DNA of 64,000 bases, from assembly GCA_937968125.1 (NCBI GenBank), contig CALBUI010000166.1:2293-66292 (forward strand). Reading direction: 5' to 3'. The DNA comes from an uncultured Anaerolineales bacterium (GTDB lineage: Bacteria > Chloroflexota > Anaerolineae > Anaerolineales > UBA4823). The translations under genes were made by a program, and so were the position numbers. Under the pieces are notes generated by a model. That model saw nothing but the letters and a program-made list of their open reading frames with translations. It had not been told where the DNA came from and made no database searches. The number at the start of each line of letters is the position of its first letter. The stretch's first letter is position 1. Positions 1 through 64,000 of the stretch are shown piece after piece.

Positions 1-624
1 GGCTACATACAAATGCACGCTGCCATAACCCCCGATTTCGCGATCCGTATACTCAAAGCCGAATTCCTCAAATAGCGCTGGCATGTCGCGAATGATGTCC
101 CCACCCGCTTTCCAGGCATTGGTGAGAAATGTTCCCGGCCGATTACCATCTTTTGGAAAACAGATATCGACCATCACAACCCGCCCTCCAGGCCGTAATA
201 CTCGCCTCATTTCTGATAAGGCCAGCTGGCCGTCCGGGTATGCGGTGAAAGCCATGGTGTTAAGGACCGTGTCAAATGTGGCAGTATGATAAGGCAACCT
301 TTCTACATCTGCCACCTGCAGGCTGACTTTAAATACGGCCTGGCGCAGGTTGGTTAGGGCGATCTGGGCCATATGCTTGTTGTAATCAATACCGAAGGTT
401 TCGAACTGCCCAGCATATTGGGTCATCAGATAACCAGTACCAAAAGAGATTTCTAATACACGCGGTCCTTGGATCTCGGAAATAGCTGCCCCGATCCAAT
501 TGCGCCAGATGGGCAGTGTTTTGACCAGCCAATCATAAATCGGGGCAAAGCGTGTATAAAACTGGTCATACTGGGCAGTGTGATGTCCACTCTGTTCGGG
601 TTCATTGGAGTACTTGAATTCCAC
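1..624 (-). CDS. class I SAM-dependent methyltransferase (UbiE/COQ5-like), C-terminal end runs off the window
   Basis: Own translation of the minus strand from GTG at 622-624 gives VEFKYSNEPEQSGHHTAQYDQFY...PRVLEISFGTGYL...LRPGGRVVMVDI. This fits the Rossmann methyltransferase motif pattern. The frame is open to base 1, so it is absent from the ORF track. Confidence 0.7.
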   Translation of the reverse strand, partial: MEFKYSNEPEQSGHHTAQYDQFYTRFAPIYDWLVKTLPIWRNWIGAAISEIQGPRVLEISFGTGYLMTQYAGQFETFGIDYNKHMAQIALTNLRQAVFKVSLQVADVERLPYHTATFDTVLNTMAFTAYPDGQLALSEMRRVLRPGGRVVMVDICFPKDGNRPGTFLTNAWKAGGDIIRDMPALFEEFGFEYTDREIGGYGSVHLYVA

Positions 625-835
625 TTTACTTAATCTCCACTAGCAGCATAGTTTGGGAACTTGGCGTTCGGGTGATATTGGCGAACTAAACTGGTCACAT
701 CAAGTCTTATCAATTCCTAGAATTGTATCTGTAACTGTGTGCTTTTGCAGTGATTCAAATACAGGAACGCATTACTGTTTGAGTCCTTCCATCTGTATCA
801 TTTACTCTAATATATTTGTATACCAAGAGGTTGAA

Positions 836-870
836 TAAGAAAAGGACTGCTCAAAGTCTGGAGCAGTCCT
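836..870 (-). terminator. rho-independent terminator after the peroxidase gene
   Basis: 10-bp stem AGGACTGCTC (843-852) / GAGCAGTCCT (861-870), followed on the minus strand by TTTTCTTATT. Confidence 0.5.
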
Positions 871-894
871 CGTGAGTCAAATACAGTTTAGGGC

Positions 895-2160
895 TTAGGG
901 AACGAAACCATCCGAGAGTGTTTTCAAGAAAGCGACGATGGCGGCTTCCTCATCCGGGGTCAAGCCAAGATCGCCTAACTCATCCGTGTTAACGTTATCA
1001 GCCACTTCCGGTGCGGGCCAGCAATCTGCGGCTAAAGATTCCGCTTCGGTGTAATCACCAGGGCATTCATCTTTAACATCCCGAGTGTTGTAGAAGTGCA
1101 CGATGCCTTCGATGGTCTTGAAGTAACCGTTGTGTCCATATGCCTTGACGAAAGCCTCGTATGGTCTTAGGTCCACATTGCGCAGGGTGGGCACTTTCTG
1201 CTTGCCCCACTCCGATTCGTATACCTCCTCAGGATAACCAGCGCTCATAAGGAAGCCACCCAGCCCAGGATCTACAAAATCCGGGTCGACAATGTATGCC
1301 GGATTCTCAGGATTCTTGGGGATACCTAGGTTGTCGAAGGTGAAGTCGGTAAAGAGTGCCTGCTTTCCGTTGCTGATATGGCACCTGTGGCACATTCCCT
1401 TACCGCGGAATAAAGCATAGCCGCGCTGCTCCTCTTTGTCTAACTTGAGCTTGCCATCGAAGGTTAGATCATGCTTAGAGCTGAAGGCGTTTACTTCAGG
1501 CGAGTCCTCATAGACCGCGATCGATAGACCGATTTGCCCATACGCCTTGTTCGATTTGACTCGGTCTGCATCTGACAAATCGACCGTTGAACCCTCTGTG
1601 GCACATACCGTCTCAACATCAGCAGGCCAGGTGATGTCGCACGCTCCGATATCCCAAACTGCTTCAAAGGAAACAGGGTAGGATGCCGTGCAAACCCGGT
1701 AAACAACACAAGCGCTGTCCGGCAGTGCCTGTTATACAGAATTCAGGAAAGGCCCCAAAGCCTGGTCAGCGGCAGGGTTACCTAGTACTTCGCCAGTTGC
1801 CCGCCCATCCCAGAAGTTGCCGCCAATGAAAAGCCCCTTCTTATCCATGTGGAAGATCGGGCTCAGAGTGGCATAGGCTGCGCTGGGCGGTTTGCGGTCA
1901 CCGAAGCGCCCGGCGATCGAGCCCTCGTAAACGGCCCCGCCTGCATTGGTGTCCGAATCAGGCCCAGTCCATCCCCACGCAGGATCGTGACAGGAAGCAC
2001 AGGATTGATTGCCATTGATAGATAAGTTTTCGTCGAAGAAGATGGATTTCCCCAGCTGCTCCTCTGGTGTTAGATCTCCCTGTGCCATTACTGTACCCAG
2101 TGTCACCATTAAGAGAACAACTATAATACCAGTAATTGATAAAGTTTTTTTGTTAATCAT
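895..2160 (-). pseudogene. di-haem cytochrome c peroxidase (CCP/MauG family) interrupted by one in-frame TAA at 1732-1734
   Basis: ORFs 1732-2160 (signal peptide, SCASCHDP haem 1) and 895-1578 (MCHRCH haem 2) are in the same frame. My translation of 1579-1731 is open (QALPDSACVVYRVCTASYPVSFEAVWDIGACDITW...), so a single stop separates the two halves. Confidence 0.7.
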
Positions 2161-2578
2161 GGCATGCCCTCCAGTACTTGATTATTCTTTATCAAATGGT
2201 TGTCCAAATTACGTTTTTGTTTTTCACCTCCTTTTCTGACTGCCCCAAGCATTTTTCCTGCTATCGAGATTCAAATCCACCCCGGATGATTAACTACTTA
2301 AGAATTTTTCCTTTTCAGGGCTGAGTCGATGATGTGATCTGCATAGCTCCCCGGTCATCGAATGTGAAATGTATAACTATCAGATCAAGTATAGCATAAT
2401 CCGGGTTTTTTCCAAAATCTAAGACCCTCTAGTAAAAAAAACGCGAATGGATGCTGCCCTCGCTTACCGAGGGACAGGTCTGAGTGAAATTAAACAAAGC
2501 CGGAGGACGCTCACTCCGGTCAGTTTATCCAAATTATCCGGCAGCTTTAGCAAAATCTTGAATCTTTAAATAGTCTAA

Positions 2579-3739
2579 TTATTCTTTCATCAATGCCGGC
2601 AAATAAACTTCATTGAGCGGGGTTTGATATTCAAAAGCGCCAATATCACAGCGTTGGACTCGCAGGAACCCGCGCTGATCGCTGTTGAGAGGAGAACCTT
2701 GATGGTTCTTGCAGCCGCCAGGATCGCCGCGATTGATAGCCGGGCTGCCGAACTGCAAGGCATGGGTGGCAGTTAGGCCGCCATTATCCGCCAGCGGGCT
2801 TAACCGAGGGCTGTTATCCAGGCGTATACCAGTAGAGGGGGTGAAACTGCATTGAGAGACGTTCCCAACCAGGTTGAATCCTGCACTCTTGAACGTGCCG
2901 TTGCAATCTGGGCCACCGTTATTGTTTTGCGCAAGGAGGCTGTTTCTTAGTTCGATGGTCCCTCCAGCCTCGTTGTGAATACCCCCAGCAACTGGGACTT
3001 GCGAGTTCACGTTGTCGACATTGTTGGTTATAGTGGCGTTATTCAAGTAAACCTTTCCGCCGAGGTTGTTAATTCCTCCCCCGGTGCCGCGGGCGGAATT
3101 CCCGCTGAGGGTGCTGTTAGTGATGACCACGTTTCCCCAGGCGTTGAACAATCCCGCGCCGGAACTGGATTGGTTGTCGTTAACCGTGCTGCTGAAAAGA
3201 AATAATGTGCCGGTTGAACCATTACGGATTCCGCCGCCTTCACTGGTTGCATTGCCTATATCGATGTTTTCCTTGATCGTGCATCCATTCAAAGTCAAAG
3301 TCCCATTGTTTGAGACACCTGCGGCCCCATCTCCTTGCCCATGGCTGATGGTGAACCGTTCAACAAACGCGGTGATGCCATTACTGACTGAGAGGCCGCG
3401 GCGGGCATTCTCACCATCGATAATGGATGTGCCGCTTTGCGATGTGAAGGTCCCATCCCAGCTGCCCGATAGGGCAATACTCTTGCTGATTGACACTACA
3501 GGATCACTTCCGGTGCCCAGGTAGGTGCCTGAAGCAACATAGATTGTGCTGCTGCAATCAGCTTTTGCAAGGGCGCCATTGATCGTCGCACAAGCCTCCC
3601 CCACAGTTGAGCATGTCTTGAGATCATCCCCGCCTGGGGTCACATAACATGGTCCAGCGTTACTGCGCGCCTGCCCAGAAACCAGTGGAATGAGAAGAAG
3701 TGCAATGATAAAAATCCAGGTAATTCGTCGTATGTTCAC
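2579..3739 (-). CDS. secreted right-handed beta-helix repeat protein with C-terminal choice-of-anchor-Q-like domain
   Basis: Signal peptide, repeated NGG/GGGI.N beta-helix-type repeats, and a C-terminal LADNGGLTATHALQFGSPAINRGD...DQRGF...CDIGAFEY signature. Confidence 0.65.
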   Translation of the reverse strand: MNIRRITWIFIIALLLIPLVSGQARSNAGPCYVTPGGDDLKTCSTVGEACATINGALAKADCSSTIYVASGTYLGTGSDPVVSISKSIALSGSWDGTFTSQSGTSIIDGENARRGLSVSNGITAFVERFTISHGQGDGAAGVSNNGTLTLNGCTIKENIDIGNATSEGGGIRNGSTGTLFLFSSTVNDNQSSSGAGLFNAWGNVVITNSTLSGNSARGTGGGINNLGGKVYLNNATITNNVDNVNSQVPVAGGIHNEAGGTIELRNSLLAQNNNGGPDCNGTFKSAGFNLVGNVSQCSFTPSTGIRLDNSPRLSPLADNGGLTATHALQFGSPAINRGDPGGCKNHQGSPLNSDQRGFLRVQRCDIGAFEYQTPLNEVYLPALMKE

Positions 3740-4066
3740 TTGTTTACTTCCTTTCAGAAACTAATCCGAATCGAACCTTATGGAGAAAAATAGAAGACCA
3801 TTCTTTTAAATCGAAAGAATGCTTTCATAAAGAAGATAGCGAAAATTTGTCCATAAACATACTTTTACCAAGCAAGCTTCGTGCCAATTCCCCAGCTATT
3901 GGGATAATTCTTGCAACTGAACTGTCATAGTTGATTACAGGGACAAAGGATCCGCTGTTTAAAGAATTTTGTCGGCAGGTGACTGGAACAATCTTGCCCG
4001 TTATTGCGTCTATCCAGAAGATTGATTTCTGGATCGATCGCATTAAAATAGTGGAGGGCCTAGACC

Positions 4067-7000
4067 ATGGCTACAGAAAATAAATCCGCATTATCACGCT
4101 ACAAAATCCCACTGCTGATAGTGGGGGGCATCCTGTTCCTCGGCATGTTGGCTTTGGTCATCTTTGCCTTTATAATTCCAAGCATTGGGGGCAGTGAAAC
4201 GCAGGGTCAAACCAACCCTCCCTTGGTTGATTCAGCCAGCGATGAGATTGAAGGTGGAACAATGAATGAGCAAGATCCTGGCTTACCGGTCACGCTTAGT
4301 TCCGGGCAGGCTCAACCCCAAGAATCTGAACCTGTGCCAGTGGGGACCAGCGAACCGCTCTCCGATGAAGAAATCGAACAGGTGTTGGTACGGCTGCCTT
4401 CATTATTGATTGATTCAGCTGACCAGGTGGATTTCAAATTGCCCCCAGAGTCGCTCCCTCCACCGCGCACTGGCGAGACCATCGATGAACCTTTCCCACC
4501 GGACGAGGTCTTAGACGTTCCGGATCCGGTAGACACAGGCCCACTGGAAGTATTACGTTTTGCCCCCGAGGGGGAGATTCCATTGGCGCCTTTTGTCAAT
4601 ATAACCTTCAACCAACCCATGGTGCCATTAGGGACTCTCGATGACCTGGCCGATGAAGAAGTGCCTGTGCGGCTGGAACCGGACCTACCGGGAACCTGGC
4701 GCTGGTTGGGTACCAAAACCCTGACCTTCCAATTCGATTCTGCGGAAATTGATCGCCTGCCGATGGCGACAGAGTACGTTGTGACGATCCCGGCTGGTAC
4801 CGAATCAATTTTAGGGGCGACACTCGAGGAAACGGTCGCCTGGATCTTCAGCACGCCACCCCCCGAGGTTGTAAATCAGTATCCTTACGATATTCCCCAA
4901 CCCCTTGACCCGCTGTTTTTCATCGCCTTCAACCAGCGCATCGATCCCGCAGCAGTCCTGGACACGATCGAGGTGATGGCTGGTAATCAACCGGTTGGCC
5001 TCATCTTGGCCTCCGAGACAGACATCAAAGAAGAGAAAACTGTTTCTCGCTTGGCTAAAAATGCGGAAGAGGGTCGCTGGTTAGCCTTTAAGGCCCGGGA
5101 GCAGCTGCCTCCCGACACCCCGGTCTCGGTCACAATTGGCCCAGGAACACCTTCCGCAGAGGGACCGGTTGTCACTGATGAAGCCCACTATTACAGCTTT
5201 CACACCTATGCACCGCTTAAAATCGTTGATCATGGCTGTTCCTGGTTCGACGATGAATGCCGGCCCCTGACGCCTTTCTTCATCCGCTTCAACAACCCGA
5301 TTGACGTCGACAGCTACGACGATTCGATGCTCAGCATCAGCCCTGACCTGCCCGGGGCTACGGTTAACATCTTTGGAGATACGATCAATATTCGTGGGGC
5401 GTCTGAAGGCCAGACTACATACCGCCTCACTGTCAGCGGTGACCTCCTGGATATCTTTGGGCAGAAATTAGGTAGGGACCAAACGGTCACTATCCGGGTT
5501 GGCCCTGCGGAACCACTCTTGATCGGTCCGGAAAGCCTCCTGGTCACTTTGGATCCGCAGGCCAGTAAGCCCGAATTATCACTTTACACCATTAATTACA
5601 ACCGCCTGGAGGTGAAGATTTACGCGGTTGAGCCATCCGATTGGTCCGAGTTCAAGGAGTACCTGCGGGAATACCAGCGGACAGATGTAGGGCGCGAACC
5701 TCCTGGCAGATTAGTATTAGACGAAACCATGCGTCTGGAAACCCCGACCGATGTGTTGACTGAGATCGGCATCGATTTGAGCGGGGTCATGGAAGGGGAT
5801 TATGGGCATTTTGTTGTGGTTGTTAAACCGCCCAAAGGTTTTTTTGAAGAAGAGCGCTATTGGGAGACAGTCCACGCCTGGGTTCAGGTCACTCAGATAG
5901 GATTGGATGCATTTGCCGATCACAGCGACATGTTGGCCTGGACGACAGCCCTGAAAGATGGCGCTCCTTTAGCTGGTGTTTCCATCACCAGCGAGCCAGC
6001 TGGGGTGGATGAGACAACAGGTGAGGATGGTACCGCTCGATTTGCTATCCCCAGTAGCGGTGCTCAATACCTGGTGGCCAGCCTGGGTGAAGACCAGGCA
6101 CTTCTGCCGCGTTCGGTTAATTTCTGGGGCGATGATGCCTGGATATCCCGCCCGCCCAACGACCACCTGCGCTGGTATGTGTTTGATGATCGCCAGATCT
6201 ACAAGCCGGGGGAGGAGGTCTCCATAAAGGGCTGGATGCGCCGCATCGGAGGAGGGCAGAAAGGCGATGTCGGCATGGTTGGCAGTGGGGTGAATGGCGC
6301 CCGCTATCAGGTAATCGGACCGCAAGGGAACGAGCTGGGCACTGGCAGCAGCCAGGTCAATGCCCTGGGAGGTTTCGATTTCACCTTTACCTTACCGGAG
6401 AATGCTAACCTGGGCTACGCGCAGCTCATCCTGAGTGCCGAAGGGAATCTTGGCGGGATGGATGGCTACCAGCACTACCACCAATTCCAGATCCTTGAGT
6501 TCAGGAGACCGGAATTCGAAGTGACTGCACGCAATGAGACCGAAGGACCATATTTTGCTGGCGATCACGCCATCGTCGCTGTGGAAGCGAAATACTATGC
6601 TGGTGGACCATTGCCGAATGCGGAGGTCTCCTGGTTGGTGAACTCTTCCCCGACCAATTACTCGCCTCCCAACTGGCCAGATTTCAACTTTGGAATCTGG
6701 CAGCCATGGTGGTGGTATTACGAATACTCCTTTGAAAGTGTCGGGCCCTTTGGTCCCGAGTTCAGCGAGATGGAGACTTTTGAAGGGCAGACGGATGCCT
6801 CCGGCAATCATTTCTTACGCCTCGACTTTGATGAGGCAGACCTGGCACGTCCATATAGTTTGTTAGCCGAGGCGACCGTTTTTGATGTCAATCGCCAGGC
6901 CTGGGCAGGCGCAACCAGCCTGCTGGTACACCCCGGTGAACTTTATATAGGTATTCGCAGCGACCGCATATTTGTCGAACGGGGAGACCCGTTGGAGATC

Positions 7001-10000
7001 GAGTTCATAGTCACGGATTTAGACGGGAATCCCGTTGTTGACCGCCCAGTTAAAATCACAGCCGCCCGCCTAGAGTGGAAGCACCGCAAAGGCGACTGGC
7101 GTGAGGAAGAGGTGGACCTCCAGGAGTGCACCAAGGGCTCAGAAGAGGAACCAGCCACCTGCACCTTCGAAACCCCGGTGGGTGGACGCTACCAGATCAC
7201 GGCCGAGGTGACAGATCAAATGGGTCGACGAAACCTGAGCCAGTTTACCCGCTGGGTCAGTGGTGGTGACCGACCTCCCTCACGCAGGGTTGAGCGTGAA
7301 ACTGTTACCCTGATCCCAGATAAGGAAAGCTACCAACCTGGTGATACAGCTAAAGTTCTAGTGCAAGCCCCATTCAGCCCGGCTGAAGGCCTGCTCACGG
7401 TCAGCCGCAGCGGCACCCTTTATAGTGAACGCTTCGAGATGAATGAAGAATCGATCACCTTGGAAGTACCCATTGAGGAAGCTCATATTCCCAACCTGCA
7501 TTTGCAGGTGGATTTGGTTGGTTCCGCTCCGCGCCTGGATGATCAAGGGGAAGAAGTGTCTGGCGTGCCCCCAAGGCCAGCTTATGCCAGCGGCCTGCTG
7601 CAGCTGAGCATCCCACCTGCCCAACGCACCCTGGAGCTGAAGGTTGCCCCGCGTGAGACCGAGCTGGAGCCAGGTGGGGAGACCCTCATTGACTTAGAGC
7701 TCAAAGATGCCAGTGGAGAACCGGTAGCAGGCGCTGAGTTGGCCGTCGTGGTGGTCGATGAAGCGGTACTCGCGCTGAGCAACTACCAGCTGGCAGATCC
7801 AATTTCCATTTTCTACCAAAACCGTGGGGCGGATTTAAGCAGCAACTACGGCCGCGCGAGTATTGTGCTCATTGACCCGTTGGCGCTGGAGGTGGATGCA
7901 GCCGAAGCTGAAGGGATGGCGATGAGAAGCCTCTCTACGCAGACACTCGCAGATGATATGGTCATGGAGGCCGAAGCCCCAGCAGCCGCAGAGCCGATGG
8001 AGGAGACCGGAGGAGCAGCAGCCGCACCTGCCCAACCGATCCAGATCCGCGCGGACTTCAATGCGCTGGCCACATTCTCTCCTGAAGTGCGTACTGATAC
8101 GCAGGGTAGAGCCAGGGTTGAAGTCTCGCTACCTGATAACCTGACCCGCTACCGGGTGATGGTGGTGGCTGTGGATAATGGCAATCAGTTCGGATCTGGC
8201 GAGACAAATATAACTGCCCGGTTGCCGCTGATGGTCAGGCCTTCCGCGCCGCGCTTTTTGAACTTCGGTGATAAATTTGAGCTGCCCGTCGTGCTGCAAA
8301 ACCAGACTGACGAGGAGATGATCGTCGATGTGGTAGTTCAGGCTGCCAACATCAGGCTGCCTGGCAGCGCTGGGGAGCGCGTTTCCGTGCCTGCCAATGA
8401 TCGCGTGGAAGTGCGCTTCCCCGCTGTCACCGATATGGCCGGTACCGCTCACTTCCAGGTGGCTGCCGCCTCAGGAGATTTCGCAGACGCGGCAGTAATT
8501 GAACTGCCGGTTTATACGCCTGCTACAACTGAGGCATTTGCCACTTATGGTGTGGTGGACGAGGGCAGCGTGATCCAACCCGTATCCAGACCGCGGAATG
8601 TCTTCCCGCAATTTGGTGGCCTGGAGATCAATACCTCCTCCACTGCCCTGCAGGCGCTCACCGATGCCGTGCTTTACCTGGTCTCATATCCATATGAGTG
8701 CTCAGAACAGATCGCCTCCCGCATCCTGGCTGTGGCTGCGCTGCGGGATGTACTGACCGCCTTCTCAGCCGATGGCCTGCCCTCTCCCGAGGAGATGGAA
8801 GCAGCAGTAGTACGAGATATCGAACAGCTGCAGGGTTTGCAGAATTTCGATGGCGGCTTCCCTTACTGGCGCAGAGGCCAGGATTCAATCCCCTTTAACA
8901 CCATCCATGCTGCCCATGCCCTCCAAAGAGCGAGGCAGATGGACTTCGCCGTGCCAGAAAATATGTGGGCCAATTCTCTCGCTTATCTGCAGGATATCGA
9001 GAGCCATTATCCTTCTTATTACAGCAAGCGCACCCGCCAGACTCTCAGCGCATATGCACTCTATGTGCGGCACTTGATGGGAGACCGGGACGTAGACAAG
9101 GCGCGCAGCTTATTGAATGAAGATCCGCTGGAAGAGCTGCCCCTGGAGGCCATCGCCTGGATCTGGCAGGTTCTGATCGATGACCCGAGCTCCACCGATG
9201 ATTTGGAGGCCATTCGCCGGCATGTCAACAACCGTGCTGTTGAGACAGCCGGGGCTGCCAATTTCATCTCCTCATTTGACGACCAGGCTTACCTGCTGCT
9301 GAATTCCAACCGGCGGACAGATGCGCTGTTCCTGGATGCCATGATCGCCGATGATCCGGAACACGATTTGATCCCAAAACTGGTCAATGGATTGCTGGCT
9401 CACCGCACGCGAGGGCGCTGGTCCAACACCCAGGAAAACGTGTTCATCCTCCTGGCGCTTGACCGCTACTTTAACACCTTCGAAGCCGAGACGCCGGAAT
9501 TTGTCGCCCGCATGTGGTTGGGTGATACCTATATCGCAGAGCACGAATACATTGGTCGGACCACCGACCGCATTGAGACCAATGTGCCCATGAATTTCCT
9601 GGTGGAAAGCGATCAAGAAATCCAGGACCTGATCTTGAGCAAAGATGGCGTGGGGCGGCTGTATTATCGCCTGGGTCTGAGCTATGCCCCCACAGATTTA
9701 GAACTGGACCCCCTTGATATGGGCTTTGTCGTCCAGCGCAGTTATGAAGCGGTGGATGATCCCGATGATGTCACTCAGGATGAGCTCGGCATCTGGCACA
9801 TCAAGGCCGGGGCACGGGTTCGTGTCCGCCTGCAGATGGTGGCGGACAACCGGCGCTATCACGTCGCCCTGGTCGATCCACTGCCGGCTGGATTAGAGAT
9901 CGTCAATCCTGCCCTGGCAGTCTCTGGCAGTGTTCCCCAAGATCCGAACGGATCAGATTATCGTTATGGTTGGTGGTGGTGGGGAACCTGGTACGAGCAC

Positions 10001-10186
10001 CAGAATATGCGCGATGAACGGGCTGAAGCCTTCACTACCCTGCTGTGGGATGGGGTCTACAATTATTCCTATGTCGCTCGGGCAACCACACCAGGGGTCT
10101 TCACCGTGCCGCCCGCCAAGGCTGAGGAAATGTATTCGCCGGAAGTATTCGGTCGCAGCGCAAGTGATTGGGTGAGCGTAGAATGA
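4067..10186 (+). CDS. alpha-2-macroglobulin family protein (bacterial A2M, thioester type), N-terminal membrane anchor
   Basis: 2039 aa with an N-terminal TM helix. Thioester-type motif YPYECSEQ (CSEQ at 8699-8710) is followed by an alpha-helical TED-like region. Size and MG-domain-like repeats are typical of bacterial A2M. Confidence 0.8.
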   Translation: MATENKSALSRYKIPLLIVGGILFLGMLALVIFAFIIPSIGGSETQGQTNPPLVDSASDEIEGGTMNEQDPGLPVTLSSGQAQPQESEPVPVGTSEPLSDEEIEQVLVRLPSLLIDSADQVDFKLPPESLPPPRTGETIDEPFPPDEVLDVPDPVDTGPLEVLRFAPEGEIPLAPFVNITFNQPMVPLGTLDDLADEEVPVRLEPDLPGTWRWLGTKTLTFQFDSAEIDRLPMATEYVVTIPAGTESILGATLEETVAWIFSTPPPEVVNQYPYDIPQPLDPLFFIAFNQRIDPAAVLDTIEVMAGNQPVGLILASETDIKEEKTVSRLAKNAEEGRWLAFKAREQLPPDTPVSVTIGPGTPSAEGPVVTDEAHYYSFHTYAPLKIVDHGCSWFDDECRPLTPFFIRFNNPIDVDSYDDSMLSISPDLPGATVNIFGDTINIRGASEGQTTYRLTVSGDLLDIFGQKLGRDQTVTIRVGPAEPLLIGPESLLVTLDPQASKPELSLYTINYNRLEVKIYAVEPSDWSEFKEYLREYQRTDVGREPPGRLVLDETMRLETPTDVLTEIGIDLSGVMEGDYGHFVVVVKPPKGFFEEERYWETVHAWVQVTQIGLDAFADHSDMLAWTTALKDGAPLAGVSITSEPAGVDETTGEDGTARFAIPSSGAQYLVASLGEDQALLPRSVNFWGDDAWISRPPNDHLRWYVFDDRQIYKPGEEVSIKGWMRRIGGGQKGDVGMVGSGVNGARYQVIGPQGNELGTGSSQVNALGGFDFTFTLPENANLGYAQLILSAEGNLGGMDGYQHYHQFQILEFRRPEFEVTARNETEGPYFAGDHAIVAVEAKYYAGGPLPNAEVSWLVNSSPTNYSPPNWPDFNFGIWQPWWWYYEYSFESVGPFGPEFSEMETFEGQTDASGNHFLRLDFDEADLARPYSLLAEATVFDVNRQAWAGATSLLVHPGELYIGIRSDRIFVERGDPLEIEFIVTDLDGNPVVDRPVKITAARLEWKHRKGDWREEEVDLQECTKGSEEEPATCTFETPVGGRYQITAEVTDQMGRRNLSQFTRWVSGGDRPPSRRVERETVTLIPDKESYQPGDTAKVLVQAPFSPAEGLLTVSRSGTLYSERFEMNEESITLEVPIEEAHIPNLHLQVDLVGSAPRLDDQGEEVSGVPPRPAYASGLLQLSIPPAQRTLELKVAPRETELEPGGETLIDLELKDASGEPVAGAELAVVVVDEAVLALSNYQLADPISIFYQNRGADLSSNYGRASIVLIDPLALEVDAAEAEGMAMRSLSTQTLADDMVMEAEAPAAAEPMEETGGAAAAPAQPIQIRADFNALATFSPEVRTDTQGRARVEVSLPDNLTRYRVMVVAVDNGNQFGSGETNITARLPLMVRPSAPRFLNFGDKFELPVVLQNQTDEEMIVDVVVQAANIRLPGSAGERVSVPANDRVEVRFPAVTDMAGTAHFQVAAASGDFADAAVIELPVYTPATTEAFATYGVVDEGSVIQPVSRPRNVFPQFGGLEINTSSTALQALTDAVLYLVSYPYECSEQIASRILAVAALRDVLTAFSADGLPSPEEMEAAVVRDIEQLQGLQNFDGGFPYWRRGQDSIPFNTIHAAHALQRARQMDFAVPENMWANSLAYLQDIESHYPSYYSKRTRQTLSAYALYVRHLMGDRDVDKARSLLNEDPLEELPLEAIAWIWQVLIDDPSSTDDLEAIRRHVNNRAVETAGAANFISSFDDQAYLLLNSNRRTDALFLDAMIADDPEHDLIPKLVNGLLAHRTRGRWSNTQENVFILLALDRYFNTFEAETPEFVARMWLGDTYIAEHEYIGRTTDRIETNVPMNFLVESDQEIQDLILSKDGVGRLYYRLGLSYAPTDLELDPLDMGFVVQRSYEAVDDPDDVTQDELGIWHIKAGARVRVRLQMVADNRRYHVALVDPLPAGLEIVNPALAVSGSVPQDPNGSDYRYGWWWWGTWYEHQNMRDERAEAFTTLLWDGVYNYSYVARATTPGVFTVPPAKAEEMYSPEVFGRSASDWVSVE

Positions 10187-10243
10187 GCCATAAGGTATAA
10201 TGCGCTGACATCGATTTATTATTATCACTAAGGAGGTATCAAC

Positions 10244-10684
10244 ATGTATACGGTAGGTGATCTACTCAAACATCTGAAGCAAACCGGTGTCTATTTTATT
10301 TCCCCAGATGCCAGCATTACCGAGGCGAAAGACTATATGATGGAGAAGGGCATCGGGGCTGTATCGATAAAATCTGGTGAGGAGCTGGTCGGAATCCTGA
10401 CCGAACGTGACATGCTCTGGAAATGCGAACTGCGTGACGATCTCTCCCAGGTGAAGGTTGAGCAGGTCATGACTCCAGCAAAGGACATCGTCTCAGTAAC
10501 GACCGGTGTTGACCTGGAAGAATGCTTCAACCTTATGGATGTCCACCGTGTTCGCCACCTGCCCGTGGTTGAGGAAGGGAACCTGGTGGGAATGTTATCG
10601 ATTCGTGATTTGGTTAGGGCTATCGTCGACCAGCAGATATTTATTTCCTCCCAGCTCGAGAGCTACATCACTGGAAGATCTTAA
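10244..10684 (+). CDS. CBS domain pair protein
   Basis: 146 aa with two CBS-like units (GILTERDML..., HRVRHLPVVEEGNLVGMLSIRDLV). RBS AAGGAGG lies upstream. Confidence 0.85.
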   Translation: MYTVGDLLKHLKQTGVYFISPDASITEAKDYMMEKGIGAVSIKSGEELVGILTERDMLWKCELRDDLSQVKVEQVMTPAKDIVSVTTGVDLEECFNLMDVHRVRHLPVVEEGNLVGMLSIRDLVRAIVDQQIFISSQLESYITGRS

Positions 10685-10832
10685 TTTCCTGGTGATTAGT
10701 TGATTTTCTTGGACAAAATCTGTATACTAGAAGGGAGGTGGAAATCCACATCCAATAATCCGGCACAAATTATGTAATGACGGTTTATCGTCTTGTGTTT
10801 AGACGAGGTGGGGAATATTTTGGAGAAATGAA

Positions 10833-13800
10833 TTGACTAACACGGGGGGTAAAGATGGAAAATTCCAAGTCGGGAAACTTATTTTACGCGCCTCAAAATG
10901 GCATATTATTATAGGGTTGTTAGTATTATTCAACCTTATCTGGATAAACGCGAGCGTCAGCCAAGCCCAGGCTCAATCTCAACTCACCCAAGGAAGCTCC
11001 CCGGTAATTTTTGGATTGAATCCTTTTTCTTTAAAGTCCCAACTCCAGACTTACCAGCTGCATCAATCATTAGAAATCAATCTTTCAGGACCGGCATCAA
11101 GTGGAATGGGGACTCCAAATCCATTCCTGATTGATGTAGAAATAACATTTACAGGACCAGGTAACCAGACCTATGTGGTTCCGGGATTCTATGATGGGGA
11201 TGGAGCAGGGGGAATGGATGGCAGCACTTGGAAGGCACGCTTTTCGCCTGATGCAGCTGGTACTTGGACATACAACACCAGCAGCCCAAACTCATTATTG
11301 GATGGCGAATCAGGCAGCTTTGAAGTGGTTGATGGAGGGGTTTGCCAACCTTATCTACCAGGTGGCTTACCTGACCTGCCCTGCATCGGTCGGCTTGAAT
11401 CTGTTGGCGACCATTACTTGAAGTTCAAGGATGGCACCTATTGGCTGAAAGGCGGCGCCAACGAACCGGAAGATTTCCTGGCGCCAGGCCAAACTGTTGG
11501 TTTCTCGGATAAAGAGGCCGCGATAAATTACCTGTCATCGAAAGGGGTAAATTCCCTCTACATAATGCTGAACAACATTGGCGGTGATGGAAACAATGTC
11601 TGGCCTTGGGTCGGTTCAACATCCAGCCAAGCACAATCGAATCAAGAGCGATTTGATATCCAAAAGTTGACTGAGTGGGAGCAGATTTTTACCTATATTC
11701 AAGAAAAAGGCATTGTCTTACACCTGGTGCTCGAGGATGATTCTGGGTGGACTGGATTCAATCGAGACAGATATTACCGGGAAATGATCGCCCGTTTTGG
11801 TCATCACAACGGGTTGTTCTGGAATATCTCGGAGGAGTATAACGAAAACTACTCTGCCAACCAGATCAAATTATTTTCCCAATCAATTCGCGACCTGGAT
11901 GCTTACGACCATCCGATCACGGTCCACCAGCAGGGTTCGCTGGATAACTGGCTGCCATTTGTTGGGCATAGTTCGTTTGATCTCACGAGTCTTCAAACCA
12001 GTAAAAAAACGTTGAACACAGAGGCAGTTTCCTGGTTCAATCAAGTTGAAAGCTCAGGTAAGACCATCCCGGTATCTTTTGATGAAACCGGCCTGATCGA
12101 GATCAGTGATCGAGATTTGGCAAGACATATAATCTGGTCTGTTTACATGGGGGGAGGCAATTTTGAGCTGTTCACCTACCAACTTAATTCCTACCAGGAT
12201 TTTTCTGCGCACTTCGCAGATATGACCAGGGCGCGGGGATTTGTTGAACAATTCCCATTTTGGGTGATGAGACCGATGAATGAGCTTTTAATAAGCGGAA
12301 GCGGGTACATCTTCGCCCAGGCGGGGGAAGAATACAGCGCCTATCTTCCCAATGGCGGTCAAATTGAGCTCGATCTTACCGGGACGCAAGAGAGCTTAAT
12401 CGGAGAATGGTTTAATCCTCGGGACGGTTCTTCGCAGTCCATTGGGGTTGTCCAAGGAGGAGCTATTCGCCAGATCTCAGCGCCGTCCAATGATGATTGG
12501 GCGTTAATGCTGACCAAATCCAGCGGTAATCCCACGCCGACTCCAACCCTACCGGCAAGCTCAACACCTACTCCCCAACCAGGAGGAGGTGTAATTGATA
12601 TCAGGGTATCCGATAGCCTGGATGATGCTGAAGAAGCAGAGACGGGCAGCATGCGCATGGCCAGCAGCGATCTCGAACTTGTCTACGATGGGGGCAACCA
12701 GGAAGTGGGCATGCGGTTCAATGGCCTTCAGATCCCACCTGGCGCCACCATCACCAACGCTTATGTGCAGTTCAAGGTTGACGAAACGAGTTCGGGCGCG
12801 ACCGACCTGGTGATTGAAGGCGAAGCGATCGACGATGCGCCAGCATTTGTCTCGTCGCGGTACAACATATCCAACAGGTCGCGAACTTCGGCCAGTGTGA
12901 ATTGGTCGCCACCACCCTGGAACAGTCGCGGGGCAGCGGGGATTGATCAGCGAACCCCGGATCTGTCGGTGATAATCCAGGAAGTTGTCGCTCGAGCCGG
13001 TTGGGTTGAGGGAAACTCGATCGTATTGATCGTGACCGGGAGCGGAGCTCGGTGGGCGGAGTCGTATGATGGGGATCAGGCCGGGGCAGCTCTGCTGCAT
13101 GTCGAATACTCACAAGGGTCAATCACTGCGACACCCACGCTGACAATAACGCCAATTAACACGCCAACCCCCACTAGCACTCCCGTCGCCACCAATACAC
13201 CAACCTCAATTCCACCAGCCACAAATACCCCTACAGTTACAAATACACCGACCAGAACACCAAGCCCAACCAATACACCACCGGCATCTTCAACGCCTAC
13301 TCCAATTCCAACAACGACTCCATTACCAGCGGAAGGAATTATCGATGTCCGGGTGGCTGGGAGCCTGGACGATGCGGAAGAGGCGGAGTCGGGCAGCATG
13401 AGGCTGACCAGTAGTGACCTCGAGCTGGTGTATGCAGGCGGCAACCAGGAAGTCGGGATGCGGTTCAATGGCCTTCAGATCCCACCGGGAGCAACCATCA
13501 CCAATGCATATGTTCAATTCAAGGTTGACGAGACCAGTTCTGGCGAAACAATCCTGGTGATAGAGGCGGAAGCAATTGACGATGCGCCATCTTTTGCCTC
13601 GTTAATTTACAACATTTCAAATAGGACCCGCACATCATCGACGGTAAATTGGACCCCGCCACCCTGGACAACGCGTGGGGTGGCAGGTGTTGATCAGCGA
13701 ACTCCAGATTTATCAGGGATTATCCAAGAAGTCGTCGATCGACCTGGATGGTTAGAAGGGAATTCGATCGTCATTATTATCACCGGGAGCGGGGTGCGCT

Positions 13801-14654
13801 GGGCAGAGTCCTATAATGGCGACCAGGCTGGGGCACCTCTGCTGCATGTTGAATACTCTCAAGGTTCTACTGGGACCGCGACTCCTACTTCGACCCAGCT
13901 GCCCACAGCTACAGCGACTAATACACCCACTAACACACCAACACCAACCATTCCGCCAGCTGCTACGGCTACACCGACTGTGACAGCTACCCCAACATCG
14001 ACCCCACTGCCCACATTTACACCCACTGCGACCAATACCGCTACGATTACACCGACACCTACCTACACTCCCACTCCAACGATGACACCAACTGCAAGTT
14101 CAACGCCCACTCCCCATCCAGGAGGGGGGAACATCGATATTCGCGTGGCAGGGAGTCTGGATGATGCGGAAGAGTCGAAAACTGGAAATATTAGATTGAC
14201 CAGCAGCGATCTTGAGCTGGTCTACACTGGCGGTAATCAGACCGTGGGGTTGCGCTTCAATGGCCTTCAAATCCCAACAGGTGCCACTATCACAAATGCC
14301 TATGTGCAATTTCAAGTTGACGAGACCAGTTCGGGAGAAACTATCCTAAAAGTTGAGGGAGAAGCGATTGATAATGCCCCAGCCTTTGTCTCATTGAAAT
14401 ACAACATCTCGAACCGGTCCCGGACTACTGCGAACGTAGACTGGTTGCCAGCGCCGTGGACCACAGTTGGGGAAGCAGGAATAAATCAGCGGACTCCCGA
14501 TCTTTCGGTGATCATCCAGGAGATTGTCGATCGGTCCGGGTGGGCACCGGGGAATTCTATCGTTCTGATTGTGACAGGAAGTGGAACTCGCTGGGCAGAA
14601 TCGTATAATGGGGACCAGTCTGGAGCACCCCTGCTCCATATCGAGTACGATTAA
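10833..14654 (+). CDS. secreted glycoside-hydrolase-like protein (DUF5060-like N-domain plus clan GH-A TIM-barrel-like region) with three C-terminal 173-aa repeat domains
   Basis: TTG start and signal peptide. FYDGDG...[15 protein letters not shown] is DUF5060-like, and WNISEEYNE has the NE acid/base-like motif. Three repeats follow, separated by Pro/Thr linkers. Confidence 0.7.
12591..14648 (+). repeat. three in-frame 519-nt (173-aa) coding repeats at 12591-13109, 13338-13856 and 14130-14648, separated by Pro/Thr-rich linkers
   Basis: Each copy runs from (V/I/N)ID(I/V)[40 protein letters not shown] to ...GSG.RWAESY.GDQ.GA.LLH(V/I)EY. The three lengths are identical by my codon count. Confidence 0.85.
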
Positions 14655-14678
14655 CTCTTACCTGCTATAAGCCCGAGA

Positions 14679-16619
14679 TCATAGATTGTCGATTGGCACT
14701 GGCTCGATTGGATCAGCCAATTCGAAGCCAAAAACTTGCGCGTAGAAATATAGCTCACCATCCAGGGCGCGTTTAATATTCTCAGCCTTACGAAAACCGT
14801 GCTGTTCGCCCTCGAATTCCAGGTATGCCACCGGAAGACCCTTGGCTTTGACCGCTTCATACATGGTTTGAGACTGGTTTGGAGGCACGATCTTGTCTTC
14901 TGAACCCTGGAAGAGGATCATTGGGCAGTTGAGCTGGTCGGTATAATTGATCGCTGACCGTTCCCGGTACAGGTCGCGTTTTTCTGGGTATGGCCCAACC
15001 AGGTTGTCCAGGTAGCGCGCTTCGAATTTATGGGTATCTGTGACAAAGGGTTCCAGGTCTCCGATTCCAAAATGGCTGGCGCCGGCCTTAAACACATCCC
15101 GGAAAGTAAGTGCGCATAAAGTAGTGTAGCCACCGGCACTACCGCCGGTGATCATCAAGCGGTTTTCATCGACATCACCTCGAGCGGCCAAATAGAGAGC
15201 CGCATTCGTGCAGTCATCGACATCCACTACACCCCACTGGCCGTTTAATCGCTGGCGGAAATCTCGTCCATAGCCAGTACTACCCCCATAATTCACATCG
15301 ACAACGGCAATGCCGCGGCTTGTAAAGTATTGGATCTCAGAATCGTATACCGGCGTTGTTGCACCGGTCGGTCCTCCATGACTCATCACCAGCAGGAGCG
15401 GTTTCTCTCCTTGGGGAGCCTTGAAATCCTTGTTTTTTGGGGGGTAAAAGAAACCGTAAGCAACTTTATCGCCCTCAGTGGGAATTTCGACCTCTTGTGG
15501 TATAGAGGTGTAGTCAGGATCAATCTTGCTCTCGCTCGAGTAGCGCAAAACTTCTTCGGTTCCAGAACCCAAATCTCGTCTTACCACAGCCATCTTTTGG
15601 ACAGCTGACCCGGCGAGATATAAAGCCTGTCCTGGAGATGCTTTGACGCCGCTGAGATAGGTGTATTCGGTTTCAATTTCTTCTAATTCCAATGTCTCGG
15701 TATCCAGGCTGGCCAGATGGGATACCCCTCGCTGCGAATAAGTACAAATAATGCGTCTAGGGGATTCGAAAGCGTAAGTTGACATGCCAAAGACCCACTG
15801 AGGCAATCCAAATTCAGCTTCCATCGGGCACAGCGCTGCAACCTTCCCATCCTCCGAACGATATAAATTCCACCAATCTGATCGATCGGAGATGAAATAA
15901 AGAACCCCATCCGGAGACCACTCCGGTTGAAATATGGACTCATCAGAACCACCTGCTAAAGGCTTGTTGTTGGTTATTGAGCCATCCTCATTTACATCTG
16001 CGACCCACAATTCGGTTCCATCCCAGGGCAGATTGGGATGGTTCCAGGTCAGCCAAGCCAGCCTTGAGCCATCCGGGCTGAGCCGCGGGGATGAATAAAA
16101 ATCATTTCCTGAGACGAGCACCTCGCCGCCAGCCTCATCCCCACTGGCATTAACTTTAACCAAGGTATTTATTGCTTCCCCCGAACCCGTGTGATCTTCT
16201 CTCACACAATAAAGGAATCTGCCACCCGGGTCGAGGACATAATCCGCATATCTAAATTCCATTTCCGGCGTGATTGGGCGTGGAGATTCGCCGGGATCAA
16301 GCCGGTATAAGCGCTGGTCGTCATAGTTCGAGAAATAAAGCGTATTCTCCTTGACTGCATACGCATGACCACCGTATTCGTGCACCCGCGTGCGCGCATT
16401 GAACGGTTGGGGGGTAAGGTCGGATATCGTTCCATCAGAAGACCGCCGAACAACCACAATTCGCCCATCTTCTTTTGGGCGAAGTTCTTGCCAGTAAATA
16501 TCGTCGCCAACGATTTGCGTCCCACCGATGCCGATTGTCTCGGCGACGATCGAATCGGAGGTGATGGGTGATTTCCACGAGCCATAGGATGCGGTTTTTT
16601 GTTCAGACATGGTTTTCAT
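14679..16619 (-). CDS. S9 family serine peptidase (prolyl oligopeptidase / acylaminoacyl peptidase-like)
   Basis: N-terminal beta-propeller-like region, then a C-terminal hydrolase with nucleophile motif GGSAGGY. The likely start is MKTMSEQ (ATG 16619 or 16610, RBS AAAGGA). The track ORF extension to 16808 overlaps the pirin gene. Confidence 0.85.
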
Positions 16620-16654
16620 TCCTTTTAATTCAACTAGTGATAGTTGCGCTGGTT

Positions 16655-17374
16655 TCAAGCGCTGGATGGCTGCTCGGAAGCCATTTCGACCAGTAGAAAA
16701 TGGCTCTGCACTGCCGCGCTCAAATTCAAGATTTCGTCCCCCCATACTTTCAAGGCGTCGTGCTGATGCAGCTGCAAATCGTTGATGGTCAAATCCCCCT
16801 CCAGGCAAACCAGGTAGCTCTGGCGATCAACCCAATTGGTATAAACAATCTTTTCAGAATCTACCAGCCTGGCGGCATAGATGTTGGCATCCTGGGCAAT
16901 TTGGATGACACCCTCCCGGCCTAACCCTGTTGCCACGTGGAGCAGCTTATTCGAGCCTGATAGCCTGGAGAAATGCTTGCAATCATAGCTCGGATCTAAA
17001 CCGTTCTCTTCCGGTGTAATCCAGATTTGATAAAAACGCAGGGATTGATCGAGAGCTTCATTTCTCTCGCTGTGAGTGATACCAGAACCGGCAGACAGAT
17101 ATTGGACGTCACCATTGGAGATCGTGTTGCTATAGCCCAAACTATCGCCATGAGTAAGCTCACCCTGTACGCAATATGAAAGTATCTCCATCTCCGCATG
17201 GGGATGGGTGTCAAATCCGCTGTCAGGCTGCAGGACGAATTCATTCAATGCGCGCAGCACACCGAAATTCATGTTCTGCGGGTCCTCGTATTCCGCATAT
17301 GAAAAGTGAAAACGTCCGCGGTACCAGCCGTAATCAGTGGTGTAAATATCTTGGGCTGGGATTTTCTGCAACAT
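16655..17374 (-). CDS. pirin family (bicupin) protein
   Basis: 239 aa with [24 protein letters not shown], a cupin metal-binding motif typical of pirins. Confidence 0.8.
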
Positions 17375-17447
17375 TTAAGTTAACTCCGGCTCAAACAATA
17401 TCCCGATTGATATCCAGGCAGCAAAAGAATTAAACATTCGAGGTAGA

Positions 17448-17777
17448 TTATTTTGGCGGCAAAGTGAGGGCGAAATTTACCCCGGCTTCCACCCATTCCT
17501 TGAGCTCAGACTCGCTGGTGATGCCATCTGGCTCGACCAATACCCAGCCTTTCATCGCTCTGCCGGTCAAATCGAAGGGCCGGGTATTGGGATATTTCAT
17601 GGTCTCATCGTAAGCATCCGGACCGACCCGTACCATGAGCATGTCTTTGTGTACCCCGACAGCCATGTTGCCTTGGATTAAAAATGCGACCCCTCCAAAC
17701 ATCTTTTTCTCTACCAGGCCAGGCTGCTGGTCGAGAACGCCTTGGATGCGGCTGGCGAGGACTTCATCGTAAGCCAT
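17448..17777 (-). CDS. TfoX/Sxy N-terminal domain family protein
   Basis: 109 aa. The ...KKMFGGVAFLIQGNMAVGV... pattern is characteristic of the TfoX_N domain. Confidence 0.65.
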   Translation of the reverse strand: MAYDEVLASRIQGVLDQQPGLVEKKMFGGVAFLIQGNMAVGVHKDMLMVRVGPDAYDETMKYPNTRPFDLTGRAMKGWVLVEPDGITSESELKEWVEAGVNFALTLPPK

Positions 17778-17898
17778 TTATACCTCCCAAAATTTATCAT
17801 CCCAACTGGGTCAGATATATCATATCAGATTAGTTACCAGCATAAGTATATTATTGATCTGGCCGGGATCTGGTTAAATCCCGGGAAAATTGCAACGA

Positions 17899-18285
17899 TC
17901 ACTTTACACAAGGCTCGAGGAGTTCCAAAGTGGAAGCAACCGGGTCTAGCGCTGCTTTTTCTCCCACTGGTAAAACCGTATTGGGACAGTGGTATTCGAG
18001 AAAGATATCTTCGATGGGGTAATCCTCTACTTCCTTAGCGAAGCCAACAATTATGACGTTGATCTGGTCAAATAACCCCGATTGTTTAAACTGGTGGAGG
18101 CGGTTGAAGAGGATATCGGGCTGGAGGGTGTCACCACGCCGATCGTATCTCCGATCTTGAGTCTGGGTGGGATGAGGAGCATTTACACCTCCAAGGGTTT
18201 GGCTCTGACAAATTCCGGTTATATCATACCAGTATGGATAATCCTGGAGACAATTACAACCCAGAGAAAATTCTATTTCTAGCAA
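17899..18285 (-). CDS. hypothetical protein
   Basis: 128-aa ORF with no recognisable motif. It lies downstream of a terminator and is retained only as the longest ORF in a 600-bp gap. Confidence 0.3.
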   Translation of the reverse strand: MLEIEFSLGCNCLQDYPYWYDITGICQSQTLGGVNAPHPTQTQDRRYDRRGDTLQPDILFNRLHQFKQSGLFDQINVIIVGFAKEVEDYPIEDIFLEYHCPNTVLPVGEKAALDPVASTLELLEPCVK

Positions 18286-18315
18286 GCCAACTCGCTTAAT
18301 CTGTATTGAAAAATT

Positions 18316-18357
18316 CTACAAAAACACGCCTGCTAAATTCATTGAACAGCAGGCGTG
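18316..18357 (-). terminator. rho-independent terminator ending the ccm operon
   Basis: Stem CACGCCTGCT (18325-18334) / AGCAGGCGTG (18348-18357). On the minus strand it is followed by TTTTTGTAGAATTTTT. Confidence 0.55.
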
Positions 18358-18401
18358 CGGTTAATTACATTGGAAATTATAGTTATCCAGCTAGCGATCC
18401 A

Positions 18402-18611
18402 TTATTCCGCCTCATTCTCAATCTGGCTGGCATAACATGATGAACTCGGATCCTCAAGAAATTCTTTCTGGCATACAGGCAGGCAAAAGAATACCCATTT
18501 GCCTTTATAGAGCGCACGCGGTGTATTGGTGACGAATTTTTCGGATTCACCGCAAGATGTTTTTATTTCGCTGCCAATTGCTGGCAAAGGGACCGAGTCA
18601 GTATCTCTCAA
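18402..18611 (-). CDS. YHS-domain-like small metal-binding protein
   Basis: SCGES...YKGKWVFFCLPVCQKEFLEDP resembles the YHS consensus (C-G ... Y.G.tYYFCS..C...F..nP). It is the last gene before the terminator. The TTG start is uncertain. Confidence 0.45.
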   Translation of the reverse strand: MRDTDSVPLPAIGSEIKTSCGESEKFVTNTPRALYKGKWVFFCLPVCQKEFLEDPSSSCYASQIENEAE

Positions 18612-18785
18612 TTAATCCTCAACCTGTATTTCTTCCAAGACTTCAAGATCCTTGTTTAAATTTCGCTGCCGGATGAGTAAACTGATCAAATAAATCAACA
18701 TCACGCCGAATATAATAGTATATCCCGCGATCATGTAGCTGGTCGTATTTGCGGGTCCTTCTTGTAAGAGGACTGATAATAACAT
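18612..18785 (-). CDS. ccmD: CcmD-family haem exporter small subunit (57 aa, below the ORF-track cutoff)
   Basis: Own translation: MLLSVLLQEGPANTTSYMIAGYTIIFGVMLIYLISLLIRQRNLNKDLEVLEEIQVED. It has a single TM followed by a basic/acidic tail, as in CcmD. RBS AAAGGA lies 8 nt upstream, immediately after the ccmC stop. Confidence 0.6.
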   Translation of the reverse strand: MLLSVLLQEGPANTTSYMIAGYTIIFGVMLIYLISLLIRQRNLNKDLEVLEEIQVED

Positions 18786-18797
18786 AATAGTTTCCTT

Positions 18798-19499
18798 TTA
18801 TTCCATGGTTTGCAGGCGCAGCTGCTCGACATGGTCGGCTTTTCTACCCAGGCGAATGCGGTGCCAGAACAAGTCAATGAATATGAAGGTGAAGGTGAGC
18901 AGGCTGAACATGAACGTCTGCGTCATCAAGGGGGACATATCGAAGGAGCCCGTTGCACTTGGATCACCACTGCCGATCACGATCGGGTGAATTGTGCGGA
19001 AAATCCTGGCTGAGAAGTAGGTCAGCGGGACGCTCAATGAGCCGACTATGGCATACACCGCTCCAAATCGAGCCCGGCGGTCCGGATCTTCAATCCCCTG
19101 GCGCAGCATCAGGTAGGCCAGATAGATCAATAGCATGACTGTTGCGGTGGTCAACCTCGGGTCCCAGGTCCACCATGTGTTCCAGATTGGGCGAGCCCAA
19201 ATGGCGCCAGTCACGATATTGATAAAAATGAACACGATGCCAATTTCAACGGCGGCCAGACCAACAATGTCCCACTTGCGATCCTTTTTTATCAGGTAGA
19301 TGATTCCAGCCACAGCAGCACCAATGAAACCAAGCATGCCTACCCATCCAGTCGCTACGTGGAAATAAAAGACACGCTGGACATCACCCATCACCGCTTC
19401 CTGGGGTGCGTAGAAAAAAACCATGTAAGTAGCGATGAGAAACAAGGCCACGGTGAACACATCCAGAACAGTTAGTAAGCGAGGTTTAGATTCTTCCAT
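18798..19499 (-). CDS. ccmC: haem exporter protein CcmC
   Basis: 233 aa polytopic protein with a tryptophan-rich WWD motif (WARPIWNTWWTWDPRL). Confidence 0.9.
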   Translation of the reverse strand: MEESKPRLLTVLDVFTVALFLIATYMVFFYAPQEAVMGDVQRVFYFHVATGWVGMLGFIGAAVAGIIYLIKKDRKWDIVGLAAVEIGIVFIFINIVTGAIWARPIWNTWWTWDPRLTTATVMLLIYLAYLMLRQGIEDPDRRARFGAVYAIVGSLSVPLTYFSARIFRTIHPIVIGSGDPSATGSFDMSPLMTQTFMFSLLTFTFIFIDLFWHRIRLGRKADHVEQLRLQTME

Positions 19500-19532
19500 T
19501 CTTCAACTCCAATAATGAATTAATTTTGTGGC

Positions 19533-20267
19533 CTATTCTTCAACCACGTAATCAAAAACCATGAATGCGACGGCGGAAAATATTATATCGTAGACGATCA
19601 GCAAGTTCAGCCAGGGGCGGATCAGCTCCATTTCACTGCCGTCCAGGAATCCCGTGCTGGCCTTGACCGCGGCCAGGATAACCGGGAGGACAACCGGGAA
19701 GAGCAGGATCGGCAGGAGGATATCGCGGGTGCGCGCCTGGACGGCCATCGCGGCCAACAAAGTGCCAACCGCTACATAGCCGATCGATCCCAATAATATC
19801 ACTACCAGTAATCCGAGATTTAACAGGTTAACGTTGTACAGCACACTGTAAATCGGTAAGACGATGATCTCCACCATCAGCATGAAGATCAAATTTCCCA
19901 GCGCCTTGCCGAAGTAAATCGAGCTGCGGTCAACTGGGGCCAGCAGCAAGCCATCCATGCAGCCGCGATCTTTTTCAACCGCCATTGAGCGGTTCAGACC
20001 CAGCGTACCGGCAAAGACGAAAATCACCCACAGCACACCCGCGGTGATCGTGGGATCACGTCGTGTGGCAGGATCGAGGTCCAGGGCAAAGTTAAAGATC
20101 ATGATCACCAGCAAGGCAAAGACCAGCATGGCCGAGATCAGCTCCCGGCTGCGCAGTTCGGCAGAAAGGTCCTTCCAAACTACTGCGCCCATGGCGCGCA
20201 AAAAGCTAGCCACTTTGCCAGCGTTTTTTTCACTTGCCAGGTATGAGGATTCGCGTTCGACGGTCAT
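19533..20267 (-). CDS. ccmB: haem exporter permease CcmB
   Basis: 244 aa with about six TM helices. The start overlaps the ccmA stop (ATGA), and it sits between ccmA and ccmC. Confidence 0.8.
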   Translation of the reverse strand: MTVERESSYLASEKNAGKVASFLRAMGAVVWKDLSAELRSRELISAMLVFALLVIMIFNFALDLDPATRRDPTITAGVLWVIFVFAGTLGLNRSMAVEKDRGCMDGLLLAPVDRSSIYFGKALGNLIFMLMVEIIVLPIYSVLYNVNLLNLGLLVVILLGSIGYVAVGTLLAAMAVQARTRDILLPILLFPVVLPVILAAVKASTGFLDGSEMELIRPWLNLLIVYDIIFSAVAFMVFDYVVEE

Positions 20268-20965
20268 GAACTTTGAATCGCCTGGCGATAAAAAGCTAAC
20301 AGATTGTTAGTTTCAATTTCGTCGCTATGGACAGAGGCAGTAATCACACCGCGTGAGATGACATCAAATCGGGAGGCCAGGTCGGCTGCTCGAGCCAGGT
20401 CGTGTGAGGTCATGACAACTGTGCGCCCACGCGCGGCCACCTCTCTTAAAACAGTATCCAACATGGCGCTCGCATCTTGATCCAAACCAGTGTGAGGTTC
20501 ATCAAACAGCATCACATCTGGATCATGGAGTACTGCCCGGCCGATCGCCAGGCGCTGCTGCATACCCCGCGAAAATGTACGCACCAGGTCTCGCCGGCGG
20601 GGGGTTAAGCCAACCAACTCCAAAACCTCCGCCACTCGCGCGGGCAAATCCTGAACGCCATACATGCGGCCATAAAAGCGCAGGTTTTCCTCCGAGGTCA
20701 AGTCGCCATATAAGAGCGGCAGGTGCGAAACGACACCCAATCGTCGCCGCACAGCTGCAGCCTGGTCAGGCAAGCGGTATCCGGCGATATTCACCCCACC
20801 CATCGACGGGCGCGATAGGGAAGCCAGGATGCGCAAGAAGGTCGTTTTTCCCGCGCCGTTCGGTCCGAGCAAGGCAACAAACTCACCCCGCTCCACGGAA
20901 AAATCCATCCCGCGCAGCACGGTCTTCAGCCCGAAGCGCTTGACCAGCTTACGTACTTTGATCAT
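20264..20965 (-). CDS. ccmA: haem exporter ABC ATPase CcmA
   Basis: Walker A GPNGAGKTT, signature-like FSRGMQQRL and Walker B MLFDEP. ATG 20965 (MIKVRKLVKRFG) is the natural N-terminus. The track ORF starts at an upstream TTG (21031). Confidence 0.85.
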   Translation of the reverse strand: MIKVRKLVKRFGLKTVLRGMDFSVERGEFVALLGPNGAGKTTFLRILASLSRPSMGGVNIAGYRLPDQAAAVRRRLGVVSHLPLLYGDLTSEENLRFYGRMYGVQDLPARVAEVLELVGLTPRRRDLVRTFSRGMQQRLAIGRAVLHDPDVMLFDEPHTGLDQDASAMLDTVLREVAARGRTVVMTSHDLARAADLASRFDVISRGVITASVHSDEIETNNLLAFYRQAIQSS

Positions 20966-21121
20966 AGCGAGGGAGCTGCGGAGCTGGGGAGCTCGGGGGC
21001 TGGGGAGCACGAAGATTTCGGATTGTGACAAAGCAATTGGTCTGGATCTTTATTCATGATTTTTTCAATACCTACTCAAGTTTCGAAATCACAGCCGAAT
21101 TAATTTAAATTTTCTAAGTTA

Positions 21122-21219
21122 TTGTCATTTCGAGGAGTGTTCTTTGCGACGAGAAATCCCTAGAGCTTGAATTCGTTATCGCGCGTATCAGGGATTTCTC
21201 GCTTCGCTCGAAATGACAA
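21122..21219. repeat. 98-bp imperfect palindromic (REP/MITE-like) element between the di-haem cytochrome gene and ccmA
   Basis: Perfect 13-bp outer arms TTGTCATTTCGAG (21122-21134) / CTCGAAATGACAA (21207-21219). Inner arms are GCGACGAGAAATCCCT (21146-21161) / AGGGATTTCTCG.. (21190-21207). Confidence 0.6.
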
Positions 21220-21270
21220 CGGGAAAGCGCTTCTCGAAACAAAAGAATATCATCTTATATCTTGAACTCC

Positions 21271-23217
21271 CTAGCTCCCCATCTTCTCCTTAATCTGTGC
21301 CTTGAGCTCAGCCCTACGCTTAAGATACGCATCCTCGGGCAGCTCACCTGCCTTGTACTGATCGTCCAGGGTCAGAATGGCATCCAGCAGCGTATCCACA
21401 TCCGCATCATCTTCGTCGACGAAGATCTCATCTTCCGTATCATCGTCATCTTCTATCGATTTACCATTGCGGGAGCGCAGGTAAAGCCACCCACCAGCCA
21501 GTATGAGAACAACACCGAGGGCAAACGCCCCGATAATCAAGTTTGTGTTTGATCCCAACACCAATCCCGCCCCACCGGTTCGGGGACGACCAGAAATTTC
21601 GATCCCCAGTTCCGTTCCTTCTGGGACCAGGTCGCTGGTGTACATCCGGTATGGTATCCCCTGTACATCGCGAGTGCCCATATCCATCAGCTGATCACTA
21701 TTAATCCTGATCCCATCTTCTGGTAGCAAGACGATCACCGCGTTGACAGGCAGATCTAGCGGCTGGTTGAAATCATATTTATTCTTATACGGCAGGTCAT
21801 AGGAATAAATTACCTGGTGCTGGCCTGAACCCGGCCTGACAGCCGCGAGATCGCCAAATCCTTCAGATTGCTCTATATAGCGCTCTCCTACCATGCCATC
21901 TTGAAATTGCAGGTTGAGGGCATCACCCGGTACGGAATATGATAATACCGGCTGTCCATCTTCAGGAGCCACCACGATCTGCTCTCCGGAATTAGAGACG
22001 ATGTACATCTCCACCACGCGCAGGATATCGGGTTCGACATATTCAAACAGCAGGTGCAACCGATCAACCGATAAAGCTGAAGTGTCGGTCGTGGTCTCAT
22101 AATACGGGATGATCAAGACCATGTTGGAGTTTTCTGGATCGGCGACGAAAATATCCGAATTATAGGCCACGCCTTCATATTCGGTGCTGGCTAAGAAAGC
22201 GCGACCCTGGGGGATAGGAACCTCTTCAAATGTGTAGAGGCCCTCTTCATCAACTTGGGCTTCCGCTGTATAGGTTTGCTGCATTTGGTCAAATCCATAC
22301 AGGGTGACCATCAATCCAGGTGGAATTTCCCCATCTGAGGTACTGATTACCTGCCCTTCAACCCTACCAAATCCTGCAATGCTCTCGGGTGCTTGTGTTG
22401 CTTGAACGACTTCACCCGATTCAGTTGCCTCAGGTGTGGGAGTGTCGGGTACATCGCTGACTGCTAACCGGGGTGCAAAGGTGAGTGAACGGAGGTATGC
22501 CGCCAGGGTCCGGCGTTCCCCCTCGGAAAGCTGGTCATCAAAAGCAGGCATGTCTGCTCCGATCCCCTCACTGATTGATAGGTAGAGCTGCTCACCTGAA
22601 ATCCCGGCCATCATTTCCTGGTCAGTAAAATCGGTCGCCGGGGTGGAGAGCGTGGCGGCCTCTGTTCCTACCCCATCCCCAAGATCACCGTGACAGGCAG
22701 CACAGTGCTCTTCGTAAAGCATTTCTCCCGCCAGGATCCTATCCGCTGGATTGCTCAGCGAATATGCGTAAGCGACGACATCCCAGCGTTGGCGGTCAGT
22801 CAGGCTGCCGAAAGGCGGCATGCGCCGTTCCAGGTTGCCCTGGGTGACGATGGTGTACCACTCCGTTGGGGAAGATGCCCGGGCTAAGACATCTGTGCCC
22901 AGCGCGGGGGCAGGCACCGGCAGCTGTCCAGCCATTTCTCCATCACCCAGGCCGGTTTCGCCATGACAGGGGGCGCATTTCTCGAGATAGATCGGTTGGC
23001 CTGCAGATGGATCGGGGACGACAATCGGATATAGTGGGCCGCTCAGTGGGGGTTGGGTGGGTTGTTCGAAAGGCACCTCTGCACCGGGAGGCGGGGTGAT
23101 ATCTTCCGCCAGCGAAAATGAGCAGGCTGACAAGAACAATAAAACAAGGATTGAACCGGAAAAGATTTTTATAATAGGTTTGAGGGGGATTGGAACCATA
23201 CGTGATTTATTCGCCAT
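21271..23217 (-). CDS. membrane-anchored di-haem c-type cytochrome with large C-terminal extracytoplasmic domain, TM helix and acidic tail
   Basis: Two CxxCH motifs (CAPCH, CAACH) follow an N-terminal signal/anchor. A C-terminal TM (IIGAFALGVVLILAGGWLYL) is followed by a DDDDTEDE tail. The start is set at ATG 23217 because the longer track ORF overlaps the upstream gene. Confidence 0.75.
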   Translation of the reverse strand: MANKSRMVPIPLKPIIKIFSGSILVLLFLSACSFSLAEDITPPPGAEVPFEQPTQPPLSGPLYPIVVPDPSAGQPIYLEKCAPCHGETGLGDGEMAGQLPVPAPALGTDVLARASSPTEWYTIVTQGNLERRMPPFGSLTDRQRWDVVAYAYSLSNPADRILAGEMLYEEHCAACHGDLGDGVGTEAATLSTPATDFTDQEMMAGISGEQLYLSISEGIGADMPAFDDQLSEGERRTLAAYLRSLTFAPRLAVSDVPDTPTPEATESGEVVQATQAPESIAGFGRVEGQVISTSDGEIPPGLMVTLYGFDQMQQTYTAEAQVDEEGLYTFEEVPIPQGRAFLASTEYEGVAYNSDIFVADPENSNMVLIIPYYETTTDTSALSVDRLHLLFEYVEPDILRVVEMYIVSNSGEQIVVAPEDGQPVLSYSVPGDALNLQFQDGMVGERYIEQSEGFGDLAAVRPGSGQHQVIYSYDLPYKNKYDFNQPLDLPVNAVIVLLPEDGIRINSDQLMDMGTRDVQGIPYRMYTSDLVPEGTELGIEISGRPRTGGAGLVLGSNTNLIIGAFALGVVLILAGGWLYLRSRNGKSIEDDDDTEDEIFVDEDDADVDTLLDAILTLDDQYKAGELPEDAYLKRRAELKAQIKEKMGS

Positions 23218-23242
23218 CCAATAAATTAAATTTCCAAATAGA

Positions 23243-23794
23243 CTAAGCAAGAGCATTGCCGCATTTGGGGCAAAATTGGTCGGATTGCTGGACCGGACGG
23301 CCACACTGTGGGCAGAATCCTGCTGATTTGTCCTGCCTGGAGCGTCTTCGAGCGGCTAATTGAACCTCAACTTCATCATCCGCATCCACCAAAACGGGTT
23401 GTGGCTGTGGCATGGCTTCGGTCTCTGCAGCTGTGGAAGTAGTGATGCGTCGGGCGGCAATCGCTTCTTCGATTCGACGTTCAATTTCGTCCTCGCTGGT
23501 ATCCCCATTTAACTCATCCAGCCGGCGCAGGACCTCAGCCCCCTGAGCAACCAACCGTGCCCGTTGGCCGGCATAATCCTCGCTGGGGATCTTGCCCAAG
23601 GCATTATCGAAATCCAATTCTTCAAGCGCGGTCAGGACTCGATCGCGTTCCGCCAGCAGGGTTGAGAGTTCGTGTTCTTTTTGATCTGCTTCTGGAGTTG
23701 CGTTGACTGTCTCCGGGTTAAGTAAAGGTCGGGCGATAAACAAACCAATTAAAACCAGTAGAGCGAGCAGGAGTAGTACTGAGCCAATATCCAT
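23243..23794 (-). CDS. CcmI-like N-terminal module fused to a C-terminal zinc ribbon
   Basis: N-terminal TM, then LLAERDRVLTALEELDFDNALGKIPSEDYAGQRARL (CcmI/CycH-like helical motif). The C-terminus is FCPQCG...FCPKCG. It sits between ccmG and the cytochrome gene. Confidence 0.5.
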   Translation of the reverse strand: MDIGSVLLLLALLVLIGLFIARPLLNPETVNATPEADQKEHELSTLLAERDRVLTALEELDFDNALGKIPSEDYAGQRARLVAQGAEVLRRLDELNGDTSEDEIERRIEEAIAARRITTSTAAETEAMPQPQPVLVDADDEVEVQLAARRRSRQDKSAGFCPQCGRPVQQSDQFCPKCGNALA

Positions 23795-23847
23795 GATGAT
23801 GATTTCTCTTCCGTGTAAGACTGCCGATTGATCCCTTTCAGTATGAA

Positions 23848-24459
23848 TTAATTTTGAACCGCAAGCAGGGGATCGATCATGCCTTGGATTTCAGCCAGGG
23901 ATAGAAAAGGCGAAATCTTAAACGCGGCCAGTTTCCCGTTTTTATCAATAATATATGTTTCCGGAACACCGCGAATGCGAAAAGCCTGGGAGATCTTCGT
24001 GCGCAGATCCGGGCCGTTGGGGTAGGTAATATCGAACTTCTCCAGATAGATTTGTGCTTCTGTTTCGGTATCAACATAATCGACACCTAGAAATACCACC
24101 TCGCCACCTGGCTCGTAAATCCGCCAGGCAGTCTCTAAATCGGCTGCTTCCTCCTCACAAGGTTTGCACCAGGAAGCCCAAAAATTCAATACGACAACCT
24201 TATCCTTAAGGTCGGCCAGGCTGATCTGCTCACCTTCGAATGTGGTCAGCGTGAAATCTGGTACCGTCTCGCCAACCGTAACCGGGCCCTCCTGGTTCCT
24301 CAGCATCCCGACAGCCAGCAATGCTAATAAGGCAAAAAGCCCGATCCAGGCGGCTAATGCCCCTACCGAAAAGTTTCTACCAAAGATGGCTACCTTTCTT
24401 TTTGACTTCTCTGGCGATTCAACGTTTTCCGGTTCAGGTGGGGTTGGTGTATCTGACAT
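23848..24459 (-). CDS. ccmG: thiol:disulfide oxidoreductase CcmG/DsbE (TlpA/ResA family)
   Basis: Membrane anchor plus a thioredoxin fold with the WASWCKPCEEE active site. Confidence 0.85.
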   Translation of the reverse strand: MSDTPTPPEPENVESPEKSKRKVAIFGRNFSVGALAAWIGLFALLALLAVGMLRNQEGPVTVGETVPDFTLTTFEGEQISLADLKDKVVVLNFWASWCKPCEEEAADLETAWRIYEPGGEVVFLGVDYVDTETEAQIYLEKFDITYPNGPDLRTKISQAFRIRGVPETYIIDKNGKLAAFKISPFLSLAEIQGMIDPLLAVQN

Positions 24460-24501
24460 GGTGTTGCTCCAGTAAAGTTGTGCCGGTTATTGGTTGCGCG
24501 G

Positions 24502-25011
24502 CTACCGGCGCCGCAGTTCTTCCTCAATCCTGGCTGCATATTCGTCATCTTGTTCGGCAAAAGATTGAGATTCTTCCTCACTTACAGGTGGAACCTGCTT
24601 CCAGGCTTTCAGCGCCCGGTAGAGGATATATCCGCCTCCTACGATCGCCAGGGGTGGGATGATATATACCAACCAGTTCAAACCCCGAGCGGGAGGCGCG
24701 GCCAGCACCCGATCACCGTACTGGGCGACGAAATAGTTCTTGATCTCATCTTCTTTCCAACCCTCGGTCAGTTTCTCGCGAATCAATTCACGCCACTGGG
24801 TACAGGCTTGGGTGGGACAGACATCCAGGGGGATATTCTCGCAAACCGGACAGTATAGCTGCTTGGCGATTGCATTGACCTCATCATCAGTAGGACCTGA
24901 TGGAGATATTTCCTGGGCTAAGGCGCCATCCAATGGCAGTAGTATGCCTGTCAGGCTGATCAAGACCAATATCACATAAATGATGAAGAAAGAGCGTCGG
25001 TTAATCATCAT
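24502..25011 (-). CDS. ccmH: cytochrome c maturation protein CcmH/NrfF
   Basis: Signal peptide, LYCPVCENIPLDVC (CxxC) motif and a C-terminal TM. It overlaps the ccmF stop. Confidence 0.85.
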   Translation of the reverse strand: MMINRRSFFIIYVILVLISLTGILLPLDGALAQEISPSGPTDDEVNAIAKQLYCPVCENIPLDVCPTQACTQWRELIREKLTEGWKEDEIKNYFVAQYGDRVLAAPPARGLNWLVYIIPPLAIVGGGYILYRALKAWKQVPPVSEEESQSFAEQDDEYAARIEEELRRR

Positions 25012-27065
25012 GCTTTTGCCGCGGCGTACTGAGCACTACTTGTCTTAACTTTTACTCTCTCCGGATCCCGGTCTGGCCAGGCTGCCACCAGGGTCCCAAG
25101 GATAAACACGAAACCACCCAACCACAACCAGTTCACCAACGGGTTATGGTAGATCTTGAAGGTTGCTCCCGCGGTGGAGATAGGCTGCCAATCGATCAGC
25201 AGGATATAAAAATCGTCCTCCCAGGTGCTGCGTACTCCCGGAATAGTCATCGGCTGTTGGGATTCGTAGTAATAATCTCTGCGAGGATAAAGTTCGCCAA
25301 CATACTGCCCGTCCTTGGACACTGCCATCACAGCCCGGGCCACGTTGCGCCCATCGGCGGTATCGAAGACTGAGAGAGAATTAAAGGCAACTGTATATTC
25401 ACCCAAGGTGATCTGCTCACCCTGGGAGATTGTGCCCTGAGTTTCAGTTTGGAAGACCTCGATGCCGATGATACCAATCGCCATCAACACCACTCCCAGG
25501 TGGATGATATAGCCCCCATACCTGCGCCGGTTGCGACCGGCCAGGTGCCAGAGGGCTACAGGTAAGCTCTCACCCGAGCGGCGGTGCCGGGCTCTTGCCC
25601 CGCGCCAGAATTCGTAGAGCGTGACCGCGGCTACAAAAGCACACAGCCAAAATCCCAGAACCGCGGCCCAGTTGCGGATACCGCTGAACAGGACTACACC
25701 CACCACAACTAACGAGAAAATAAATGGCTTCCATATCGCTCGCCCAAGGGTCTTCATTGAGGAATAGCGCCAGGCTGCCAGCGGGGCTACCCCCATCAGG
25801 AGCAGCAATCCGGCGAACAAGGGAGCTGTGGCGCGTTCATAAAATTGCGGTCCGACGGTGACCTTCTGCCCAGTGAATATCTCGGAGATGAGTGGGAAAA
25901 TTACTCCCCAAAAACAGACGATCAAGATTCCTATAAATAGAAAATTATTTAATAAGAACAGGGCTTCTCGGGAAAAGAGGGAGGTCATTTGGGTCTTAGC
26001 TTTAAGATCGTTCCACCGCCGCAGCAGTAAGGATAACGAGACCACGAAAGTCAAGCCCATAAAGACGAAGAATGCTGGACCAATCGCGCTCTGGGCGAAA
26101 GCGTGCACGGAGGAGAGCACGCCTGAGCGGGTAAGGAAAGTGCCGAAGATGACCAGCTCGTAGGTCAAGATGATCAGGATCATGTTCCAGTGTTTTAACA
26201 TGCCGCGTTTTTCCTGGATCATCACCGAGTGCAGGAAGGCAGTTCCAGTCAGCCAGGGCATGAAGGCGGCGATCTCAACCGGATCCCAACCCCAATAGCC
26301 GCCCCAGCCCAAGACATCATACGCCCAGCGACCGCCAAGAATCAATCCGAGTGAGAGGAACAGCCAGGCGACCAGCGTCCAGCGCCGGGTGATGCGGATC
26401 CAGCGATCGTCGGTGCGCCCGGTGACCAGGGCGGCGATGGCGAAGGCATAGGGAATCACGAAGGACACGAATCCCAGGTACAGCATCGGGGGGTGAATGA
26501 TCATGCCCGGATGGCGGAGGAGGGGGTTCAACCCGCTGCCATCAGCCGGAATGAAAGGAATTGAGTTCGAGGGCTGGAGCATGGCAGTTACAATCCCACC
26601 GGAAGCGGTCTGCCAAAGGCGTACGAAGGGGTTTTCGAAGAAGATACTTAATGCCAGGAAAAATGCCAGGGTCACCAGGGAGACGATGATCACCCAAGGC
26701 AAAAACTCCTGATCGCGCTTCCATTTGCGCAACGTGACTGCGGAGGCAAATGCGGCCAGCAGCCAGGACCAGAATATCAGGGAACCGGGTTGTCCGCCCC
26801 ACAATGCTGTGACCTTTAAATAGAGCGGCATACTGTTGCTGGTAACACTGGCCACATAATCAACCTGGTAGGCGTTCGTGACCAGCAGGTAAATTATGCA
26901 CAGCGCAGATACGGACACCAGTGGGAACGTGAGCAGCATCGCGTTGCGCGCGCTGCTCACCCAGGCATGCTTATTATTGCGCGCTCCATAATACGCCGCC
27001 CCAATGCCGTATATAGAGATTAAGAACGTGATGACGAGAGCACCATAACCTAGATTAGCAACCAT
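25008..27065 (-). CDS. ccmF: cytochrome c haem lyase CcmF
   Basis: About 685 aa polytopic protein with WWD motif WGGYWGWDPVE. ATG 27065 has a GGAG RBS. The track ORF begins at TTG 27092. Confidence 0.9.
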   Translation of the reverse strand: MVANLGYGALVITFLISIYGIGAAYYGARNNKHAWVSSARNAMLLTFPLVSVSALCIIYLLVTNAYQVDYVASVTSNSMPLYLKVTALWGGQPGSLIFWSWLLAAFASAVTLRKWKRDQEFLPWVIIVSLVTLAFFLALSIFFENPFVRLWQTASGGIVTAMLQPSNSIPFIPADGSGLNPLLRHPGMIIHPPMLYLGFVSFVIPYAFAIAALVTGRTDDRWIRITRRWTLVAWLFLSLGLILGGRWAYDVLGWGGYWGWDPVEIAAFMPWLTGTAFLHSVMIQEKRGMLKHWNMILIILTYELVIFGTFLTRSGVLSSVHAFAQSAIGPAFFVFMGLTFVVSLSLLLRRWNDLKAKTQMTSLFSREALFLLNNFLFIGILIVCFWGVIFPLISEIFTGQKVTVGPQFYERATAPLFAGLLLLMGVAPLAAWRYSSMKTLGRAIWKPFIFSLVVVGVVLFSGIRNWAAVLGFWLCAFVAAVTLYEFWRGARARHRRSGESLPVALWHLAGRNRRRYGGYIIHLGVVLMAIGIIGIEVFQTETQGTISQGEQITLGEYTVAFNSLSVFDTADGRNVARAVMAVSKDGQYVGELYPRRDYYYESQQPMTIPGVRSTWEDDFYILLIDWQPISTAGATFKIYHNPLVNWLWLGGFVFILGTLVAAWPDRDPERVKVKTSSAQYAAAKA

Positions 27066-27100
27066 GAATATCTCCAACTGCGTTTTATGCAATTACATGC

Positions 27101-27139
27101 AATGCGTGAAACGTATGGTAATTTCACGTTTCACGCATT
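27101..27139 (-). promoter_or_regulatory. perfect 14-bp intercistronic stem-loop between ccmE and ccmF
   Basis: AATGCGTGAAACGT (27101-27114) / ACGTTTCACGCATT (27126-27139) with an 11-nt loop and no U-run. Confidence 0.5.
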
Positions 27140-27175
27140 AGGTAAACCAATAAAAATGCTAGCTGAGCACCTTAC

Positions 27176-27703
27176 TTAACCTTCACTTTGCCCGGGAACA
27201 GCCTCTTCATATTTCGTGGGGCATTTGAGCAGCAGTTCATCGGCGTAGAAGACCCCATCCTCCCCCATCTCGCCAGTCATGATGGCTTGTGCTTCGTGGC
27301 GCAGGAGATCGGGCTTGGGGCCGACATAAATCACTGGCATGCGCGTGCGGCCGGGATCATTGACCGCGTCATACAGGACTTTCGCCAATCCACCCTGGGC
27401 TTCGATCTCGCTGTTGTCCCCAGGTACGTGGGCGACGGTGAATTCCAGGGTCAGCGTCTCAACATCGTAGACGACCGTATCGCCGATCACCGCGCCAGAG
27501 ACGCGCACATCGCGGCCAATCTCACTGCCCTTTTTGTCCGCCAACTCATCCACAGTTAAAAAATACTGGGCGCTGGCCTGGGTGGAAGTGACGATCAAAT
27601 AAACAATTGCGGCTACAATCAGCAATCCCCCCACGATAAACTTGGCCCGCCCACCCGAACCTGCCTGGGTGGAAACGTCTTGTTCCAAATCTTGGTCTAC
27701 CAT
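27176..27703 (-). CDS. ccmE: haem chaperone CcmE, Cys-type (CxxxY) variant
   Basis: N-terminal TM and an OB-fold-like VRVSGAV...PDLLRHEAQAIMTG region. The C-terminal LLKCPTKYEE stands where the canonical LAKHDEKY sits (Cys codon at 27221-27223). Confidence 0.85.
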   Translation of the reverse strand: MVDQDLEQDVSTQAGSGGRAKFIVGGLLIVAAIVYLIVTSTQASAQYFLTVDELADKKGSEIGRDVRVSGAVIGDTVVYDVETLTLEFTVAHVPGDNSEIEAQGGLAKVLYDAVNDPGRTRMPVIYVGPKPDLLRHEAQAIMTGEMGEDGVFYADELLLKCPTKYEEAVPGQSEG

Positions 27704-27805
27704 ATATAATCCTCACTCAATAATATTATTTCTCTCGACCCTTAATTTTGTCACAAATAGATTAACACAACCTGAGATAATCACGAATATAGAATTAGAA
27801 TGAGA

Positions 27806-28498
27806 TTAATCATTCAAGTCGATCAAACCTGTGCGAATTGCGAATTTTACCAGCTCGGTGGAAGAGTGCAAATTTAGCTTGTGCATGATTCGCTCACGGT
27901 GTCGGGCGACAGTTTTTGGACTGATACCCAATTGCTCGCCGATCTCATTGTTGGTGTACCCCTCCGCGACTGCCTCCAACACCTGCAGCTCGCGTTTGCT
28001 CAACACCTCCAACCCAATCTCTCCTTCTTTTCGTTCCCTGTATTGACGCGCCTCTGGCGGCGTCTGGTTCAGCAGGCGGCGGTAATCATCCAGCAGCCAG
28101 CGGGCCAGGGCAGGCTGCAGATACACATTACCCAAGGCCACACAGCGAATGGCATTGACTAACTCCTCCGCGGCGACCTGCTTGGTGATATATCCCGACG
28201 CCCCGGCGGAGAGCATCTCGAACAGGTACTGTTTATCCTCATGCACGGTCAGGGCGATGATGTAGCATTCTTGATCCAGCTCTTTCAAACGACGCGTGGC
28301 TTCCCTACCATCCATACCTGGCATAGTAATGTCCATCACCACCACATCGGGTTGAACCTCCTGGGCTTTATCGATCGCCTCGCTGCCGCTGCTGGCCTCG
28401 GCAACGACTTGCAACCCTTCTTGCGTTTCCAGGAAGGACTTCAAGCCAGTGCGAACGATATCATGGTCGTCAACTAGCATTACGCGGATAGTGTTCAT
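27806..28498 (-). CDS. NarL/LuxR-family response regulator (REC + HTH)
   Basis: MNTIRVMLVDDHD...DVVVMDITMPGMDG receiver and a C-terminal LSKRELQVLEAVAEGYTNNEIGEQLGISPKTV LuxR HTH. The start is set at ATG 28498, downstream of the kinase stop. Confidence 0.9.
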   Translation of the reverse strand: MNTIRVMLVDDHDIVRTGLKSFLETQEGLQVVAEASSGSEAIDKAQEVQPDVVVMDITMPGMDGREATRRLKELDQECYIIALTVHEDKQYLFEMLSAGASGYITKQVAAEELVNAIRCVALGNVYLQPALARWLLDDYRRLLNQTPPEARQYRERKEGEIGLEVLSKRELQVLEAVAEGYTNNEIGEQLGISPKTVARHRERIMHKLNLHSSTELVKFAIRTGLIDLND

Positions 28499-28517
28499 CT
28501 GGCATCTCCTCAGATAT

Positions 28518-29981
28518 TTATTGTTGGGACCCATTCAAGGGAACGATGACTTCCACAAGCGTCCCCCCACTGACCGGGCTGGAAATTTGCAGCTGGCCTG
28601 CCACCGATTCAACTCGTTCACGCATTCCCTCCAGCCCCCAGCCTCGCTCAGGAGCCTGGGCAATTTCCTGGTCGATTCCCACGCCCTTATCGCGCACCTG
28701 GAGAGTAATTTGCTCGGCTGCAAAGGCCAGTTTGAGGGTGGCTTGTTCGCATTGTGCATGGCGGATGACATTGGTCAGCGCCTCCTGTGCCACGCGGAAG
28801 AGCACTGTCTCGACCAGTGGATCCAGCCGCTGGCGCTGGCCATCAACCTTCATCTCGACCTGCAGGCCAGCCAGTTTATACTCCTCCTCAGCCAAGAACT
28901 GCAATGCGGGAACCAGACCCAGATCGTCCAGCTGGGCGGGTCTCAAATCGTGCACCAGACGGTAGATGCCTTTGGACATCTGCCTGGTCTGGGATTGCAG
29001 ATCATCGATCATCTCGCGTGTTTGCGGCTCATCTGGGATCAAATTCTTTAGAGTTGCCAGGTTGAGGCTCAGCGCGGTCAAGAATTGGGCCGTCTCGTCA
29101 TGTAATTCCCTGGCAATGCGGCCACGCTCCTCCTCCTGGGCGATGACCGTGTGGCGCAGCAGCTCGCGGCGCAGGGCCTCCCGTTCTTCGAGATCTTTCC
29201 GCACCTGCTCCAGGGCTTCCAATCGCTCCTGCTGAGCAGACATGAGCTGTTCCTCACGTTCGCGGTCGACAACCTGAATGGCCTGGATCAGGTTTACAGT
29301 CACCAGGGCCGCCATCCCCGCCCGGACTAATTGAACCGGGAATCCGGCGAAGCTCACAAACACTGCCGAGTTGATCACGTTTGCAGGAAACATGTCGATC
29401 GGACCCACAAAAATCTGGGTCACCCCATACAGGCCAAAACCCAGAGCTGCCCAGCGAAAGCGGCGAGCGATAATTACGCGTCCTTCTATCTCCACCTGCT
29501 GAGCTCGTTTACGTAAACCCAGGCCAGCCAGGATGCCTCCTGGTACTGCCAGAAAATATCGTGCCAGCGTATCAGCCGGAGAGAGCAGCAAGTCCGGGCG
29601 CAGTCGGATGACGCTCAACAGAACGATGGCATACAAACCCAGCATGCCCATCAGTATGAGCAGTGGGAATTCGTAACCTCGTTCAGGCCCAATCAACATC
29701 AGCAGCCCGAAATAAATCAAGGGAATGAAGGATAGCACCAACAAAGCATAGCGCAGCCAATTGATCTGTTCCGGAAAGGGCACACCCAACCAAATGCCCT
29801 GCAGCAAGAGGATTTCGATCCATTCATGCATCCCGTGCAGCAATCCAAAGACTGCCAGCGGGCGCAGCACGCGCCTTTCAGCCAGGCGCGGGGCGCGCAT
29901 CGTCTCCAGCGCGAGGGCGATACCCATGCTGAAGAATGCCAGCCCGTAGATGAAAAAGATGACGACAATGTCCCACTGCAT
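28518..29981 (-). CDS. sensor histidine kinase (polytopic N-terminal sensor, HisKA_3, HATPase)
   Basis: About 7 N-terminal TM helices, a coiled coil, H-box ARELHDETAQ and an ATPase region (NVIRHA...DKGVGI...GWGLEGMRERV). Confidence 0.85.
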   Translation of the reverse strand: MQWDIVVIFFIYGLAFFSMGIALALETMRAPRLAERRVLRPLAVFGLLHGMHEWIEILLLQGIWLGVPFPEQINWLRYALLVLSFIPLIYFGLLMLIGPERGYEFPLLILMGMLGLYAIVLLSVIRLRPDLLLSPADTLARYFLAVPGGILAGLGLRKRAQQVEIEGRVIIARRFRWAALGFGLYGVTQIFVGPIDMFPANVINSAVFVSFAGFPVQLVRAGMAALVTVNLIQAIQVVDREREEQLMSAQQERLEALEQVRKDLEEREALRRELLRHTVIAQEEERGRIARELHDETAQFLTALSLNLATLKNLIPDEPQTREMIDDLQSQTRQMSKGIYRLVHDLRPAQLDDLGLVPALQFLAEEEYKLAGLQVEMKVDGQRQRLDPLVETVLFRVAQEALTNVIRHAQCEQATLKLAFAAEQITLQVRDKGVGIDQEIAQAPERGWGLEGMRERVESVAGQLQISSPVSGGTLVEVIVPLNGSQQ

Positions 29982-30132
29982 GGCTAATAATTATCCTTAT
30001 GACATGCAAAATGAATTGGGCTTTTCAACCCAAAGCTATTGTACAGCAAACCCCTGAAATCATGTCTCGTAGACATATGACATACATCATGTACCACAAG
30101 TTACAAATGGACTTATTTTTGATTAATCTATG

Positions 30133-30194
30133 GGGTAAAATTGTTGGGTAAAGTTACCCATATGTGAGAAATTTCCCAAATGTGAATGGGTAAA
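30133..30194 (+). promoter_or_regulatory. cluster of GGGTAAA motifs including perfect palindrome TGGGTAA-AG-TTACCCA upstream of the octahaem gene
   Basis: GGGTAAA at 30133, 30146 and 30188. The palindrome lies at 30145-30160. TACCCAT (30155-30161) matches the NarL heptamer TACYYMT. Confidence 0.4.
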
Positions 30195-30238
30195 AATACA
30201 ATTCTAAGGATCAAAGCATTATCTGAGGAGGATGGCCT

Positions 30239-31501
30239 ATGAAAATCTTGAAATACCTTTTGATGCTCGGCGTCCTGTTGGTGGTCATCGCGGGTCTAGC
30301 AGCCTGCGCTGGCAGTGAAGGTCCTCAAGGGGAAACAGGACCAGCAGGCCCACCAGGACCAGAAGGACCCCAGGGTCCACCTGGCCAGGAAGGGCCGGCA
30401 GGACCGGCAGGACCAGAAGGTGAGGCTGCAGCAGCTGGGGCAACTGTAGGCGCTGAATATGTTGGCAGTACGACCTGTGCTGGATGCCACCAGGACATCG
30501 CGGATGTCTTTATGCAGTCAGGTCACGCCTACAAGCTCAACCCAGTCGTGGATGGGCAGCCCCCCGAATACCCCTTCACCGAGGTGACCGAACTCCCAGA
30601 AGGCTACACCTGGGATGATATTCTCTACGTGATCGGCGGCTACAACTGGAAAGCCCGTTTCGTCGATAAAGATGGCTACATCATCACCGATGAACCAGGC
30701 GCCACCGGCAATGAAGAGTATCTCAACCAGTGGAACTTCGCCAACCCCAATGTTGGCAACGAAGCCGGTTGGGCGAAATACCACTCCGGCGAGGCAGAAA
30801 AGCCCTATAACTGCGGCAGCTGCCACACGACCGCCTACAGCCCGAACGGCAACCAGGACGATCTACCGGGGCTGGTGGGCACCTGGTCGGAACCGGGCAT
30901 CATGTGCGAGGAATGCCATGGTCCTGGTGGTCTACATATGCAGAATCCACAGGGAGTCCAGATGGACATCGACCGCGATGGTGAATTGTGCGGTCAATGC
31001 CACCGCCGGGGCGACATCGAATCGGTCAACGCCAGCGGCGGGTTCATCCGGCACCACGAACAGTACGAGGAACTCTTCCAGAGCAAGCACATCACCCTCG
31101 ACTGTGTGATCTGCCACGACCCCCACGAAGGCGTGGTACAGCTGCGCATGGATGAAGAAGTACCGAACACGCGCACCCAGTGCGAGAACTGCCACCTGGA
31201 GCAGACGCAGTTCCAGGACTCGGTGATCCATCCTGGTGCAACAGAGTGCATAGATTGCCACATGCCCCGTATGGTTAAATCCGCGGTAGGCAACGCCGAA
31301 AACTTCACCGGCGATATCCGTACGCACCTGATGCGCATCAACCCAACCCAGATCGAGCAGTTTACTGAAGATGGCAGCGTTTCTCTCTCCGAAATCGGTT
31401 TGAACTTCGCCTGCCGCCACTGCCACGGCGTCACAGCATCGGAACAAACCGATGAAGCACTAATCGAGAAAGCAGTGGATTACCATACACCGACGGAGTA
31501 G
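30239..31501 (+). CDS. octahaem c-type cytochrome lipoprotein with N-terminal collagen-like Gly-X-Y stalk
   Basis: Lipobox LAAC, 13 GXY triplets, and 8 CxxCH (CAGCH, CGSCH, CEECH, CGQCH, CVICH, CENCH, CIDCH, CRHCH). RBS GAGGAGG. Confidence 0.85.
   Translation: MKILKYLLMLGVLLVVIAGLAACAGSEGPQGETGPAGPPGPEGPQGPPGQEGPAGPAGPEGEAAAAGATVGAEYVGSTTCAGCHQDIADVFMQSGHAYKLNPVVDGQPPEYPFTEVTELPEGYTWDDILYVIGGYNWKARFVDKDGYIITDEPGATGNEEYLNQWNFANPNVGNEAGWAKYHSGEAEKPYNCGSCHTTAYSPNGNQDDLPGLVGTWSEPGIMCEECHGPGGLHMQNPQGVQMDIDRDGELCGQCHRRGDIESVNASGGFIRHHEQYEELFQSKHITLDCVICHDPHEGVVQLRMDEEVPNTRTQCENCHLEQTQFQDSVIHPGATECIDCHMPRMVKSAVGNAENFTGDIRTHLMRINPTQIEQFTEDGSVSLSEIGLNFACRHCHGVTASEQTDEALIEKAVDYHTPTE
30311..30427 (+). 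repeat. collagen-like region, 13 uninterrupted Gly-X-Y triplets
   Basis: GSE GPQ GET GPA GPP GPE GPQ GPP GQE GPA GPA GPE GEA, starting two residues after the lipobox Cys. Gly codons are mixed (ggc/ggt/ggg/gga). Confidence 0.85.
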
Positions 31502-31538
31502 TAACACCTTAACAGTTTCATCTTCAGAGACGACACCC

Positions 31539-31568
31539 GAAACGGGCCGGTGATCACCGGCTCGTTTC
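31539..31568 (+). promoter_or_regulatory. intercistronic 15-bp-arm palindrome between the octahaem and NapC-like genes
   Basis: GAAACGGGCCGGTGA / TCACCGGCTCGTTTC with one mismatch and no U-run. Confidence 0.4.
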
Positions 31569-31613
31569 AGTCTCAATTATAATAGTGGTAAATTTCTCAA
31601 GCGGAGTACATTT

Positions 31614-33323
31614 ATGCGTAAATTTTGGCAGAGAATAAGGTCTGGTTTAAGGAGTTTTTTCTTCCCCCCCGAGGGTTCACCCCGCTGGCAGCGCATTTTA
31701 CCGTATGCGGTTCTGGGTGTGCTGACATTGATCGTATTGTCAGGTGCAGTATATGGATGGGAATACACCAACTCCCCCGAGTTCTGCGGCACCGCCTGCC
31801 ACACCATGCCTCCAGAGTTCACCAGCTACTTAACCTCGCCGCATGCGCGCATTGATTGTGTTGACTGCCACATCGGAAAAGGGTTTATCACCACGCGCGT
31901 CACCCGCAAAGCTGGCGATATCCGCCACATCATCGCCACTACCTTCAACACATACGAGTTTCCCATCCGCGCCCACCAGCTTCAGCCAGCCCGCGAGACC
32001 TGCGAAAAATGCCACCTGCCTGAAAAATTTTCGGATGATAGTTTAAGAGAGATTAAGCAATTTTCCCCGGACAAAGACAATACACCTCTCACAACTTACC
32101 TGGTGCTCAAAACCGGCGGCGGTAGCAAGCGCGAAGGGCTTGGGCGCGGCATCCACTGGCATATTGAAAACCAGATCGAATATTTCCCCGCCGATCCGGA
32201 AGAACAGGAAATTCCTTATGTGCGGGTGCTCGAAGATGACCTTACTTACACTGAGTATATCGACATTGAATCAGGAATAGAGCCCGGCGATATCGATCCA
32301 GCAGACCTGGTGGAGATGGACTGCACCACCTGCCATAATCGCATCACCCATCTGGTGAAAACACCTGAGGCGACAGTCGACGAGCTGATGAACCGCGGCA
32401 TCATCGATCCGGAGATTCCCGAAATCCGCCGTATAGCAGTCGAGACTTACAGCCAGATCTATGACACCACCGAGGTCGGCCTGGAGGGGATCTCTGCGAT
32501 CGCCAGTTTCTACCAAACTTATTACCCCGATTATTACGCCGAAAACACGGTTAAGATCGCCAGGACCATCGGAGCACTGCGAGAGGCATACGGCCAGAGC
32601 GTCTATCCCGAGCAAAACTCAGACTGGACCACCCATCCCAATAATATCGGCCATACCGATTCCGCGGGCTGTTTCCGCTGCCACAGTGGACAGCATATGA
32701 ACGCTGATGAGGAAGCCATCCGCCTGGAGTGCAACCTGTGTCATTCCATTCCCGTCGTGGCTGGACCAGGTGACTTTATCTCCGAGATCGAGATCAGCCG
32801 CGGCCCTGAGCCTGACTCGCACAAGAATCCAAACTGGATCACCCTGCACCGGGATGTGTTCGACCCGACCTGCAGCAACTGCCACACCACCGATAATCCT
32901 GGAGGTGTTGACAACACTTCCTTCTGTTCGAACAGCGCCTGCCATGGCAATGTTTGGGAGTATGCAGGGTTCGATGCTCCTGGTTTGCGCGAGGTTTTAC
33001 TCGATCAGTTACCTCCCGAACCGGAGCCTACCGAGCTGCCTGCAGGGGAAGAGATCACCTTCAACAACACAATTGGACCCATGCTTGAGAGTAACTGCGG
33101 CGCCTGCCACAGCACTGCTAACCCGTTAAAAGGCCTCGACCTGACCACCTACGATGGTCTTGGTGAGGGTGGGGAGAGTGGTACTGTGATCATCGCCGGC
33201 GATCCTGAAAACAGTTTGATTGTCATCATCCAAACCAGCGAGGAATCTCACTTCGCCCAGTTGACTTCTGATGAAATTGCCCTCCTGGAGCAGTGGATTG
33301 CGGACGGAGCGCTGGAGGAGTAG
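31614..33323 (+). CDS. membrane-anchored NapC/NirT-like multihaem cytochrome with C-terminal PSCyt1-like cytochrome domain
   Basis: N-terminal TM, then EFCGTACH...SPHARIDCVDCH (NapC/NirT-type). There are 8 CxxCH in total plus one CSNSACH (CX4CH). The C-terminus is CGACH..GLDLTTY..GDPENSL..LEQWIADGA. Confidence 0.8.
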   Translation: MRKFWQRIRSGLRSFFFPPEGSPRWQRILPYAVLGVLTLIVLSGAVYGWEYTNSPEFCGTACHTMPPEFTSYLTSPHARIDCVDCHIGKGFITTRVTRKAGDIRHIIATTFNTYEFPIRAHQLQPARETCEKCHLPEKFSDDSLREIKQFSPDKDNTPLTTYLVLKTGGGSKREGLGRGIHWHIENQIEYFPADPEEQEIPYVRVLEDDLTYTEYIDIESGIEPGDIDPADLVEMDCTTCHNRITHLVKTPEATVDELMNRGIIDPEIPEIRRIAVETYSQIYDTTEVGLEGISAIASFYQTYYPDYYAENTVKIARTIGALREAYGQSVYPEQNSDWTTHPNNIGHTDSAGCFRCHSGQHMNADEEAIRLECNLCHSIPVVAGPGDFISEIEISRGPEPDSHKNPNWITLHRDVFDPTCSNCHTTDNPGGVDNTSFCSNSACHGNVWEYAGFDAPGLREVLLDQLPPEPEPTELPAGEEITFNNTIGPMLESNCGACHSTANPLKGLDLTTYDGLGEGGESGTVIIAGDPENSLIVIIQTSEESHFAQLTSDEIALLEQWIADGALEE

Positions 33324-33426
33324 AATACTAAACAAACTGAACATTAAGATGTAAGTACACCAGCACAAAAGAATACATTTCGTGAGCGATAGTTGGATGA
33401 GTTTATTGGTCCCAAAGGAGGCGCTG

Positions 33427-33915
33427 ATGGAAGAAAAGGAGAAAAACCAGCTCAGTCGACGAAATTTCTTAGCCATTGCTACCGGAGCGATCGGGGCGGT
33501 GATCGGTGTCGTGATGGCGGTACCTGCGGTAGCTTATGTCATCGGCCCTGCTTTGCAGAGGCGCACCGATGAAAATTGGGTCAGGCTTGGATCGACATCG
33601 AAAGTTGAACTAGGAAACCCAACACTTTTTAAAACCATCGTTGAAAACCAAACCGGCTGGATCGTGACCGAGGAGGAGGTTTCGGTCTACGTCGTCACCG
33701 AGGATGGGCGTGAGTATATCGCCCTGTCGAATATCTGCACCCACCTCGGCTGCCGGGTGCGCTGGATTTCCGATCAAGGGCAGTATTTCTGCCCCTGCCA
33801 CAACGCTGCCTTTGACGAACTTGGCCTGGTTGTGACTGGCCCTCCACCGCGACCTCTCGATCGTTACGAGACCAAGGTTGAGGATGATCAACTTTATATC
33901 TTGTTGGGAGGCTGA
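33427..33915 (+). CDS. Rieske [2Fe-2S] subunit of a cytochrome bc-type complex (Tat signal)
   Basis: LSRRNFLAIATGA twin-arginine signal, with CTHLGCRV and CPCHNAAF cluster boxes. RBS AAGGAGG lies 6 nt before ATG 33427. Confidence 0.9.
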   Translation: MEEKEKNQLSRRNFLAIATGAIGAVIGVVMAVPAVAYVIGPALQRRTDENWVRLGSTSKVELGNPTLFKTIVENQTGWIVTEEEVSVYVVTEDGREYIALSNICTHLGCRVRWISDQGQYFCPCHNAAFDELGLVVTGPPPRPLDRYETKVEDDQLYILLGG

Positions 33916-33916
33916 G

Positions 33917-34576
33917 ATGAGTGTAGGCTTTGGCAATTGGCTTGATGAGCGCATCGGTTGGCGCAAGGTTTGGGATGCAATCTTTCTGCGCAAAATCCCG
34001 AAAGTGAATTGGTTATACACCTTGGGCAGCGCGACCCTCTTCGTGGCACTCTTACAGGGCATCACCGGTATCTTGCTGACGATTTATTACGTCCCCACCC
34101 CCGATCATGCTTATGATAGTGTGGTTTTCATCACCACCCAGGTCCCTGGAGGCTGGTTCATCCGCGGTGTGCATTCCTGGGGAGCCAGCGCCATGGTGCT
34201 CCTGTCCGTCTTACACATGGTGCGAGTCATCATGTATGGTGCGTATAAATACCCGCGGGAGGTGACCTGGTTTACCGGCGTGGGTTTACTGCTCGCCACA
34301 ATGGGCTTTGGCTTCACTGGTTATCTTCTACCCTGGGATCAAAAAGCGTATTGGGCGACCATTGTCGGCACTCGCATCGCGGGAGTGGCTCCATTCATCG
34401 GGGAACCGATATTGCGCATCATGCGCGGCGGGGAGGATTTATCCGCAGTCACGCTGGCGCGCTTCTTCGGCACCCATGTCTGGGTGCTGCCGACGATTCT
34501 CTTGCTGTTTCTTGGATTCCACATGTATCTCGTCATCCGCCTCGGTATCAGCGCTGTACCTGGTAAGGAGGAATGA
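33917..34576 (+). CDS. cytochrome b (b6-like N-terminal four-helix subunit)
   Basis: GVHSWGASAMVLLSVLHMVRV and FTGYLLPWDQKAYWAT motifs with conserved His pairs. ATG 33917 follows the Rieske stop with RBS GGGAGG. Confidence 0.9.
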   Translation: MSVGFGNWLDERIGWRKVWDAIFLRKIPKVNWLYTLGSATLFVALLQGITGILLTIYYVPTPDHAYDSVVFITTQVPGGWFIRGVHSWGASAMVLLSVLHMVRVIMYGAYKYPREVTWFTGVGLLLATMGFGFTGYLLPWDQKAYWATIVGTRIAGVAPFIGEPILRIMRGGEDLSAVTLARFFGTHVWVLPTILLLFLGFHMYLVIRLGISAVPGKEE

Positions 34577-36699
34577 CCATGAACGAAAAAGAGCGACAGG
34601 AATACCTGGAGCAGTATAAAAAAGATAAAGAAAAGGGGGTGCCCTTTTTCCCGGATATCCTTTTCAAAGACGCTGTTATCAGCCTGGTGATCTTTATCGC
34701 CCTGGTGGCACTCGCTTATTTCGTCGGCGCACCATTGGAACCGCGCGCCGATCCGGCTGATACCAGCTACACCCCACGCCCGGAGTGGTATTTCTTATTT
34801 TTATTCCAATTGCTGAAGTACTTCCCCGGTTCGCTGGAAGTGATCGGGGTCTTCATCATCCCCTCTGCAGCGATCATCCTCCTGATCGCCTTACCACTGA
34901 TTGATCGATCAGCAAAGCGCCACTTTCTGCGCCGACCGTTTATATTAGGAGCTACGATTTTAAGTGTGATCGGGGTACTCTTCCTAACCATCCAATCTAA
35001 CCGGGAGATACCTCCACCTCTGGAAGTGGTCGGTGGTGACCAGACCGCACTATTGTACACAGAAAATTGCGCCCCCTGTCATGGTCCATCGATGACTGTC
35101 CCGGAAAGTGTCAACTTGCACGAAGTGATCGCCCAAAGCGAGCACGAGGGTATGCCTGCCTGGAGCGGTGATTTAACCTCAGATGAGATCGACGCCCTGG
35201 CTGGCTTTATCATCTCTCCTGCCGGCAGCCAGCTCTTCACCGATAACTGCAGTGAATGCCATGAAGTCGCCGAGCTGGTGGCCAGCAACCCAATCGCCTT
35301 GCGAGAATCGATCCAGCTCGGTTTGGAGTATGAACCTCACGCGGAGTTAGATATCCCTAACTGGAGCACTTCGATCAGCCAGGAGCAGCAAACTACCTTG
35401 CTCAATTTCCTGGTCGCACCGGATGGGCAGCGCCTGTTCGCAACCAATTGCGCTCCCTGCCACGGTCAGTCTGTCGCCTTCGCTGGAGGCGAAGAGCAAC
35501 TGTTGGAGACCATTAGCCAGGGAGGGATGCACCTGGATATGCCGCCCTGGAGAGAAATGCTGGATGATAGCGAGCTGGACTTGCTTGCCCGCTATGTGAC
35601 CGACCCTAACAGTGTTCCCGAAGGAGCGGAAACCTTTCAGGCCAACTGTTCCAGCTGTCATGGCGAGCGCATACCCTCCTCGGAGGATTTGGAGACTGCC
35701 CGTCAGATAATCGCCGAGGGTGGTGGTCATGAGATGATGCCTGTGTGGGGCGAAGTGCTTACTTCAGAACAGCTGGACGCGCTGGTCACCTACACTGTCG
35801 CCGCTGCAGAAGGCACCTCCGTTGAAGTCGGTCAGGAACTCTACAGCCAGAACTGTGCGTTATGTCATGGCGAGTTTGGTGAAGGCGGCCCCAATCCCTC
35901 CCGGGCTGGAGATATCATCTTCCCGATCAGCACCGAAGAATATTTAAAAACAAGGGATGATTTCACGATCCGGTCGATTATCGCACAAGGTCAACCGAAT
36001 TATGGTATGTCTCCCTTTGGTAGTGTTTTCGGAGGACCTTTGGATGATGAAGATATCGACGCTCTTGTAACTTATATTCGATCCTGGGAAGCCAATCCCC
36101 CGGTTGAATTACCACCAGAAATAGTTGTCGAGGTAGACGAAGATACCGTGGCCCTGGATACTGAGCAAATCTATGTTCAGCTTTGCGCACAATGCCATGG
36201 CCTCGAAGGAGAAGGCGGTATTGGACCGTCCTTTGAGGACTCTCAATTCCAGGACACGAGGACCGACACACAGCTCTTGAATGCCATCAATCTTGGACAT
36301 GAGGCAACCTCGATGATCAGTTGGGGCGACGTTCTAAGCGTCGACCAGATTAATGAAATGGTCGCCTTAATCCGGCGGTTTGGATCTCCATCGGTATCAG
36401 GTCTGCCGACACCTGAAGGCGTATCATTTGCTTCAGACGTGATGCCAATTTTCGAAGCTGAATGCGCTGCTTGCCACGGGAATTTCGGAGGTTGGGACGC
36501 AAGTACATATACATCCGTGCTAGGCACAGGAAACAACGCCCCAGTGATCATACCTGGAGATCCAGAAAATAGTCTCCTGGCTCAAAAGATGCTTGGTACG
36601 CATTCCATTGGCGCTATAATGCCGCCAGCTGGATTACTGCCGGAAGATGAGATACAAGTTATCCTTGATTGGATCGAGGAGGGTGCGCTTGATAATTAG
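34573..36699 (+). CDS. cytochrome b C-terminal (subunit IV-like) domain fused to seven c-type cytochrome domains
   Basis: N-terminal PFFPDILFKD...PRPEWYFLFLFQLLKYFPG (PetD/cytb_C) with 3 TM. Then 7 CxxCH (CAPCH, CSECH, CAPCH, CSSCH, CALCH, CAQCH, CAACH), the last in a PSCyt1-like domain. The start is 34573 or 34579. Confidence 0.85.
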   Translation: MTMNEKERQEYLEQYKKDKEKGVPFFPDILFKDAVISLVIFIALVALAYFVGAPLEPRADPADTSYTPRPEWYFLFLFQLLKYFPGSLEVIGVFIIPSAAIILLIALPLIDRSAKRHFLRRPFILGATILSVIGVLFLTIQSNREIPPPLEVVGGDQTALLYTENCAPCHGPSMTVPESVNLHEVIAQSEHEGMPAWSGDLTSDEIDALAGFIISPAGSQLFTDNCSECHEVAELVASNPIALRESIQLGLEYEPHAELDIPNWSTSISQEQQTTLLNFLVAPDGQRLFATNCAPCHGQSVAFAGGEEQLLETISQGGMHLDMPPWREMLDDSELDLLARYVTDPNSVPEGAETFQANCSSCHGERIPSSEDLETARQIIAEGGGHEMMPVWGEVLTSEQLDALVTYTVAAAEGTSVEVGQELYSQNCALCHGEFGEGGPNPSRAGDIIFPISTEEYLKTRDDFTIRSIIAQGQPNYGMSPFGSVFGGPLDDEDIDALVTYIRSWEANPPVELPPEIVVEVDEDTVALDTEQIYVQLCAQCHGLEGEGGIGPSFEDSQFQDTRTDTQLLNAINLGHEATSMISWGDVLSVDQINEMVALIRRFGSPSVSGLPTPEGVSFASDVMPIFEAECAACHGNFGGWDASTYTSVLGTGNNAPVIIPGDPENSLLAQKMLGTHSIGAIMPPAGLLPEDEIQVILDWIEEGALDN

Positions 36700-36783
36700 T
36701 TTACAATAAAATCTGTCGCAATAAATGAAATGTCGAATTATTGGTGATGAGGTTAATTCAACTGAATTACCTTACAAGTAGCT

Positions 36784-38298
36784 GTGGATTCAAAAAAAAG
36801 TTCTGGATTCTGGCCAGTCAAGGCAAATCTGCGCGCTAAGGTCACCCTAGGTGTGGTGGTACCTTTAACTTTGATCCTGGGAACCTTTACCATCATCGAA
36901 GCCTCTCGTCATCGGGAAACCGAAATCTACAACCTGACTATACTGGCATCGCAGTCTGGAAAAGTGATTGAAAGCTCCTTGCGAAACGCGATGCTGGAAT
37001 CCGATTTCTCCGAAGTGCAGAGGATATTAGATGCGGTTGGCGATGGGGGGGAATTCCGGATCGTTTACCTGCTGGATAGCGAAGGAAAAGTAATCTTTGC
37101 CCCGCATGGTGAAGGTGTTGGTAATCGGTTAGATAACAACCACCCCACCTGCCAGGCATGCCATGAATTGCCACCCAAGTCCAGGCCAAGTAGTGTCGTG
37201 GTGACTGAAGAAGATCAACGCGTCTTTCGGAGCATGTACCCCATAAGAAATGCACCGGAATGCATGGCATGCCATGATCCAGAAGAACCAATCATTGGTT
37301 TACTGCTCACGGATATCCCATTTGCGAAGGTAGAATCAGCCTTAACGGCAGATTTACGCGAGAATCTATTGTGGTGGTTAGGAACGATATTTGTAACAAT
37401 TATCGTTGTAAATATCGCCATGAGCAATATCGTAATCAGCCGATTGCAAAAATTAGCCCTGGCTTTAGTAGGTTTTGGTCAAGACCAATTAAGCCTCCGG
37501 CTGCCTGCTGATGATCCCGACGAGATCGGCCAGCTATCAAAAGCCTTTAATAACATGAGCCAACGCATTGAAGATGAGGTAGCTGAAAATCGAGCCCTCT
37601 CAGAGCACCTGTACACGGAGAGCAAACAGCGCGGCGAATTACTCAAACACCTGATCACTGCCCAGGAGGATGAACGCAAACGCCTAGCCCGGGAACTCCA
37701 CGACGACCTTGGCCAAGCTTTGGGTGCGCTTGCTCTGCAAACCGAGGCAATCGAACAGCTCATAGACAAAAATCCAGAGGGTGCCATCAACCAATTGGAC
37801 TTGACCCGAGATCTGATTACCGACACCACAGATCGCATGTATGAACTTATTTTAGCGCTACGTCCCTCCACCCTCGACGATTTAGGGTTAGTAGCTGCGT
37901 TGCAAACCCAAGCTGAGCGATTCCTCAACGGGAGTGGAATTGACTTCGAGTTAAATGCAGATGGCTTAACCGGTCGCCTTGAACCGGAAATGGAGACCAC
38001 CCTGTACCGGATCTACCAGGAAGCACTGAATAACGTCAGACGCCATTCTGGTGCAAAAAAAGTGTCCATCTCCATCTCTATGTCTGATGGCTTTCTCGTG
38101 AGTGAGATTCAGGACGATGGTCGCGGTTTTGATCTGAGCAGATATAATTCCAGCAATGATGATCACCATGCTTGGGGATTGCTAGGCATCAAGGAACGCG
38201 TCAGCCAGTGGGGTGGAGAAGTGGAAATTATCACGAAACCAGGCAGAGGTACCCTCATCCATCTTTGTTTCCCAATCGCGGAGCTTAATGGTGGCTGA
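36784..38298 (+). CDS. sensor histidine kinase with di-haem (2 x CxxCH) periplasmic sensor domain, HAMP, HisKA_3, HATPase
   Basis: TM1 at about aa 20-40. The periplasmic domain has CQACH (37150-37164) and CMACH (37261-37275). TM2 and HAMP follow, then H-box ARELHDDLGQ and an ATPase with GWGLLGIKERV. GTG start. Confidence 0.85.
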   Translation: MDSKKSSGFWPVKANLRAKVTLGVVVPLTLILGTFTIIEASRHRETEIYNLTILASQSGKVIESSLRNAMLESDFSEVQRILDAVGDGGEFRIVYLLDSEGKVIFAPHGEGVGNRLDNNHPTCQACHELPPKSRPSSVVVTEEDQRVFRSMYPIRNAPECMACHDPEEPIIGLLLTDIPFAKVESALTADLRENLLWWLGTIFVTIIVVNIAMSNIVISRLQKLALALVGFGQDQLSLRLPADDPDEIGQLSKAFNNMSQRIEDEVAENRALSEHLYTESKQRGELLKHLITAQEDERKRLARELHDDLGQALGALALQTEAIEQLIDKNPEGAINQLDLTRDLITDTTDRMYELILALRPSTLDDLGLVAALQTQAERFLNGSGIDFELNADGLTGRLEPEMETTLYRIYQEALNNVRRHSGAKKVSISISMSDGFLVSEIQDDGRGFDLSRYNSSNDDHHAWGLLGIKERVSQWGGEVEIITKPGRGTLIHLCFPIAELNGG

Positions 38299-38941
38299 TC
38301 TTATCTCCGTGCTCATAGTCGATGATCATACAATTGTTCGCTCCGGCGTGCGCATGCTGCTGGAAGCCGAATCGGATATCAAGGTTGTTGGCGAAGCCCT
38401 AAATGGCCGAGAAGCTCTTGAATTAGTCGAAACACTCCACCCTGATGTTGTGCTAATGGATATCACTATGCCTGAGATGGATGGGCTAGAAGCTACCATG
38501 CAGCTCAAAACGCGCTTTCCCGATATCAATGTTCTCGTCCTAACCATGCACAGGTCAGATGATTACTTTTTCGAAATGCTCAAAGCAGGAGCCTCTGGAT
38601 ATATTCTCAAGGGGGCCAAGACCAGCGAACTCATTAATGCGGTCCGTATTGTTCAGCGTGGTGAGATCTTCCTGTATCCTTCGATGACTCAAAAACTCGT
38701 CCAAGGATATCTTCAGTTAGCAGATTGGGAAAACGAGGCTGAACCTTCATTGAGTCCTCGTGAAAAAGAGATTTTCCGATTGTTAGCTGAAGGCTATAGC
38801 AACAAGGAGATCGCCGAAAAGCTCGTAATCAGCCCAAGTACTGTCCATTCTCATCGCGGTAATTTAATGGAAAAGCTTGGACTCAATAATCGACGTGAAT
38901 TGATTCAATACGCTAGGAAGCGCGGTCTGATCCAGAATTAA
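38288..38941 (+). CDS. NarL/LuxR-family response regulator
   Basis: ISVLIVDDHT...DVVLMDITMPEMDG receiver and LSPREKEIFRLLAEGYSNKEIAEKLVISPSTV HTH. ATG 38288 overlaps the kinase stop. Confidence 0.9.
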   Translation: MVADLISVLIVDDHTIVRSGVRMLLEAESDIKVVGEALNGREALELVETLHPDVVLMDITMPEMDGLEATMQLKTRFPDINVLVLTMHRSDDYFFEMLKAGASGYILKGAKTSELINAVRIVQRGEIFLYPSMTQKLVQGYLQLADWENEAEPSLSPREKEIFRLLAEGYSNKEIAEKLVISPSTVHSHRGNLMEKLGLNNRRELIQYARKRGLIQN

Positions 38942-38978
38942 TTTATAGTCGGATTACTGTAATATATAGTGCGAGAGT

Positions 38979-39009
38979 AAAACGCCAGATTTTTGGCGTT
39001 TTTTTTTTG
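38979..39009 (+). terminator. rho-independent terminator after the two-component operon
   Basis: Stem AACGCCA / TGGCGTT followed by T9. Confidence 0.7.
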
Positions 39010-39090
39010 TAATTTGGCAATTTCAATGATTCACAAACGTGTGATATTTCACTAATATTCTATTAAGGTTTCAGGCGAGAAATTGGAGAC

Positions 39091-39429
39091 ATGATGGCCA
39101 ATCATCAGGTGTACGTGATTTGGAAACACCCACTTGTCCGAGATTCATTGCGTCAATTATTGGATCACACCAATATCTCCTGGGTAGGTGATGCTTCAGA
39201 TTTCTCAATCGCGGTTGAAGAGATATCTCGCTTACATCCAGACACAATTCTAATCGAAGAGCTGGAAGGTGAAACTAGCACACCCGCTTTTTTGGAGATT
39301 GTAGAAAAGTTTCAGTGGAAATTGCGCGTGGTTGGAGTAAGTTTAAATGATAATCAATTGAACATCTACCAACACGAGCATCAAACGGTGGGGCATCCAG
39401 AGGATTTGATTCGTTTGATAGTTCAGTGA
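39091..39429 (+). CDS. stand-alone degenerate receiver-like (pseudo-receiver) protein
   Basis: 112 aa with VYVIWKHPLVRDSLRQLL...HPDTILIEEL...RVVGVSLNDN. This aligns by eye to NarL-type REC, but the DD pocket is WK and the phospho-acceptor Asp is Glu. Confidence 0.45.
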   Translation: MMANHQVYVIWKHPLVRDSLRQLLDHTNISWVGDASDFSIAVEEISRLHPDTILIEELEGETSTPAFLEIVEKFQWKLRVVGVSLNDNQLNIYQHEHQTVGHPEDLIRLIVQ

Positions 39430-39571
39430 TTATCCTCAGATTGTCTCTCCGGGACAATTTAGTTGTACGTCATGATCATTTTTTACCTAGGAGGTCATCT
39501 ATCGGACAAAAAAAATTCGTTATGTGCATTCGAGAATCTGTATAAATTGATAATTTCTGAGGAGGTGCAAA

Positions 39572-40906
39572 ATGCTTCGAAAACTTATATTAATAACATC
39601 AATGCTTATTCTAGCATCATTGTTCTTAGCCGCTTGTGCCGGTGATGAGGGTCCCGAGGGGCCTCAAGGACCCCAAGGACCTGCAGGACCAGCAGGAGCT
39701 CAAGGTCCCGAAGGTTCACCAGGAACCGAATTGACTGAAGAACAAGTAGCGGCGATAGCAATTGCTGAAAATCTAGGTGGTATTCAGTTCCCAGGCTTAG
39801 ACGAAGTACGTCGTGGTTGTCCCGCTTGTCATGTTCTGGTGGATGAAGAGACCGGGCAATACACACTACCTTATGAGGCTCATGAAAGGGCAGAAGCCCG
39901 CGGTGAAGAACATCCAGAGACTGCCCCAGACGGTACTTCGCTGGCAGCAACAGAAGAAGTTAATGTTACTACCTGTTTGCAATGCCATGCCGCCGGAACT
40001 GGTGACCGTGCTGGAAAAGGGGTCATTGCACCACTCGCCTTGCGTGATATCGTCCATCCTGCCCATATGTACAGCCAGTGGTTCAAGCTCCATTATGGTG
40101 GAAACTGCTTCACCTGCCACAACGTTGATGGGGAAGGAAATTGGGAGCTGCTAACGGAAAAGGTCGAAGTAAATGAGAAAGGTGTCCCCGATCCTGATGC
40201 GCTGCCGATCCCGGGTGCTGTACCAATCGGTGCAGGAACGGCATCAGGCTCAGCGGCCATTGGCGGCAGATTATATGACAAGTGGTGGAAAGAAGCTGGG
40301 GTAGATGAACCCAGTTCAGACCAACCCTTATGGGCAACTCAAACCACAAACACCCGCAGTGGTGGTGATACCTGGCGCTGCAAAGAATGCCATGGATGGG
40401 ATTACCAAGGGGCCGCGGGAGCATATGGTTCCGGTTCCCATTTCACCGGGTTCCCTGGCGTGTTCGATGTCCAGTCCGAATCCTTTGACACGATCGTTGC
40501 ATTTATTAATGGAAGCGCCAATTCAGATCACGACTTTTCTGCGATGGGCGACGAAGCCATTAACAACCTGGCTACCTTCCTGAAATCCAACCTGATCGAT
40601 GTCTCACCTTTAATTGATTCCGAGACGAAAGCTGCCATCGGAGGAGACACAGCCAACGGTGAATCTCTTTATGCTGCCTGTTCAGCCTGCCATGGTGAAG
40701 ATGGGCGCTTGATCAACTTCGGTGACGATGACGATCCAACATATGTTGGCACGGTCGCTTTAGACAACCCATGGGAATTCCTGCACAAGGTGCGCGCTGG
40801 CCAGCCTGGTACTGCTATGCCCGCTTCCTTAGATGCCGATTGGAGTATGGATGATTTGCTTGATTTGCTGGCTTTCTCCCAGACTCTACCCACCGAGGCA
40901 CCATAG
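39572..40906 (+). CDS. pentahaem c-type cytochrome lipoprotein with collagen-like Gly-X-Y stalk
   Basis: Lipobox LAAC, 10 GXY triplets and 5 CxxCH (CPACH, CLQCH, CFTCH, CKECH, CSACH). RBS GAGGAGG. Confidence 0.85.
   Translation: MLRKLILITSMLILASLFLAACAGDEGPEGPQGPQGPAGPAGAQGPEGSPGTELTEEQVAAIAIAENLGGIQFPGLDEVRRGCPACHVLVDEETGQYTLPYEAHERAEARGEEHPETAPDGTSLAATEEVNVTTCLQCHAAGTGDRAGKGVIAPLALRDIVHPAHMYSQWFKLHYGGNCFTCHNVDGEGNWELLTEKVEVNEKGVPDPDALPIPGAVPIGAGTASGSAAIGGRLYDKWWKEAGVDEPSSDQPLWATQTTNTRSGGDTWRCKECHGWDYQGAAGAYGSGSHFTGFPGVFDVQSESFDTIVAFINGSANSDHDFSAMGDEAINNLATFLKSNLIDVSPLIDSETKAAIGGDTANGESLYAACSACHGEDGRLINFGDDDDPTYVGTVALDNPWEFLHKVRAGQPGTAMPASLDADWSMDDLLDLLAFSQTLPTEAP
39641..39730 (+). repeat. 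collagen-like region, 10 uninterrupted Gly-X-Y triplets
   Basis: GDE GPE GPQ GPQ GPA GPA GAQ GPE GSP GTE, starting two residues after the lipobox Cys. Confidence 0.85.
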
Positions 40907-40930
40907 TTAGTAGCAAGATTGTAATCAGAA

Positions 40931-40956
40931 GGGCCGGAGATTTGTCTCTCCGGCCC
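40931..40956 (+). promoter_or_regulatory. intercistronic 10-bp perfect stem-loop between the pentahaem gene and actA
   Basis: GGGCCGGAGA / TCTCCGGCCC with a 6-nt loop and no U-run. Confidence 0.4.
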
Positions 40957-40988
40957 AAATCGTAATTCATCTCGCCTTTGAGGTTGGA

Positions 40989-41504
40989 ATGAAACGGTTT
41001 TGGTTGATTGGTTTATTTATATTAGTTGTGGTCGGTGTAATCGCTGGGGTAATCCTCACCCGTGTCCAGGTTTACGCAGCCCCCGAGCAGCCTATCGCAT
41101 ACAGCCACCAGGTTCATGTTGAGGCGGGTATCCAGTGTTTGTTTTGCCATCCGAGCCCCCTAAAGTCTCCGTTAGCAGGCATCCCATCTGTGCAGAAATG
41201 TATGGGATGTCACAATGTCATTGACACAGATAACCCAGAGATACAGCAGGTTGCCAGCTACTATGAAAGTGGAGAACCGATCCCTTGGATACGGGTTAAT
41301 TTACAACCTGATTTTGTTTATTTCAATCACCAGCCACACCTTGGTGCAGGTCTTAACTGTGAAACTTGTCACGGCGATGTTGGTCAGATGGATGTGACCA
41401 GACAAACCGTAAAAATGGATATGGGTTGGTGTCTAGATTGTCACATTAATCAATCGGATGAAAAAGTGGGCCGCCTTGCTGACTGCCTGGCCTGCCATAA
41501 GTGA
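40989..41504 (+). CDS. actA: ACIII subunit ActA-like membrane-anchored pentahaem cytochrome c
   Basis: N-terminal TM and 5 CxxCH in 171 aa (CLFCH, CMGCH, CETCH, CLDCH, CLACH). It is the first gene of the act-like operon. Confidence 0.8.
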   Translation: MKRFWLIGLFILVVVGVIAGVILTRVQVYAAPEQPIAYSHQVHVEAGIQCLFCHPSPLKSPLAGIPSVQKCMGCHNVIDTDNPEIQQVASYYESGEPIPWIRVNLQPDFVYFNHQPHLGAGLNCETCHGDVGQMDVTRQTVKMDMGWCLDCHINQSDEKVGRLADCLACHK

Positions 41505-41509
41505 TAAAA

Positions 41510-43723
41510 ATGACCAAGCGTGTATCTCGACGTGATTTCCTCAAGCTTACCGCAGGTGCAACAGTGGTCACTGGCCTCGCTCCGAGTGTCCGGCGAATGG
41601 TCCTTGAACCTTATGTGCAACCGCCTGAAGAAGTATTGCCAGGCGAGGCTACCTGGTATGCCAGCACGTGCCGCTTATGCCCAGCTGGATGTGGCATCAT
41701 CGTACGGGTGATCAACGGGCGTGCAAAAAAGATTGAGGGTAATCCTCACCACCCCCTCAATCAGGGAAAACTATGCGCCCGTGGGCAGGCAGGACTCCAG
41801 ATCCTCTATAACCCAGATCGCCTTAAAAACGCTGTCCTGCAGAGTGGAGGGCGGGGATCACTAAAGTTTGAACCCCTGTATTGGTCGGAAGCATTAGATA
41901 TCTTAGTTGATAAACTCGAAACCCTAAGCAACCCAAATCGAGTTGCATTCTTGGGTGGTTTGATGCCTTCGCATTTATACAAGTTAACTACTCGTTTTCT
42001 TTCGTCGTTTGGATCGTCATCGCCAATTATTTACGACTTGCATTCTGCACTTGAGGGTCGAAATTCTACGGTCCAGCTATCTGAGTCCCTCTTTGGATCC
42101 CCCGAATTACCAATATATGATCTGGCGAACGCTGAAGTGATCTTCTCATTTGGCGCAAACTTCTTGGAGACCTGGATGTCGCCAGTTTCCCAAAGCCATG
42201 CTTTTGGCACGATGCGTCAAGGGCAGCTTGGGGGTCGTGGATTTCTTGTCCATTTTGAGCCACGCCTCTCCGCTACCGCTGCTTCTGCTGACGAGTGGAT
42301 TCCTATAAAACCAGGTGCCGAGGGTTACGTCGCTTTGGCGATTGGCCGCATTATCCTTGAGGAACGCCTTGGTCAAGCAAGCAGTCACCGCCCATATTCA
42401 ATTCTATATCAAAACGTGGATGTGCAAGAGATGGCGGATGCCAGCCAGATTCCGGTCGAAGTTTTGCACCGCTTTGCACGTATTTTCGCCGATGCCGACC
42501 AGGCCATTGCAATTCCCGGTGGGGGCTTAGCTGGGCAGCACAATGGAGGCACCAGCATGCTGGCCGTACAAGCCCTCAATTTGCTGAGCGCTCAAATCGG
42601 AAGGGTGGGCGGAGTTTTCCTGTCTCAACCCGGACCCACAGCTGGCTTTCGCCAGAATCCAAATCCAGGATCGTTTGAAAATCTATCGATCTTAATTGAA
42701 CGCATGAAATCCGGAGAAATCGACCTCCTGTTGATCTACGGCACAAACCCGGTGTTCGAACTGCCAACCTCAGCGGGATTTGCTGAGGCGATCGCTAGCG
42801 TGCCTTATGTTATTTCTTTCAGCCAATTTGTCGATGAGACTGCGGCGCGAGCTGATCTGATCCTGCCTGACCACACTTACCTTGAATCCTGGGGCTATGA
42901 AGTGCCTGCACCCGGAGCTGCGAAACCTGCAGTAAGCAGTCAACAACCTGTTGTGCGACCACTTTACGATACACGATCCACTGGAGATGTTCTCCTGGCA
43001 GTTGCCGAACGGTTGGGAGGTCAAGTTGCCAATGCACTGCCTTGGTCCGATGAGGTAGATTTCCTGCAAGAATTAGCCACTGAATTGCATGGATCCTCCT
43101 TGGGTGCTTATGATGCTAAGACTCCGAGTAGTTTCTGGGCCCTCTGGCGGCAGTATGGTGGCTGGTGGACTGAAAAGGAAATCCCTCGCGAGCCTGATAT
43201 CTCCACAATTGTCCAGGAGCCTATACCTGTGTCCGAGCCTGTTTTCGATGGAGAGGAAAATTCATACCCCTATCACCTGCACCCATATCCATCGATAACG
43301 CTCTCTGATGGAAGGGGTGCCAACCTGCCCTGGTTGCAGGGAGCGCCAGATCCGATGACCACCGTATGTTGGGGAACTTGGGTGGAATTAAATCCCGAGA
43401 CTGCCAGCTCATTAGGGGTAAGCGAGGATGATGTTGTGCGAGTGATCTCACCCCATGGTGAATTGGAAGCACCTGTCGTCATCTATCCTGGAATTCGACC
43501 TGATGTCGTCGCAATCCCGGTTGGGCAGGGACACGAACAATTTGGTCGATTTGCAGAACAACGCGGGAGCAACCCCATTGCACTGGTAGCTTCAATTACC
43601 GACCCAGAGACTGGCTCACTTGCTTGGGGTGCAACCCGCGTACGAATAGAACCAACTGGACGTAAAAAGAGCCTGGCCAGATTAGAGAGTCTAGCCGGGG
43701 AAGGACGTGAATCTATTGGCTGA
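41510..43723 (+). CDS. actB: ActB1/QrcB-like molybdopterin-oxidoreductase-family subunit (Tat signal), separate polypeptide
   Basis: SRRDFLKLTAGA Tat signal and CRLCPAGC-x27-C (CX2CX3CX27C FS0-type motif). About 737 aa. The start is ATG 41510, or GTG 41501. Confidence 0.8.
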   Translation: MTKRVSRRDFLKLTAGATVVTGLAPSVRRMVLEPYVQPPEEVLPGEATWYASTCRLCPAGCGIIVRVINGRAKKIEGNPHHPLNQGKLCARGQAGLQILYNPDRLKNAVLQSGGRGSLKFEPLYWSEALDILVDKLETLSNPNRVAFLGGLMPSHLYKLTTRFLSSFGSSSPIIYDLHSALEGRNSTVQLSESLFGSPELPIYDLANAEVIFSFGANFLETWMSPVSQSHAFGTMRQGQLGGRGFLVHFEPRLSATAASADEWIPIKPGAEGYVALAIGRIILEERLGQASSHRPYSILYQNVDVQEMADASQIPVEVLHRFARIFADADQAIAIPGGGLAGQHNGGTSMLAVQALNLLSAQIGRVGGVFLSQPGPTAGFRQNPNPGSFENLSILIERMKSGEIDLLLIYGTNPVFELPTSAGFAEAIASVPYVISFSQFVDETAARADLILPDHTYLESWGYEVPAPGAAKPAVSSQQPVVRPLYDTRSTGDVLLAVAERLGGQVANALPWSDEVDFLQELATELHGSSLGAYDAKTPSSFWALWRQYGGWWTEKEIPREPDISTIVQEPIPVSEPVFDGEENSYPYHLHPYPSITLSDGRGANLPWLQGAPDPMTTVCWGTWVELNPETASSLGVSEDDVVRVISPHGELEAPVVIYPGIRPDVVAIPVGQGHEQFGRFAEQRGSNPIALVASITDPETGSLAWGATRVRIEPTGRKKSLARLESLAGEGRESIG

Positions 43724-44420
43724 GATTGAACCACGCTGGGTGTTAATCGTAGATCTTGACCGCTGTACTGGCTGCCAGGCATGTGTGGTCGCTTGCCAGG
43801 CAGAAAACAATGTGCCTACGGTAGGTGAGCATGAGACGATAGAAGGACGTTGGTTGCACTGGATCCATATTGAGCGCTATTGGGAAGGTGAATATCCAAA
43901 TATCAAGGCGCGTTTTATGCCGGTCATGTGCCAGCAATGCACCGCAGCCCCTTGTGAACCAGTATGTCCCGTGTTTGCTACCTATCACACTCCAGAAGGC
44001 CTGAATGCCCAGATCTACAACCGCTGCATTGGCACGCGCTTCTGTGGAAGCGCCTGCCCATACAAAACTCGTACTTACAATTGGCTGCGACCTGAATTCC
44101 CTGAACCATTGCACGAGCAGCTCAATCCCGATGTGACCGTCCGCTCTCGTGGTTTGATCGAGAAATGCACGTTCTGCGTCCAGCGCATCAGGCGAATTGA
44201 AATTGAAGCCCATGCCCAGGGACGAGAACCAGTTGATGGCGAGATTCAACCAGCCTGTGTGCAAACCTGCCCACCTGATGCATTAGTCTTTGGTGACCTG
44301 AATGACCCAAGTAGCCGGGTCAGCCAGCTGGCGACGAGCCATCGATCTTTTAAACTCTTGGGCGAGCTTGGTACAGATCCGGGCGTGATTTACTTGAAAG
44401 GAGGCGAGACGAATGTCTGA
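43707..44420 (+). CDS. actB: ActB2/QrcC-like 4Fe-4S ferredoxin-type subunit
   Basis: CTGCQACVVAC, CQQCTAAPCEPVCP, CIGTRFCGSACP and CTFCVQR...C cluster motifs, typical of the CISM FeS subunit. Confidence 0.85.
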   Translation: MNLLAEIEPRWVLIVDLDRCTGCQACVVACQAENNVPTVGEHETIEGRWLHWIHIERYWEGEYPNIKARFMPVMCQQCTAAPCEPVCPVFATYHTPEGLNAQIYNRCIGTRFCGSACPYKTRTYNWLRPEFPEPLHEQLNPDVTVRSRGLIEKCTFCVQRIRRIEIEAHAQGREPVDGEIQPACVQTCPPDALVFGDLNDPSSRVSQLATSHRSFKLLGELGTDPGVIYLKGGETNV

Positions 44421-45834
44421 ATCAGAGGTATTAGCGTACCCTGAGGATAGTAGCGCTGCAGAATTCGAAGATCGCTTGCTGCTCGCCGAACGGACAAGCT
44501 CAGAGATCAATCAAGCTGTGCTCCAACCTATGTTTCGCACAAGTTGGAAGTTTTGGGCACTGGTGATATTTCTAAGCTTATTGGTGCTGTGGGGCCTTTT
44601 TGCCTGGGGATACCTAATATATTGGGGAATGGGCACCGCGGGTATCAATCGACCGGTTTATTGGGGCTTTTTTATCGCCACCTTCGTTTTCTGGGTCGGT
44701 ATCAGCCACGCAGGAACGATGATCTCCGCTGTGTTGCGCTTACTTAAAGCAGATTGGCGCAGACCCATCACGCGGGGCGCGGAGGCGATGACTGCTTTCG
44801 CGCTGATGATGGCTGGGTTGTTCCCATTCATCCATCTGGGCAGGGTGTGGAAATTCTATTGGATGCTCCCCTACCCCAATAACCGCTTAATGTGGCCAAA
44901 TTTCCAATCGCCTCTGATGTGGGATATGGTTGCCATCTTCACCTATTTTATTGGTTCGACCCTTTATCTCTATCTTGCTTTGATCCCGGACCTTGCTATG
45001 GCCCGCGATCACACAGGTAAATGGCGCCAGAAATTGTATCGAGTTTTATCTCTCGGATGGCGCGGCACGGAGGCAGAATGGCACAAGCTCCACCGTGCCT
45101 TGAGCATCTTTTCCGTGGCGATTATCCCGATTTTCCTCTCTGTCCACTCCATTGTGTCCTGGGATTTTGCAGTTACGATTCAACCTCGCTGGCACAGCAC
45201 AATATTCGCACCATACTTCGTGGTCGGTGCAATTTATTCAGGACTGGCTGCCCTTGCCTGCATCCTGGTCATCGTTCGCAAGGGAATGCAGCTGCAGGAA
45301 TTTTTGCGTTCTGAACACTTCGACGCATTGGGTAAATTGGTCCTGGTGGCAGGAATGGCCTGGGTTTATTTCTGGTTCGCCGGATTTATTGTTGAATGGT
45401 ATGGCAACGAACCCGTGACCCGCGAACTGATCCATGAGGAAGTCGCTGGGAGTTTGGCACCCCTCTTCTACCTGCAGATGTCTGCCAACCTGATTCCTAT
45501 CGTCATGCTTATTTTCAAGAAAGTTCGCACCACGCCTTGGTTATTGCTGGTGGCGACACTATTAGTGAATGTCGGCATGTTTACTGAGCGCGTGTTAATT
45601 GTAGTTGGCAACTTGCAGCGAAATTTCATGCCTTTCAATTGGGGTGAATACAGCCCAACTTGGGTTGAAGTGAGCATCGTGGTGATGACTTTCGCAGGAT
45701 TTGCGCTCCTATATACAATATTTTCCCGTATCTTCCCCTACGTACCGGTCTGGGAGATCAAGGAAGGCCGCCTGCGGTACACCGTACGCCGCATCGGTCG
45801 ATTATTAGTGCCAACCGCTGCTGAGATCGAGTAG
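44413..45834 (+). CDS. actC: ActC/NrfD/PsrC-like polytopic quinone-interacting membrane subunit
   Basis: 473 aa with about 10 TM helices. It immediately follows the FeS subunit with an overlapping start. Confidence 0.8.
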   Translation: MSESEVLAYPEDSSAAEFEDRLLLAERTSSEINQAVLQPMFRTSWKFWALVIFLSLLVLWGLFAWGYLIYWGMGTAGINRPVYWGFFIATFVFWVGISHAGTMISAVLRLLKADWRRPITRGAEAMTAFALMMAGLFPFIHLGRVWKFYWMLPYPNNRLMWPNFQSPLMWDMVAIFTYFIGSTLYLYLALIPDLAMARDHTGKWRQKLYRVLSLGWRGTEAEWHKLHRALSIFSVAIIPIFLSVHSIVSWDFAVTIQPRWHSTIFAPYFVVGAIYSGLAALACILVIVRKGMQLQEFLRSEHFDALGKLVLVAGMAWVYFWFAGFIVEWYGNEPVTRELIHEEVAGSLAPLFYLQMSANLIPIVMLIFKKVRTTPWLLLVATLLVNVGMFTERVLIVVGNLQRNFMPFNWGEYSPTWVEVSIVVMTFAGFALLYTIFSRIFPYVPVWEIKEGRLRYTVRRIGRLLVPTAAEIE

Positions 45835-45852
45835 CGGCTGAGGAATTTTCCA

Positions 45853-46380
45853 ATGAGTGAAAATGAAATTTCTCTGGTAGCCCTCTTTGAAAAAAGCACT
45901 GACACTGCCAAGGCGATTGACGATTTGCATACTCTGGGTATCCCGGATGACAGGATGGTGGTGATGACCGATGTACCTTATCCTGAACAGGCCTTAGGGA
46001 GAACCCGAGAATGGTCATCCTTACCCTATATCGTACTTGCAGGAGCAATCGTTGGGTTGCTTATAGGATTGTTCCTATCGGCCATCACGCCACATCTTTA
46101 TCGTCTGGACGTGGGCGGTCATCCTCCAGTCGGTTTTCCGCCCGCAGCGGTGATCACTTTCGTTTTCACGATGATGGCGATCATTGTATCGACATTTCTT
46201 GGTGTACTTTGGGAAATGGACTTCCCCAGTTTTGGTCCAGCCCCTTATCACAAAGCCGTCACAGACGGCCAGCTGGCGATACTCATAGAATTCTCCCCTG
46301 ACCTGGATGATAAAGTCAACCAGGTGCTTAAAGCCAACCAGGCTGATTACATCGGCGAACCGGAGATGATTTCGCTATGA
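45853..46380 (+). CDS. actD: ActD-like (DUF3341) membrane subunit
   Basis: 175 aa with a soluble N-domain (LVALFEKSTDTAKAIDDLHTLGIPDD) and two TM helices. The position after actC supports the call. Confidence 0.6.
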   Translation: MSENEISLVALFEKSTDTAKAIDDLHTLGIPDDRMVVMTDVPYPEQALGRTREWSSLPYIVLAGAIVGLLIGLFLSAITPHLYRLDVGGHPPVGFPPAAVITFVFTMMAIIVSTFLGVLWEMDFPSFGPAPYHKAVTDGQLAILIEFSPDLDDKVNQVLKANQADYIGEPEMISL

Positions 46381-46886
46381 GTCCTCGTTTGCAGCGTGGA
46401 TTACTCATAATTGCCGTCTTACTGACCCCGTTCATCGTCGGACTCTTGTTCACCTACGAGATCTTAAAAATCCCCTTTACCACAGACATGCAAAACCAGA
46501 TCTCAATAAATTACCAGGAAAGCCCTCGGATTTTGCCTCCTGATGGTGCCGTTCCCGTGCAAGGGCTGGCAATTATTCCTGATGAATTTCCAGTAAATCC
46601 GATTCCAGCGGATCCGGTCTCGCTGCAGCGCGGCAAAATTCTCTATGATATTCACTGTCAGTTATGTCATGGAGAAATGGGGCATGGAGATGGACCATTA
46701 GCGAAATATTTTGACCGCACACCCCAGAATTTGACCAGCTCCCAGATCACCACAGAATTCGATGGGGCAGTCTATTTAACGATATTGAATGGTTTTGGTC
46801 AGATGCCAGCCCTATACGAGAACCTGTCCCCTCATGAAACTTGGGACGTGGTGAATTATCTTCACACTCTGCCTGCGAGGGAATAA
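46377..46886 (+). CDS. actE: ActE-like membrane-anchored monohaem cytochrome c
   Basis: N-terminal TM and a single CQLCHGEMGHGDG class-I haem site. ATGA overlap with actD. Confidence 0.7.
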   Translation: MSPRLQRGLLIIAVLLTPFIVGLLFTYEILKIPFTTDMQNQISINYQESPRILPPDGAVPVQGLAIIPDEFPVNPIPADPVSLQRGKILYDIHCQLCHGEMGHGDGPLAKYFDRTPQNLTSSQITTEFDGAVYLTILNGFGQMPALYENLSPHETWDVVNYLHTLPARE

Positions 46887-46892
46887 GAAAAG

Positions 46893-47939
46893 ATGACAAA
46901 TAAAATCGCAATCTTATCCTCAACCATTATTTTGTTATTGACTGCTTGTGCCGCTCCTCAAAGCCTTCCTTCAGGTCCGACACCAATACCAACCCTCATT
47001 CCAGCCACGGAGCCAAGCGATCCTTTGACAGCAACAGCGGTGCCATCGTTTTCCATCCAGAGCTACCCTGCCGGGCTTCCCTCAGCTGAACTCGGCCAGG
47101 AGCTTTATCAGACAAATTGTGCAAGTTGTCACGGCGAGGACGGGAATGGAGTTGTGCCTGGTGCACGCAATTTTGGTGATTTGGATTATATGCGCGGAGA
47201 AACCCCCGCCTCTTTTTATTCAACGGTCACAGAAGGACGAGGTGAAATGGAGGGCTTTCGCGACTTAATGACCTCGGATGAGATTTGGGATGTCATCTTT
47301 TATGTATGGCGTTTTTCTACGGATGCTGAAACACTTGCCCTTGGAGGACACCTGTACGAAGCAAATTGCCAGGTTTGCCATGGAATGGATGGTACCGGGG
47401 AAGTATTGGGGGCCGCTGATCTCTCCGACCTTCGTTTTGTTGACAACCAGGCTCCCCGAGATTTCTACTTGATCACCACCCAAGGCAAAGGCTCGATGCC
47501 AGCCTGGCAGGGACGGCTTTCCCAGGAAGAACGCTGGGCAGTAATTGACTATGTGCGCACATTCTCTTATGACCCAACCATCCCAGGAGAAACTGTTGCC
47601 CAACCTCCTCCGACAGCAGCTGTCGAAGAAATCGTATGTGACCCGAATTACCTGGCACAAACTAACCCCTTTGATTGGAGTGATCCAGCTGTTTCCATCG
47701 CTGGTCAGGTGATTTATGACCAGGCCTGCGGTATGTGTCATGGAGTTGATGGCTCAGGCGGTATCCCAGGTACCCCTGATTACACCAAACCCGATATCAC
47801 GGAGGATTTACGCACCAATAGCGGTGAAAAATTATGTATTGTTGCTGAGGGCAGTAAATCAATGCCTGGATGGAAAGAGACGCTTACCGATCAGCAAATG
47901 TGGGAGGCGCTAACTTACATCTATTCATTCGGAAAGTAG
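46893..47939 (+). CDS. trihaem (3 x class-I cytochrome c domain) lipoprotein
   Basis: Lipobox LTAC, then CASCHGEDGNG, CQVCHGMDGTG and CGMCHGVDGSG, each followed by a distal Met region (SMPAW/SMPGW). Confidence 0.8.
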   Translation: MTNKIAILSSTIILLLTACAAPQSLPSGPTPIPTLIPATEPSDPLTATAVPSFSIQSYPAGLPSAELGQELYQTNCASCHGEDGNGVVPGARNFGDLDYMRGETPASFYSTVTEGRGEMEGFRDLMTSDEIWDVIFYVWRFSTDAETLALGGHLYEANCQVCHGMDGTGEVLGAADLSDLRFVDNQAPRDFYLITTQGKGSMPAWQGRLSQEERWAVIDYVRTFSYDPTIPGETVAQPPPTAAVEEIVCDPNYLAQTNPFDWSDPAVSIAGQVIYDQACGMCHGVDGSGGIPGTPDYTKPDITEDLRTNSGEKLCIVAEGSKSMPGWKETLTDQQMWEALTYIYSFGK

Positions 47940-47985
47940 GATTCAATGATCTTTCAACTGTCGATTGTGGAAAGATAGGAAAACC

Positions 47986-48093
47986 AACTGGATCTACATC
48001 GCTCACGAGGATGGCAGCCTGGGAGTCCACAACCCGGCTTACACTAGGGACTTGCTCGACGCATCACTGGAAACATTGGGGTTATGGGGATAG
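47986..48093 (+). pseudogene. 36-codon remnant of the 3' end of a paralogue of the hexahaem cytochrome gene
   Basis: About 93 percent nucleotide identity by eye to 49622-49730. It translates to NWIYIAHEDGSLGVHNPAYTRDLLDASLETLGLWG*, against NWIYIAHEDGSLGVHNPAYTRALLDASLETLGLGGQ* in the intact gene. The frame is closed by TAG at 47977 with no start. Confidence 0.75.
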
Positions 48094-48488
48094 TAATAGT
48101 CCCTTCTGACGAAAATTTAGTTCGGCAACCACACATTATCACATAACTGTTGTGCAAGTTTCTATCATCAGCTTGCACAGTATTGTTTTAATAGTGTGTC
48201 CTTTTTCAAACCCAGGTGAACTAACCCAATGCGAACGAACAAATTGGAATTGCAACGGGCAGCTTCAATTGACAGCTACACCTTTGAGTTTAATGACCCT
48301 AACATGATAACAAATAGGAAAACCGTGCGCGACAAAGAATACCCCTCCCGGATCGGATCGAATCAGCCATACTGAAATTACACAACTTAGTTAAGTGCTC
48401 TTCCTACTTCTTCTGAAGGATGAGAGGAGAAACTCAATACATTTGTCACAGCGGGAAAAGTGACATATAATACTAATACTATATTCAT

Positions 48489-48654
48489 AATTGGGTTATA
48501 AATCTTATGTAAAACTACCCAATTCGTAACTGACATCATAGGGGGGTAGCGGGTAGTCGTATTCCCATTGAAAAACAGAAAGGAGGTTGCCTATCAGCTT
48601 ATAGAAGAAAAAGATCGCCCCCAATATCATTGTAGAAAGTGTATCCGGATACAC
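48489..48654 (+). promoter_or_regulatory. conserved upstream/leader region of the hexahaem gene (inverted repeat, TATAAA box, 16-bp palindrome)
   Basis: AATTGGGT (48489-48496) ... ACCCAATT (48517-48524) flank GTTATAAATC. GTGTATCCGGATACAC lies at 48639-48654, 14 nt before the ATG. The block is duplicated at 50230-50395. Confidence 0.5.
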
Positions 48655-48667
48655 ACAAGGAGAATGC

Positions 48668-49730
48668 TATGAAACATAAACATCTTTTGGTGGTGCTCTT
48701 GCTGCTGGTAGTCATGGCTCTGGCTGCCTGCGCAGGCTCCCAAGGCGAGCAGGGCGAGCAAGGTCCTCCCGGTCCCCAGGGTGAGCAAGGTTCCCCAGGG
48801 CCTGAAGGCCCTCCTGGACCTGAGGGTCCGGCAGGCGCCGCCGGTGCCGATGCCGAAATGGGCGACCTGACCTGCACGGAGTGCCACAACGACGGCACGG
48901 AGCTTGCTGGGAGGGCAACCGCCTGGGCTGATTCCGTGCATGGAATGGGTGAAGCTTATGTGCGTGGAACCCGTGCCAGCTGCGCTGGTTGTCACTCCGG
49001 CGGCGGCTTCAGCGCCAAGGTGGCTGCAGGTTTGAACCCGGACGAGGTTGAAGCAGGGGATCCAAACCCCACTCGCCAGGACTGCCGTGCCTGCCACCAG
49101 ATCCATGTGACTTACACAGGTGAAGACTGGGCATTGGAGACCGAAGACCCGGTGGATTTCTATGCTTTTGAAGGTGTGACCTACGATGGCGGCGATGGCA
49201 ACCTGTGCGCCAACTGCCATCAGCCAAGGCGCGGAATTGCTGAGCCAGATGCCGATGGCAATATCGAAGTCACCAGCACGCACTGGGGACCCCACCACGG
49301 TGGGCAGGGCTCCATGTTGATGGGCGTGGCTGGCTCGCCTGATGTCGAAGGCAGCCCCAGCTCGCATGCCACAATGGTGGAAGATACTTGCGTTGCCTGT
49401 CACATGGGAGAGGAATATAACCACTCCTTCGAACCTGAGGTGGAGCGCTGCCAGGAATGCCACACTGATATGGAAAGCTTCGATGACACCGGCTTGCAGA
49501 CCGAGGTCCAGGAGAAGCTGGATCAACTGGAAGCAGAGCTGCTTGCCAGGGGTTGGCTTGATGAAGAAGGTCACCCGGCGGTAACGTTCGTTCCCGCTCC
49601 AGAAGCTTACGCCCTATGGAACTGGATCTACATCGCCCACGAGGATGGCAGCCTGGGAGTCCACAACCCGGCTTACACCAGGGCATTACTCGACGCATCA
49701 CTGGAAACATTAGGGTTGGGAGGGCAGTAA
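48668..49730 (+). CDS. hexahaem c-type cytochrome lipoprotein with collagen-like Gly-X-Y stalk
   Basis: MKHKHLL signal, lipobox LAAC, 13 GXY triplets and 6 CxxCH (CTECH, CAGCH, CRACH, CANCH, CVACH, CQECH). RBS AAGGAG precedes ATG 48668. The track ORF start at 48639 lies inside the conserved leader. Confidence 0.85.
48734..48850 (+). repeat. collagen-like region, 13 uninterrupted Gly-X-Y triplets
   Basis: GSQ GEQ GEQ GPP GPQ GEQ GSP GPE GPP GPE GPA GAA GAD, starting two residues after the lipobox Cys. Confidence 0.85.
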
Positions 49731-49881
49731 AAGAGGCAATTGATTCTGGCTTTTTTGCTATATTGTAATCAGGCCAAATCTCCTCGACATCAATTTACTG
49801 GATATCGGTGGAGATGTCTCCGGGAACATGAAACCGGCAGTAACACTGTAACCAACAACACTATCATCACCCACTGAATCA

Positions 49882-49913
49882 ATAACCGGGCAATGTTAGA
49901 ACTGCCCGGTTAT
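49882..49913 (+). terminator. possible terminator downstream of the hexahaem gene
   Basis: 11-bp stem ATAACCGGGCA / TGCCCGGTTAT with an 11-nt loop, followed by TTCCATTT (a weak U-run). Confidence 0.35.
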
Positions 49914-50229
49914 TTCCATTTCACTCTTCGGAAACCGAATTCTCCTTTAATTGTACATCTCTAATACAAATCATTTTTCTTTGAACTTGTATTTTAGGAT
50001 GAATTGCTTGGAATGTTGCACCAACAAATTCAATCCTCTGCCAAAGTAATGATTGGCATTGCAATTGGTTACACCAATTTCATCCACAAGGATTGGATCT
50101 AATCAAGTACTCTCAAAACTAAAATTCAACCTGACCCAAAATCAATATTTCCTGTTTCATAGAGGATGAAAGTTACAATACATTCGTCACATCTTGAAAT
50201 GTGACGAAATTCACTAATTTAATACTCAT

Positions 50230-50395
50230 AATTGGGGTATAAATCATATGCAAAGTTACCCAATCTAGACCTGGCAGCGAATGGGGGTTGCCGGGTGCTA
50301 GCTGCTATTGTTGAAGAACAGGAAGGAGGTTGCTTATCAGTCAATAGAAGAAGGAACGCCCTACATCTTATTGTCAGAAGTGTATCCGGATACAC
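50230..50395 (+). promoter_or_regulatory. conserved upstream/leader region of the decahaem gene (paralogous to 48489-48654)
   Basis: AATTGGGG ... TACCCAAT flank GTATAAATC. GTGTATCCGGATACAC lies at 50380-50395, 15 nt before the ATG. A further upstream palindrome TCGTCACAT-CTTGAA-ATGTGACGA lies near 50184-50207. Confidence 0.5.
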
Positions 50396-50409
50396 TCAAG
50401 GAGAATGAT

Positions 50410-52608
50410 ATGAAACACAAACATCTTTTGGTTGGGCTCTTGCTGCTGGCAGCTGCCATGGCTCTGGTAGCCTGCGGCACCCCCAGCCCGACTGCAGAGG
50501 CCACACCCTGTCCCGAAGCACCGCCCTGCCCGGACTGTCCTGAGGCACCAGCTTGCCCGGACTGCCCAGAATGTCCAGAGCCGGAAGTTGCGTTGGTACC
50601 CTTCGAGGAAGAGTGGGCCAATTCCCCCCACAACGATGCGGAAGCGGAAGCTTTCACCCACTGGGATGAGGATGATCCTGCCGAGATTCCCCCCAACTGT
50701 GCCAAGTGCCACAGCACTCCGGGCTACATTGCCTTTATGGGCGCTGATGGCAGCGAGTTTGGCGTCATTGAGGGACCCGCCCCGATCGGCACCACCGTCG
50801 AGTGCGCGGCCTGCCACAATGAAGCTACCTTGGATCACGACAGCGTGGTCTTCCCCTCCGGTCTTGAATTGACCGATATGGGCGACCAGGCACGCTGCAT
50901 GGAGTGCCACCAGGGTCGTTCGTCCAAGGTGACCGTGGATGAGAACATCGCCGAAGCAGTTGGCGAGGATCTCGACACGGTTAGCGAAGACCTGGGCTTC
51001 ATCAACATCCACTACTACGCGGCCGGCGCAACCCGCTACGGAACCGAAGTGAAGGGTGGCTATGAGTATGATGGCCTGGAGTACGATCCCCGCTTTGACC
51101 ACGTCGAAGGCTACCAGTCCTGCATCAACTGCCACGACATGCACACCCTCGAGCTCAAGCTTGAAGAATGTGCAGTCTGCCATGAAGGCGTAGCCAGTGT
51201 CGAAGACGTTAAGGCGATCCGCTTCGTCGGCTCGCTGAACGACTACAACGGCAACGGCAACGTCGAAGAATCGATCATGGCTGAGATGGCTGGCCTGCAG
51301 GAACTACTCTACCAGAACATCCGGGCTTACGCCGCGGAAGTAGCTGGCTCGCCGATCGTTTATGATTCGCACGCCTATCCATACTTCTTCATCGACACCA
51401 ACGCCGATGGCGAAGCCGGTGAAGATGAAGCCAACTACGGAAACCAGTACGCTTCCTGGACCGGACGCCTGCTGCAGGCCGCGTATAACTACCAGGTCTC
51501 GCAGAAGGATCCCGGCGCATATGCCCACGGCGGCAAGTACATCATCCAGCTGCTCTACGACTCGATCGCCGATCTGAACGATCAGGTCGCCAGCCCGGTT
51601 GACATGACTCCCTTGCACCGCGAGGACCCGGGTCACTTCGCCGCATCTGGTGAACCCTGGCGCCACTGGGATGAGGATGGTGAAGTTTCGGCCAGCTGCT
51701 CCAAGTGCCACTCGGCTGAAGGTCTACCCACCTTCCTGACTACTGGTGGAGATACATATCCACAGCCGGTCGCCAGCGGCTTGAACTGCGCTTCCTGCCA
51801 CGACGATCTGACCACCTTCACCCAGTACCCCTCTGAGGAAGTTGAATTCCCCAGCGGCGCAGTGGTGACGTTTGAGGATCCCACAGCCAATCTGTGCCTC
51901 AACTGCCACCAGGGTCGCCAATCCGGGCCGGGTGTGGAGGCGCGCATCGTTTCTTCAGGTGCTGCTGATGATGAAGTATCTGCATCGCTTTCATTCAGCA
52001 ACCCGCACTACTTCGCTGCCGGAGCAACGCTGTTCGGCACCGAAGTTCAGGGCGCCTATGAGTTCACGGGCCAGTCCTACAACGGCCGCTTCATGCATGT
52101 CCAGGGTTTCCAGGCCTGCATCGAATGCCACGACACCCACGAGCTGAAGGTCAAGGTCGACCAATGCGGTACCTGCCACGGCATCTCCAGTGAAGAAGAA
52201 CTGCATGATATCCGCATGACGGATGTCGACTTCGATGGTGATGGCGACACTTCTACAGGTATCGCAGTGGAAGTGATGAACGTCAATGATGCCATCTTGG
52301 ATGCCATCTACGTCTACGCTGCTGAAGTAGCCGGTACACCGATCGTCTTCGAAAGTCACTCTTACCCCTATTGGTTCGTTGATACCAATGGTGATGGCGT
52401 GGCTGACCCAGATGAAGCTCAATATGCCAACCAATACAATGCATGGACCCCGCGCTTGCTGCGGGCGGCATACAATTACACCTGGGCTCTCAAGGATCCC
52501 GGCTCGTACGCTCACAATGGGCTGTATATGCTCCAGGTTCTCTACGACACCCTGCAGGATATCGGTGGTGATGTCTCTAGCATGACCCGCCCCGCAGTGG
52601 CCCAGTAG
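50410..52608 (+). CDS. decahaem c-type cytochrome lipoprotein (2 x pentahaem internal duplication) with N-terminal Cys-Pro hinge-like repeat
   Basis: MKHKHLL signal, lipobox LVAC, and CPEAPPCPDCPEAPACPDCPECPE. 10 CxxCH (CAKCH, CAACH, CMECH, CINCH, CAVCH, CSKCH, CASCH, CLNCH, CIECH, CGTCH). The two halves are alignable by eye. Confidence 0.85.
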   Translation: MKHKHLLVGLLLLAAAMALVACGTPSPTAEATPCPEAPPCPDCPEAPACPDCPECPEPEVALVPFEEEWANSPHNDAEAEAFTHWDEDDPAEIPPNCAKCHSTPGYIAFMGADGSEFGVIEGPAPIGTTVECAACHNEATLDHDSVVFPSGLELTDMGDQARCMECHQGRSSKVTVDENIAEAVGEDLDTVSEDLGFINIHYYAAGATRYGTEVKGGYEYDGLEYDPRFDHVEGYQSCINCHDMHTLELKLEECAVCHEGVASVEDVKAIRFVGSLNDYNGNGNVEESIMAEMAGLQELLYQNIRAYAAEVAGSPIVYDSHAYPYFFIDTNADGEAGEDEANYGNQYASWTGRLLQAAYNYQVSQKDPGAYAHGGKYIIQLLYDSIADLNDQVASPVDMTPLHREDPGHFAASGEPWRHWDEDGEVSASCSKCHSAEGLPTFLTTGGDTYPQPVASGLNCASCHDDLTTFTQYPSEEVEFPSGAVVTFEDPTANLCLNCHQGRQSGPGVEARIVSSGAADDEVSASLSFSNPHYFAAGATLFGTEVQGAYEFTGQSYNGRFMHVQGFQACIECHDTHELKVKVDQCGTCHGISSEEELHDIRMTDVDFDGDGDTSTGIAVEVMNVNDAILDAIYVYAAEVAGTPIVFESHSYPYWFVDTNGDGVADPDEAQYANQYNAWTPRLLRAAYNYTWALKDPGSYAHNGLYMLQVLYDTLQDIGGDVSSMTRPAVAQ
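50509..50586 (+). repeat. Cys-Pro-rich hinge-like segment (six CP dipeptides in 26 aa)
   Basis: CPEAPPCPDCPEAPACPDCPECPEPE, located where the paralogues carry the collagen-like stalk. Confidence 0.8.
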
Positions 52609-52643
52609 ATTTTTCTACCGAAGTTGTTCGTTAGCAAAAAAGG

Positions 52644-52676
52644 ACCAGGTGCTCACAAGAGCACCTGGTTTTTTGT
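52644..52676 (+). terminator. rho-independent terminator after the decahaem gene
   Basis: 11-bp stem ACCAGGTGCTC / GAGCACCTGGT with loop ACAA, followed by TTTTTTG. Confidence 0.75.
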
Positions 52677-52734
52677 TACCTATATCAGCTGTAGTATAGT
52701 TCCTTGTGGGCGTTTTTCGCTCGGTGGGTTTCCT

Positions 52735-53004
52735 CTTTGACTAGGCTCAAAGGGGATTTGGGATCCCCGTCTTCTCAATTCAAATTCGTCCCAACTTAAT
52801 CAAATAGGCGATCTTCCTCCAACCAGTCCGCAGGATTGCAAATCCTGCTTGAGCAAAAGATCACTGGAAGGGTTTACCCTTTGACCTGGGTTCGAAGGGA
52901 ATTTGTAATCCCCGTCCTCTCCCCATCCTATTGCACAGTAACAGGGCGAAGCATTCTCTATTCAAAGAACCTTAGAAACGAGCTACAAAGAGAATGCTTC
53001 GCCC
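52735..53004. repeat. cluster of short hairpin-forming intergenic repeats (REP-like)
   Basis: Two related about-42-bp units (52735-52776 and 52879-52921: CTTTGAC..GG.T..AAGGG.ATTTG..ATCCCCGTC.TCTC). Palindrome GCAGGATT-GCA-AATCCTGC lies at 52830-52848. 16-bp inverted repeat GGGCGAAGCATTCTCT (52944-52959) / AGAGAATGCTTCGCCC (52989-53004). Confidence 0.5.
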
Positions 53005-53021
53005 CTACAAATAACTCCTAC

Positions 53022-53050
53022 AAAAAACCGAGTTTCACCAAGAAACTCGG
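53022..53050 (-). terminator. rho-independent terminator for the minus-strand gene 53063-53992
   Basis: Stem CCGAGTTTC / GAAACTCGG. On the minus strand it is followed by TTTTTT. Confidence 0.6.
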
Positions 53051-53062
53051 TTTCTAAATTAC

Positions 53063-53992
53063 TTATTCAGTTCTCAACCGCGTCCCGCAGGAGCGGCAGA
53101 AACGGTCACCTGGTCCAGCCCGTTTTCCGCACTGGTGGCAGTAAATGGCGCTTCCCATGGCTACCTCACCTTCCTCCCGACTAGGTGCCTTGTGGTGGCG
53201 GCGCTTCGTCGGTTCTGGCTCTTGTCTGCCCATGCGCCAATACCAGAAGCCACCACCACCGATCAGTACTAATCCAAGGCCAACCAACATCCATACCCAC
53301 CACTGTCCCAGGTTGAGCAGGCTGCTGGTCCCAGGCGTGATCGTCGCGCTGGGCTGGATCTGGAAGTTCTCCACGCTCAAGGCATCGGATTCTTTCTGAT
53401 AACTCATTAAGATGTCAAAAACTGAACCTTGATCCAGCGCTCCAACATCAATTATGTTGTAGGTGAAACCATTGGAATCTTGAATTATCCTGCCCTGGGT
53501 GGGTGTCACGGTGACATCCGTTGCCCCCAGGGGGTGCTGGACCTGGAGTGTCAGCGCGTCCACCACGTAATCTCCCGGCCAGGTGAAATCAAAGCTGCGC
53601 TGCGCCCCGTCCTTTACCAGCCTGGGATCATAATACTCAAACTGGATCGCAGGTGTGGTGGCGATAAAAGATACATCCATCCAATCGCCCATCACCTGGG
53701 TATCGTAAACAACATCGGCTACCGACCGGGCATCCGGACCGACTGCGACCACTGCTGGAGCGCCAGCCTGCACCGGCATACGGAATGTGATCTCCGCAGG
53801 CAAACTCACCTCTGGTGACAGCATAGCTTTGTAAATCACCAGCATACTGGGATTGTCATATTCCGGCCAGAGATCGACGACTAAAGTTTCTAGACTGGGT
53901 GACTCTTGTGCTTTTGTTGCGGGGACAAAAATAATTAAGGTGAATAAACAAATAAAGACGATTTTCTTTACCAAGCGCCGTTCTCCATCCAT
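53063..53992 (-). CDS. hypothetical single-pass membrane protein: signal peptide, about 200-aa extracytoplasmic domain, TM, cytoplasmic zinc ribbon
   Basis: N-terminal signal, TM WWVWMLVGLGLVLIGGGGFWYW, and C-terminal YCHQCG...FCRSCG. Confidence 0.55.
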   Translation of the reverse strand: MDGERRLVKKIVFICLFTLIIFVPATKAQESPSLETLVVDLWPEYDNPSMLVIYKAMLSPEVSLPAEITFRMPVQAGAPAVVAVGPDARSVADVVYDTQVMGDWMDVSFIATTPAIQFEYYDPRLVKDGAQRSFDFTWPGDYVVDALTLQVQHPLGATDVTVTPTQGRIIQDSNGFTYNIIDVGALDQGSVFDILMSYQKESDALSVENFQIQPSATITPGTSSLLNLGQWWVWMLVGLGLVLIGGGGFWYWRMGRQEPEPTKRRHHKAPSREEGEVAMGSAIYCHQCGKRAGPGDRFCRSCGTRLRTE

Positions 53993-54094
53993 TGATTAAA
54001 TGATGCCGAATCTTACCATGCCAGAATCAACAAGATGCGATTCGTGCCCACCTACTAATATTAGATTAAGCATCTACCAGCAATGGGGATCGGA

Positions 54095-54901
54095 TTACCC
54101 GATGGCGTATCTCAGCCTTTTGGCGATTTCTCCAAATTCGACCGAATAGCGCATGCCTTCTTCTCTCGGCCGCGGTAGATCCACCGGCATATCCAGGCGG
54201 ATTTTCCCCGGGCGGGGGCTGAGCACCAGCACCCGGTCTGCCAGGAAGACTGCCTCGGGGATGGCGTGGGTGACCATGAGCACGGTTTTCCGTCTCGCTT
54301 GCCAGATGCGCAGCAGCTCGCTGCCCATCCTTTCGCGCGTCAGCGCGTCCAAGGCGCCAAATGGTTCATCCAACAGCAGGATGCGCGGATCGTACACCAA
54401 AGCCCGGGCGATTGCCACTCTTTGCTCCATGCCTCCTGACAGGTCCCTGGGTAACGAGTCTTCGAAACCCTCCAAGCCAACCAGGTTGACCAGCTCCTGC
54501 GCCTGCTGATCGGCTACTGATTTGGAGATATGCTGAAGTTCTAATGGCAGGGTGATATTTTCCCGGACCGTCCGCCAGGGCATTAAGTTCGCCTTCTGAA
54601 AGACAAACCCGATCTCACGGCGCGGCCCGGCTAAACCGCGGCCCTGGTAAATGACCTCACCCGTGGTGGGAGTCAACAATCCAGCCAACACACGCAGCAG
54701 GGTGCTTTTCCCGCTGCCAGAAGGTCCCAGGATGCAGACAAAATCTTCCGGATCCACCAAAAACGAGATGTCCTTTAAAACATGCAGTCCCTGGTCTCTA
54801 TCCGGAAAGGTCAGGCTGAGGTTATTCACCACCAGATCTGGACCGTTCCCGTGAGGTTCGGGTGCAGTTTCAAGCACCAAACTGCTATTCGATAAATTCA
54901 T
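54095..54901 (-). CDS. ABC transporter ATP-binding protein (NitT/TauT family; RibXY/ThiXYZ-type system)
   Basis: Walker A GPSGSGKST, signature LSGGMEQRV and Walker B LLLDEP. The start is set at ATG 54901 (MNLSNSS). The track ORF extension overlaps the SBP gene. Confidence 0.85.
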   Translation of the reverse strand: MNLSNSSLVLETAPEPHGNGPDLVVNNLSLTFPDRDQGLHVLKDISFLVDPEDFVCILGPSGSGKSTLLRVLAGLLTPTTGEVIYQGRGLAGPRREIGFVFQKANLMPWRTVRENITLPLELQHISKSVADQQAQELVNLVGLEGFEDSLPRDLSGGMEQRVAIARALVYDPRILLLDEPFGALDALTRERMGSELLRIWQARRKTVLMVTHAIPEAVFLADRVLVLSPRPGKIRLDMPVDLPRPREEGMRYSVEFGEIAKRLRYAIG

Positions 54902-55907
54902 TCGTATAAGCCTGTTGTAAATCAAGTGGTTGGGAAAGCAAACCCATGTCCAGCAGGATCTCCTGCATGTTCTGCCAGGCTTCAGGAGCTGTGTATCCCA
55001 ATTGCTCAGCTTTCCAAAAAGCGATCGAGGCCTCCAGAACCTGTCTCTGGATTTCCTGGTCAGCTTGTGCCAGGTTTTCGACGTACTTCTTGCTGATCTC
55101 GAAGGCTTGATCCGGATCAGCAAGCGTATCTTCCAGCCCGCGCAGGGTGGCCTGGATCATCCTTCTCACCAGGTCTGGATTTTCAGTGATCGTGGCTTCA
55201 TTCGTGATCAGCCCATTAGAGGCCAACTGGACGAAATCAGCCACCTGGATCAGGTCAATGTCATACCCCAGAGATTCCAATTGGATCGGTTCGTTGTTGG
55301 CATAAATCACTACCGCCTGCTCCTGATCGGTGGCCAGCGCCTCCACCTGGTTGAAGCCGATCGAATCCAGGGTGACGTCATCCTCTTCCAGCCCGGCCTC
55401 ATTCAACAGCGCCCGTAGACCGATGTAGTTCGCCCCGAACAATCCCGGTAGTCCAATTTGCTTTCCTTTTAAATCGGCCGGGGATTGGATGCCCAGTTCT
55501 TTCTTGGCAACCACCCCAACCGGGTAATCCTGCCACCAACCCAGGACATATACCACTGGCAGTTCCTGGGCCCGGGCTAAGAGCACCTGCTCCCCGGACA
55601 CCAGGGCGAACTGTAGGTCTTCCGCTCCAACCAGGGCCACGCCGTCCGTTTCGAAACTGTAATCAAATTCGAGTTCAATACCGTTATCCTGGTAGTATCC
55701 TTTTTCGACTGCTACGTAGAACGGTGCGTACTGCACATTGGGGATAAAACCCATCGGCAGGCGGATGTGATCAATTTCCTGCACGACAGTGGTTGGCTCG
55801 CTTTGGGCGGCGCTGCAAGCCGCAAACAAGATTACGAACACTGGAATTGCAGCCCACCTCCACAAGCGAATCGATCTTCTGTGATAAATATTATTGAAAG
55901 TCATCAT
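54885..55907 (-). CDS. ABC transporter substrate-binding protein, NMT1/THI5/SsuA-like (RibY/ThiY-type)
   Basis: Signal/lipobox (LFAACS) and a periplasmic binding fold, with the FIPNVQYAPFYVA motif typical of the NMT1/SsuA-like family. Confidence 0.8.
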   Translation of the reverse strand: MMTFNNIYHRRSIRLWRWAAIPVFVILFAACSAAQSEPTTVVQEIDHIRLPMGFIPNVQYAPFYVAVEKGYYQDNGIELEFDYSFETDGVALVGAEDLQFALVSGEQVLLARAQELPVVYVLGWWQDYPVGVVAKKELGIQSPADLKGKQIGLPGLFGANYIGLRALLNEAGLEEDDVTLDSIGFNQVEALATDQEQAVVIYANNEPIQLESLGYDIDLIQVADFVQLASNGLITNEATITENPDLVRRMIQATLRGLEDTLADPDQAFEISKKYVENLAQADQEIQRQVLEASIAFWKAEQLGYTAPEAWQNMQEILLDMGLLSQPLDLQQAYTNEFIE

Positions 55908-55939
55908 TCCAGAATGTAAGTCTCCAATCTAAAACACTT

Positions 55940-56755
55940 CTAGCGTGAATTATCTGGGCGCTGCTGCCAGGACAGGAGGCGCATCTCGACCAACACCACC
56001 AGCCCATACAGCGCCAGGGCCATGGCTACCAGGGTGAAGATGGCCACAAATACCAGCGCCGTATCGTACTGGCCGCGCCCGATATTGATCAAGAAACCCA
56101 GGCCGCGGTCCGCGCCGACAAATTCACCGACCACGGCGCCGATCACGGCCAAAGTCGCCCCAATGCGCAAACCTCCCAGGAACACTGGCATTGCGGAGGG
56201 CACCTCTAAATACTTGAAAGTTTGCCATCCGGTGGCCTGCAGCGAGCGCATTAAGTCGCGCAGCTCATCAGGCACCGATCTCAAACCAACGATGGTGTTG
56301 ATCAGGACCGGGAAAAAGACGATCAAGGCGCAGATCAACACCTTGGAAAGCAGCCCTGGACCAAACCAGATCACCAGCAGTGGGGCAATGGCCACGATGG
56401 GGATCGATTGGCTGGCGACGATATATGGCGCCAGGAACCGTTCGAAGGTCTCTGATTTTGCCAGCAGATAACCTAATGTCGAAGCTGCGGTCACCCCGAA
56501 TGCCAATCCAGCCAGCACCTCACTCAAAGTCACCGCAATGTGATAAGCCAATCGTCCTTCCAGCAAAGCGTTGGTGAAGCGTTCCCATACCAGGGTGGGA
56601 GAGGGGAGGATGAAAGCAGGAAATCCGCCATACCGGGAAACAAGATGCCACACGAGGATCGCCAGTCCGGCTGAGACTGGGACCAGGTAAACACCTCGGC
56701 TCCAAAGCCACCGGTGGGAGGCACGAGCGGTTTTACGCGTATTTGTTAAGTCCAT
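55940..56755 (-). CDS. ABC transporter permease (binding-protein-dependent transport family; RibX/ThiX-type)
   Basis: About 6 TM helices and an EAA-like loop (LRDLMRSLQATGWQTFKYLEVPSAMP). The start is set at ATG 56755. Confidence 0.8.
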   Translation of the reverse strand: MDLTNTRKTARASHRWLWSRGVYLVPVSAGLAILVWHLVSRYGGFPAFILPSPTLVWERFTNALLEGRLAYHIAVTLSEVLAGLAFGVTAASTLGYLLAKSETFERFLAPYIVASQSIPIVAIAPLLVIWFGPGLLSKVLICALIVFFPVLINTIVGLRSVPDELRDLMRSLQATGWQTFKYLEVPSAMPVFLGGLRIGATLAVIGAVVGEFVGADRGLGFLINIGRGQYDTALVFVAIFTLVAMALALYGLVVLVEMRLLSWQQRPDNSR

Positions 56756-56833
56756 ACAATTTTCTCGGGATACAAAAATACCCCGGTTGTTGTCGGGGCA
56801 GGCGGCATGATCCCAGGCTGGCATACCAGGTCA

Positions 56834-57090
56834 TAAAACAAAGCCCGAAAACTGTACAGTTTTCGGGGCATAGAACATGATAAACCGCGCCTGATCAGGC
56901 GAGATTCTACTAACCTTCTTTCATCCGGACTATACCGTCGGCCCCGGAGTTTCACCGGATCATGCGCTGGTCAGCTCATCCTTATTGGCCAGGAGAGATT
57001 GACCTCGCTCGTGGGCTTTACCACCGGTCGGGACTTACCACGCAAATTTCATCCAATTAAATTTGTGTGTTCACCCTGCCCCGAAGGTTC
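56834..57090 (-). promoter_or_regulatory. FMN riboswitch (RFN element) with intrinsic terminator expression platform
   Basis: Minus-strand RNA: ACCTTCGGGGCAGGGTGAA[38-nt hairpin insert]TAAGTCCCGACCGGTGGTAAAGCCCACGAGCG...GATCCGGTGAAACTCCGGGGCCGACGGTATAGTCCGGATGAAAGAAGGT. P1 is ACCTTC/GAAGGT. The terminator stem lies at 56843-56869 followed by TTTGTTTTA. The 5' TTCGGGGC can pair with the terminator arm GCCCCGAA, giving an anti-terminator. Confidence 0.85.
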
Positions 57091-57140
57091 TATTCATTTG
57101 TGGTAATTATAACTTGAGGGGGGTAAAAAATCAATTTATT

Positions 57141-57434
57141 CTAACGGGAGACCAGGTACAGGAGGATCAACAAAAGAATGGGAATCCCCAAACCTATTCC
57201 CAAGTTCAGCGCTCTATTATCTCGCCGCGTCAGGGCGGCGCCAGCCTTCTCAAAACTGTCCAGGCTGACCACCGCTGCGCCAATAGCACCTCCCCACAGT
57301 ATTGCAGAAAATAAGCTGAATCTTTCCTGGAGGCCTGGGAAAATGACCAGCAGTCCCCAGGCCACTGCTGCACCAGCAAAGACACCCACCCACTGCCGAC
57401 CCCACTTCTTATTACTCCGTTTGAAGGATGACAT
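57141..57434 (-). CDS. hypothetical small membrane protein (3 predicted TM helices)
   Basis: 97-aa ORF with hydrophobic segments GVFAGAAVAWGLLVIF, LFSAILWGGAIGAAVV and LGIGLGIPILLLILLYLV. Confidence 0.4.
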   Translation of the reverse strand: MSSFKRSNKKWGRQWVGVFAGAAVAWGLLVIFPGLQERFSLFSAILWGGAIGAAVVSLDSFEKAGAALTRRDNRALNLGIGLGIPILLLILLYLVSR

Positions 57435-57476
57435 ATTACGAAATTGATAACTCTAATTCAGACTAGGGATATCCCA

Positions 57477-57505
57477 TTGACATTCATTTCAATTCATGTG
57501 ATACT
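57477..57505 (+). promoter_or_regulatory. sigma-70-like promoter (TTGACA-17 nt-TGtGATACT)
   Basis: TTGACA at 57477-57482, a 17-nt spacer ending in TGT, then GATACT at 57500-57505. Confidence 0.35.
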
Positions 57506-57568
57506 TACCAGCACATGGTGGAATGACCACCCTCACCTTGCTATCCCACTGACAAGGAGGTGATGCCG

Positions 57569-57622
57569 ATGATTGATAGTACCAAACTTAGCGCTGCGGC
57601 ATCCCTCCTCCTTCGTGGATAA
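57569..57622 (+). CDS. candidate 17-aa small ORF (MIDSTKLSAAASLLLRG) with strong RBS
   Basis: AAGGAGG at 57554-57560, 8 nt before ATG 57569. An alternative ATG lies at 57563. The sORF is followed by hairpins and a terminator. Confidence 0.25.
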   Translation: MIDSTKLSAAASLLLRG

Positions 57623-57640
57623 GGAAGCCGCAGCGCGCCG

Positions 57641-57676
57641 GGAAGCCATCACAATTTGATGGCTTCCTGTGTTTTT
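57641..57676 (+). terminator. rho-independent terminator (plus-strand orientation)
   Basis: 11-bp stem GGAAGCCATCA / TGATGGCTTCC with loop CAATT, then TGTGTTTTT. It abuts the stop of the convergent hbd gene. Confidence 0.55.
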
Positions 57677-58520
57677 AATACGCATAGAATCCCTTACCAC
57701 TTTTCCTGCCTAAATATCCCGCATCGACCATCTTACGCAGCAGCGGCGCCGGACGATATTTATCCTGCCCCAGGTCGCGCTGCAGCACCTCCATGATGAA
57801 GAGCACCACATCGAGCCCAATCAAATCGCATAACGCCAACGGGCCCATTGGGTGGTTCATGCCCAACTTCATCACCTCATCGATGGCTTCTACCGTGCCT
57901 ACCCCATCCTGTAGGGTAAAGATAGCTTCATTGATCATCGGGCATAAAATCCGGTTGGAGATAAAACCCGGTGAATCATTCGCCTCCACCGGTTCCTTGC
58001 CCATTTTTCTTGCTAGCTCAACTGTTGTATCCATCGTTTGATCCGAGGTCGCCAGACCGCGAATCACCTCTACCAACCGCATCAAGGGCACCGGATTGAA
58101 AAAATGCATTCCAATCATTTTATCGGGGCGGTCTGTGACAGCTGCGATTTTGGTTAAGCTGATCGAAGAAGTGTTTGAAGCCAGGATCACCTCTGGTCGG
58201 GCAAGGCTATCTAGTTCAGCATAAATCTTTAACTTTAATTCTGGGTTCTCGGTCGCAGCTTCAATCACAAAATCGGCGCCCGGCACATTTTCAAAATTTT
58301 CTACATAAGTGATCTGATCGATCCCGACCGATTGCTGCTCATCAAGCATGCCTTTAGCTGCCAGCTTATCGACCGATTTAGCGATTGCCGCCTTGGCCAG
58401 CGCCAGCTGCTCCGGAACCACATCCATCATGGTCACCTGGTAGCCCGCCACGGCAGCTGTTTGAGCGATCCCGCTGCCCATTGTCCCCGCTCCAATCACA
58501 AATATATTGTTGATTTCCAC
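57675..58520 (-). CDS. hbd: 3-hydroxybutyryl-CoA (3-hydroxyacyl-CoA) dehydrogenase
   Basis: NAD-binding [15 protein letters not shown] and the C-terminal dimerisation domain pattern. GTG start at 58520 with RBS GGAGGAG. The track ORF extension overlaps the thiolase gene. Confidence 0.85.
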
Positions 58521-58584
58521 TTTCTCTCTCCTCCGAGATTTCCCCTTCAAGCTTGTCGCACAGCAGGCATCCAGAATTTTGTGA

Positions 58585-59796
58585 TCAAGCTGGCTCCATC
58601 TCGATCGCCATCGCCACCGCTTCAGCCCCTCCCAGGCAGAGCGAGGCAATTCCTCGCTTCAATCCTCGATCTTTTAATGCATGAATCAACGTGACCAGGA
58701 TGCGAGCACCGCTGGCACCGATTGGGTGCCCCAGTGCAATCCCGCCGCCATTGACATTGACCTTCTCCCAATCCCAACCCTTATCAGCCAAGGCATAGCC
58801 GTTCGCTAAAACTTGAGCTGCGAAAGCCTCGTTGAGCTCGATCAGATCGACATCGGAGAGCTGCCAATCGATCTTCTCCATAAGCTGGGGGATGGCACGC
58901 GAGGGTGCGTCAAACAGGTACTTGGGTTCCACTGCAGTCTGGTGGTAACCAACGACGCGCGCCAGGGGTTTCACTCCCAGCTGGTCTGCCCTCGCCCGGC
59001 TGGCGACCACCACCGCGGAGGCTCCATCATTCAAGCCTGGTGCGTTGCCAGCAGTTACCTTGCCATCTTTCCTAAAGACCGGTTTTAATTTGTTAAGCGC
59101 TTCAAGGGATGTGTCCCGGCGAAAAGTCTCATCGCCATTGAAGATCGTTATCTTCCCCTTCCGCCCGGTTACCTCAACTGGAACGATTTCCGCCTTAAAT
59201 TTCCCATCGTCATGGGCCGCAGCCGCTTTTCGGTGGCTGCTCAGCGCCAATTCATCCATTGCTTCGCGGGTGACCTCGTACTCTTCGGCGATGAATTCCG
59301 CCGCATCTCCCATTCCCCAGTCTTCGAAAGCATCCCACAATCCATCTAGTAATAGCGCATCGGTCAGCTGGGCATGCCCGTAGCGTAGTTCTCCCGTTCG
59401 TCCAGGAACAAGGAAAGGCGCCCGGCTCATATTCTCCATCCCACCTGCCACATATAGATGACCATCCCCGGCTTTTACAGCCTGGGCTGCTGTCATGACC
59501 GATTTGAGCCCAGATCCACACACCTTGTTGATCGTCGTTGCCCCGACACTCGCTGGTAAGCCTCCGAAAATAGCCGCCTGTCGAGCAGGATTTTGACCCA
59601 ATCCTGCCGAGACCACATTGCCCATCAGCACCTCATCGAAATCACCATGCTCATTTACCCCGGCTCGATCTACCGCAGCTTTTACCGCAACCGCCCCCAG
59701 ACGTGGGGCCGGGATACTGCTCAAAGATCCTAGAAAGCGACCGGTGGGTGTTCGGGCGCCGCTCAGAATTACAGCTTCCTTATCTTGATTAGGCAT
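58585..59796 (-). CDS. acetyl-CoA C-acetyltransferase (thiolase II)
   Basis: 403 aa with active-site context NKVCGSGLK, and C-terminal [19 protein letters not shown] and [10 protein letters not shown] thiolase signatures. Confidence 0.9.
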
Positions 59797-59849
59797 ACTG
59801 GTTCTCCTAGCTAATTATGCATTTTTTGATATTGTGGATCTTGAAAAGT

Positions 59850-60356
59850 TCATTCCCAGGCCTTTTTCAGCCGCTGATAAGTTTCTTCAAGCGTTTCAGG
59901 GAGCACACGTGTTTCCCCCAGAGAAGACATGAAATTCGTGTCTCCTGTCCAACGCGGGACGACATGCAAATGGACATGCTCTATGATTCCTGCGCCGGCT
60001 GCTTCACCAACGTTTACACCCATATTGAAGCCGTGGGCATTATATTCCTTACCCACCACCGTCATGATGTGTGCAGCCAATTCCATCAGTTCAGCTCGTG
60101 CCGCCGCCCCCAGGCCTTCTAAAGAGGCCTCATGTTTATAAGGCACTACCATCAGGTGGCCGCTGGTATATGGGTAGCGGTTTAAGATCACAAATGACTC
60201 CTCACCTCGATAAAGGATCAGATTTTCTGGGCCATCCGTCATACCCAAAGCTTCGCAGAACACGCACCCTTGCTCTTCTTTGTGTTTTTGAATGTATGTC
60301 ATGCGCCAGGGGGACCAGAGATATTTCATTGGATGTAGCGTAGCCGGATTTTGCAC
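59850..60356 (-). CDS. HIT (histidine triad) family protein
   Basis: HVHLHVVPRW histidine triad motif. Confidence 0.85.
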   Translation of the reverse strand: MQNPATLHPMKYLWSPWRMTYIQKHKEEQGCVFCEALGMTDGPENLILYRGEESFVILNRYPYTSGHLMVVPYKHEASLEGLGAAARAELMELAAHIMTVVGKEYNAHGFNMGVNVGEAAGAGIIEHVHLHVVPRWTGDTNFMSSLGETRVLPETLEETYQRLKKAWE

Positions 60357-60474
60357 CTCCCTCCGGGAGGGAACGTCTTTATTGTAGCAGAAAACACCAC
60401 CTCAAGGAATAGTTGACAACCCACCTGCGAAAGGGTATCCTCATACTCGGATTTCACCCAACCAAAGTCGATAA

Positions 60475-61698
60475 ATGATGCAGATGCCGATGTTCCAACC
60501 CCCTACCTGGTCGGTCACAGATCTGACGCGATTCCTGCGCGATCTACTCGAGGCTGAAGAGGATTTGCAGGATTTATGGGTGGAAGGCGAGGTATCCAAT
60601 TTATCCCGTCCCGCCTCCGGACATCTATACTTCACATTAAAGGATAGAAATGCATCCCTGCGCTGTGTGATGTGGCGCAATGCGGTCATGCAGCAGGCTT
60701 ATTTACCCAGTAATGGGGAGGCAATTGAAATCCACGGCATTATCAGCATCTACGAGGCCAGCGGGAATTACCAGCTCTATGGAGACCTGATCCGTCCCGC
60801 TGGAGAGGGGGCGCTATACCAGGAATTTCTGCGCCTGAAATCACAATTAGAAGCTGAGGGAATATTTGATCCCCAGCACAAGCAGCCGATTCCAAGTTGG
60901 CCGCGGACGATCGGGATCGTCACTTCACCCACTGGGGCAGCCTTACAAGACATGCTCGACACGATCCGGCGTCGTTTCCCACCGCTGCAGGTCGTCCTCT
61001 CACCAACCCAGGTCCAGGGGGGGCAGGCACCTCAGGGAATTATCGCAGCCTTGCAGGGTATTATCCGCAGCGCAAATCCGGATGTGATCCTGCTGGCGCG
61101 AGGCGGCGGGTCGCTGGAAGATTTGATGGCGTTTAACGACGAGCAAGTTGCTCGCGCTATCGCCAGCTCACCGGTCCCGATCATCACCGGAATCGGTCAT
61201 GAGACCGACTTCACCATCGCTGATTTTGCAGCTGACTTGCGCGCCCCGACACCGACCGCTGCGGCAGAACTTGCCACACCCGACCAGGCTGACCTGCGCC
61301 TATCCCTCGGCGAATTAGGTGGTTTTCTCCGTCAGTTGACGCTGAATATCTTAAACACACAGAGCAGGCATCTCGAGAGTCAACGGAACCGGCTAAATGT
61401 GCGCACGCCAAGCGCACAAATTCGCCGCGACCTGCAGCGCCTGGATGGTCTTTCTGCTCGTGCGGCGAGGTCGTTGTTTCACACCCTCCAAATTAATAAA
61501 ACTCGTCTGGCTGGATTGGATCTGCGCCTCAATGCATTAAGTCCACAGGCAGTCCTCGAACGTGGTTACGCTATCGTTACCCAAACCAGCGGGGAACTGG
61601 TACGTTCCACCAACCAGGTTCAACCCAGGGAGGATTTGCAGGTAAAGGTCAGCGACGGAAAATTTGACGTGACTGTAAAGGAAGCGAGCAGTGAGTAA
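60475..61698 (+). CDS. xseA: exodeoxyribonuclease VII large subunit
   Basis: N-terminal OB fold (VWVEGEVSNLSRPASGHLYFTLKD), catalytic region (IGIVTSPTGAALQD...ARGGGSLEDL) and a C-terminal coiled coil. Confidence 0.9.
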   Translation: MMQMPMFQPPTWSVTDLTRFLRDLLEAEEDLQDLWVEGEVSNLSRPASGHLYFTLKDRNASLRCVMWRNAVMQQAYLPSNGEAIEIHGIISIYEASGNYQLYGDLIRPAGEGALYQEFLRLKSQLEAEGIFDPQHKQPIPSWPRTIGIVTSPTGAALQDMLDTIRRRFPPLQVVLSPTQVQGGQAPQGIIAALQGIIRSANPDVILLARGGGSLEDLMAFNDEQVARAIASSPVPIITGIGHETDFTIADFAADLRAPTPTAAAELATPDQADLRLSLGELGGFLRQLTLNILNTQSRHLESQRNRLNVRTPSAQIRRDLQRLDGLSARAARSLFHTLQINKTRLAGLDLRLNALSPQAVLERGYAIVTQTSGELVRSTNQVQPREDLQVKVSDGKFDVTVKEASSE

Positions 61699-62221
61699 TC
61701 AAACGACGGCATCTGAGCTGGAATTTACCGTTCAGTGTGCATACTGCCGGGGGATCGTGCCCAGTGATGAAGTGGAATGTCTCCGCTGTGGCGCCCCCCT
61801 TCCAGATAATTCCTTGAGTGAAGTTGATGAAGATGAAGCCATCGAGGAATTCGTTGAGAGGATCCACGAAAAATTGATCAAAGCTGGCACCTCAGGCGCT
61901 GAGCTGGCTTTTGGTGTCGGCTGCACATTAGAGGTATTGGCTGTGGGTCTGATCATGCTGGTAGTCTTCCTGGCATTTACCAAAACTTGGACCGTCTTAG
62001 CTGTGATCCTCTTCATTTTGACCTTGATATCTGTACTGATCTCCTCCATCCTCGCCATCCGTGCCAGAGAGGCAGCCACCCGATCGACTTATGAACGGGA
62101 AGTAAAACCAGAGATCGAGCGTTTCAATGAATCCCATGGGTTGAGTGAATCTGAATTCAGAGCCCAGGCTGCAGCGATACTCCCAGAAGATTCCCCTGTG
62201 CTCCTGTATAGCTCCGGGTAA
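61691..62221 (+). CDS. hypothetical membrane protein with N-terminal zinc ribbon, inserted between xseA and xseB
   Basis: CAYCRG...CLRCG zinc ribbon and two TM helices. The GTG start overlaps the xseA stop. Confidence 0.45.
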   Translation: MSNQTTASELEFTVQCAYCRGIVPSDEVECLRCGAPLPDNSLSEVDEDEAIEEFVERIHEKLIKAGTSGAELAFGVGCTLEVLAVGLIMLVVFLAFTKTWTVLAVILFILTLISVLISSILAIRAREAATRSTYEREVKPEIERFNESHGLSESEFRAQAAAILPEDSPVLLYSSG

Positions 62222-62254
62222 AGCAGCTAATTTTTTATATTATTGGAGTCGAGT

Positions 62255-62503
62255 ATGAATCCGCCCAAAAAAACATCCGCAGAATCCACACCTATCGAGG
62301 ATTTGACCTACGAACAGGCCCTTCTCGAGCTGGAAGAGATAATTCAAAATCTGGAGACGGATGAGCATACCTTAGAAGAGACCCTGGCTATGTTCGAACG
62401 CGGTCAGAGCCTCGCCCAATACTGCACCAAGCTGCTAGAAGATGCCGAACTTAAAGTACAGGAACTATCCGGTGATAACTTGGTGGACTTTGATCCCTCG
62501 TGA
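62255..62503 (+). CDS. xseB: exodeoxyribonuclease VII small subunit
   Basis: LTYEQALLELEEIIQNLETDEHTLEETLAMFERGQSLAQYC is typical of XseB. ATG 62255 has a GGAG RBS. Confidence 0.85.
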   Translation: MNPPKKTSAESTPIEDLTYEQALLELEEIIQNLETDEHTLEETLAMFERGQSLAQYCTKLLEDAELKVQELSGDNLVDFDPS

Positions 62504-62528
62504 TCCATCAGGCTGATTTTCCCCTAGA

Positions 62529-64000
62529 TTACGCGGCTTTCCCGCGCATATATTGGCCAACTGTGCTCAGCATGTCGCGCGCCTCTTTCACTCCCATCAC
62601 TAACACCATCACGCCATAAACGCCTGCGCCAATGACTACTCCACCAATCACAACCAGCCAGATTGGTTGTGAAATGGTCTGATTCATCCAGGCGATGAGA
62701 ACTATGGACATGAGGAATGTCGCAATTGCTGCCTGGCCAAATCCAATCATCACCTTTCTCCCCTCGAGTCCATTCAGGCGGCCGCGCATCATGTATAACA
62801 AGGCGATCATTTCCAGCATCGTCGCCAATGAGTTCGCCAAAGCCAAACCCCCATGCGGCATCCATCCCAGCCGGGAAAATACCGCAATAAAGAGCACTGA
62901 AAAGACGACGTTTAGACTCATGGCTGCAACGCCGATGATGACCGGTGTCTTGGTATCATGCATGGCGTAGAAGGCGCGCACCATGATCTCAACCACAGAA
63001 TGTCCCACCAGACCAACTGCATACCAGAGCAGCGCCCAGGCCACTAATTGGGTCGATAGCTCAGTGAATTCACCTCGCTGGTATAGCAACTCAACCAGCG
63101 GCTGACGCAGGATTATCAACCCCAGCATGGCCGGAATAGAGAGCAGCATCACGCTGCGCAGGGTTGAAGCCAGGGAAGACCGCATATCATCCAGCTTGTT
63201 TTCCGCAAATTGGGCAGAGAAGGTCGGCAGGGCTGCGATGGCAATTGATTGGGCGATGATAGCTTGCGGCATCAGCATCAAGGTAAAGGCAAAATACACC
63301 GCCGATGCGCTACCCTGAGATATCCGCGAAGCTAACGAGATATTGACCCAGAAATTGAGCTGCACAAATGCCAGCCCAATCAGCCTGGGGACCATCAGCC
63401 GGCCGACTTCCCTGACCGCAGGTAATTTCAAACCCAATATCGGGAAATACTGCCCTCCCAGGCGCAACAAGGCTGGCAGCTGGATCAGCAGGTACAGCCC
63501 TGATCCGAGCAGCACCCCCCAGGCCAGGCCGTAAATCCCCATCCTTTCTGAGAGCACCAGCACGCCAAAAATCATTCCCAACTGGTACATCGCCGGGGCA
63601 AGTGCGGGTAAGAAAAATACCTGCTTGGAATTTAAGATCCCTATCGCCAACCCGCTCATCCCGAAGAGAACTGCGGATGGCAGCATCAGCCGCATCAGGT
63701 CAACAGCCAGCGCTTCTTGAGCTGGATTTGCAGCAAACCCCGGCGCCAGGATATAACGCACTATCCACGGGGCCAATATGGCTGCCAAAAGGGCCGCGAA
63801 GGTCAAGATTAATAGGATCAGGTTGGCGATGGCCGAAGCCAGCTTCCAGGCGCCGCGCTGGTCATCTTTGACCAGCAAGCTGGTAAAGGTGGGGATAAAT
63901 GCAGAGGCTAATGCTCCCCCAGCCACCAGGGTGAATAGGGTCTCTGAAACGCGGTTGGCGGCGATGAATGCATCCATATCCCCGCTGGTGCCAAAGGCAT
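62529..64000 (-). CDS. murJ: lipid II flippase MurJ (MviN), N-terminus beyond the window
   Basis: Polytopic MOP-superfamily protein. The frame stays open upstream of the tracked Met to base 64000 (..AFGTSGDMDAFIAANRVSETLF..), matching the conserved MurJ N-terminal region. Confidence 0.85.
   Translation of the reverse strand, partial: AFGTSGDMDAFIAANRVSETLFTLVAGGALASAFIPTFTSLLVKDDQRGAWKLASAIANLILLILTFAALLAAILAPWIVRYILAPGFAANPAQEALAVDLMRLMLPSAVLFGMSGLAIGILNSKQVFFLPALAPAMYQLGMIFGVLVLSERMGIYGLAWGVLLGSGLYLLIQLPALLRLGGQYFPILGLKLPAVREVGRLMVPRLIGLAFVQLNFWVNISLASRISQGSASAVYFAFTLMLMPQAIIAQSIAIAALPTFSAQFAENKLDDMRSSLASTLRSVMLLSIPAMLGLIILRQPLVELLYQRGEFTELSTQLVAWALLWYAVGLVGHSVVEIMVRAFYAMHDTKTPVIIGVAAMSLNVVFSVLFIAVFSRLGWMPHGGLALANSLATMLEMIALLYMMRGRLNGLEGRKVMIGFGQAAIATFLMSIVLIAWMNQTISQPIWLVVIGGVVIGAGVYGVMVLVMGVKEARDMLSTVGQYMRGKAA

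Follow-up and report, generated by a model that had tools for sequence, protein, structure and literature searches.

Genes for cytochrome c maturation, three quinol dehydrogenases and five lipoprotein multihaem cytochromes clustered within 34 kb in an uncultured Chloroflexota bacterium

To which acceptors would a bacterium send electrons through a single 34-kb gene island in which the genes for maturing cytochrome c stand beside those for three complexes that oxidise quinol and for five multihaem cytochromes with lipid anchors (8, 5, 3, 6, and 10 haems)? The island belongs to an uncultured Chloroflexota (Anaerolineae-type) and was analysed within a 64-kb stretch of DNA, here called the window (Table 1). 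It contains 56 CxxCH motifs spread over 11 proteins, which include a sensor kinase (two motifs) and a dihaem protein within the ccm cluster. Two variant haem motifs, CGTACH (Cx3CH) and CSNSACH (Cx4CH), both occur in the NapC-like NapC9. The haem count is not due to chance: over 1000 shufflings of the island proteins, 0.07 motifs arose on average and never more than 2. The genes outside the island (8,475 amino acids) hold 2 CxxCH.

An earlier note on this DNA had likewise listed 11 proteins and one Cx4CH motif, whereas its 57 CxxCH are corrected to 56. Pfam and NCBIfam assignments bear out the System I maturation cluster that it had placed on the minus strand, as well as its plus-strand parts (a NapC/NirT-like anchor, a Rieske/cytochrome b complex with a heptahaem subunit, an ACIII/Qrc-like complex, and five lipoproteins), and both of its NarL-type two-component systems pair HisKA_3 with REC-GerE (Pfam). 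The collagen-like stalks, the haem c sensor kinase, and the NrfA/OcwA-type modular 6- and 10-haem proteins were not part of that note.

Table 1. Features of the island (positions in the window).
Feature	Position	Strand	Evidence
CcmD candidate, 57 aa, one TM helix	18612-18785	-	directly downstream of ccmC; size
ccmC	18798-19499	-	PF01578 1e-29
ccmB	19533-20267	-	PF03379 2e-29
ccmA	20264-20965 (longest ORF to 21031)	-	PF00005 3e-29
Lipoprotein dihaem cytochrome c	21271-23256/23304	-	two class I cytochrome c domains; lipobox LSAC
TM + Zn-ribbon protein	23243-23794	-	TM helices; within ccm cluster
ccmG-like thioredoxin	23848-24459	-	PF00578/PF08534
ccmH	24502-25011	-	PF03918 2e-23
ccmF	25008-27065/27092	-	PF16327 6e-56; PF01578
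ccmE	27176-27703	-	PF03100 2e-22
Response regulator, NarL-type system 1	27806-28498	-	REC + GerE
Histidine kinase, NarL-type system 1	28518-29981	-	HisKA_3 + HATPase_c; polytopic membrane N terminus (TM scan)
MHC8 octahaem lipoprotein	30239-31501	+	8 CxxCH; lipobox Cys23; OcwA-like head
MHC8 stalk, 13 triplets	30311-30427	+	PF01391 Collagen 29.4 bits (cut-off 27.2)
NapC9, membrane-anchored NapC/NirT/NrfH-type cytochrome	31614-33323	+	PF03264 43 bits (cut-off 24.1)
Rieske protein, Tat signal	33427-33915	+	PF00355; PF10399 in complex
Cytochrome b	33917-34576	+	PF00033 4e-48
Subunit IV fused to seven monohaem c domains, PSCyt1-like end	34579-36699	+	PF00032; PF13442 x5; 7 CxxCH
Histidine kinase, NarL-type system 2	from 36784	+	HAMP + HisKA_3 + HATPase
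Response regulator, NarL-type system 2	38288-38941	+	REC + GerE
Receiver-like protein, 112 aa	39091-39429	+	PF00072 18 bits, below cut-off; conserved in L034, CP070764.1
MHC5 pentahaem lipoprotein	39572-40906	+	5 CxxCH; lipobox Cys22; PF13442; PF22113 30.5 bits
MHC5 stalk, 10 triplets	39641-39730	+	Collagen 21.3 bits, below cut-off
ActA pentahaem	40989-41504	+	PF14522
ActB1 molybdopterin-like, Tat signal	41501-43723	+	PF00384/PF04879/PF01568
ActB2 4Fe-4S	43707-44420	+	Fer4 families
ActC NrfD-type	44413-45834	+	PF03916
ActD	45853-46380	+	PF11821 75 bits (cut-off 25.7)
ActE monohaem	46377-46886	+	PF13442
MHC3 lipoprotein, Pro-rich linker, three class I monohaem domains	46893-47939	+	PF13442 x3 8e-43; lipobox LTAC
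Remnant, 3' end of lost second MHC6 copy	47986-48099	+	89% identical to 49620-49733
Upstream region of MHC6 gene	48435-48668	+	duplicated at 50176-50409 upstream of MHC10 gene (direct repeats D2, D3, D5, D6)
MHC6 hexahaem lipoprotein	48669-49730	+	6 CxxCH; PF22113 40.1 bits, above cut-off
MHC6 stalk, 13 triplets	48735-48851	+	Collagen 30.7 bits, above cut-off
MHC10 decahaem lipoprotein	50410-52608	+	10 CxxCH; lipobox
MHC10 linker	50506-50586	+	Cys/Pro-rich, hinge-like
MHC10 pentahaem modules	50590-51597, 51598-52605	+	44% identical, E 6e-99

The maturation genes form a ccmABC(D)EFGH set, which could mature the ~58 haem c sites encoded next to it. The boundaries of ccmA, ccmB, and ccmC were also taken from gene calls on the identical contig L001; the CcmD candidate has no HMM or Pfam match. 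CcmE reads CPTKY, with a cysteine at the position expected for the histidine of HxxxY. The dihaem lipoprotein within the cluster additionally possesses a large non-haem domain, a TM helix, and an acidic tail, and its pairing with the Zn-ribbon protein has the same placement in L015 and CP070764.1. The ORF at 18402-18611, with which the range of the earlier note begins, resembles the YHS family only weakly (21 bits, under the cut-off).

Three types of quinol:cytochrome c oxidoreductase follow: NapC9 (NapC/NirT-type), the Rieske/cytochrome b complex with its heptahaem subunit, and ActAB1B2CDE. Each is predicted to expose a haem c chain at the outer face of the membrane. The nonahaem NapC9 (7 CxxCH, one Cx3CH, and one Cx4CH) has a single N-terminal TM helix. 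At its C terminus, a PSCyt1-like monohaem tail (33036-33320) shares 36% identity with that of the bc subunit. The fusion of subunit IV to the heptahaem part (704-710 amino acids) recurs in L007, L087, and L089. ActAB1B2CDE, which contains no ActF, is by its predicted composition an ACIII/Qrc hybrid: the split B1 and B2 genes are similar to those of Qrc, whereas ActD and ActE are ACIII-specific and missing from Qrc.

The Qrc-like side of this complex bears on the direction of electron flow. Were it a menaquinone reductase, as Qrc is, extracellular donors (Fe(II), cathodes, or partner cells) could feed the quinone pool by inward or bidirectional transfer, which would support lithotrophy or syntrophy. 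Multihaem chains are reversible, ActA, ActB1, ActB2, and ActC are nearest to the QrcA and QrcB models, and the B1/B2 split fits the same reading. Anodic as well as cathodic extracellular electron transfer (EET) is known from the Chloroflexota isolate Ardenticatena maritima. However, the complex stays below the NCBIfam cut-offs for QrcA (109 bits; cut-off 180) and QrcB (313 bits; cut-off 440), ActD and ActE argue for ACIII, and the window contains no Cyc2-, MtoA-, or PioAB-type gene. The direction is not readable from sequence alone, and we regard inward transfer as rather improbable.

The class I domains of the island would also suit an ordinary branched chain: menaquinol would be oxidised by the ACIII-like and Rieske/cytochrome b complexes, and tethered cytochromes, in place of soluble periplasmic carriers, would supply haem-copper oxidases or denitrification enzymes whose genes lie elsewhere. 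Domains of this class, with CcoP/c550/c551-like matches, are present in MHC3 and ActE and sevenfold on subunit IV. Lipoprotein-anchored c-type carriers are normal in single-membrane bacteria, and cytochromes c550 and c551 of Bacillus are tethered stand-ins for soluble periplasmic carriers. Oxidases may lie elsewhere in the same genome, beyond the window. Related Anaerolineae genomes use ACIII and Rieske/cytochrome b complexes for respiration with oxygen (Hug 2013), and genome RBG-9 has ActABCDE, two PetAB complexes, and a caa3 oxidase (Hug 2013). Against such a chain, the called genes of the 64-kb window include no haem-copper or bd oxidase, no Nar, Nap, Nir, or Nos catalytic subunit, and no beta-barrel porin, Mtr/Pcc-type porin, or pilin family, in line with the earlier note, which had recognised no terminal oxidase, nitrite, nitrate, or N2O reductase catalytic subunit, MtrB-like porin, or pilin. 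Nor do the 6 kb beyond MHC10 in CP070764.1 encode a terminal oxidase or reductase; glycoside hydrolases come next. Furthermore, compact cassettes of other Anaerolineae (L010 and L011) consist of MHC8, a 14-haem protein, cytochrome b, and MHC10, and thus have their own cytochrome b/multihaem quinol dehydrogenase without ACIII or bc. The stalked 8-, 6-, and 10-haem heads of OcwA/NrfA type, taken as a group, would be unusual carriers to oxidases, and a chain of this kind seems quite doubtful to us.

All five lipoprotein cytochromes have lipoboxes, and in MHC8, MHC5, and MHC6 an uninterrupted run of 13, 10, and 13 Gly-X-Y triplets, respectively, begins one residue past the lipobox cysteine. In MHC8, the glycine register is invariant across 25 homologues. 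Lipobox and stalk occur in 110 of 120 MHC8 homologues and 102 of 120 MHC6 homologues; homologue stalks mostly comprise 9-15 triplets, and ∼80% begin one residue past the cysteine. Every one of the 11 full-length Chloroflexota loci has the stalk, compared with 0 of the homologues examined from other phyla, and we found no published description of a stalked cytochrome architecture. The (Gly-X-Y)10-13 stalk would hold MHC8, MHC5, and MHC6 off the membrane, whereas MHC10 has its hinge-like linker instead. If triple-helical, it would trimerise the protein and put the haem heads ∼9-11 nm out. Because a triple helix of 13 hydroxyproline-free triplets may be only marginally stable, the stalk could also be a mere flexible spacer.

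By sequence, the head of MHC8 is a homologue of Thermincola OcwA (PDB code 6I5B; residues 62-258; E 1.7e-18 for the single sequence and 3.2e-20 for the profile), and it also matches OmhA (2e-8) and MccA (6e-8). MHC10 consists of two tandem modules, which are assigned as NrfA/OcwA-like pentahaem units. Its AF2 model (pLDDT 96.3) retrieved OcwA (probability 1.0), OmhA (0.75), and NrfA, in this order, from the PDB with Foldseek, although these matches are weak (E 0.017, TM 0.26-0.34). The MHC10 profile matches Geobacter lovleyi NrfA (6V0A) with E 1e-8. The head of MHC6 is a single module akin to those of MHC10, and the MHC6 paralogues of CP070764.1 are 26-30% identical to MHC10; MHC6 has >1768 homologues, mostly in Anaerolineales MAGs. 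In MHC5, a multihaem part is followed by a C-terminal class I domain.

The OcwA/NrfA/MccA superfamily is known chiefly for soluble N/S-oxyanion enzymes and includes those for nitrite, sulfite, and hydroxylamine; OcwA itself reduces nitrite and hydroxylamine. The island could accordingly serve respiration or detoxification as an unusually composed pathway of DNRA-like or sulfur-oxyanion type. In it, MHC8, with NapC9 as its NrfH-like quinol dehydrogenase, and possibly also MHC10 and MHC6, would be tethered enzymes that reduce nitrite, hydroxylamine, NO, sulfite, or tetrathionate. MHC8 falls within the OcwA/MccA/c554 clade. It retains one His-His motif like that at the open haems of OcwA and has seven broadly conserved extra histidines, candidate distal ligands, for eight haems, so that a catalytic site is possible and small substrates may be bound as well. 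Its pairing with NapC9 mimics NrfA-NrfH, and a small NapC/NirT-like gene follows a Bermanella homologue. The N terminus of NapC9 resembles NrfH (E 5e-17), with 62 bits against TIGR03153, below the cut-off of 134; the MHC10 modules align haem for haem with NrfA haems 2-5. Lipid anchors prove nothing here, because a monoderm cell must tether any extracytoplasmic enzyme.

However, the segment of NrfA with the catalytic histidine (RHPE) is a gap in the MHC10 profile alignment, and CxxCK occurs in 0 of 169 MHC10-family modules and in none of the island proteins. In these 169 modules, five CxxCH and exactly five further histidines are invariant or nearly so, and the MHC10 and MHC6 modules look like pure electron-transfer units of five haems with five invariant distal histidine candidates. 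The NCBIfam models for NrfA, NrfH, Otr, MccA, and Hao are not matched above cut-off by any protein, and PF02335 (NrfA) is unmatched. OcwA turns over nitrite slowly (∼1 per minute), and soluble substrates would leave a 10-nm stalk of conserved length unexplained. We consider tethered reductases for soluble substrates unlikely.

The gene order is conserved in relatives. A synteny survey, proposed in the earlier note, found the whole island collinear in the closed genome CP070764.1 at 68-92% amino acid identity (81% for the syntenic MHC5 homologue). That genome has MHC6 paralogues in tandem, and the remnant downstream of MHC3 corresponds to residues 321-353 of the second. Upstream of MHC6, a promoter-like site (TTGTCA-17-TATAAT) lies at 48443-48471, and the palindromes TGTCAC-N10-GTGACA and GTGTATCCGGATACAC upstream of MHC6/MHC10 are conserved in five copies in two genomes. 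In L009 and L015, MHC8 accompanies an MHC-FeS-NrfD module, a CbcL-like fusion, and NapC9; together with the compact cassettes of L010 and L011, this indicates that the stalked octahaem protein recurs beside interchangeable quinol dehydrogenases.

The two NarL-type systems probably set the expression of the island. System 1 adjoins the MHC8 gene also in L015 and L089. In system 2, the extracytoplasmic domain of the kinase (36892-37359), flanked by TM helices 18-36 and 193-211, carries two CxxCH, both kept in the L034 and L005 homologues. The kinase has weak sCache/Tll0287 matches (Pfam), and its top PDB match is the haem c sensor GSU0935 (PDB code 3B42), with an E value of only 0.21. The arrangement of a haem c sensor kinase next to MHC genes is conserved, and redox state could be sensed via this dihaem c domain. 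The 112-residue receiver-like protein is probably a pseudo-receiver.

Porin-cytochrome genes are absent from Anaerolineae; these bacteria are regarded as having a single membrane, and MHC-based EET has been proposed for them earlier. OcwA and OmhA, to which MHC8 is related by sequence and MHC10 by its model, are EET cytochromes of Gram-positive surfaces. The earlier note had likened the quinol dehydrogenase modules beside tethered multihaem proteins to Gram-positive metal reducers; its structural reading holds, and EET is the function that we infer from it. Its statement that the components differ from the Mtr, Pcc, and Omc systems applies at the system level, whereas three lipoproteins match the Pfam model of MtrC/MtrF domain II/IV above the cut-off. 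The collagen-like stalks and the likeness to Gram-positive surface metal reductases make an outward route through the cell wall plausible. Along it, the three quinol dehydrogenases would pass electrons to the five lipoprotein cytochromes, with heads probably of the OcwA/OmhA/NrfA superfamily. Most likely, in our estimate with about an even chance, the island is a self-contained, co-localised respiratory module of a presumably monoderm-type bacterium, by which electrons taken from menaquinol would be delivered at the cell wall or further out, for instance to Fe(III)/Mn(IV) minerals, humics, electrodes, or partner cells.

Open reading frame listing, motif counts, and Pfam and NCBIfam scans of every called gene bore out the inventory of the cytochrome island that the earlier note had drawn up (see table), except that its 11 proteins contain 56 CxxCH motifs and not the 57 claimed. 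Shuffled island proteins average 0.07 such motifs, and the rest of the window contains two. NapC9, the NapC/NirT-type anchor cytochrome, possesses CGTACH and CSNSACH in addition to seven CxxCH motifs. Lipoboxes (pattern [LVI][ASTVI][GAS]C) are predicted for all five lipoprotein cytochromes, MHC8, MHC5, MHC3, MHC6, and MHC10, named after their haem numbers (LAAC, LAAC, LTAC, LAAC, and LVAC, respectively), and for the dihaem protein of the minus-strand block (LSAC). As the earlier note had stated, no oxidase, N-oxide reductase, or pilin family was matched in the 64 kb. Nor was any porin family (MtrB/PccP-like) matched in a window gene, in line with the note, which had recognised no MtrB-like porin, and we therefore rejected a porin–cytochrome system. 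Upstream of the island, two adjoining ORFs carry one CxxCH each; the upstream one covers only the first half of the CCP/MauG (dihaem peroxidase) model, so that a CCP/MauG gene may be split or frameshifted here. Also encoded upstream are a bacterial alpha-2-macroglobulin of 2039 aa and a DUF5060/"Collagen_bind_2" protein of 1273 aa.

Features of the island and its surroundings, with positions in the window
Feature	Position	Strand	Content
Adjoining ORFs, one CxxCH each	895-2160	-	
Alpha-2-macroglobulin and DUF5060/Collagen_bind_2 genes	4067-14654	+	
DUF5060/Collagen_bind_2 gene	10833-14654		
69-aa ORF	18402-18611	-	
Minus-strand block	18.6-27.7 kb	-	CcmD-sized ORF, ccmC, ccmB, ccmA, lipoprotein dihaem cytochrome, Zn-ribbon membrane protein, ccmG, ccmH, ccmF, ccmE
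CcmD-sized ORF	18612-18785		
Dihaem lipoprotein and Zn-ribbon protein genes	21271-23794	-	between ccmA and ccmG
CPTKY motif of CcmE	27209-27223	-	residues 161-165
NarL-type regulator and kinase (system 1)	after minus-strand ccm block		
Plus-strand block, first half	30.2-52.6 kb (both halves)	+	MHC8, NapC9, Rieske, cytochrome b, heptahaem subunit, second NarL-type pair, receiver-like protein
Plus-strand block, second half	30.2-52.6 kb (both halves)	+	MHC5, ActA-B1-B2-C-D-E, MHC3, MHC6, MHC10
HK2, kinase of system 2	36784-38298		
Receiver-like protein, 112 aa	39091-39429	+	
Act complex	40989-46886	+	
Remnant of second MHC6 paralogue	47986-48099		
Duplicated upstream region, MHC6	48435-48732		
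Near-consensus promoter	48443-48471		
Duplicated upstream region, MHC10	50176-50476		
GXY-like run	50505-50576	-	
MHC10 linker	50506-50586	+	
Third Zn-ribbon protein	53063-53992	-	just past the island
ABC transporter operon	54095-56824	-	permease, NMT1/THI5-like binding lipoprotein, ATPase
FMN riboswitch	56909-57092	-	

Three of the lipoprotein cytochromes possess a feature that the earlier note had missed. One residue past the lipobox Cys, uninterrupted Gly-X-Y tracts of 13 (MHC8), 10 (MHC5), and 13 (MHC6) triplets begin, of which those of MHC8 (29.4 bits) and MHC6 (30.7 bits) exceed the Pfam Collagen cut-off of 27.2 bits and that of MHC5 (21.3 bits) falls below it. The Gly register of the MHC8 stalk is invariant at nine Gly columns in 25 homologues (66–86% identity). 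Among the 120 best database homologues of each family, lipobox and stalk are found in 110 for MHC8 and in 102 for MHC6, with stalks mostly 9–15 triplets long. When one genome per species was scanned, every full-length Chloroflexota homologue carried the stalk; homologues from Gemmatimonadota, Nitrospirota, Planctomycetota, Gammaproteobacteria, and Methanoperedens align only from residue ∼70, start with ordinary signal peptides, and contain no GXY run. Given the collagen rise of 0.286 nm per residue, 10–13 triplets would span ∼9–11 nm.

The tracts match Pfam Collagen as well as models and chains of Scl, Lcl, and BclA. In Streptococcus Scl1/Scl2, Bacillus BclA, and Legionella Lcl, an uninterrupted Gly-X-Y tract likewise connects a globular domain with the envelope, where it forms a trimeric stalk projecting the head. 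In contrast to these proteins, the island tracts are much shorter, are anchored by an N-terminal lipid instead of an LPXTG or basal-layer attachment, and carry a multihaem cytochrome as the head; their triple helix is putative. No paper in the literature that we could search combines a collagen-like domain with a multihaem cytochrome, and nothing relevant turned up on OcwA in Chloroflexi; one JGI automatic annotation lists both domain types.

The linker of MHC3 is Pro-rich. MHC10 features the Cys/Pro-rich linker PCPEAPPCPDCPEAPACPDCPECPEPE with six Cys in CPxC/CPE repeats, which is kept in CP070764.1, a closed Chloroflexota genome, and is rare across the wider family; homologues in two other Anaerolineae (L010 and L011) carry (ETVEVTRVVEV)n-type linkers instead. 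The MHC10 linker is reminiscent of an immunoglobulin hinge and could form inter-chain disulfides or bind metal. A GXY-like run on the opposite strand was dismissed as the antisense of this linker. The Collagen_bind_2 protein was likewise rejected as a stalk partner, because the name is probably a misnomer; the Pfam family presumably accompanies glycoside-hydrolase-like proteins.

HMM searches identified the head of MHC8 as a homologue of OcwA (PDB code 6I5B), with E-values of 1.7e-18 (phmmer, single sequence) and 3.2e-20 (family profile) for residues 62–258 against 6–198. The alignment covers the first four haems, and the remainder aligns weakly. OcwA is the cell-surface terminal reductase of Thermincola potens, a nonahaem protein with two open haems that have distal His-His motifs, and its mature form begins at EKPAD by N-terminal sequencing (OcwA paper). 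The MHC8 profile also matches OmhA (E 2e-8) and MccA, more weakly than OcwA. Across 26 diverse members of the MHC8 family, seven non-motif His are conserved for eight haems, among them the pair H272/H273, kept in 19–23 of the 26 sequences. Because this pair resembles the pockets over the open haems of OcwA, an accessible haem in MHC8 is possible. An AlphaFold2 single-chain model built from 25 close homologues reached a pLDDT of 37. PF22113 (MtrC/MtrF domains II/IV; cut-off 30 bits) matches MHC8 (38.3 bits), MHC6 (40.1 bits), and MHC5 (30.5 bits), and matches to the OmcA/MtrC models of NCBIfam lie far below the cut-off.

In T. potens and T. ferriacetica, a wall-spanning chain of membrane-associated, periplasmic, and wall multihaem cytochromes ends in surface OcwA. 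The island resembles this chain in the single-membrane cell, the serial multihaem c cytochromes, the lack of a porin–cytochrome complex, and the homology of MHC8 to the N-terminal half of OcwA with one OcwA-like HH motif retained. However, MHC8 has eight CxxCH motifs instead of nine haems and a divergent C-terminal half, the quinol dehydrogenases differ, and the phylum is Chloroflexota, not Bacillota. The island cytochromes are moreover lipoproteins on collagen-like or Cys/Pro linkers, and we know of no report of OcwA in such a form. OmhA of Carboxydothermus ferrireducens (PDB code 6QVM), the surface-exposed terminal reductase of a Gram-positive cell, belongs to the same superfamily. Its structure is titled an S-layer cytochrome, whereas the tether in the island is a lipid anchor plus stalk, and it binds 11 haems as compared with 8, 6, and 10 here.

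The two modules of MHC10 share 44% identity, and the protein belongs to a family of ∼1,500 cluster representatives; MHC6 is a single-module relative on a collagen-like stalk. An AlphaFold2 model of MHC10 from a deep alignment (pLDDT 96) found OcwA as its best fold in the PDB (Foldseek probability 1.0, E 0.017, TM 0.34 on target), followed by OmhA and then NrfA structures. The family profile matches Geobacter lovleyi NrfA (PDB code 6V0A) at E 1e-8 with module haems 2–5 aligned, and the model shares the long C-terminal helices of NrfA.

The cytochromes might instead be tethered reductases of a soluble substrate. The OcwA/NrfA superfamily is rich in enzymes acting on N- and S-oxyanions, OcwA itself reduces nitrite slowly (OcwA paper), and the MHC8–NapC9 pair looks like NrfA–NrfH in that the N terminus of NapC9 resembles NrfH and a reductase-type gene adjoins a NapC/NirT-type gene. 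Yet 169 MHC10-family modules contain, beside five CxxCH motifs, exactly five further His that are invariant or nearly so, none of the 169 has CxxCK, and the RHPE loop with the catalytic His of NrfA falls in a gap of the profile alignment. Because of the five extra His and the absence of CxxCK, the modules fit five electron-transfer haems with bis-His ligation better than an active site of the NrfA type, as judged from conservation and not from a structure. Unlike NrfA, the modules are also tandem and lipid-anchored. No island protein matched the NrfA families of Pfam or NCBIfam, all scores lying below the cut-offs, and MHC10 was rejected as a bona fide NrfA. A tethered reductase of soluble substrates appears unlikely.

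Three quinol-oxidising modules accompany these cytochromes. NapC9 has one transmembrane helix and an NrfH/NapC-like tetrahaem start. The Rieske/cytochrome b complex (PF00355 with CTHLGC...CPCH; PF00033, 164 bits; PF00032, 42 bits) recurs in several Anaerolineae together with its 704–710-aa heptahaem subunit, in which subunit IV is fused to seven monohaem c domains. PSCyt1-like monohaem domains with 36% identity end both NapC9 and the heptahaem subunit. In relatives, CbcL-like cytochrome b/multihaem proteins terminate in this tail too, which suggests a common exit or docking domain.

The third module, the Act complex, comprises ActA (five CxxCH and a transmembrane helix), ActB over two genes (PF00384, PF04879, PF01568, and Fer4 families), ActC (PF03916), ActD (PF11821, 75 bits), and a monohaem ActE with a transmembrane helix. 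It shares with ACIII of Rhodothermus, Flavobacterium, and Chloroflexus/Roseiflexus the pentahaem ActA, molybdopterin-like and 4Fe-4S modules, NrfD-type subunit, ActD, and monohaem ActE. In contrast to ACIII, its ActB is split, as in Qrc, and ActF, the second NrfD-like subunit, was found neither in 40989–47939 nor in CP070764.1. Compared with the four-subunit QrcABCD of Desulfovibrio, ActD and ActE are added, and the Qrc models score below their cut-offs (QrcA, 108.8 versus 180 bits, with five haems where QrcA is hexahaem; QrcB, 312.9 versus 440 bits). Unlike known ACIII and Qrc, the Act complex has stalked or lipoprotein multihaem cytochromes at its flanks and no oxidase or auracyanin. In Anaerolineae, oxygen respiration also makes use of ACIII and bc complexes (Hug et al. 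2013), and the cytochromes could be carriers to oxidases encoded elsewhere, a reading that we consider quite improbable. Several parallel quinol-oxidising modules that feed extracytoplasmic multihaem chains are found in Geobacter, where the inner-membrane quinol oxidases ImcH, CbcL, and CbcBA serve extracellular electron transfer, and relatives of the island (L009 and L010/L011) carry fusions of multihaem c with a cytochrome b561-type protein that are CbcL-like in architecture. The window itself has no CbcL-like gene, however, its modules being of the NapC/NirT, Rieske/cytochrome b, and ACIII-like types.

The maturation cluster encodes CcmA, CcmB, and CcmC (PF00005; PF03379, 103 bits; PF01578, 104 bits), CcmF (PF16327, 190 bits, and PF01578), CcmH (PF03918, 82 bits), and CcmG (AhpC-TSA/Redoxin with a transmembrane anchor). 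At the position of CcmD lies a 57-aa ORF with one transmembrane helix and without a Pfam match, and no TPR-type CcmI was seen in the cluster. In the CcmE domain (PF03100, 80 bits), CPTKY replaces the canonical haem-binding HxxxY; we take this to be the Cys-type CcmE variant known from archaea and Desulfovibrio. That archaeal/Desulfovibrio system differs, however, from the cluster described here, in which a CcmH gene is present. Between ccmA and ccmG, two genes that are kept as a pair in two other genomes encode a 661–677-aa lipoprotein (two cytochrome c domains, a large unknown domain, a transmembrane helix, and an acidic tail) and a protein with a transmembrane segment, a coiled coil, and a Zn ribbon. 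A Zn ribbon resembling the latter (46% identity over 26 aa) occurs at the C terminus of a third protein. A 69-aa ORF at the start coordinate given by the earlier note shows a weak YHS-like metal-binding motif (21 bits, below the cut-off).

Both two-component pairs are of the NarL type, with a HisKA_3 kinase and a REC plus LuxR/GerE regulator. In HK2, two transmembrane helices bracket a 156-residue outer domain that holds both CxxCH motifs of the kinase, and these motifs are kept in homologues adjoining cytochrome genes. HK2 looks like a haem-c redox sensor. Covalent haem c in a PAS/Cache-like extracytoplasmic sensor domain occurs in GSU0935/GSU0582 (PDB codes 3B42/3B47) and Tll0287, and the Geobacter sensor 3B42 is the top PDB match of the HK2 domain at a nonsignificant E of 0.21. 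In contrast to GSU0935/GSU0582, HK2 has two CxxCH motifs instead of one, and its output is a NarL-type kinase instead of a chemoreceptor. The receiver-like protein falls below the REC cut-off, with its phospho-acceptor context apparently replaced (LIEELEG); two other genomes keep it behind the second two-component system, and it may be a pseudo-receiver adaptor.

Upstream of MHC6 and MHC10, a region of ∼300 nt is duplicated together with the signal-peptide coding sequence, and the same region precedes three genes at locus L085. It features a near-consensus promoter whose -35 element is overlapped by a TGTCAC-N10-GTGACA palindrome, and the perfect 16-nt palindrome GTGTATCCGGATACAC lies just ahead of the ribosome-binding site. 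The palindromes are kept in CP070764.1 and probably act as operator and/or 5'-UTR hairpin. No Rfam family was matched in the duplicated 5' regions, and promoter and terminator scans gave background levels overall. The only Rfam match, an FMN riboswitch (RF00050, 94 bits), lies outside the island upstream of the ABC transporter operon, probably a riboflavin/FMN-regulated uptake system 4 kb from the island; any link to flavin-mediated electron transfer is pure speculation.

Identical sequence was found on metagenome contigs, and the closest genomes are uncultured Anaerolineae, Anaerolineales, and Chloroflexota MAGs. In the synteny survey, the entire cluster from ccm to MHC10 proved collinear in the closed 4.5-Mb chromosome CP070764.1, with 68–92% amino acid identity. 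MHC6 is a tandem duplicate there, and the two paralogues are 68–71% identical to MHC6 of the window and 26–30% to MHC10. A remnant of the second paralogue persists in the window, where the final 114 nt of the MHC6 gene recur at 89% identity. In the 6 kb past MHC10, CP070764.1 encodes no reductase; glycoside hydrolases are found there instead. Horizontal acquisition as a genomic island was rejected, because the cluster and its flanks do not differ in GC content (0.45–0.56) and a relative shares the synteny; "island" denotes a gene cluster only. Other Anaerolineae show the stalked octahaem cytochrome in two more settings. In L010 and L011, MHC8 forms a four-gene cassette together with a 14-haem protein, cytochrome b, and MHC10, and in L009 and L015 the cluster comprises an MHC-FeS-NrfD module, NapC9, and a fusion of the CbcL-like kind. 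The recurring unit is therefore stalked or lipoprotein OcwA/NrfA-type cytochromes plus some quinol dehydrogenase. In a Nitrospirota MAG (L021, 1284–3205), four small genes encoding prepilin-type N termini (GFTLIELLVV-like) come after an octahaem homologue that lacks the stalk.

The extracellular electron transfer (EET) reading of the earlier note is supported in part. The best-supported reading, to which we give an even chance, is that of an outward conduit, in which menaquinol would pass electrons to NapC9 and the bc and ACIII-like complexes, these would reduce tethered cytochromes held off the membrane, and the latter would deliver the electrons to extracellular or cell-surface acceptors. 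This reading of the sequence draws on the homology to the two EET reductases of Gram-positive bacteria with known structures, a stalk that is conserved and confined to Chloroflexota, the signature of exclusively bis-His haems in the MHC10 and MHC6 modules, the repeated linkage to quinol dehydrogenases, and the lack of a conventional terminal enzyme nearby in two genomes. Inward or bidirectional electron transfer through the island we regard as quite improbable.

A more specific version, a wall-spanning system of the Chloroflexota's own, is tentative. Here, stalk-trimerised "lollipops" would hold 18–24 haems ∼10 nm above the membrane, interchangeable quinol dehydrogenases would share a PSCyt1-type exit domain, a haem-c kinase would exert control, stalk length would serve as a ruler for envelope thickness, and ARMA_0580 of Ardenticatena maritima would be a member. 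This organism is iron-reducing and performs anodic and cathodic EET with a surface cytochrome. ARMA_0580 is a surface-exposed protein of 430 aa with seven CxxCH motifs and an N-terminal anchor, and it runs at 74 kDa versus a predicted 48 kDa; its expression, membrane association, and accessibility to antibodies have been shown. Its resemblance to MHC8 in size and haem count, compared by description, is only a lead, and no named Ardenticatena protein was among the 120 matches listed for a Promineifilaceae MHC8 homologue.

The general idea of EET in Anaerolineae is not new, as members with many multihaem cytochromes, ActABCDE, PetAB, octa- and decahaem proteins, and possible EET have been described (Hug et al. 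2013; Arbour et al. 2020; West-Roberts et al. 2021). New, as far as the searchable literature goes, are the collagen-like stalks that link a lipid anchor to heads of the OcwA/NrfA type, the PSCyt1 exit domain in its shared use, the sensor kinase with its two haem motifs, and the finding that the 34-kb arrangement is conserved as a whole.

In sediments, aquifers, digesters, and anode biofilms, Anaerolineae belong to the most abundant bacteria. Because their genomes are rich in multihaem cytochromes, EET has been suspected in them time and again, but to our knowledge no molecular pathway has been defined. The island, conserved across genomes, offers a concrete parts list of quinol dehydrogenases, tethered cytochromes, and regulators, and makes the question experimentally tractable. 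It also leads to a structural prediction that is unusual and easy to test, namely that a trimeric, collagen-like stalk separates the lipid anchor from an OcwA-like head. If the heads are N- or S-oxyanion reductases, the island would define a new tethered form of those enzymes. If the outward-conduit reading is true, the island would represent a third architecture by which electrons cross the envelope, beside porin–cytochrome complexes and the wall and S-layer cytochromes of Thermincola and Carboxydothermus, and lipobox, GXY stalk, and CxxCH-rich head would together provide a sequence marker for electroactive Chloroflexota in metagenomes.

Follow-up and report, generated by a model that had tools for sequence, protein, structure and literature searches.

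The window, i.e. the whole 64,000-nucleotide stretch of DNA analysed here, contains on its forward strand an open reading frame (ORF; 39572-40906) for a pentahaem protein of 444 residues, which is built of four parts: a signal peptide with a lipobox, a run of Gly-X-Y triplets, a trihaem c7/c3-like region, and a C-terminal dihaem module. The same ORF is found in the public gene calls for metagenome-assembled genome (MAG) contigs that encode an identical protein. The features of the gene and of the spacer that follows it are, with their basis in brackets:

39559-39565, + strand: Shine-Dalgarno sequence GAGGAGG of the pentahaem gene (read from the sequence)
39572-39637, + strand: signal peptide, residues 1-21, with the lipobox L19-A20-A21-C22 (sequence, orthologues)
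39641-39730, + strand: collagen-like stalk of ten uninterrupted Gly-X-Y triplets, residues 24-53 (sequence, 72 orthologues)
39734-39781, + strand: conserved short helix LTEEQvAAIAIAENLG, residues 55-70, straight after the stalk (AF2, orthologues)
39797-40171, + strand: trihaem region with CPACH (39818-39832), CLQCH (39974-39988) and CFTCH (40106-40120) (Pfam, orthologues)
40244-40903, + strand: dihaem module, LYDKWW...CKECHGWDY plus a class-I cytochrome c domain (Pfam, AF2, Foldseek, profile search)
40379-40393, + strand: haem 4 motif of the dihaem module, CKECH
40679-40693, + strand: haem 5 motif of the class-I cytochrome c domain, CSACH (CxxCH)
40817-40819, + strand: invariant Met416 of the class-I domain (orthologue alignment)
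40931-40956, + strand: GC-rich hairpin with a 10-bp perfect stem and a 6-nt loop (folding)

A purine-rich GGAG-type box lies just 5' of the ATG in 8/8 aligned orthologous loci, and an alignment of the upstream regions of 8 loci shows conservation of the ribosome-binding site only, with one AGGAGGT box shared among close relatives; no sigma-70-like site scored 5' of the gene or in the spacer before actA. The N-terminus, MLRKLILITSMLILASLFLAA followed by C22, agrees with the lipobox rule [LVI][ASTVI][GAS]C; Cys22 is conserved in 47/47 aligned orthologues, lipobox-type motifs are also seen in orthologues, and the mature protein is predicted to begin with Cys22 as its lipidated residue. The initial annotation had recognized the lipobox LAAC, the Gly-X-Y run and five CxxCH motifs, each of which is present at the positions listed above.

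The stalk reads GDE GPE GPQ GPQ GPA GPA GAQ GPE GSP GTE. Its orthologues, 72 proteins from Anaerolineales MAGs with 65-90% identity to the pentahaem protein, carry 64 distinct stalks, all of them with 8-18 uninterrupted triplets; the run begins at Cys+2 in 67 of the 72, deviations are confined to its ends, and its length varies by whole triplets throughout, with 0 internal interruptions. Position X is occupied by Pro in 63%, and position Y by Gln (31%), Ala (24%), Glu (21%) and Pro (12%), residues which, at Y, favour the triple helix in host-guest peptide studies. The third base of the Gly codons is unlike in 74% of the pairwise orthologue comparisons while Gly itself is fully kept, and the X and Y residues are unlike in 41% of the pairwise stalk comparisons. 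With a Gly frequency of 0.11 outside the stalk, ten Gly in phase have P ~2.6e-10 per position, and the window holds three Gly-X-Y runs, each starting at the lipobox Cys+2 of a cytochrome. The earlier proposal that the run is selected and not low-complexity noise is borne out by its integrity in all 72 orthologues, whose synonymous sites are near saturation, and, as read from these alignments, the periodicity is under selection and not a product of chance; a search for orthologous operons lacking the Gly-X-Y segment, which the same annotation had named as the refuting case, returned the segment in every orthologue. The stalk has the repeat pattern of the PF01391 type (uninterrupted, with imino- and polar-rich X and Y positions), and scores 21.3 bits against Pfam Collagen (PF01391), under the gathering cut-off of 27.2. 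The proteins encoded at 30239 and 48669 have stalks of 13 triplets, which exceed it at 29.4 and 30.7 bits.

The segment that follows the stalk has the consensus LTExQxxALxxAxxLAGIQFP across the orthologues. AF2 places a helix at residues 56-70 with low pLDDT, and residues 55-70 are a possible neck or registration element. No trimerization domain was identified in the pentahaem protein, and the stalk has a pLDDT below 50 in the AF2 monomer.

The head contains exactly five CxxCH motifs (residues 83, 135, 179, 270 and 370), which are invariant in the aligned orthologues and, together with the signal peptide, give the protein the features of a c-type multihaem cytochrome; it has 11 Cys in total, and there are therefore no extra haem motifs. 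Genes of the Ccm system I, which attaches haem, lie within the same window (18798-27703). The trihaem region has sub- or near-threshold Pfam matches to Cytochrome_C7, CIII and the MtrC/MtrF II-IV domain, and distal ligands may be supplied by its conserved His 104, 114, 162, 165 and 174; AF2 is unreliable here (pLDDT 30-50). The dihaem module matches Pfam Cytochrome_CBB3 (3.7e-13) and has pLDDT values mostly >90, the reliable span of the model being residues 225-444 only; its last haem is, by its sequence, His/Met-ligated. The best Foldseek matches, obtained for the dihaem part only and with weak E-values, are TsdA, cytochrome c4 and QcrC-type dihaem cytochromes, and a profile search matches the c domains of CcoP and QcrC. 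The module is widespread, with up to six tandem copies in other proteins. The pentahaem head revealed no catalytic signature.

Around the pentahaem gene lies a cassette of regulatory and alternative complex III (ACIII)-like genes:

36784-38298, + strand: sensor kinase with two CxxCH in an outer loop (haem-sensor kinase, cassette gene)
38213-38941, + strand: LuxR-type response regulator (listed ORF; the public calls of 217 residues imply a later start)
38979-39002, + strand: canonical U-run terminator
39091-39429, + strand: receiver-like (pseudo-receiver) protein of 112 residues (cassette gene)
40989-47939, + strand: ACIII-like operon (Pfam, NCBIfam, comparison with solved ACIII)
40989-41504, + strand: ActA, 5 haems (5e-41 to 8K9E_A)
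41501-43723, + strand: ActB1, TAT signal, molybdopterin-like (best match ArrA, next ACIII ActB)
43707-44420, + strand: ActB2, FeS (Pfam)
44413-45834, + strand: ActC, NrfD-like quinol subunit (1e-97 to ActC of the solved ACIII 6LOD, 6LOD_C)
45853-46380, + strand: ActD (Pfam PF11821, 5.5e-21)
46377-46886, + strand: ActE, monohaem (Pfam)
46893-47939, + strand: trihaem lipoprotein with a PT-rich linker (sequence)

Judged by the matches of ActC, ActA and ActD, the subunits of the downstream complex are true relatives of ACIII (ActABCDEF; PDB 6F0K, 6BTM, 6LOD, 8K9E), with which the operon shares a five-haem ActA, ActC, ActD and a monohaem ActE. It differs from ACIII in that ActB is split into the separate, overlapping ORFs B1 and B2, in that no ActF-like ORF (a second NrfD-like subunit) was found in the operon, and in that genes for the pentahaem protein and the trihaem lipoprotein lie at its flanks. 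The split of ActB resembles that into QrcB and QrcC in the Qrc menaquinone reductase of sulfate reducers, and the best NCBIfam matches of ActA, ActB1 and ActB2 are to the models for QrcA, QrcB and QrcC, all sub-threshold; ActB1 retains a TAT signal and the N-terminal 4-Cys cluster motif.

The order of the cassette is haem-sensor kinase, regulator, pseudo-receiver, pentahaem protein, ActA-B1-B2-C-D-E and trihaem lipoprotein. It is kept complete in four other loci (L001, L003-L005) whose outer flanks are unrelated, and the regulatory gene order is likewise seen in L150, a locus with an identical pentahaem protein. A metagenome scan supplied four further loci with downstream sequence, and in 9/9 loci that have such sequence (65-90% identity) the pentahaem gene adjoins actA; the synteny thus upholds the claim that the gene is tied to the ACIII-like complex. 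Other multihaem cytochromes of the window are encoded at 30239, 31614, 48669 and 50410.

The spacer between the pentahaem gene and actA measures 82 nt, and its hairpin, which starts 24 nt past the stop codon, had been described as a 10-bp perfect stem-loop without a U-run, just as we find it: the arms are GGGCCGGAGA-6 nt-TCTCCGGCCC, followed by AAATCG. In the transcript it is therefore AAAUCG, and not the U-run of an intrinsic terminator, that follows the stem. The region folds with an MFE of -26.7 to -30.9 kcal/mol (z = -2.6 to -3.2). A hairpin occurs at the equivalent position in 9/9 orthologous loci (z = -2.1 to -5.8). Its stem has six or more different sequences among them, and in eight it lacks a U-run; the exception is L005, whose hairpin has a U-run and whose spacer measures 210 nt, an arrangement compatible with separate transcription. 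No Rfam family matches the hairpin, and nothing relevant was found for the leader. A canonical U-run terminator is present nearby at 38979-39002, so that the hairpin is unlike the local terminator type. Co-transcription of the pentahaem gene and actA with differential mRNA stability, as had been suggested, is plausible from the conserved position of the hairpin and the lack of a scored promoter-like site in the spacer; a role of the hairpin as a partial terminator is equally compatible with the sequence.

The N-terminus of the pentahaem protein recurs on other proteins. The module of lipobox and Gly-X-Y run is present on four or more further families of multihaem cytochromes, and the heads that carry it, with 5, 6, 8 and 9/10 haems, are unrelated; the genome-wide scan with the pattern Cys-Ala-Gly-xx-GPxGPxGP gives a sample of such proteins and no full census. 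By BLASTP, the pentahaem protein has only LAACAG and the Gly-X-Y run in common with the other two stalked cytochromes of the window, in line with the earlier remark that its haem domain is unlike theirs; the third stalked gene, given there as 48668, starts at 48669. In the hexahaem family, an uninterrupted Gly-X-Y run is present in 101 of 120 members; one homologue starts with a plain Sec signal and is devoid of the run, and the 18 others that seem to lack it begin just past the stalk, several with MGDLT, and are N-terminally truncated, most likely as artefacts of gene calling. Four-haem paralogues have Pro/Thr-rich (PT/PE) linkers of ~30-40 residues in its place, and seven-haem relatives with a transmembrane anchor and a Gly-X-Y run are located apart from any ACIII. 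The run also occurs on non-haem lipoproteins, for example on a Dehalococcoidia family-5 solute-binding lipoprotein with a lipobox and 13 triplets, and the stalk is thus a generic tether, not one specific to cytochromes. At the DNA level, the three stalks of one genome have identities of 0.61-0.69, which equals the compositional background, while orthologous stalks follow their genes (0.68-0.81); gene conversion or recent shuffling among the three stalks of the window is rejected on these grounds. The notion of a transferable module thus holds as far as modularity is concerned, in that unrelated heads carry the stalk and the same heads occur with other N-termini, but there is no sign of recent shuffling.

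Several known systems combine a membrane anchor, a linker and a redox or globular head. In Roseiflexus castenholzii, the ACIII acceptors auracyanin and cytochrome c551, the latter with a lipoprotein signal peptide, are tethered carriers with a Gly-rich linker after the anchor (PMC10873879). They are periplasmic carriers of a Chloroflexota ACIII whose linker lets the head swing, which matches the role proposed here, and the pentahaem protein has the same succession of N-terminal anchor and linker in its predicted lipobox, stalk and haem head. They have one Cu or one haem, however, and short irregular linkers (CGGGQG; Gly24-Gly35), whereas the pentahaem protein has five haems, a strictly periodic Gly-X-Y stalk of 30 residues, and a gene directly 5' of actA in a conserved cassette, its functional link to the complex being a proposed one. 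Class-I cytochrome c domains on an N-terminal membrane anchor and linker are also found in cytochrome c_y of Rhodobacter and in the lipoprotein cytochromes c551/c553 of Gram-positives and heliobacteria, anchored carriers that shuttle from an analogue of complex III to terminal enzymes and back; these are monohaem, with aperiodic Ala/Pro- or Pro/Thr-rich linkers, in contrast to the collagen-like linker of the pentahaem protein. The stalk itself resembles those of Scl1/Scl2 and BclA (PF01391) in its uninterrupted Gly-X-Y triplets with Pro-rich X, polar or charged Y and no hydroxyproline, and in carrying a globular head; it has a weak local NCBIfam match to Scl2/SclB and weak PDB matches to collagen peptides. 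The far longer collagen domains of BclA (17-91 triplets) and Scl2 (about 79) come with defined trimerization domains, and the proteins, attached through LPXTG or within the exosporium, serve as surface adhesins or spore filaments; the pentahaem protein differs in its 10 triplets (8-18 in orthologues), its predicted N-terminal lipid anchor and its redox head. Collagens XIII and XVII, MARCO, SR-A and collectins have an N-terminal membrane anchor or cluster, a collagen stalk and C-terminal trimeric heads; the likeness is one of topology, by analogy only and with no homology past Gly-X-Y, and these proteins differ in their transmembrane anchors, coiled-coil necks, hydroxyproline and non-redox function.

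We consider the pentahaem protein, with somewhat more confidence than doubt, to be a membrane-tethered cytochrome that is most likely the redox partner of the downstream ACIII-like complex, whose electron donor or acceptor it may be. The protein would be exported, cleaved and lipidated at Cys22, as its lipobox predicts, and so come to lie on the outer face of the cytoplasmic membrane. Residues 24-53, (Gly-X-Y)10, would form a collagen-like stalk, most likely as a triple helix in which three chains combine; with the triple-helix rise of 0.286 nm per residue, the ten triplets, if triple-helical, would span ~8.6 nm. Such a trimer would have three lipid anchors at its base and three pentahaem heads on top, each a putative wire of five haems, in which three probably bis-His haems precede the dihaem module that ends in His/Met ligation, its last haem presumably seated in a CcoP/QcrC-like class-I fold, the kind that serves docking between analogues of complex III and terminal enzymes. 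The stalk would hold the carrier at the membrane while the head reaches the exit haem (ActE) atop the periplasmic module; in the ACIII of R. marinus, ActE sits atop ActA at the end of a ~60 Å haem wire (PMC5928083). Electrons would likely flow from menaquinol through ActC, the FeS clusters, ActA and ActE to the pentahaem protein and/or the trihaem lipoprotein, and on to terminal acceptors; as direct partner, the trihaem lipoprotein at the end of the operon qualifies just as well. Qrc subunits give ActA, ActB1 and ActB2 their best scores, so that flow from cytochrome to quinone could also occur. The hairpin, as a partial terminator or 3' stabilizer, would probably let a single transcription unit yield carrier and complex in amounts that are uncoupled from each other.

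How the stalk is built admits several readings. That lipobox-(Gly-X-Y)n is a true triple-helical stalk, giving rigid trimeric rod-and-head cytochromes with a height of ~7-15 nm matched to the adjacent ACIII-like or bc-type complexes, is a proposal that we make tentatively. Ten triplets without hydroxyproline are short for a stable triple helix, and it is possible, if rather doubtful, that the run serves as an extended, protease-resistant, polyproline-II-like spacer on a monomeric carrier, with the same job as Pro/Thr linkers. The PT-rich linkers of the four-haem paralogues and of the trihaem lipoprotein (46893), which are about as long as the stalk, and the occurrence of the run on a family-5 solute-binding lipoprotein, a type of protein that works as a monomer, imply that a plain spacer might suffice, and the shortness of the stalks (8-18 triplets), the lack of a detected trimerization domain and the sub-threshold Collagen score point the same way. 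A spacer has no need of Gly at every third residue, however, and yet the 64 distinct stalks are free of internal interruptions, change in length by whole triplets and keep Gly through saturating synonymous change; the hexahaem family shows the same regularity in 101 of its 120 members, and X is mostly Pro while the common Y residues are favourable to the triple helix. Chance low complexity, or the recent expansion of a functionless DNA repeat, has a negligible probability: the coding sequence is rich in Gly and Pro, and Tandem Repeats Finder reports a single weak 9-nt repeat (39676-39697) in the stalk DNA, but at 2.4 copies of the 9-mer only, repeat expansion is ruled out as the origin of the stalk, and the improbability of ten in-phase Gly, the retention of the run by every orthologue at saturated synonymous sites and the common start of the three runs of the window at lipobox Cys+2 all speak against both.

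As to the partner, the pentahaem protein could instead work apart from the complex, as a carrier or a terminal enzyme that deals, for instance, with an extracellular or soluble substrate, and would then share the kinase and regulator and have the hairpin as its own terminator. We regard this as unlikely, although the hairpin past the stop codon is strong and, in L005, terminator-like with its U-run and long spacer, the operon already has its own trihaem lipoprotein, further multihaem cytochromes abound in the window, and the seven-haem relatives with Gly-X-Y runs lie away from any ACIII; for adjacency to actA persists in 9/9 loci at 65-90% identity while the flanks change, the hairpin has no U-run in 8/9 loci whereas the window has a U-run terminator elsewhere, no promoter-like site scored in the 82-nt spacer, and the head revealed no catalytic signature. 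Far less probable still is its identity as a TsdA-type thiosulfate dehydrogenase, the name that JGI gives to many homologues and the one borne by the top PDB matches in Foldseek (E = 3e-3, TM-score about 0.15-0.25). TsdA catalysis requires a His/Cys-ligated haem, and the 11 Cys of the pentahaem protein are accounted for by the lipobox Cys and the ten Cys of the CxxCH motifs, with no other Cys conserved in the family; because no Cys is spare for haem ligation, we reject this identity. The sequence likeness to TsdA is restricted to the CxxCH stretch (E = 0.004-0.008), and the structural resemblance is that of the generic dihaem class-I fold, which is common to cytochrome c4, CcoP and QcrC.

Full-text literature searches gave no description of a collagen-like or triple-helical tether on a cytochrome. 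Membrane-tethered carriers are the rule where soluble ones would be lost, and the height and rigidity of the tether are seldom considered. Should the stalk be a plain spacer, the finding would shrink to one of unusual linker composition. If it is triple-helical, it would represent an undescribed organization of extracytoplasmic electron transfer, a redox-active bacterial counterpart of the membrane collagens, and would offer short natural hydroxyproline-free collagen modules with easily assayed coloured heads for studies of minimal triple-helix stability and for protein engineering. The analysis also names a concrete partner candidate for a Qrc/ACIII hybrid complex. For the Anaerolineales, an abundant and poorly cultured group of sediments and sludge, a collagen-type stalk that is strictly conserved and shared by five or more cytochrome families would add a structural principle to their respiratory chains, in which haem wires would stand at a defined height and probably in threefold clusters.

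The pentahaem gene encodes a predicted lipoprotein cytochrome with a collagen-like Gly-X-Y (GXY) stalk, and is laid out as follows:

39559-39565, plus strand: Shine-Dalgarno GAGGAGG, read from the sequence
39572-40906, plus strand: pentahaem ORF, 444 aa
N-terminus: signal peptide with lipobox, MLRKLILITSMLILASLFLAA followed by C, with Cys22 as the predicted lipidated residue
39641-39730, plus strand (aa 24-53): stalk of 10 unbroken Gly-X-Y triplets after one Ala, GDE GPE GPQ GPQ GPA GPA GAQ GPE GSP GTE
40931-40956: perfect 10-bp GC-rich hairpin in the 82-nt spacer to actA, its stem followed by AAAUCG, not by a U-run

The lipobox, ten triplets, five CxxCH motifs and 10-bp hairpin without U-run read in the initial annotation are all present, in every detail, and public gene calls on MAG contigs with an identical protein use the same ORF. 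The protein has five CxxCH motifs and no more (aa 83, 135, 179, 270 and 370), and only 11 Cys in total. The JGI label 'thiosulfate dehydrogenase' for homologues is untenable, because no Cys is available for His/Cys ligation.

Pfam places a class-I Cytochrome_CBB3 domain at aa 359-435 (3.7e-13), with near-threshold multihaem matches (c7, CIII, MtrC/MtrF II-IV) in the protein and Collagen on the stalk at 21.3 bits, under the 27.2 cut-off. The AF2 model, built from a 71-sequence alignment, is confident for aa 225-444 only (pLDDT mostly >90; stalk and trihaem region <50); the folds nearest to this part in Foldseek are TsdA, cytochrome c4 and dihaem cytochromes of the QcrC type, all scoring weakly, and a profile search of PDB sequences retrieves the c domains of CcoP and actinobacterial QcrC. 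Met416 and His405 are invariant; beyond haem 4, His290 and His320 are conserved, as are His104, 114, 162, 165 and 174 in the trihaem part. The dihaem module (LYDKWW...CxxCHGWDY...CxxCH...M) is widespread, with up to six tandem copies in some proteins, and some 1,030 clusters (50% identity) match the head; the pentahaem architecture in essence comes down to one such cluster and the seven-haem relatives.

With a Gly frequency of 0.11 outside the stalk, ten in-phase Gly have a chance probability of about 2.6e-10 per position; the plus strand of the window holds three such runs, each from lipobox Cys+2 of a cytochrome:

30239, plus strand: 8 haems, 13 triplets
39572, plus strand: 5 haems, 10 triplets
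48669, plus strand: 6 haems, 13 triplets

Seventy-one orthologues from a homologue search (65-90% identity), the named ones all from Anaerolineales, Anaerolineae or Chloroflexota MAGs, give 72 pentahaem sequences with the window protein. All 72 have the lipobox and an unbroken GXY run of 8-18 triplets, which begins at Cys+2 in 67 and usually adjoins a conserved LTEEQ helix, so that length differences are whole triplets; departures from GXY are confined to the two run ends. Position X is Pro in 63%, and Y is Gln (31%), Ala (24%), Glu (21%) or Pro (12%). At the DNA level (nine loci), Gly-codon third bases disagree in 74% of pairwise comparisons, near saturation, yet no stalk Gly is replaced, while X/Y residues differ in 41%; the stalk DNA contains no real tandem repeat. 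As judged from these alignments, the Gly periodicity itself is the target of purifying selection, as had been proposed against chance low complexity, and orthologous operons without the GXY segment, foreseen as evidence to the contrary, do not occur among the 72. This periodicity is required by a triple helix, not by a flexible spacer.

The same N-terminus recurs on other proteins. BLASTP finds nothing in common among the window's three haem heads beyond LAACAG and GXY, which bears out the view that the pentahaem domain is unrelated to those of the octahaem (30239) and hexahaem (there numbered 48668) proteins. In the hexahaem family, lipobox and GXY (7-23 triplets) are found in 101 of 120 homologues, and one more has GXY without a lipobox match; the 18 that lack GXY are sequences truncated at the N-terminus, starting just past the stalk, several with MGDLT. 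Homologue P0222 has neither lipobox nor GXY, only a plain Sec signal. Four-haem paralogues with the same C-terminal dihaem module have a Pro/Thr/Glu-rich linker after the lipobox in place of GXY, and the seven-haem relatives have a transmembrane anchor, then GXY. Those at locus L006 (8001-12421), N-terminally anchored in this way and without lipobox, adjoin a 740-aa collagen-containing multihaem cytochrome, with no alternative complex III (ACIII) nearby.

A scan for Cys-Ala-Gly-xx-GPxGPxGP in one genome per species, limited to proteins that have a signal peptide and six or more triplets, yields at least 39 proteins. At least 26 carry CxxCH (6, 8, 9 or 10 in the full-length ones; several end at a contig edge), those listed all being from Chloroflexota save one Myxococcales protein. 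At least 13 have no haem motif; one resembles a frameshifted octahaem gene, and those listed include small lipoproteins of Gemmatimonas, Myxococcales, Ignavibacteriales and Rikenellaceae. This set also includes a family-5 solute-binding lipoprotein (SBP_bac_5, 1e-64) of a Dehalococcoidia MAG (L061). It and a solute-binding-type lipoprotein of a second Dehalococcoidia MAG (L111), similar by eye, have 13 GXY triplets after the lipobox and then a long stretch of Pro/Thr-rich linker up to the binding domain. Collagen-like tethers thus serve beyond cytochromes in Chloroflexota. In the Anaerolineae-labelled genomes sampled, among the matches listed, they are found on multihaem cytochromes only. Because GXY also sits on non-haem lipoproteins, lipobox plus GXY reads as a generic lipoprotein tether. 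DNA identity among the window's three stalks (0.61-0.69) is compositional background, that between orthologous stalks of the window and CP070764.1 is 0.68-0.81, and neither comparison gives any sign of gene conversion or recent transfer. Of the proposed 'transferable module', the reuse on unrelated heads therefore holds, but shuffling is not demonstrable with stalk DNA identity at background. A decahaem lipoprotein (50410-52608, plus strand) has a Cys-Pro-rich linker directly after the lipobox (about 50473-50590: CGTPSPTAEATPCPEAPPCPDCPEAPACPDCPECPEPE), similar to the immunoglobulin hinge (CPPCP), where inter-chain disulfides could form; the 'GXY' run on the minus strand at 50505-50576 is simply this stretch read in antisense. 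Lipoprotein cytochromes of the window thus show three stalk types: GXY, Pro/Thr-rich and Cys-Pro.

The pentahaem gene lies between regulators and an ACIII-like operon:

36784-38298, plus strand: sensor histidine kinase, with CQACH (aa 123) and CMACH (aa 160) in an outer loop between two hydrophobic segments
between kinase and terminator, upstream of the pentahaem gene: LuxR-type regulator
38979-39002: canonical U-run terminator
39091-39429, plus strand: receiver-like protein, 112 aa, no output domain
3' of the pentahaem gene: ActA (5 haems), split ActB1/ActB2 (FeS), ActC, ActD, monohaem ActE, trihaem lipoprotein
41501-44420, plus strand: the split ActB as two overlapping ORFs, B1 with TAT signal, molybdopterin-like, N-terminal CxxCxxxC...C cluster motif

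The kinase, which heads the cassette in other genomes too, is likely a haem-c redox sensor. The receiver-like protein (HPDTILIEELEG) has Glu in place of the phospho-acceptor Asp of the neighbouring regulator (HPDVVLMDITMP), lacks the N-terminal acidic pair and looks like a pseudo-receiver; every cassette has its gene (110-116 aa, no Pfam match) just 5' of the pentahaem gene, at a distance of only 18 nt in L005, one of the full-cassette loci. About 75 nt 5' of the pentahaem start, an AGGAGGT(C/T)nTCTAT box (39488-39505, plus strand), kept at loci L001, L128, L129 and L131, could be a leader-peptide ribosome-binding site or part of a leader RNA. The full order from kinase to trihaem gene recurs in CP070764.1 (81% identity) and at loci of 70%, 68% and 65%, the latter three with unrelated outer flanks, and the pentahaem gene adjoins actA in nine of nine loci with downstream sequence. 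This neighbourhood, retained while the flanks change, is the chief argument for the putative functional link with the ACIII-like complex.

ActC (1e-97) and ActA (5e-41) match subunits of the solved ACIII; ActA, B1 and B2 match QrcA, QrcB and QrcC best, all below threshold, the top PDB match of ActB1 is the arsenate reductase ArrA (5e-50), above ACIII ActB, and no ActF is found among the operon genes. 'ACIII-like' is the right description for what looks like a Qrc/ACIII intermediate, a complex whose sequence would fit electron flow in either direction. The trihaem lipoprotein comprises three class-I domains. The roughly 110 nt directly past its gene (47986-48096, plus strand; translated WIYIAHEDGSLGVHNPAYTRDLLDASLETLGLWG, then stop) are a gene remnant about 92% identical to the hexahaem 3' end (49616-49730, plus strand) and point to an earlier duplication or gene replacement between operon and hexahaem gene.

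A strong hairpin lies 13-33 nt past the pentahaem stop in nine of nine loci (stems 9-16 bp, z = -2.1 to -5.8), with at least six different stem sequences, and is followed by a U-run in L005 only, where the spacer is 210 nt. It matches no Rfam family, and no promoter-like site scores in the 82-nt spacer. Structure kept while sequence changes points to a role at the RNA level, not as a protein-binding site: plausibly a partial terminator or 3'-end stabiliser raising the carrier-to-complex ratio, although a full terminator would fit the same data. A second, weaker hairpin (40963-40988, plus strand) overlaps the actA Shine-Dalgarno (GAGG, 40980-40983) and might modulate actA translation; L129 and L131, which are close relatives, have it too, L003 and L004 do not.

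The protein is thus predicted to be an exported c-type pentahaem cytochrome with lipobox, selected GXY stalk and His/Met class-I terminal domain, encoded in a conserved cassette with an ACIII-like complex. A triple helix rises 0.286 nm per residue; lipidated at Cys22, three chains would form one of about 8.6 nm (30 residues x 0.286 nm; 7-15 nm across orthologues), lifting the lipid-anchored heads to the level of ActE, where they would exchange electrons with the exit haem of the complex. The solved ACIII of R. marinus has six haems in a wire of about 60 Å that ends in ActE, seated atop ActA (PMC5928083), and Roseiflexus ACIII reduces two carriers tethered by short Gly-rich linkers, auracyanin and cytochrome c551, the latter with a lipoprotein signal peptide (PMC10873879). 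The main rival to the triple helix is a monomeric spacer, a role supported by the PT linkers of the paralogues and by the GXY stalk on a solute-binding protein, but against which the strict GXY periodicity argues; true trimeric collagen-stalked cytochromes are a serious possibility, at somewhat under even chances.

The minus strand at 18798-27703 encodes a system I cluster for cytochrome c maturation (CcmA, B, C, E, F, H and a thioredoxin-like protein), split at 21271-23304 by the gene of a 676-aa membrane protein that has two class-I cytochrome c domains. The octahaem GXY lipoprotein (13 triplets) heads a second respiratory gene set, whose layout is also found in CP070764.1:

30239-36699, plus strand: after the octahaem gene, NapC/NirT-like 7-CxxCH protein, Rieske protein, cytochrome b, and cytochrome b C-terminal part fused to c-type domains

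In front of each of the two quinol-oxidising complexes there is therefore a gene for a stalked cytochrome. A full-text literature search found no paper linking collagen-like repeats to multihaem or c-type cytochromes. Tethered electron carriers beside a complex III analogue form a known function class; the literature searched does not describe a tether of collagen type, how strictly it is conserved, or that several cytochrome families use it.

Follow-up and report, generated by a model that had tools for sequence, protein, structure and literature searches.

The hexahaem gene and its surroundings

Within a 64-kb stretch of DNA, referred to here as the window, lies a gene for a six-haem lipoprotein cytochrome that carries a collagen-like segment between its signal peptide and its haem domain. 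It is preceded by an upstream cassette and the relic of a further copy, and it is followed by a gene for a decahaem cytochrome. The features are listed by position.

30239-31501, + strand: gene for an unrelated multihaem lipoprotein with 13 Gly-X-Y (GXY) triplets, preceding the genes of a Rieske/cytochrome b complex
39572-40906, + strand: gene for a cytochrome lipoprotein with 10 GXY triplets, first gene of the ACIII operon (39572-47939)
47986-48099, + strand: relic of a lost upstream hexahaem paralogue, comprising its last 36 codons
48435-48668, + strand: upstream cassette (promoter and leader), duplicated before the decahaem gene
48443-48471, + strand: predicted sigma-70-like promoter, TTGTCA-17-TATAAT, 11/12 matches
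48640-48653, + strand: perfect 14-bp palindrome TGTATCCGGATACA, 3 nt before the Shine-Dalgarno sequence AAGGAG (48657-48662)
48669-49730, + strand: gene for the hexahaem lipoprotein cytochrome, 353 aa, from the ATG at 48669 to the end of the stop codon at 49730
48669-48731, + strand: lipoprotein signal peptide read from the sequence, with n-region MKHKH, h-region LLVVLLLLVVMA and lipobox L-A-A-C ending in Cys21
48735-48851, + strand: collagen-like segment of 13 uninterrupted GXY triplets, residues 23-61
48852-49727, + strand: hexahaem domain, residues 62-353, with three long helices at its C-terminal end
48873-48887, 48981-48995, 49083-49097, 49206-49220, 49389-49403 and 49449-49463, + strand: CxxCH motifs
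49871-49904, + strand: terminator-like hairpin AATAACCGGGCA / TGCCCGGTTATT 3' of the stop codon, read from the sequence and unlisted in the automated scan
50176-50409, + strand: second copy of the cassette, including a palindrome at 50381-50394
50410-52608, + strand: gene for a decahaem lipoprotein cytochrome (2 x 5 haems) with a Cys/Pro-rich linker in place of GXY triplets

The original prediction of a lipoprotein-type hexahaem c-type cytochrome with a collagen-like segment was borne out, as the lipobox, the 13 triplets (GSQ GEQ GEQ GPP GPQ GEQ GSP GPE GPP GPE GPA GAA GAD) and six CxxCH motifs (CTECH, CAGCH, CRACH, CANCH, CVACH and CQECH) are all present. Its coordinates were right for the end of the gene at 49730, but two others were off by a single base: the gene starts at 48669, not 48668, and the triplets span 48735-48851, not 48734-48850. 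The signal sequence, MKHKHLLVVLLLLVVMALAAC, is of the lipoprotein type and leaves a single alanine between the lipobox cysteine and the first triplet. Using a positive n-region, a hydrophobic h-region and a lipobox [LVI][ASTVI][GAS]C ~15-35 residues from the start as predictive criteria, we classify the protein as a putative bacterial lipoprotein and signal peptidase II substrate; Cys21 is at least 90% conserved in an alignment of relatives (A1). Its haem motifs, distal ligands and export signal, together with the Ccm system I genes of the same window (18798-27703), likewise predict a multihaem c-type cytochrome.

The predicted promoter implies a leader of ~190 nt, and the promoter block recurs at the related locus L001 and in the region upstream of the decahaem gene. 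The upstream sequence and signal peptide had been proposed to be shared with the decahaem gene, and positions 48435-48732 indeed match 50176-50476 in four blocks of 73-86% identity. Exact copies of TGTATCCGGATACA lie ~29 bp before the hexahaem start codons of loci L001-L005, L008-L010, L084 and L085, and another exact copy is found ahead of the decahaem gene at 50381-50394. Going by its sequence and position, the palindrome is a candidate operator or translational control site. The window also encodes two LuxR-type response regulators, at 27806-28534 and 38213-38941. Rfam contained no known RNA element matching the conserved leader, and a weak miRNA match on the terminator-like hairpin is due to chance.

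The tandem array that had been suggested is real, and its history is legible from the related chromosome L084, where the order is ACIII, two intact hexahaem copies and the decahaem gene. Of the first hexahaem copy, the window and L004 retain no more than the last 36 codons, and the remnant at 47986-48099 is, as had been noticed earlier, a duplicate of the gene's own end (49620-49733, 89% identity over 114 nt). The decahaem protein was also correctly regarded as a paralogue. It is, however, a distant one, with 27-29% identity per pentahaem half, and only the promoter, leader and signal cassette is near-identical. No match to the decahaem protein was found among solved structures.

The hexahaem gene directly follows ACIII in the window, in L001 and in L084. 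Across 80 genome loci, genes within 8 kb of it encode a Rieske/cytochrome b complex (22 loci), a NapC-like protein (24), the decahaem cytochrome (12) or ACIII subunits (about 6). In Bacteroidota-like loci, which are similar to nrfCD operons and include a regulator of the Crp/Fnr type, it follows a Fer4_11-NrfD-monohaem c operon. The decahaem gene often accompanies the hexahaem gene, and a Phycisphaerales chromosome has retained the hexahaem-decahaem pair alone. No terminal acceptor is encoded in the 64-kb window.

Conservation of the collagen-like segment

The segment matches the Pfam Collagen model PF01391 with 30.8 bits (cut-off 27.2), and the protein has weak NCBIfam matches to Lcl and SclA. 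A six-frame scan of the whole window for runs of at least six GXY triplets identified only three in real genes (30311-30427, 39641-39730 and 48735-48851), each directly following the LAACA lipobox of a c-type cytochrome. This agrees with the earlier statement that two further genes of the window, at 30239 and 39572, encode collagen-like cytochromes with 13 and 10 triplets, respectively. A fourth run in the scan is an antisense frame of the decahaem linker. Elsewhere in the window, linkers are rich in Pro and Thr (46893) or in Cys and Pro (50410), with no glycine periodicity.

Retention of the GXY segment in orthologues had been set beforehand as a check, and it is kept in nearly every full-length relative and in several phyla. 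Among relatives with complete N-termini, lipobox and GXY run occur together in 102 of 103 Anaerolineales-like and 100 of 113 Bacteroidota-like sequences, as well as in 92 of 124 representatives at 50% identity. The run begins one residue after the cysteine, stays in phase for 3-23 triplets and makes up ~80-86% of the linker. In alignment A1 the stalk columns that are at least 90% conserved are glycines only, while X and Y vary; X is proline in 62% of the triplets of close relatives. A script paired 288 GXY runs of at least four triplets with a lipobox cysteine and flagged eight others as lacking one; the six of these eight that were inspected all show the cysteine, and the total was counted as 296/296. 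Judged from this sequence pattern, the collagen-like segment is under selection.

Exceptions to the common architecture are of several kinds. Eleven relatives without a lipobox have no GXY run, in 27 lipoprotein relatives the linker contains few triplets or none, and Planctomycetota copies have a plain Sec signal and no stalk. Five relatives carry exactly one SLH motif (40-54 bits) in place of lipobox and GXY run. Because one multi-copy fusion protein contains three copies but two others contain two, such fusions do not settle the stoichiometry.

Annotated homologues of 290 aa without a stalk gave the impression that it is dispensable. We rejected this explanation, as these are gene-caller truncations at an internal methionine: 17 of the 120 closest homologues have lost their N-terminal part to gene callers, and in L001 the DNA upstream of an annotated truncated homologue encodes a signal peptide and 12 triplets. 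An adaptation to the single-membrane envelope was likewise dismissed as the sole explanation of the stalk, which is found in Bacteroidota, Ignavibacteria and Neomarinimicrobiota as well as in Chloroflexota. Since Bacteroidota and Ignavibacteria have two membranes, the stalk is more than a means of spanning the thick wall of single-membrane cells. The hexahaem family comprises about 1,000 clusters at 50% identity (E up to 1e-10); it is large, widespread and so far unnamed.

The haem domain and the proposed stalk

The hexahaem domain comprises ~290 residues, ~7 residues beyond the last triplet. In addition to the motif histidines it has six conserved ones, H91, H146, H209, H233, H252 and H332. 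In a set of 271 diverse members, conservation is 99-100% for the six CxxCH motifs (at least 99.6% per column) and for all of these histidines except H233, which is 93% conserved. Given six CxxCH motifs and six extra conserved histidines, we take the domain to carry electrons by way of six bis-His haems rather than to act as an enzyme. The generic haem-domain model PF22113 is passed (40 versus 30 bits), while TIGR03507, for the OmcA/MtrC decahaem family, gave 20.4 bits against a cut-off of 209, and MtrC matches in the PDB had E values of 0.003 or weaker over one short stretch each.

The reading that we prefer, with a probability of roughly 0.5, is that a lipid-anchored, presumably trimeric collagen stalk bears an 18-haem head that relays electrons above the membrane. 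The type-II signal peptide would lead to anchoring through the lipobox cysteine, and the Ccm system of the same window would attach the haems, giving six low-spin bis-His haems without an open catalytic site. Three chains may then join via a collagen-type triple helix, which would form a rigid spacer of ~11 nm (39 residues x 0.286 nm) between three lipidated cysteines and the trimeric 18-haem head. Electrons might reach the head from the neighbouring quinol-oxidising complexes, ACIII and Rieske/cytochrome b, with their own stalked cytochromes, and would most likely pass on to the partner decahaem protein and to acceptors within the cell wall or outside it. The gene has a predicted promoter of its own, a conserved leader with the palindrome by the ribosome-binding site, and the terminator-like hairpin.

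An independent hint of a trimer comes from the five relatives in which a single-SLH module replaces the stalk. On the other hand, a run of 13 triplets without hydroxyproline is short for a stable isolated triple helix by the standards of collagen peptides, and the 3-5 triplets of some relatives argue against a trimeric stalk. Moreover, a stalk of 11 nm places the head far from the membrane-level haems of ACIII, so that the donor is hard to assign.

The segment could also be a monomeric, extended and protease-resistant tether, polyproline-II-like in conformation, on which the cytochrome diffuses near the membrane as on a leash. This is possible but somewhat unlikely in our view. In favour of such a tether are the shortness of the segment here and in the relatives with 3-5 triplets, the expected lack of hydroxyproline in bacteria, the 27 lipoprotein relatives mentioned above, the non-collagen Pro-rich linkers of other lipoprotein cytochromes in the window, and the use of PTx repeats as spacers in PgcA (PMC5732950). 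Against it, a tether would not require glycine as every third residue. In roughly 300 sequences of several phyla the phase nevertheless runs without a break through ~80-86% of the linker, although X, Y and the triplet number drift. The alternative N-terminal module also points to trimers: SlpA and similar chains with one SLH motif function as homotrimers in which the SLH domains form a trimer (PMC9388160).

Two further readings concern the haem domain itself. We consider it improbable that the domain is a divergent, membrane-tethered NrfA/HAO-type enzyme that acts as terminal reductase or oxidase on some small compound of nitrogen or sulfur. A first structure model, built from 56 close homologues, was weak in its N-terminal haem half (pLDDT 69) and matched octahaem nitrite reductases; it was replaced by a second model from a 121-sequence alignment with a pLDDT of 93, for which Foldseek found a weak resemblance to NrfA, MccA and HAO alone (NrfA: TM 0.40, E 0.05-0.2, probability 0.44-0.72). 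Aligned with E. coli NrfA by hhalign, the last two haem motifs (CxxCHM ... CxxCH) gave a probability of 44% and an E value of 2e-4, and relatives reach 17-18 bits with PF02335 (NrfA/cytochrome c552; cut-off 24.1), to which the query has no match. Together with the nrfCD-like surroundings and the Crp/Fnr-type regulator of the Bacteroidota-like loci, these are the points in favour of an enzyme, and in view of the NrfA links from Foldseek and hhalign there is a small probability that the domain descends from an enzyme or is one. None of the fold or sequence matches is significant, though, and the NrfA cut-offs of Pfam and NCBIfam are not reached. Six non-motif histidines are available for six haems, no haem is obviously open, H233 is missing in only 7% of the sequences, and CxxCK is absent from all 150 representatives checked. 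Polymerisation into an OmcS-like conductive filament is far less probable still. The link to OmcS had been marked as speculation from the outset; the count of six bis-His-type haems is all that is shared, and the protein comes from a lineage that is rich in multihaem cytochromes and may perform extracellular electron transfer (PMC7399161). Sequence and profile searches for OmcS, OmcE and OmcZ were empty at E values up to 10, and Foldseek with the pLDDT-93 model, which had been suggested as a check, matched no filament cytochrome, so homology to these proteins was rejected. A lipid anchor and a trimerising stalk would also favour a cell-bound unit over a free polymer.

Returning to the trimeric stalk, we tentatively propose, as a wider and more doubtful idea, that collagen triple helices serve as rigid, length-tunable pedestals for respiratory cytochromes. 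The hexahaem protein and at least two unrelated cytochromes (10 and 13 triplets) would then be lipid-anchored trimers with heads ~9-11 nm up, forming a relay tier from quinol oxidoreductases to the cell wall and extracellular acceptors. If true, this would be an architectural class not described so far, with members in Chloroflexota, Actinomycetota, Bacteroidota, Ignavibacteria and other phyla. We found no description of a collagen-like cytochrome in the literature searched, which covered few subscription-journal papers, and an earlier description is possible. Chloroflexota and other bacteria without porin-cytochrome conduits abound in sediments, sludge and anode communities (PMC7399161), and it is unclear by which route their electrons pass from the quinol oxidoreductases of the membrane to the cell wall and further out. 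For this step, multihaem cytochromes with a conserved spacer of defined length offer a concrete and testable structural idea, and natural collagen-haem protein fusions may interest designers of conductive biomaterials. Should the segment be only a flexible leash, the family would remain new but be an ordinary one of electron-transfer lipoproteins.

Comparison with known systems

With Scl1/Scl2 of Streptococcus, BclA of Bacillus and Lcl of Legionella, the hexahaem protein shares an uninterrupted Gly-X-Y run without hydroxyproline beside a globular domain from which trimer formation could start, a triplet number that varies among relatives, and a cell-surface 'lollipop' architecture. It differs from them in its anchor, an N-terminal lipidated cysteine at the base of the helix instead of LPXTG or the exosporium, and in its head, a six-haem redox domain. 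The run of Scl2 has about 79 triplets, compared to 13 here. NrfA, octahaem nitrite reductase, MccA and HAO resemble the haem domain weakly, with a TM of about 0.40, in the long C-terminal helices and locally in the last two haem motifs, but they have about 440-520 residues against ~290, and the six extra histidines and the lack of CxxCK set the hexahaem domain apart.

PgcA of Geobacter sulfurreducens, to which a role in moving electrons beyond the membrane has been ascribed (PMC5732950), is likewise a multihaem lipoprotein with a Pro-rich tandem-repeat spacer. Its PTx repeats, however, lie between haem units and have no glycine periodicity, CD revealed no collagen-type structure, it has three haems, and its haem domains are unrelated to the hexahaem domain. 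OmcS also contains six c-type haems, apparently all bis-His, whereas the hexahaem protein has a lipid anchor and a collagen-like segment and is dissimilar in sequence and fold. A parallel for a trimeric rod that is anchored at one end and would fix a distance in the envelope is provided by Lpp (Braun's lipoprotein) and by SlpA/OmpM (SLH and coiled coil), and SlpA has the same single-SLH module as some relatives of the hexahaem cytochrome. In contrast to these, the proposed rod would be a collagen triple helix and not a coiled coil, and it would carry a redox domain instead of making a structural link.

The hexahaem lipoprotein and its collagen-like segment

The original prediction located the gene correctly except for its start: the ATG lies at 48669, one base later than proposed, and the stop codon ends at 49730 (plus strand), giving a protein of 353 amino acids. 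In its N-terminus, MKHKHLLVVLLLLVVMALAAC, a charged n-region is followed by a hydrophobic core and then by the lipobox L-A-A-C. One Ala after the lipobox Cys begin the 13 unbroken Gly-X-Y (GXY) triplets that had been proposed, GSQ to GAD (nucleotides 48735-48851), and the first of the six CxxCH motifs, likewise as predicted, follows seven residues beyond this run. In Pfam, the Collagen model (PF01391) scored 30.8 bits against a cut-off of 27.2, and generic multihaem models matched as well. We also recovered the further collagen-like cytochromes claimed for the window, encoded at 30239 (13 triplets) and 39572 (10 triplets). According to a six-frame scan of the whole window, these three are the only real genes with GXY runs of at least six triplets; all three runs stand directly behind the LAACA lipobox of a c-type cytochrome, so that chance is no explanation.

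A search of 5.8 billion proteins yielded at least 1,811 matches. The best 120 of these are 59-92% identical to the query, and those that have a functional name at all are named "hypothetical protein", except for two JGI entries labelled nitrate/TMAO reductase-like tetrahaem cytochrome c subunit. The lipobox Cys and 7-23 in-phase triplets are kept in 102 of the 103 close homologues with a complete N-terminus, in line with the expectation that orthologues retain the segment. In the alignment of close relatives, no stalk column other than the glycines reaches 90% conservation. X is Pro in 62% of triplets, and Y is Ala, Gln, Glu or Pro. Seventeen of the 120 closest homologues begin at an internal Met just past the stalk ("MGDLTCTECH" or similar; for example P0003, P0005 and P0007). 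These are truncated gene calls, mostly from JGI, whose database entries therefore lack both signal peptide and collagen-like segment; at the related locus L001 (5809-6873), the DNA upstream of the truncated call encodes a signal peptide and 12 triplets in frame.

When the haem domain alone was used as a profile against 1.84 billion cluster representatives in an exhaustive search, 1,652 matched at E ≤ 1e-3, 998 at 1e-10 and 288 at 1e-30. In most of them, six CxxCH motifs again come with a lipobox Cys and 3-13 triplets; the signal peptides of many are Bacteroidota-style and their triplets rich in Asp, as in SCEGPAGKDGKDG. A further search, for which one of the latter served as seed, found proteins of Bacteroidales, Ignavibacteria, Neomarinimicrobiota, Latescibacteria, Dehalococcoidales and Chloroflexota; their database names are "hypothetical", "collagen-like protein" or "cytochrome c3 family protein". 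Since Bacteroidota and Ignavibacteria also carry the stalk, it is not bound to envelopes with a single membrane. Relatives are encoded at 221 loci of the species-level genome collection; the best 80 all belong to metagenome-assembled genomes, the majority from Anaerolineales and others labelled Actinomycetota, Planctomycetota and further phyla. L004, from an Anaerolineales metagenome-assembled genome, is 86% identical to the window over 5.2 kb.

The N-terminal module varies among these relatives. Copies labelled Chloroflexota and Actinomycetota have lipobox and GXY run; the nine Planctomycetota copies that could be read are all stalkless and begin with a plain Sec signal. One copy of the locus survey has a transmembrane helix and a linker rich in Ser and Thr; in L029 and P0126, a transmembrane helix and a Ser/Thr/Pro-rich linker are joined to the hexahaem domain. 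In five family members (P0125, P0127, P0135, P0141 and P0144), one S-layer-homology (SLH) motif (PF00395, 40-54 bits) replaces lipobox and GXY run; single-SLH versions are also encoded at L061 and L078. Across all collected sequences, a script paired 288 GXY runs of at least four triplets with a lipobox Cys and flagged 8 further runs as lipobox-less, six of which we read by eye and found to have the Cys. Counted by this reading, with the flagged runs included, 296 of 296 runs would stand behind a lipobox, and none of the 11 sequences without a lipobox has a GXY run. This ties the collagen-like segment to the lipid anchor, as would be expected of a spacer that sets the distance from the membrane.

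Haem domain and distant relatives

The six CxxCH motifs are all but invariant across 271 diverse members, in which exactly six extra histidines are conserved: H91, H146, H209, H252 and H332 at 99-100%, and H233 at 93%. This pattern fits six bis-His haems. Together with the absence of a CxxCK motif from the 150 representatives checked, the six extra histidines speak for a role in electron transfer, not in catalysis.

Sequence and profile searches of the PDB with the haem domain gave only weak matches to MtrC (best E 0.003 over ~35 residues), other cytochromes matching at E > 0.1. A first AlphaFold model was poor (pLDDT 69); a later one from a 121-sequence alignment reached pLDDT 93 and pTM 0.90. 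Compared with the PDB by Foldseek, the latter model gave no match at E 1e-3 or better. NrfA (from two Geobacter species and E. coli), MccA and HAO took ranks 1-9 and 12, with NrfA at TM ~0.40 and E 0.05-0.2. The likeness to OmcS, which had been raised as speculation, found no backing, as OmcS, OmcE and OmcZ were absent from the 20 Foldseek matches listed; MtrC was absent from them, too. Aligned with E. coli NrfA by hhalign, the family scored 44% probability over the last two haem motifs, and PF02335 matched a few relatives below threshold. The family is thus a possible distant relative of the NrfA/HAO superfamily; the hexahaem domain lacks the catalytic hallmark. Large fusion proteins repeat the domain with extra haems, P0153 consisting of three 8-haem units and P0170 and P0223 of two 9-haem units each.

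Genomic setting, array history and expression signals

The window is a respiratory island, with two histidine-kinase/LuxR-type regulator pairs and the following features:

18798-27703, minus strand: complete Ccm system I operon (CcmA, B, C, E, F, H and a thioredoxin-like protein)
30239-36699: stalked cytochrome, then NapC-like, Rieske, cytochrome b and cytochrome b-C/multi-c genes
39572-47939: stalked cytochrome, then full ACIII operon, followed by the remnant, the hexahaem gene and the decahaem gene
48443-48471: near-consensus promoter TTGTCA-17-TATAAT, inside the block common to the decahaem upstream region
48640-48653: perfect 14-bp palindrome TGTATCCGGATACA at the end of the leader, 3 nt before the AAGGAG ribosome-binding site
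49871-49904: GC-rich hairpin after the hexahaem stop codon
50381-50394: second copy of TGTATCCGGATACA, 3 nt before the decahaem ribosome-binding site

The Ccm operon embeds a zinc-ribbon protein and a 677-aa multi-domain cytochrome c (21271-23304, minus strand). At 18 of 80 loci, the hexahaem gene is accompanied by a zinc-ribbon membrane protein of similar type (53063-53992 in the window). Upstream of the island, three large genes (4067-16808) encode a bacterial alpha-2-macroglobulin of 2,039 aa, a protein of 1,273 aa that combines DUF5060 with a "putative collagen-binding domain of a collagenase" (PF12904), and an S9 prolyl oligopeptidase.

The hexahaem gene follows ACIII in L001 and in the 4.5-Mb Chloroflexota chromosome L084, too. 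Within 8 kb of it at 80 loci, we counted a Rieske/cytochrome b complex at 22, a NapC-like gene at 24, a regulator pair at ~19, the decahaem gene at 12 and ACIII subunits at ~6. On two Bacteroidota-like chromosomes (L090 and L091, ~2000-9100), a stalked hexahaem gene ends a conserved operon of a divergent Crp-type regulator, a 128-aa protein, DUF5777, a 4Fe-4S protein, NrfD, a 285-aa protein and a monohaem cytochrome c, which looks like an uncharacterised NrfCD-type quinol module. A Phycisphaerales chromosome has a stalkless hexahaem gene beside a 708-aa decahaem gene and nothing else of the set. The neighbours that recur around the hexahaem gene are thus membrane complexes that interact with quinol, together with the decahaem cytochrome.

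The repeat finder bore out both duplications noted earlier: the cassette common to the decahaem gene (48435-48732 versus 50176-50476, 73-86% identity) and the remnant of the hexahaem 3' end (47986-48099 versus 49620-49733, 89%). L084 has ACIII, hexahaem copies A and B (13 triplets each) and decahaem in this order, whereas in the window and in L004 copy A is reduced to its final 36 codons, ahead of copy B and decahaem, which makes the remnant a deletion relic of a tandem paralogue; L001 and L005 have one hexahaem gene and no decahaem gene. The relic (47965-48093; L004 541-654) is still an intact 42-codon open reading frame and, in two genomes with an overall identity of 86%, matches the 3' end of the live gene at ~92%, which may reflect gene conversion or simply recent loss. 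Hexahaem and either decahaem half share only 27-29% identity, far less than the promoter, leader and signal cassette, which suggests cassette recombination. In place of the GXY run, the decahaem protein has a Cys/Pro-rich linker, CPEAPPCPDCPEAPACPDCPECPEPE, with seven non-haem cysteines (residues 34-59; 50509-50586), and its L084 orthologue (10845-11144) a comparable one, possibly a disulfide-rich or metal-binding stalk.

The palindrome recurs in L001 (5780-5793) and L084 (7972-7985 and 9519-9532) and is identical in ten related loci, ~29 bp ahead of the hexahaem start codons, although the encoded proteins share only ~70% identity. It is a candidate operator for a LuxR-type regulator of the window or, alternatively, a candidate translational control hairpin; the search for expression signals gave no Rfam match.

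Proposed architecture and known systems

The following proposal builds on features read from sequence: a lipoprotein signal, a GXY run, six haem sites accompanied by as many extra histidines, nearby Ccm genes and the genomic association with quinol complexes. Three chains would form a collagen triple helix of ~11 nm (0.286 nm per residue), with three lipidated cysteines at its base and a trimeric 18-haem head on top, which would relay electrons from ACIII or a Rieske/cytochrome b complex to the decahaem cytochrome and outward. Against such a trimer counts that short hydroxyproline-free triple helices are only marginally stable alone. We nevertheless infer a collagen-type trimer because the glycines keep a strict, widely conserved phase as the rest of the linker drifts, because the segment is wholly coupled to the lipid anchor, and because a single SLH motif replaces it in some relatives. 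In SlpA, this module trimerises where a trimeric rod ends (PMC9388160).

We found no description of a collagen-like cytochrome in the full-text literature searched, which contains few papers from subscription journals. Each component part is of a known kind; what appears undescribed is the conserved combination of these parts, as well as the haem-domain family itself. In function, the stalked hexahaem cytochrome finds its nearest analogue in PgcA, a trihaem lipoprotein cytochrome that carries PTx repeats (PMC5732950).
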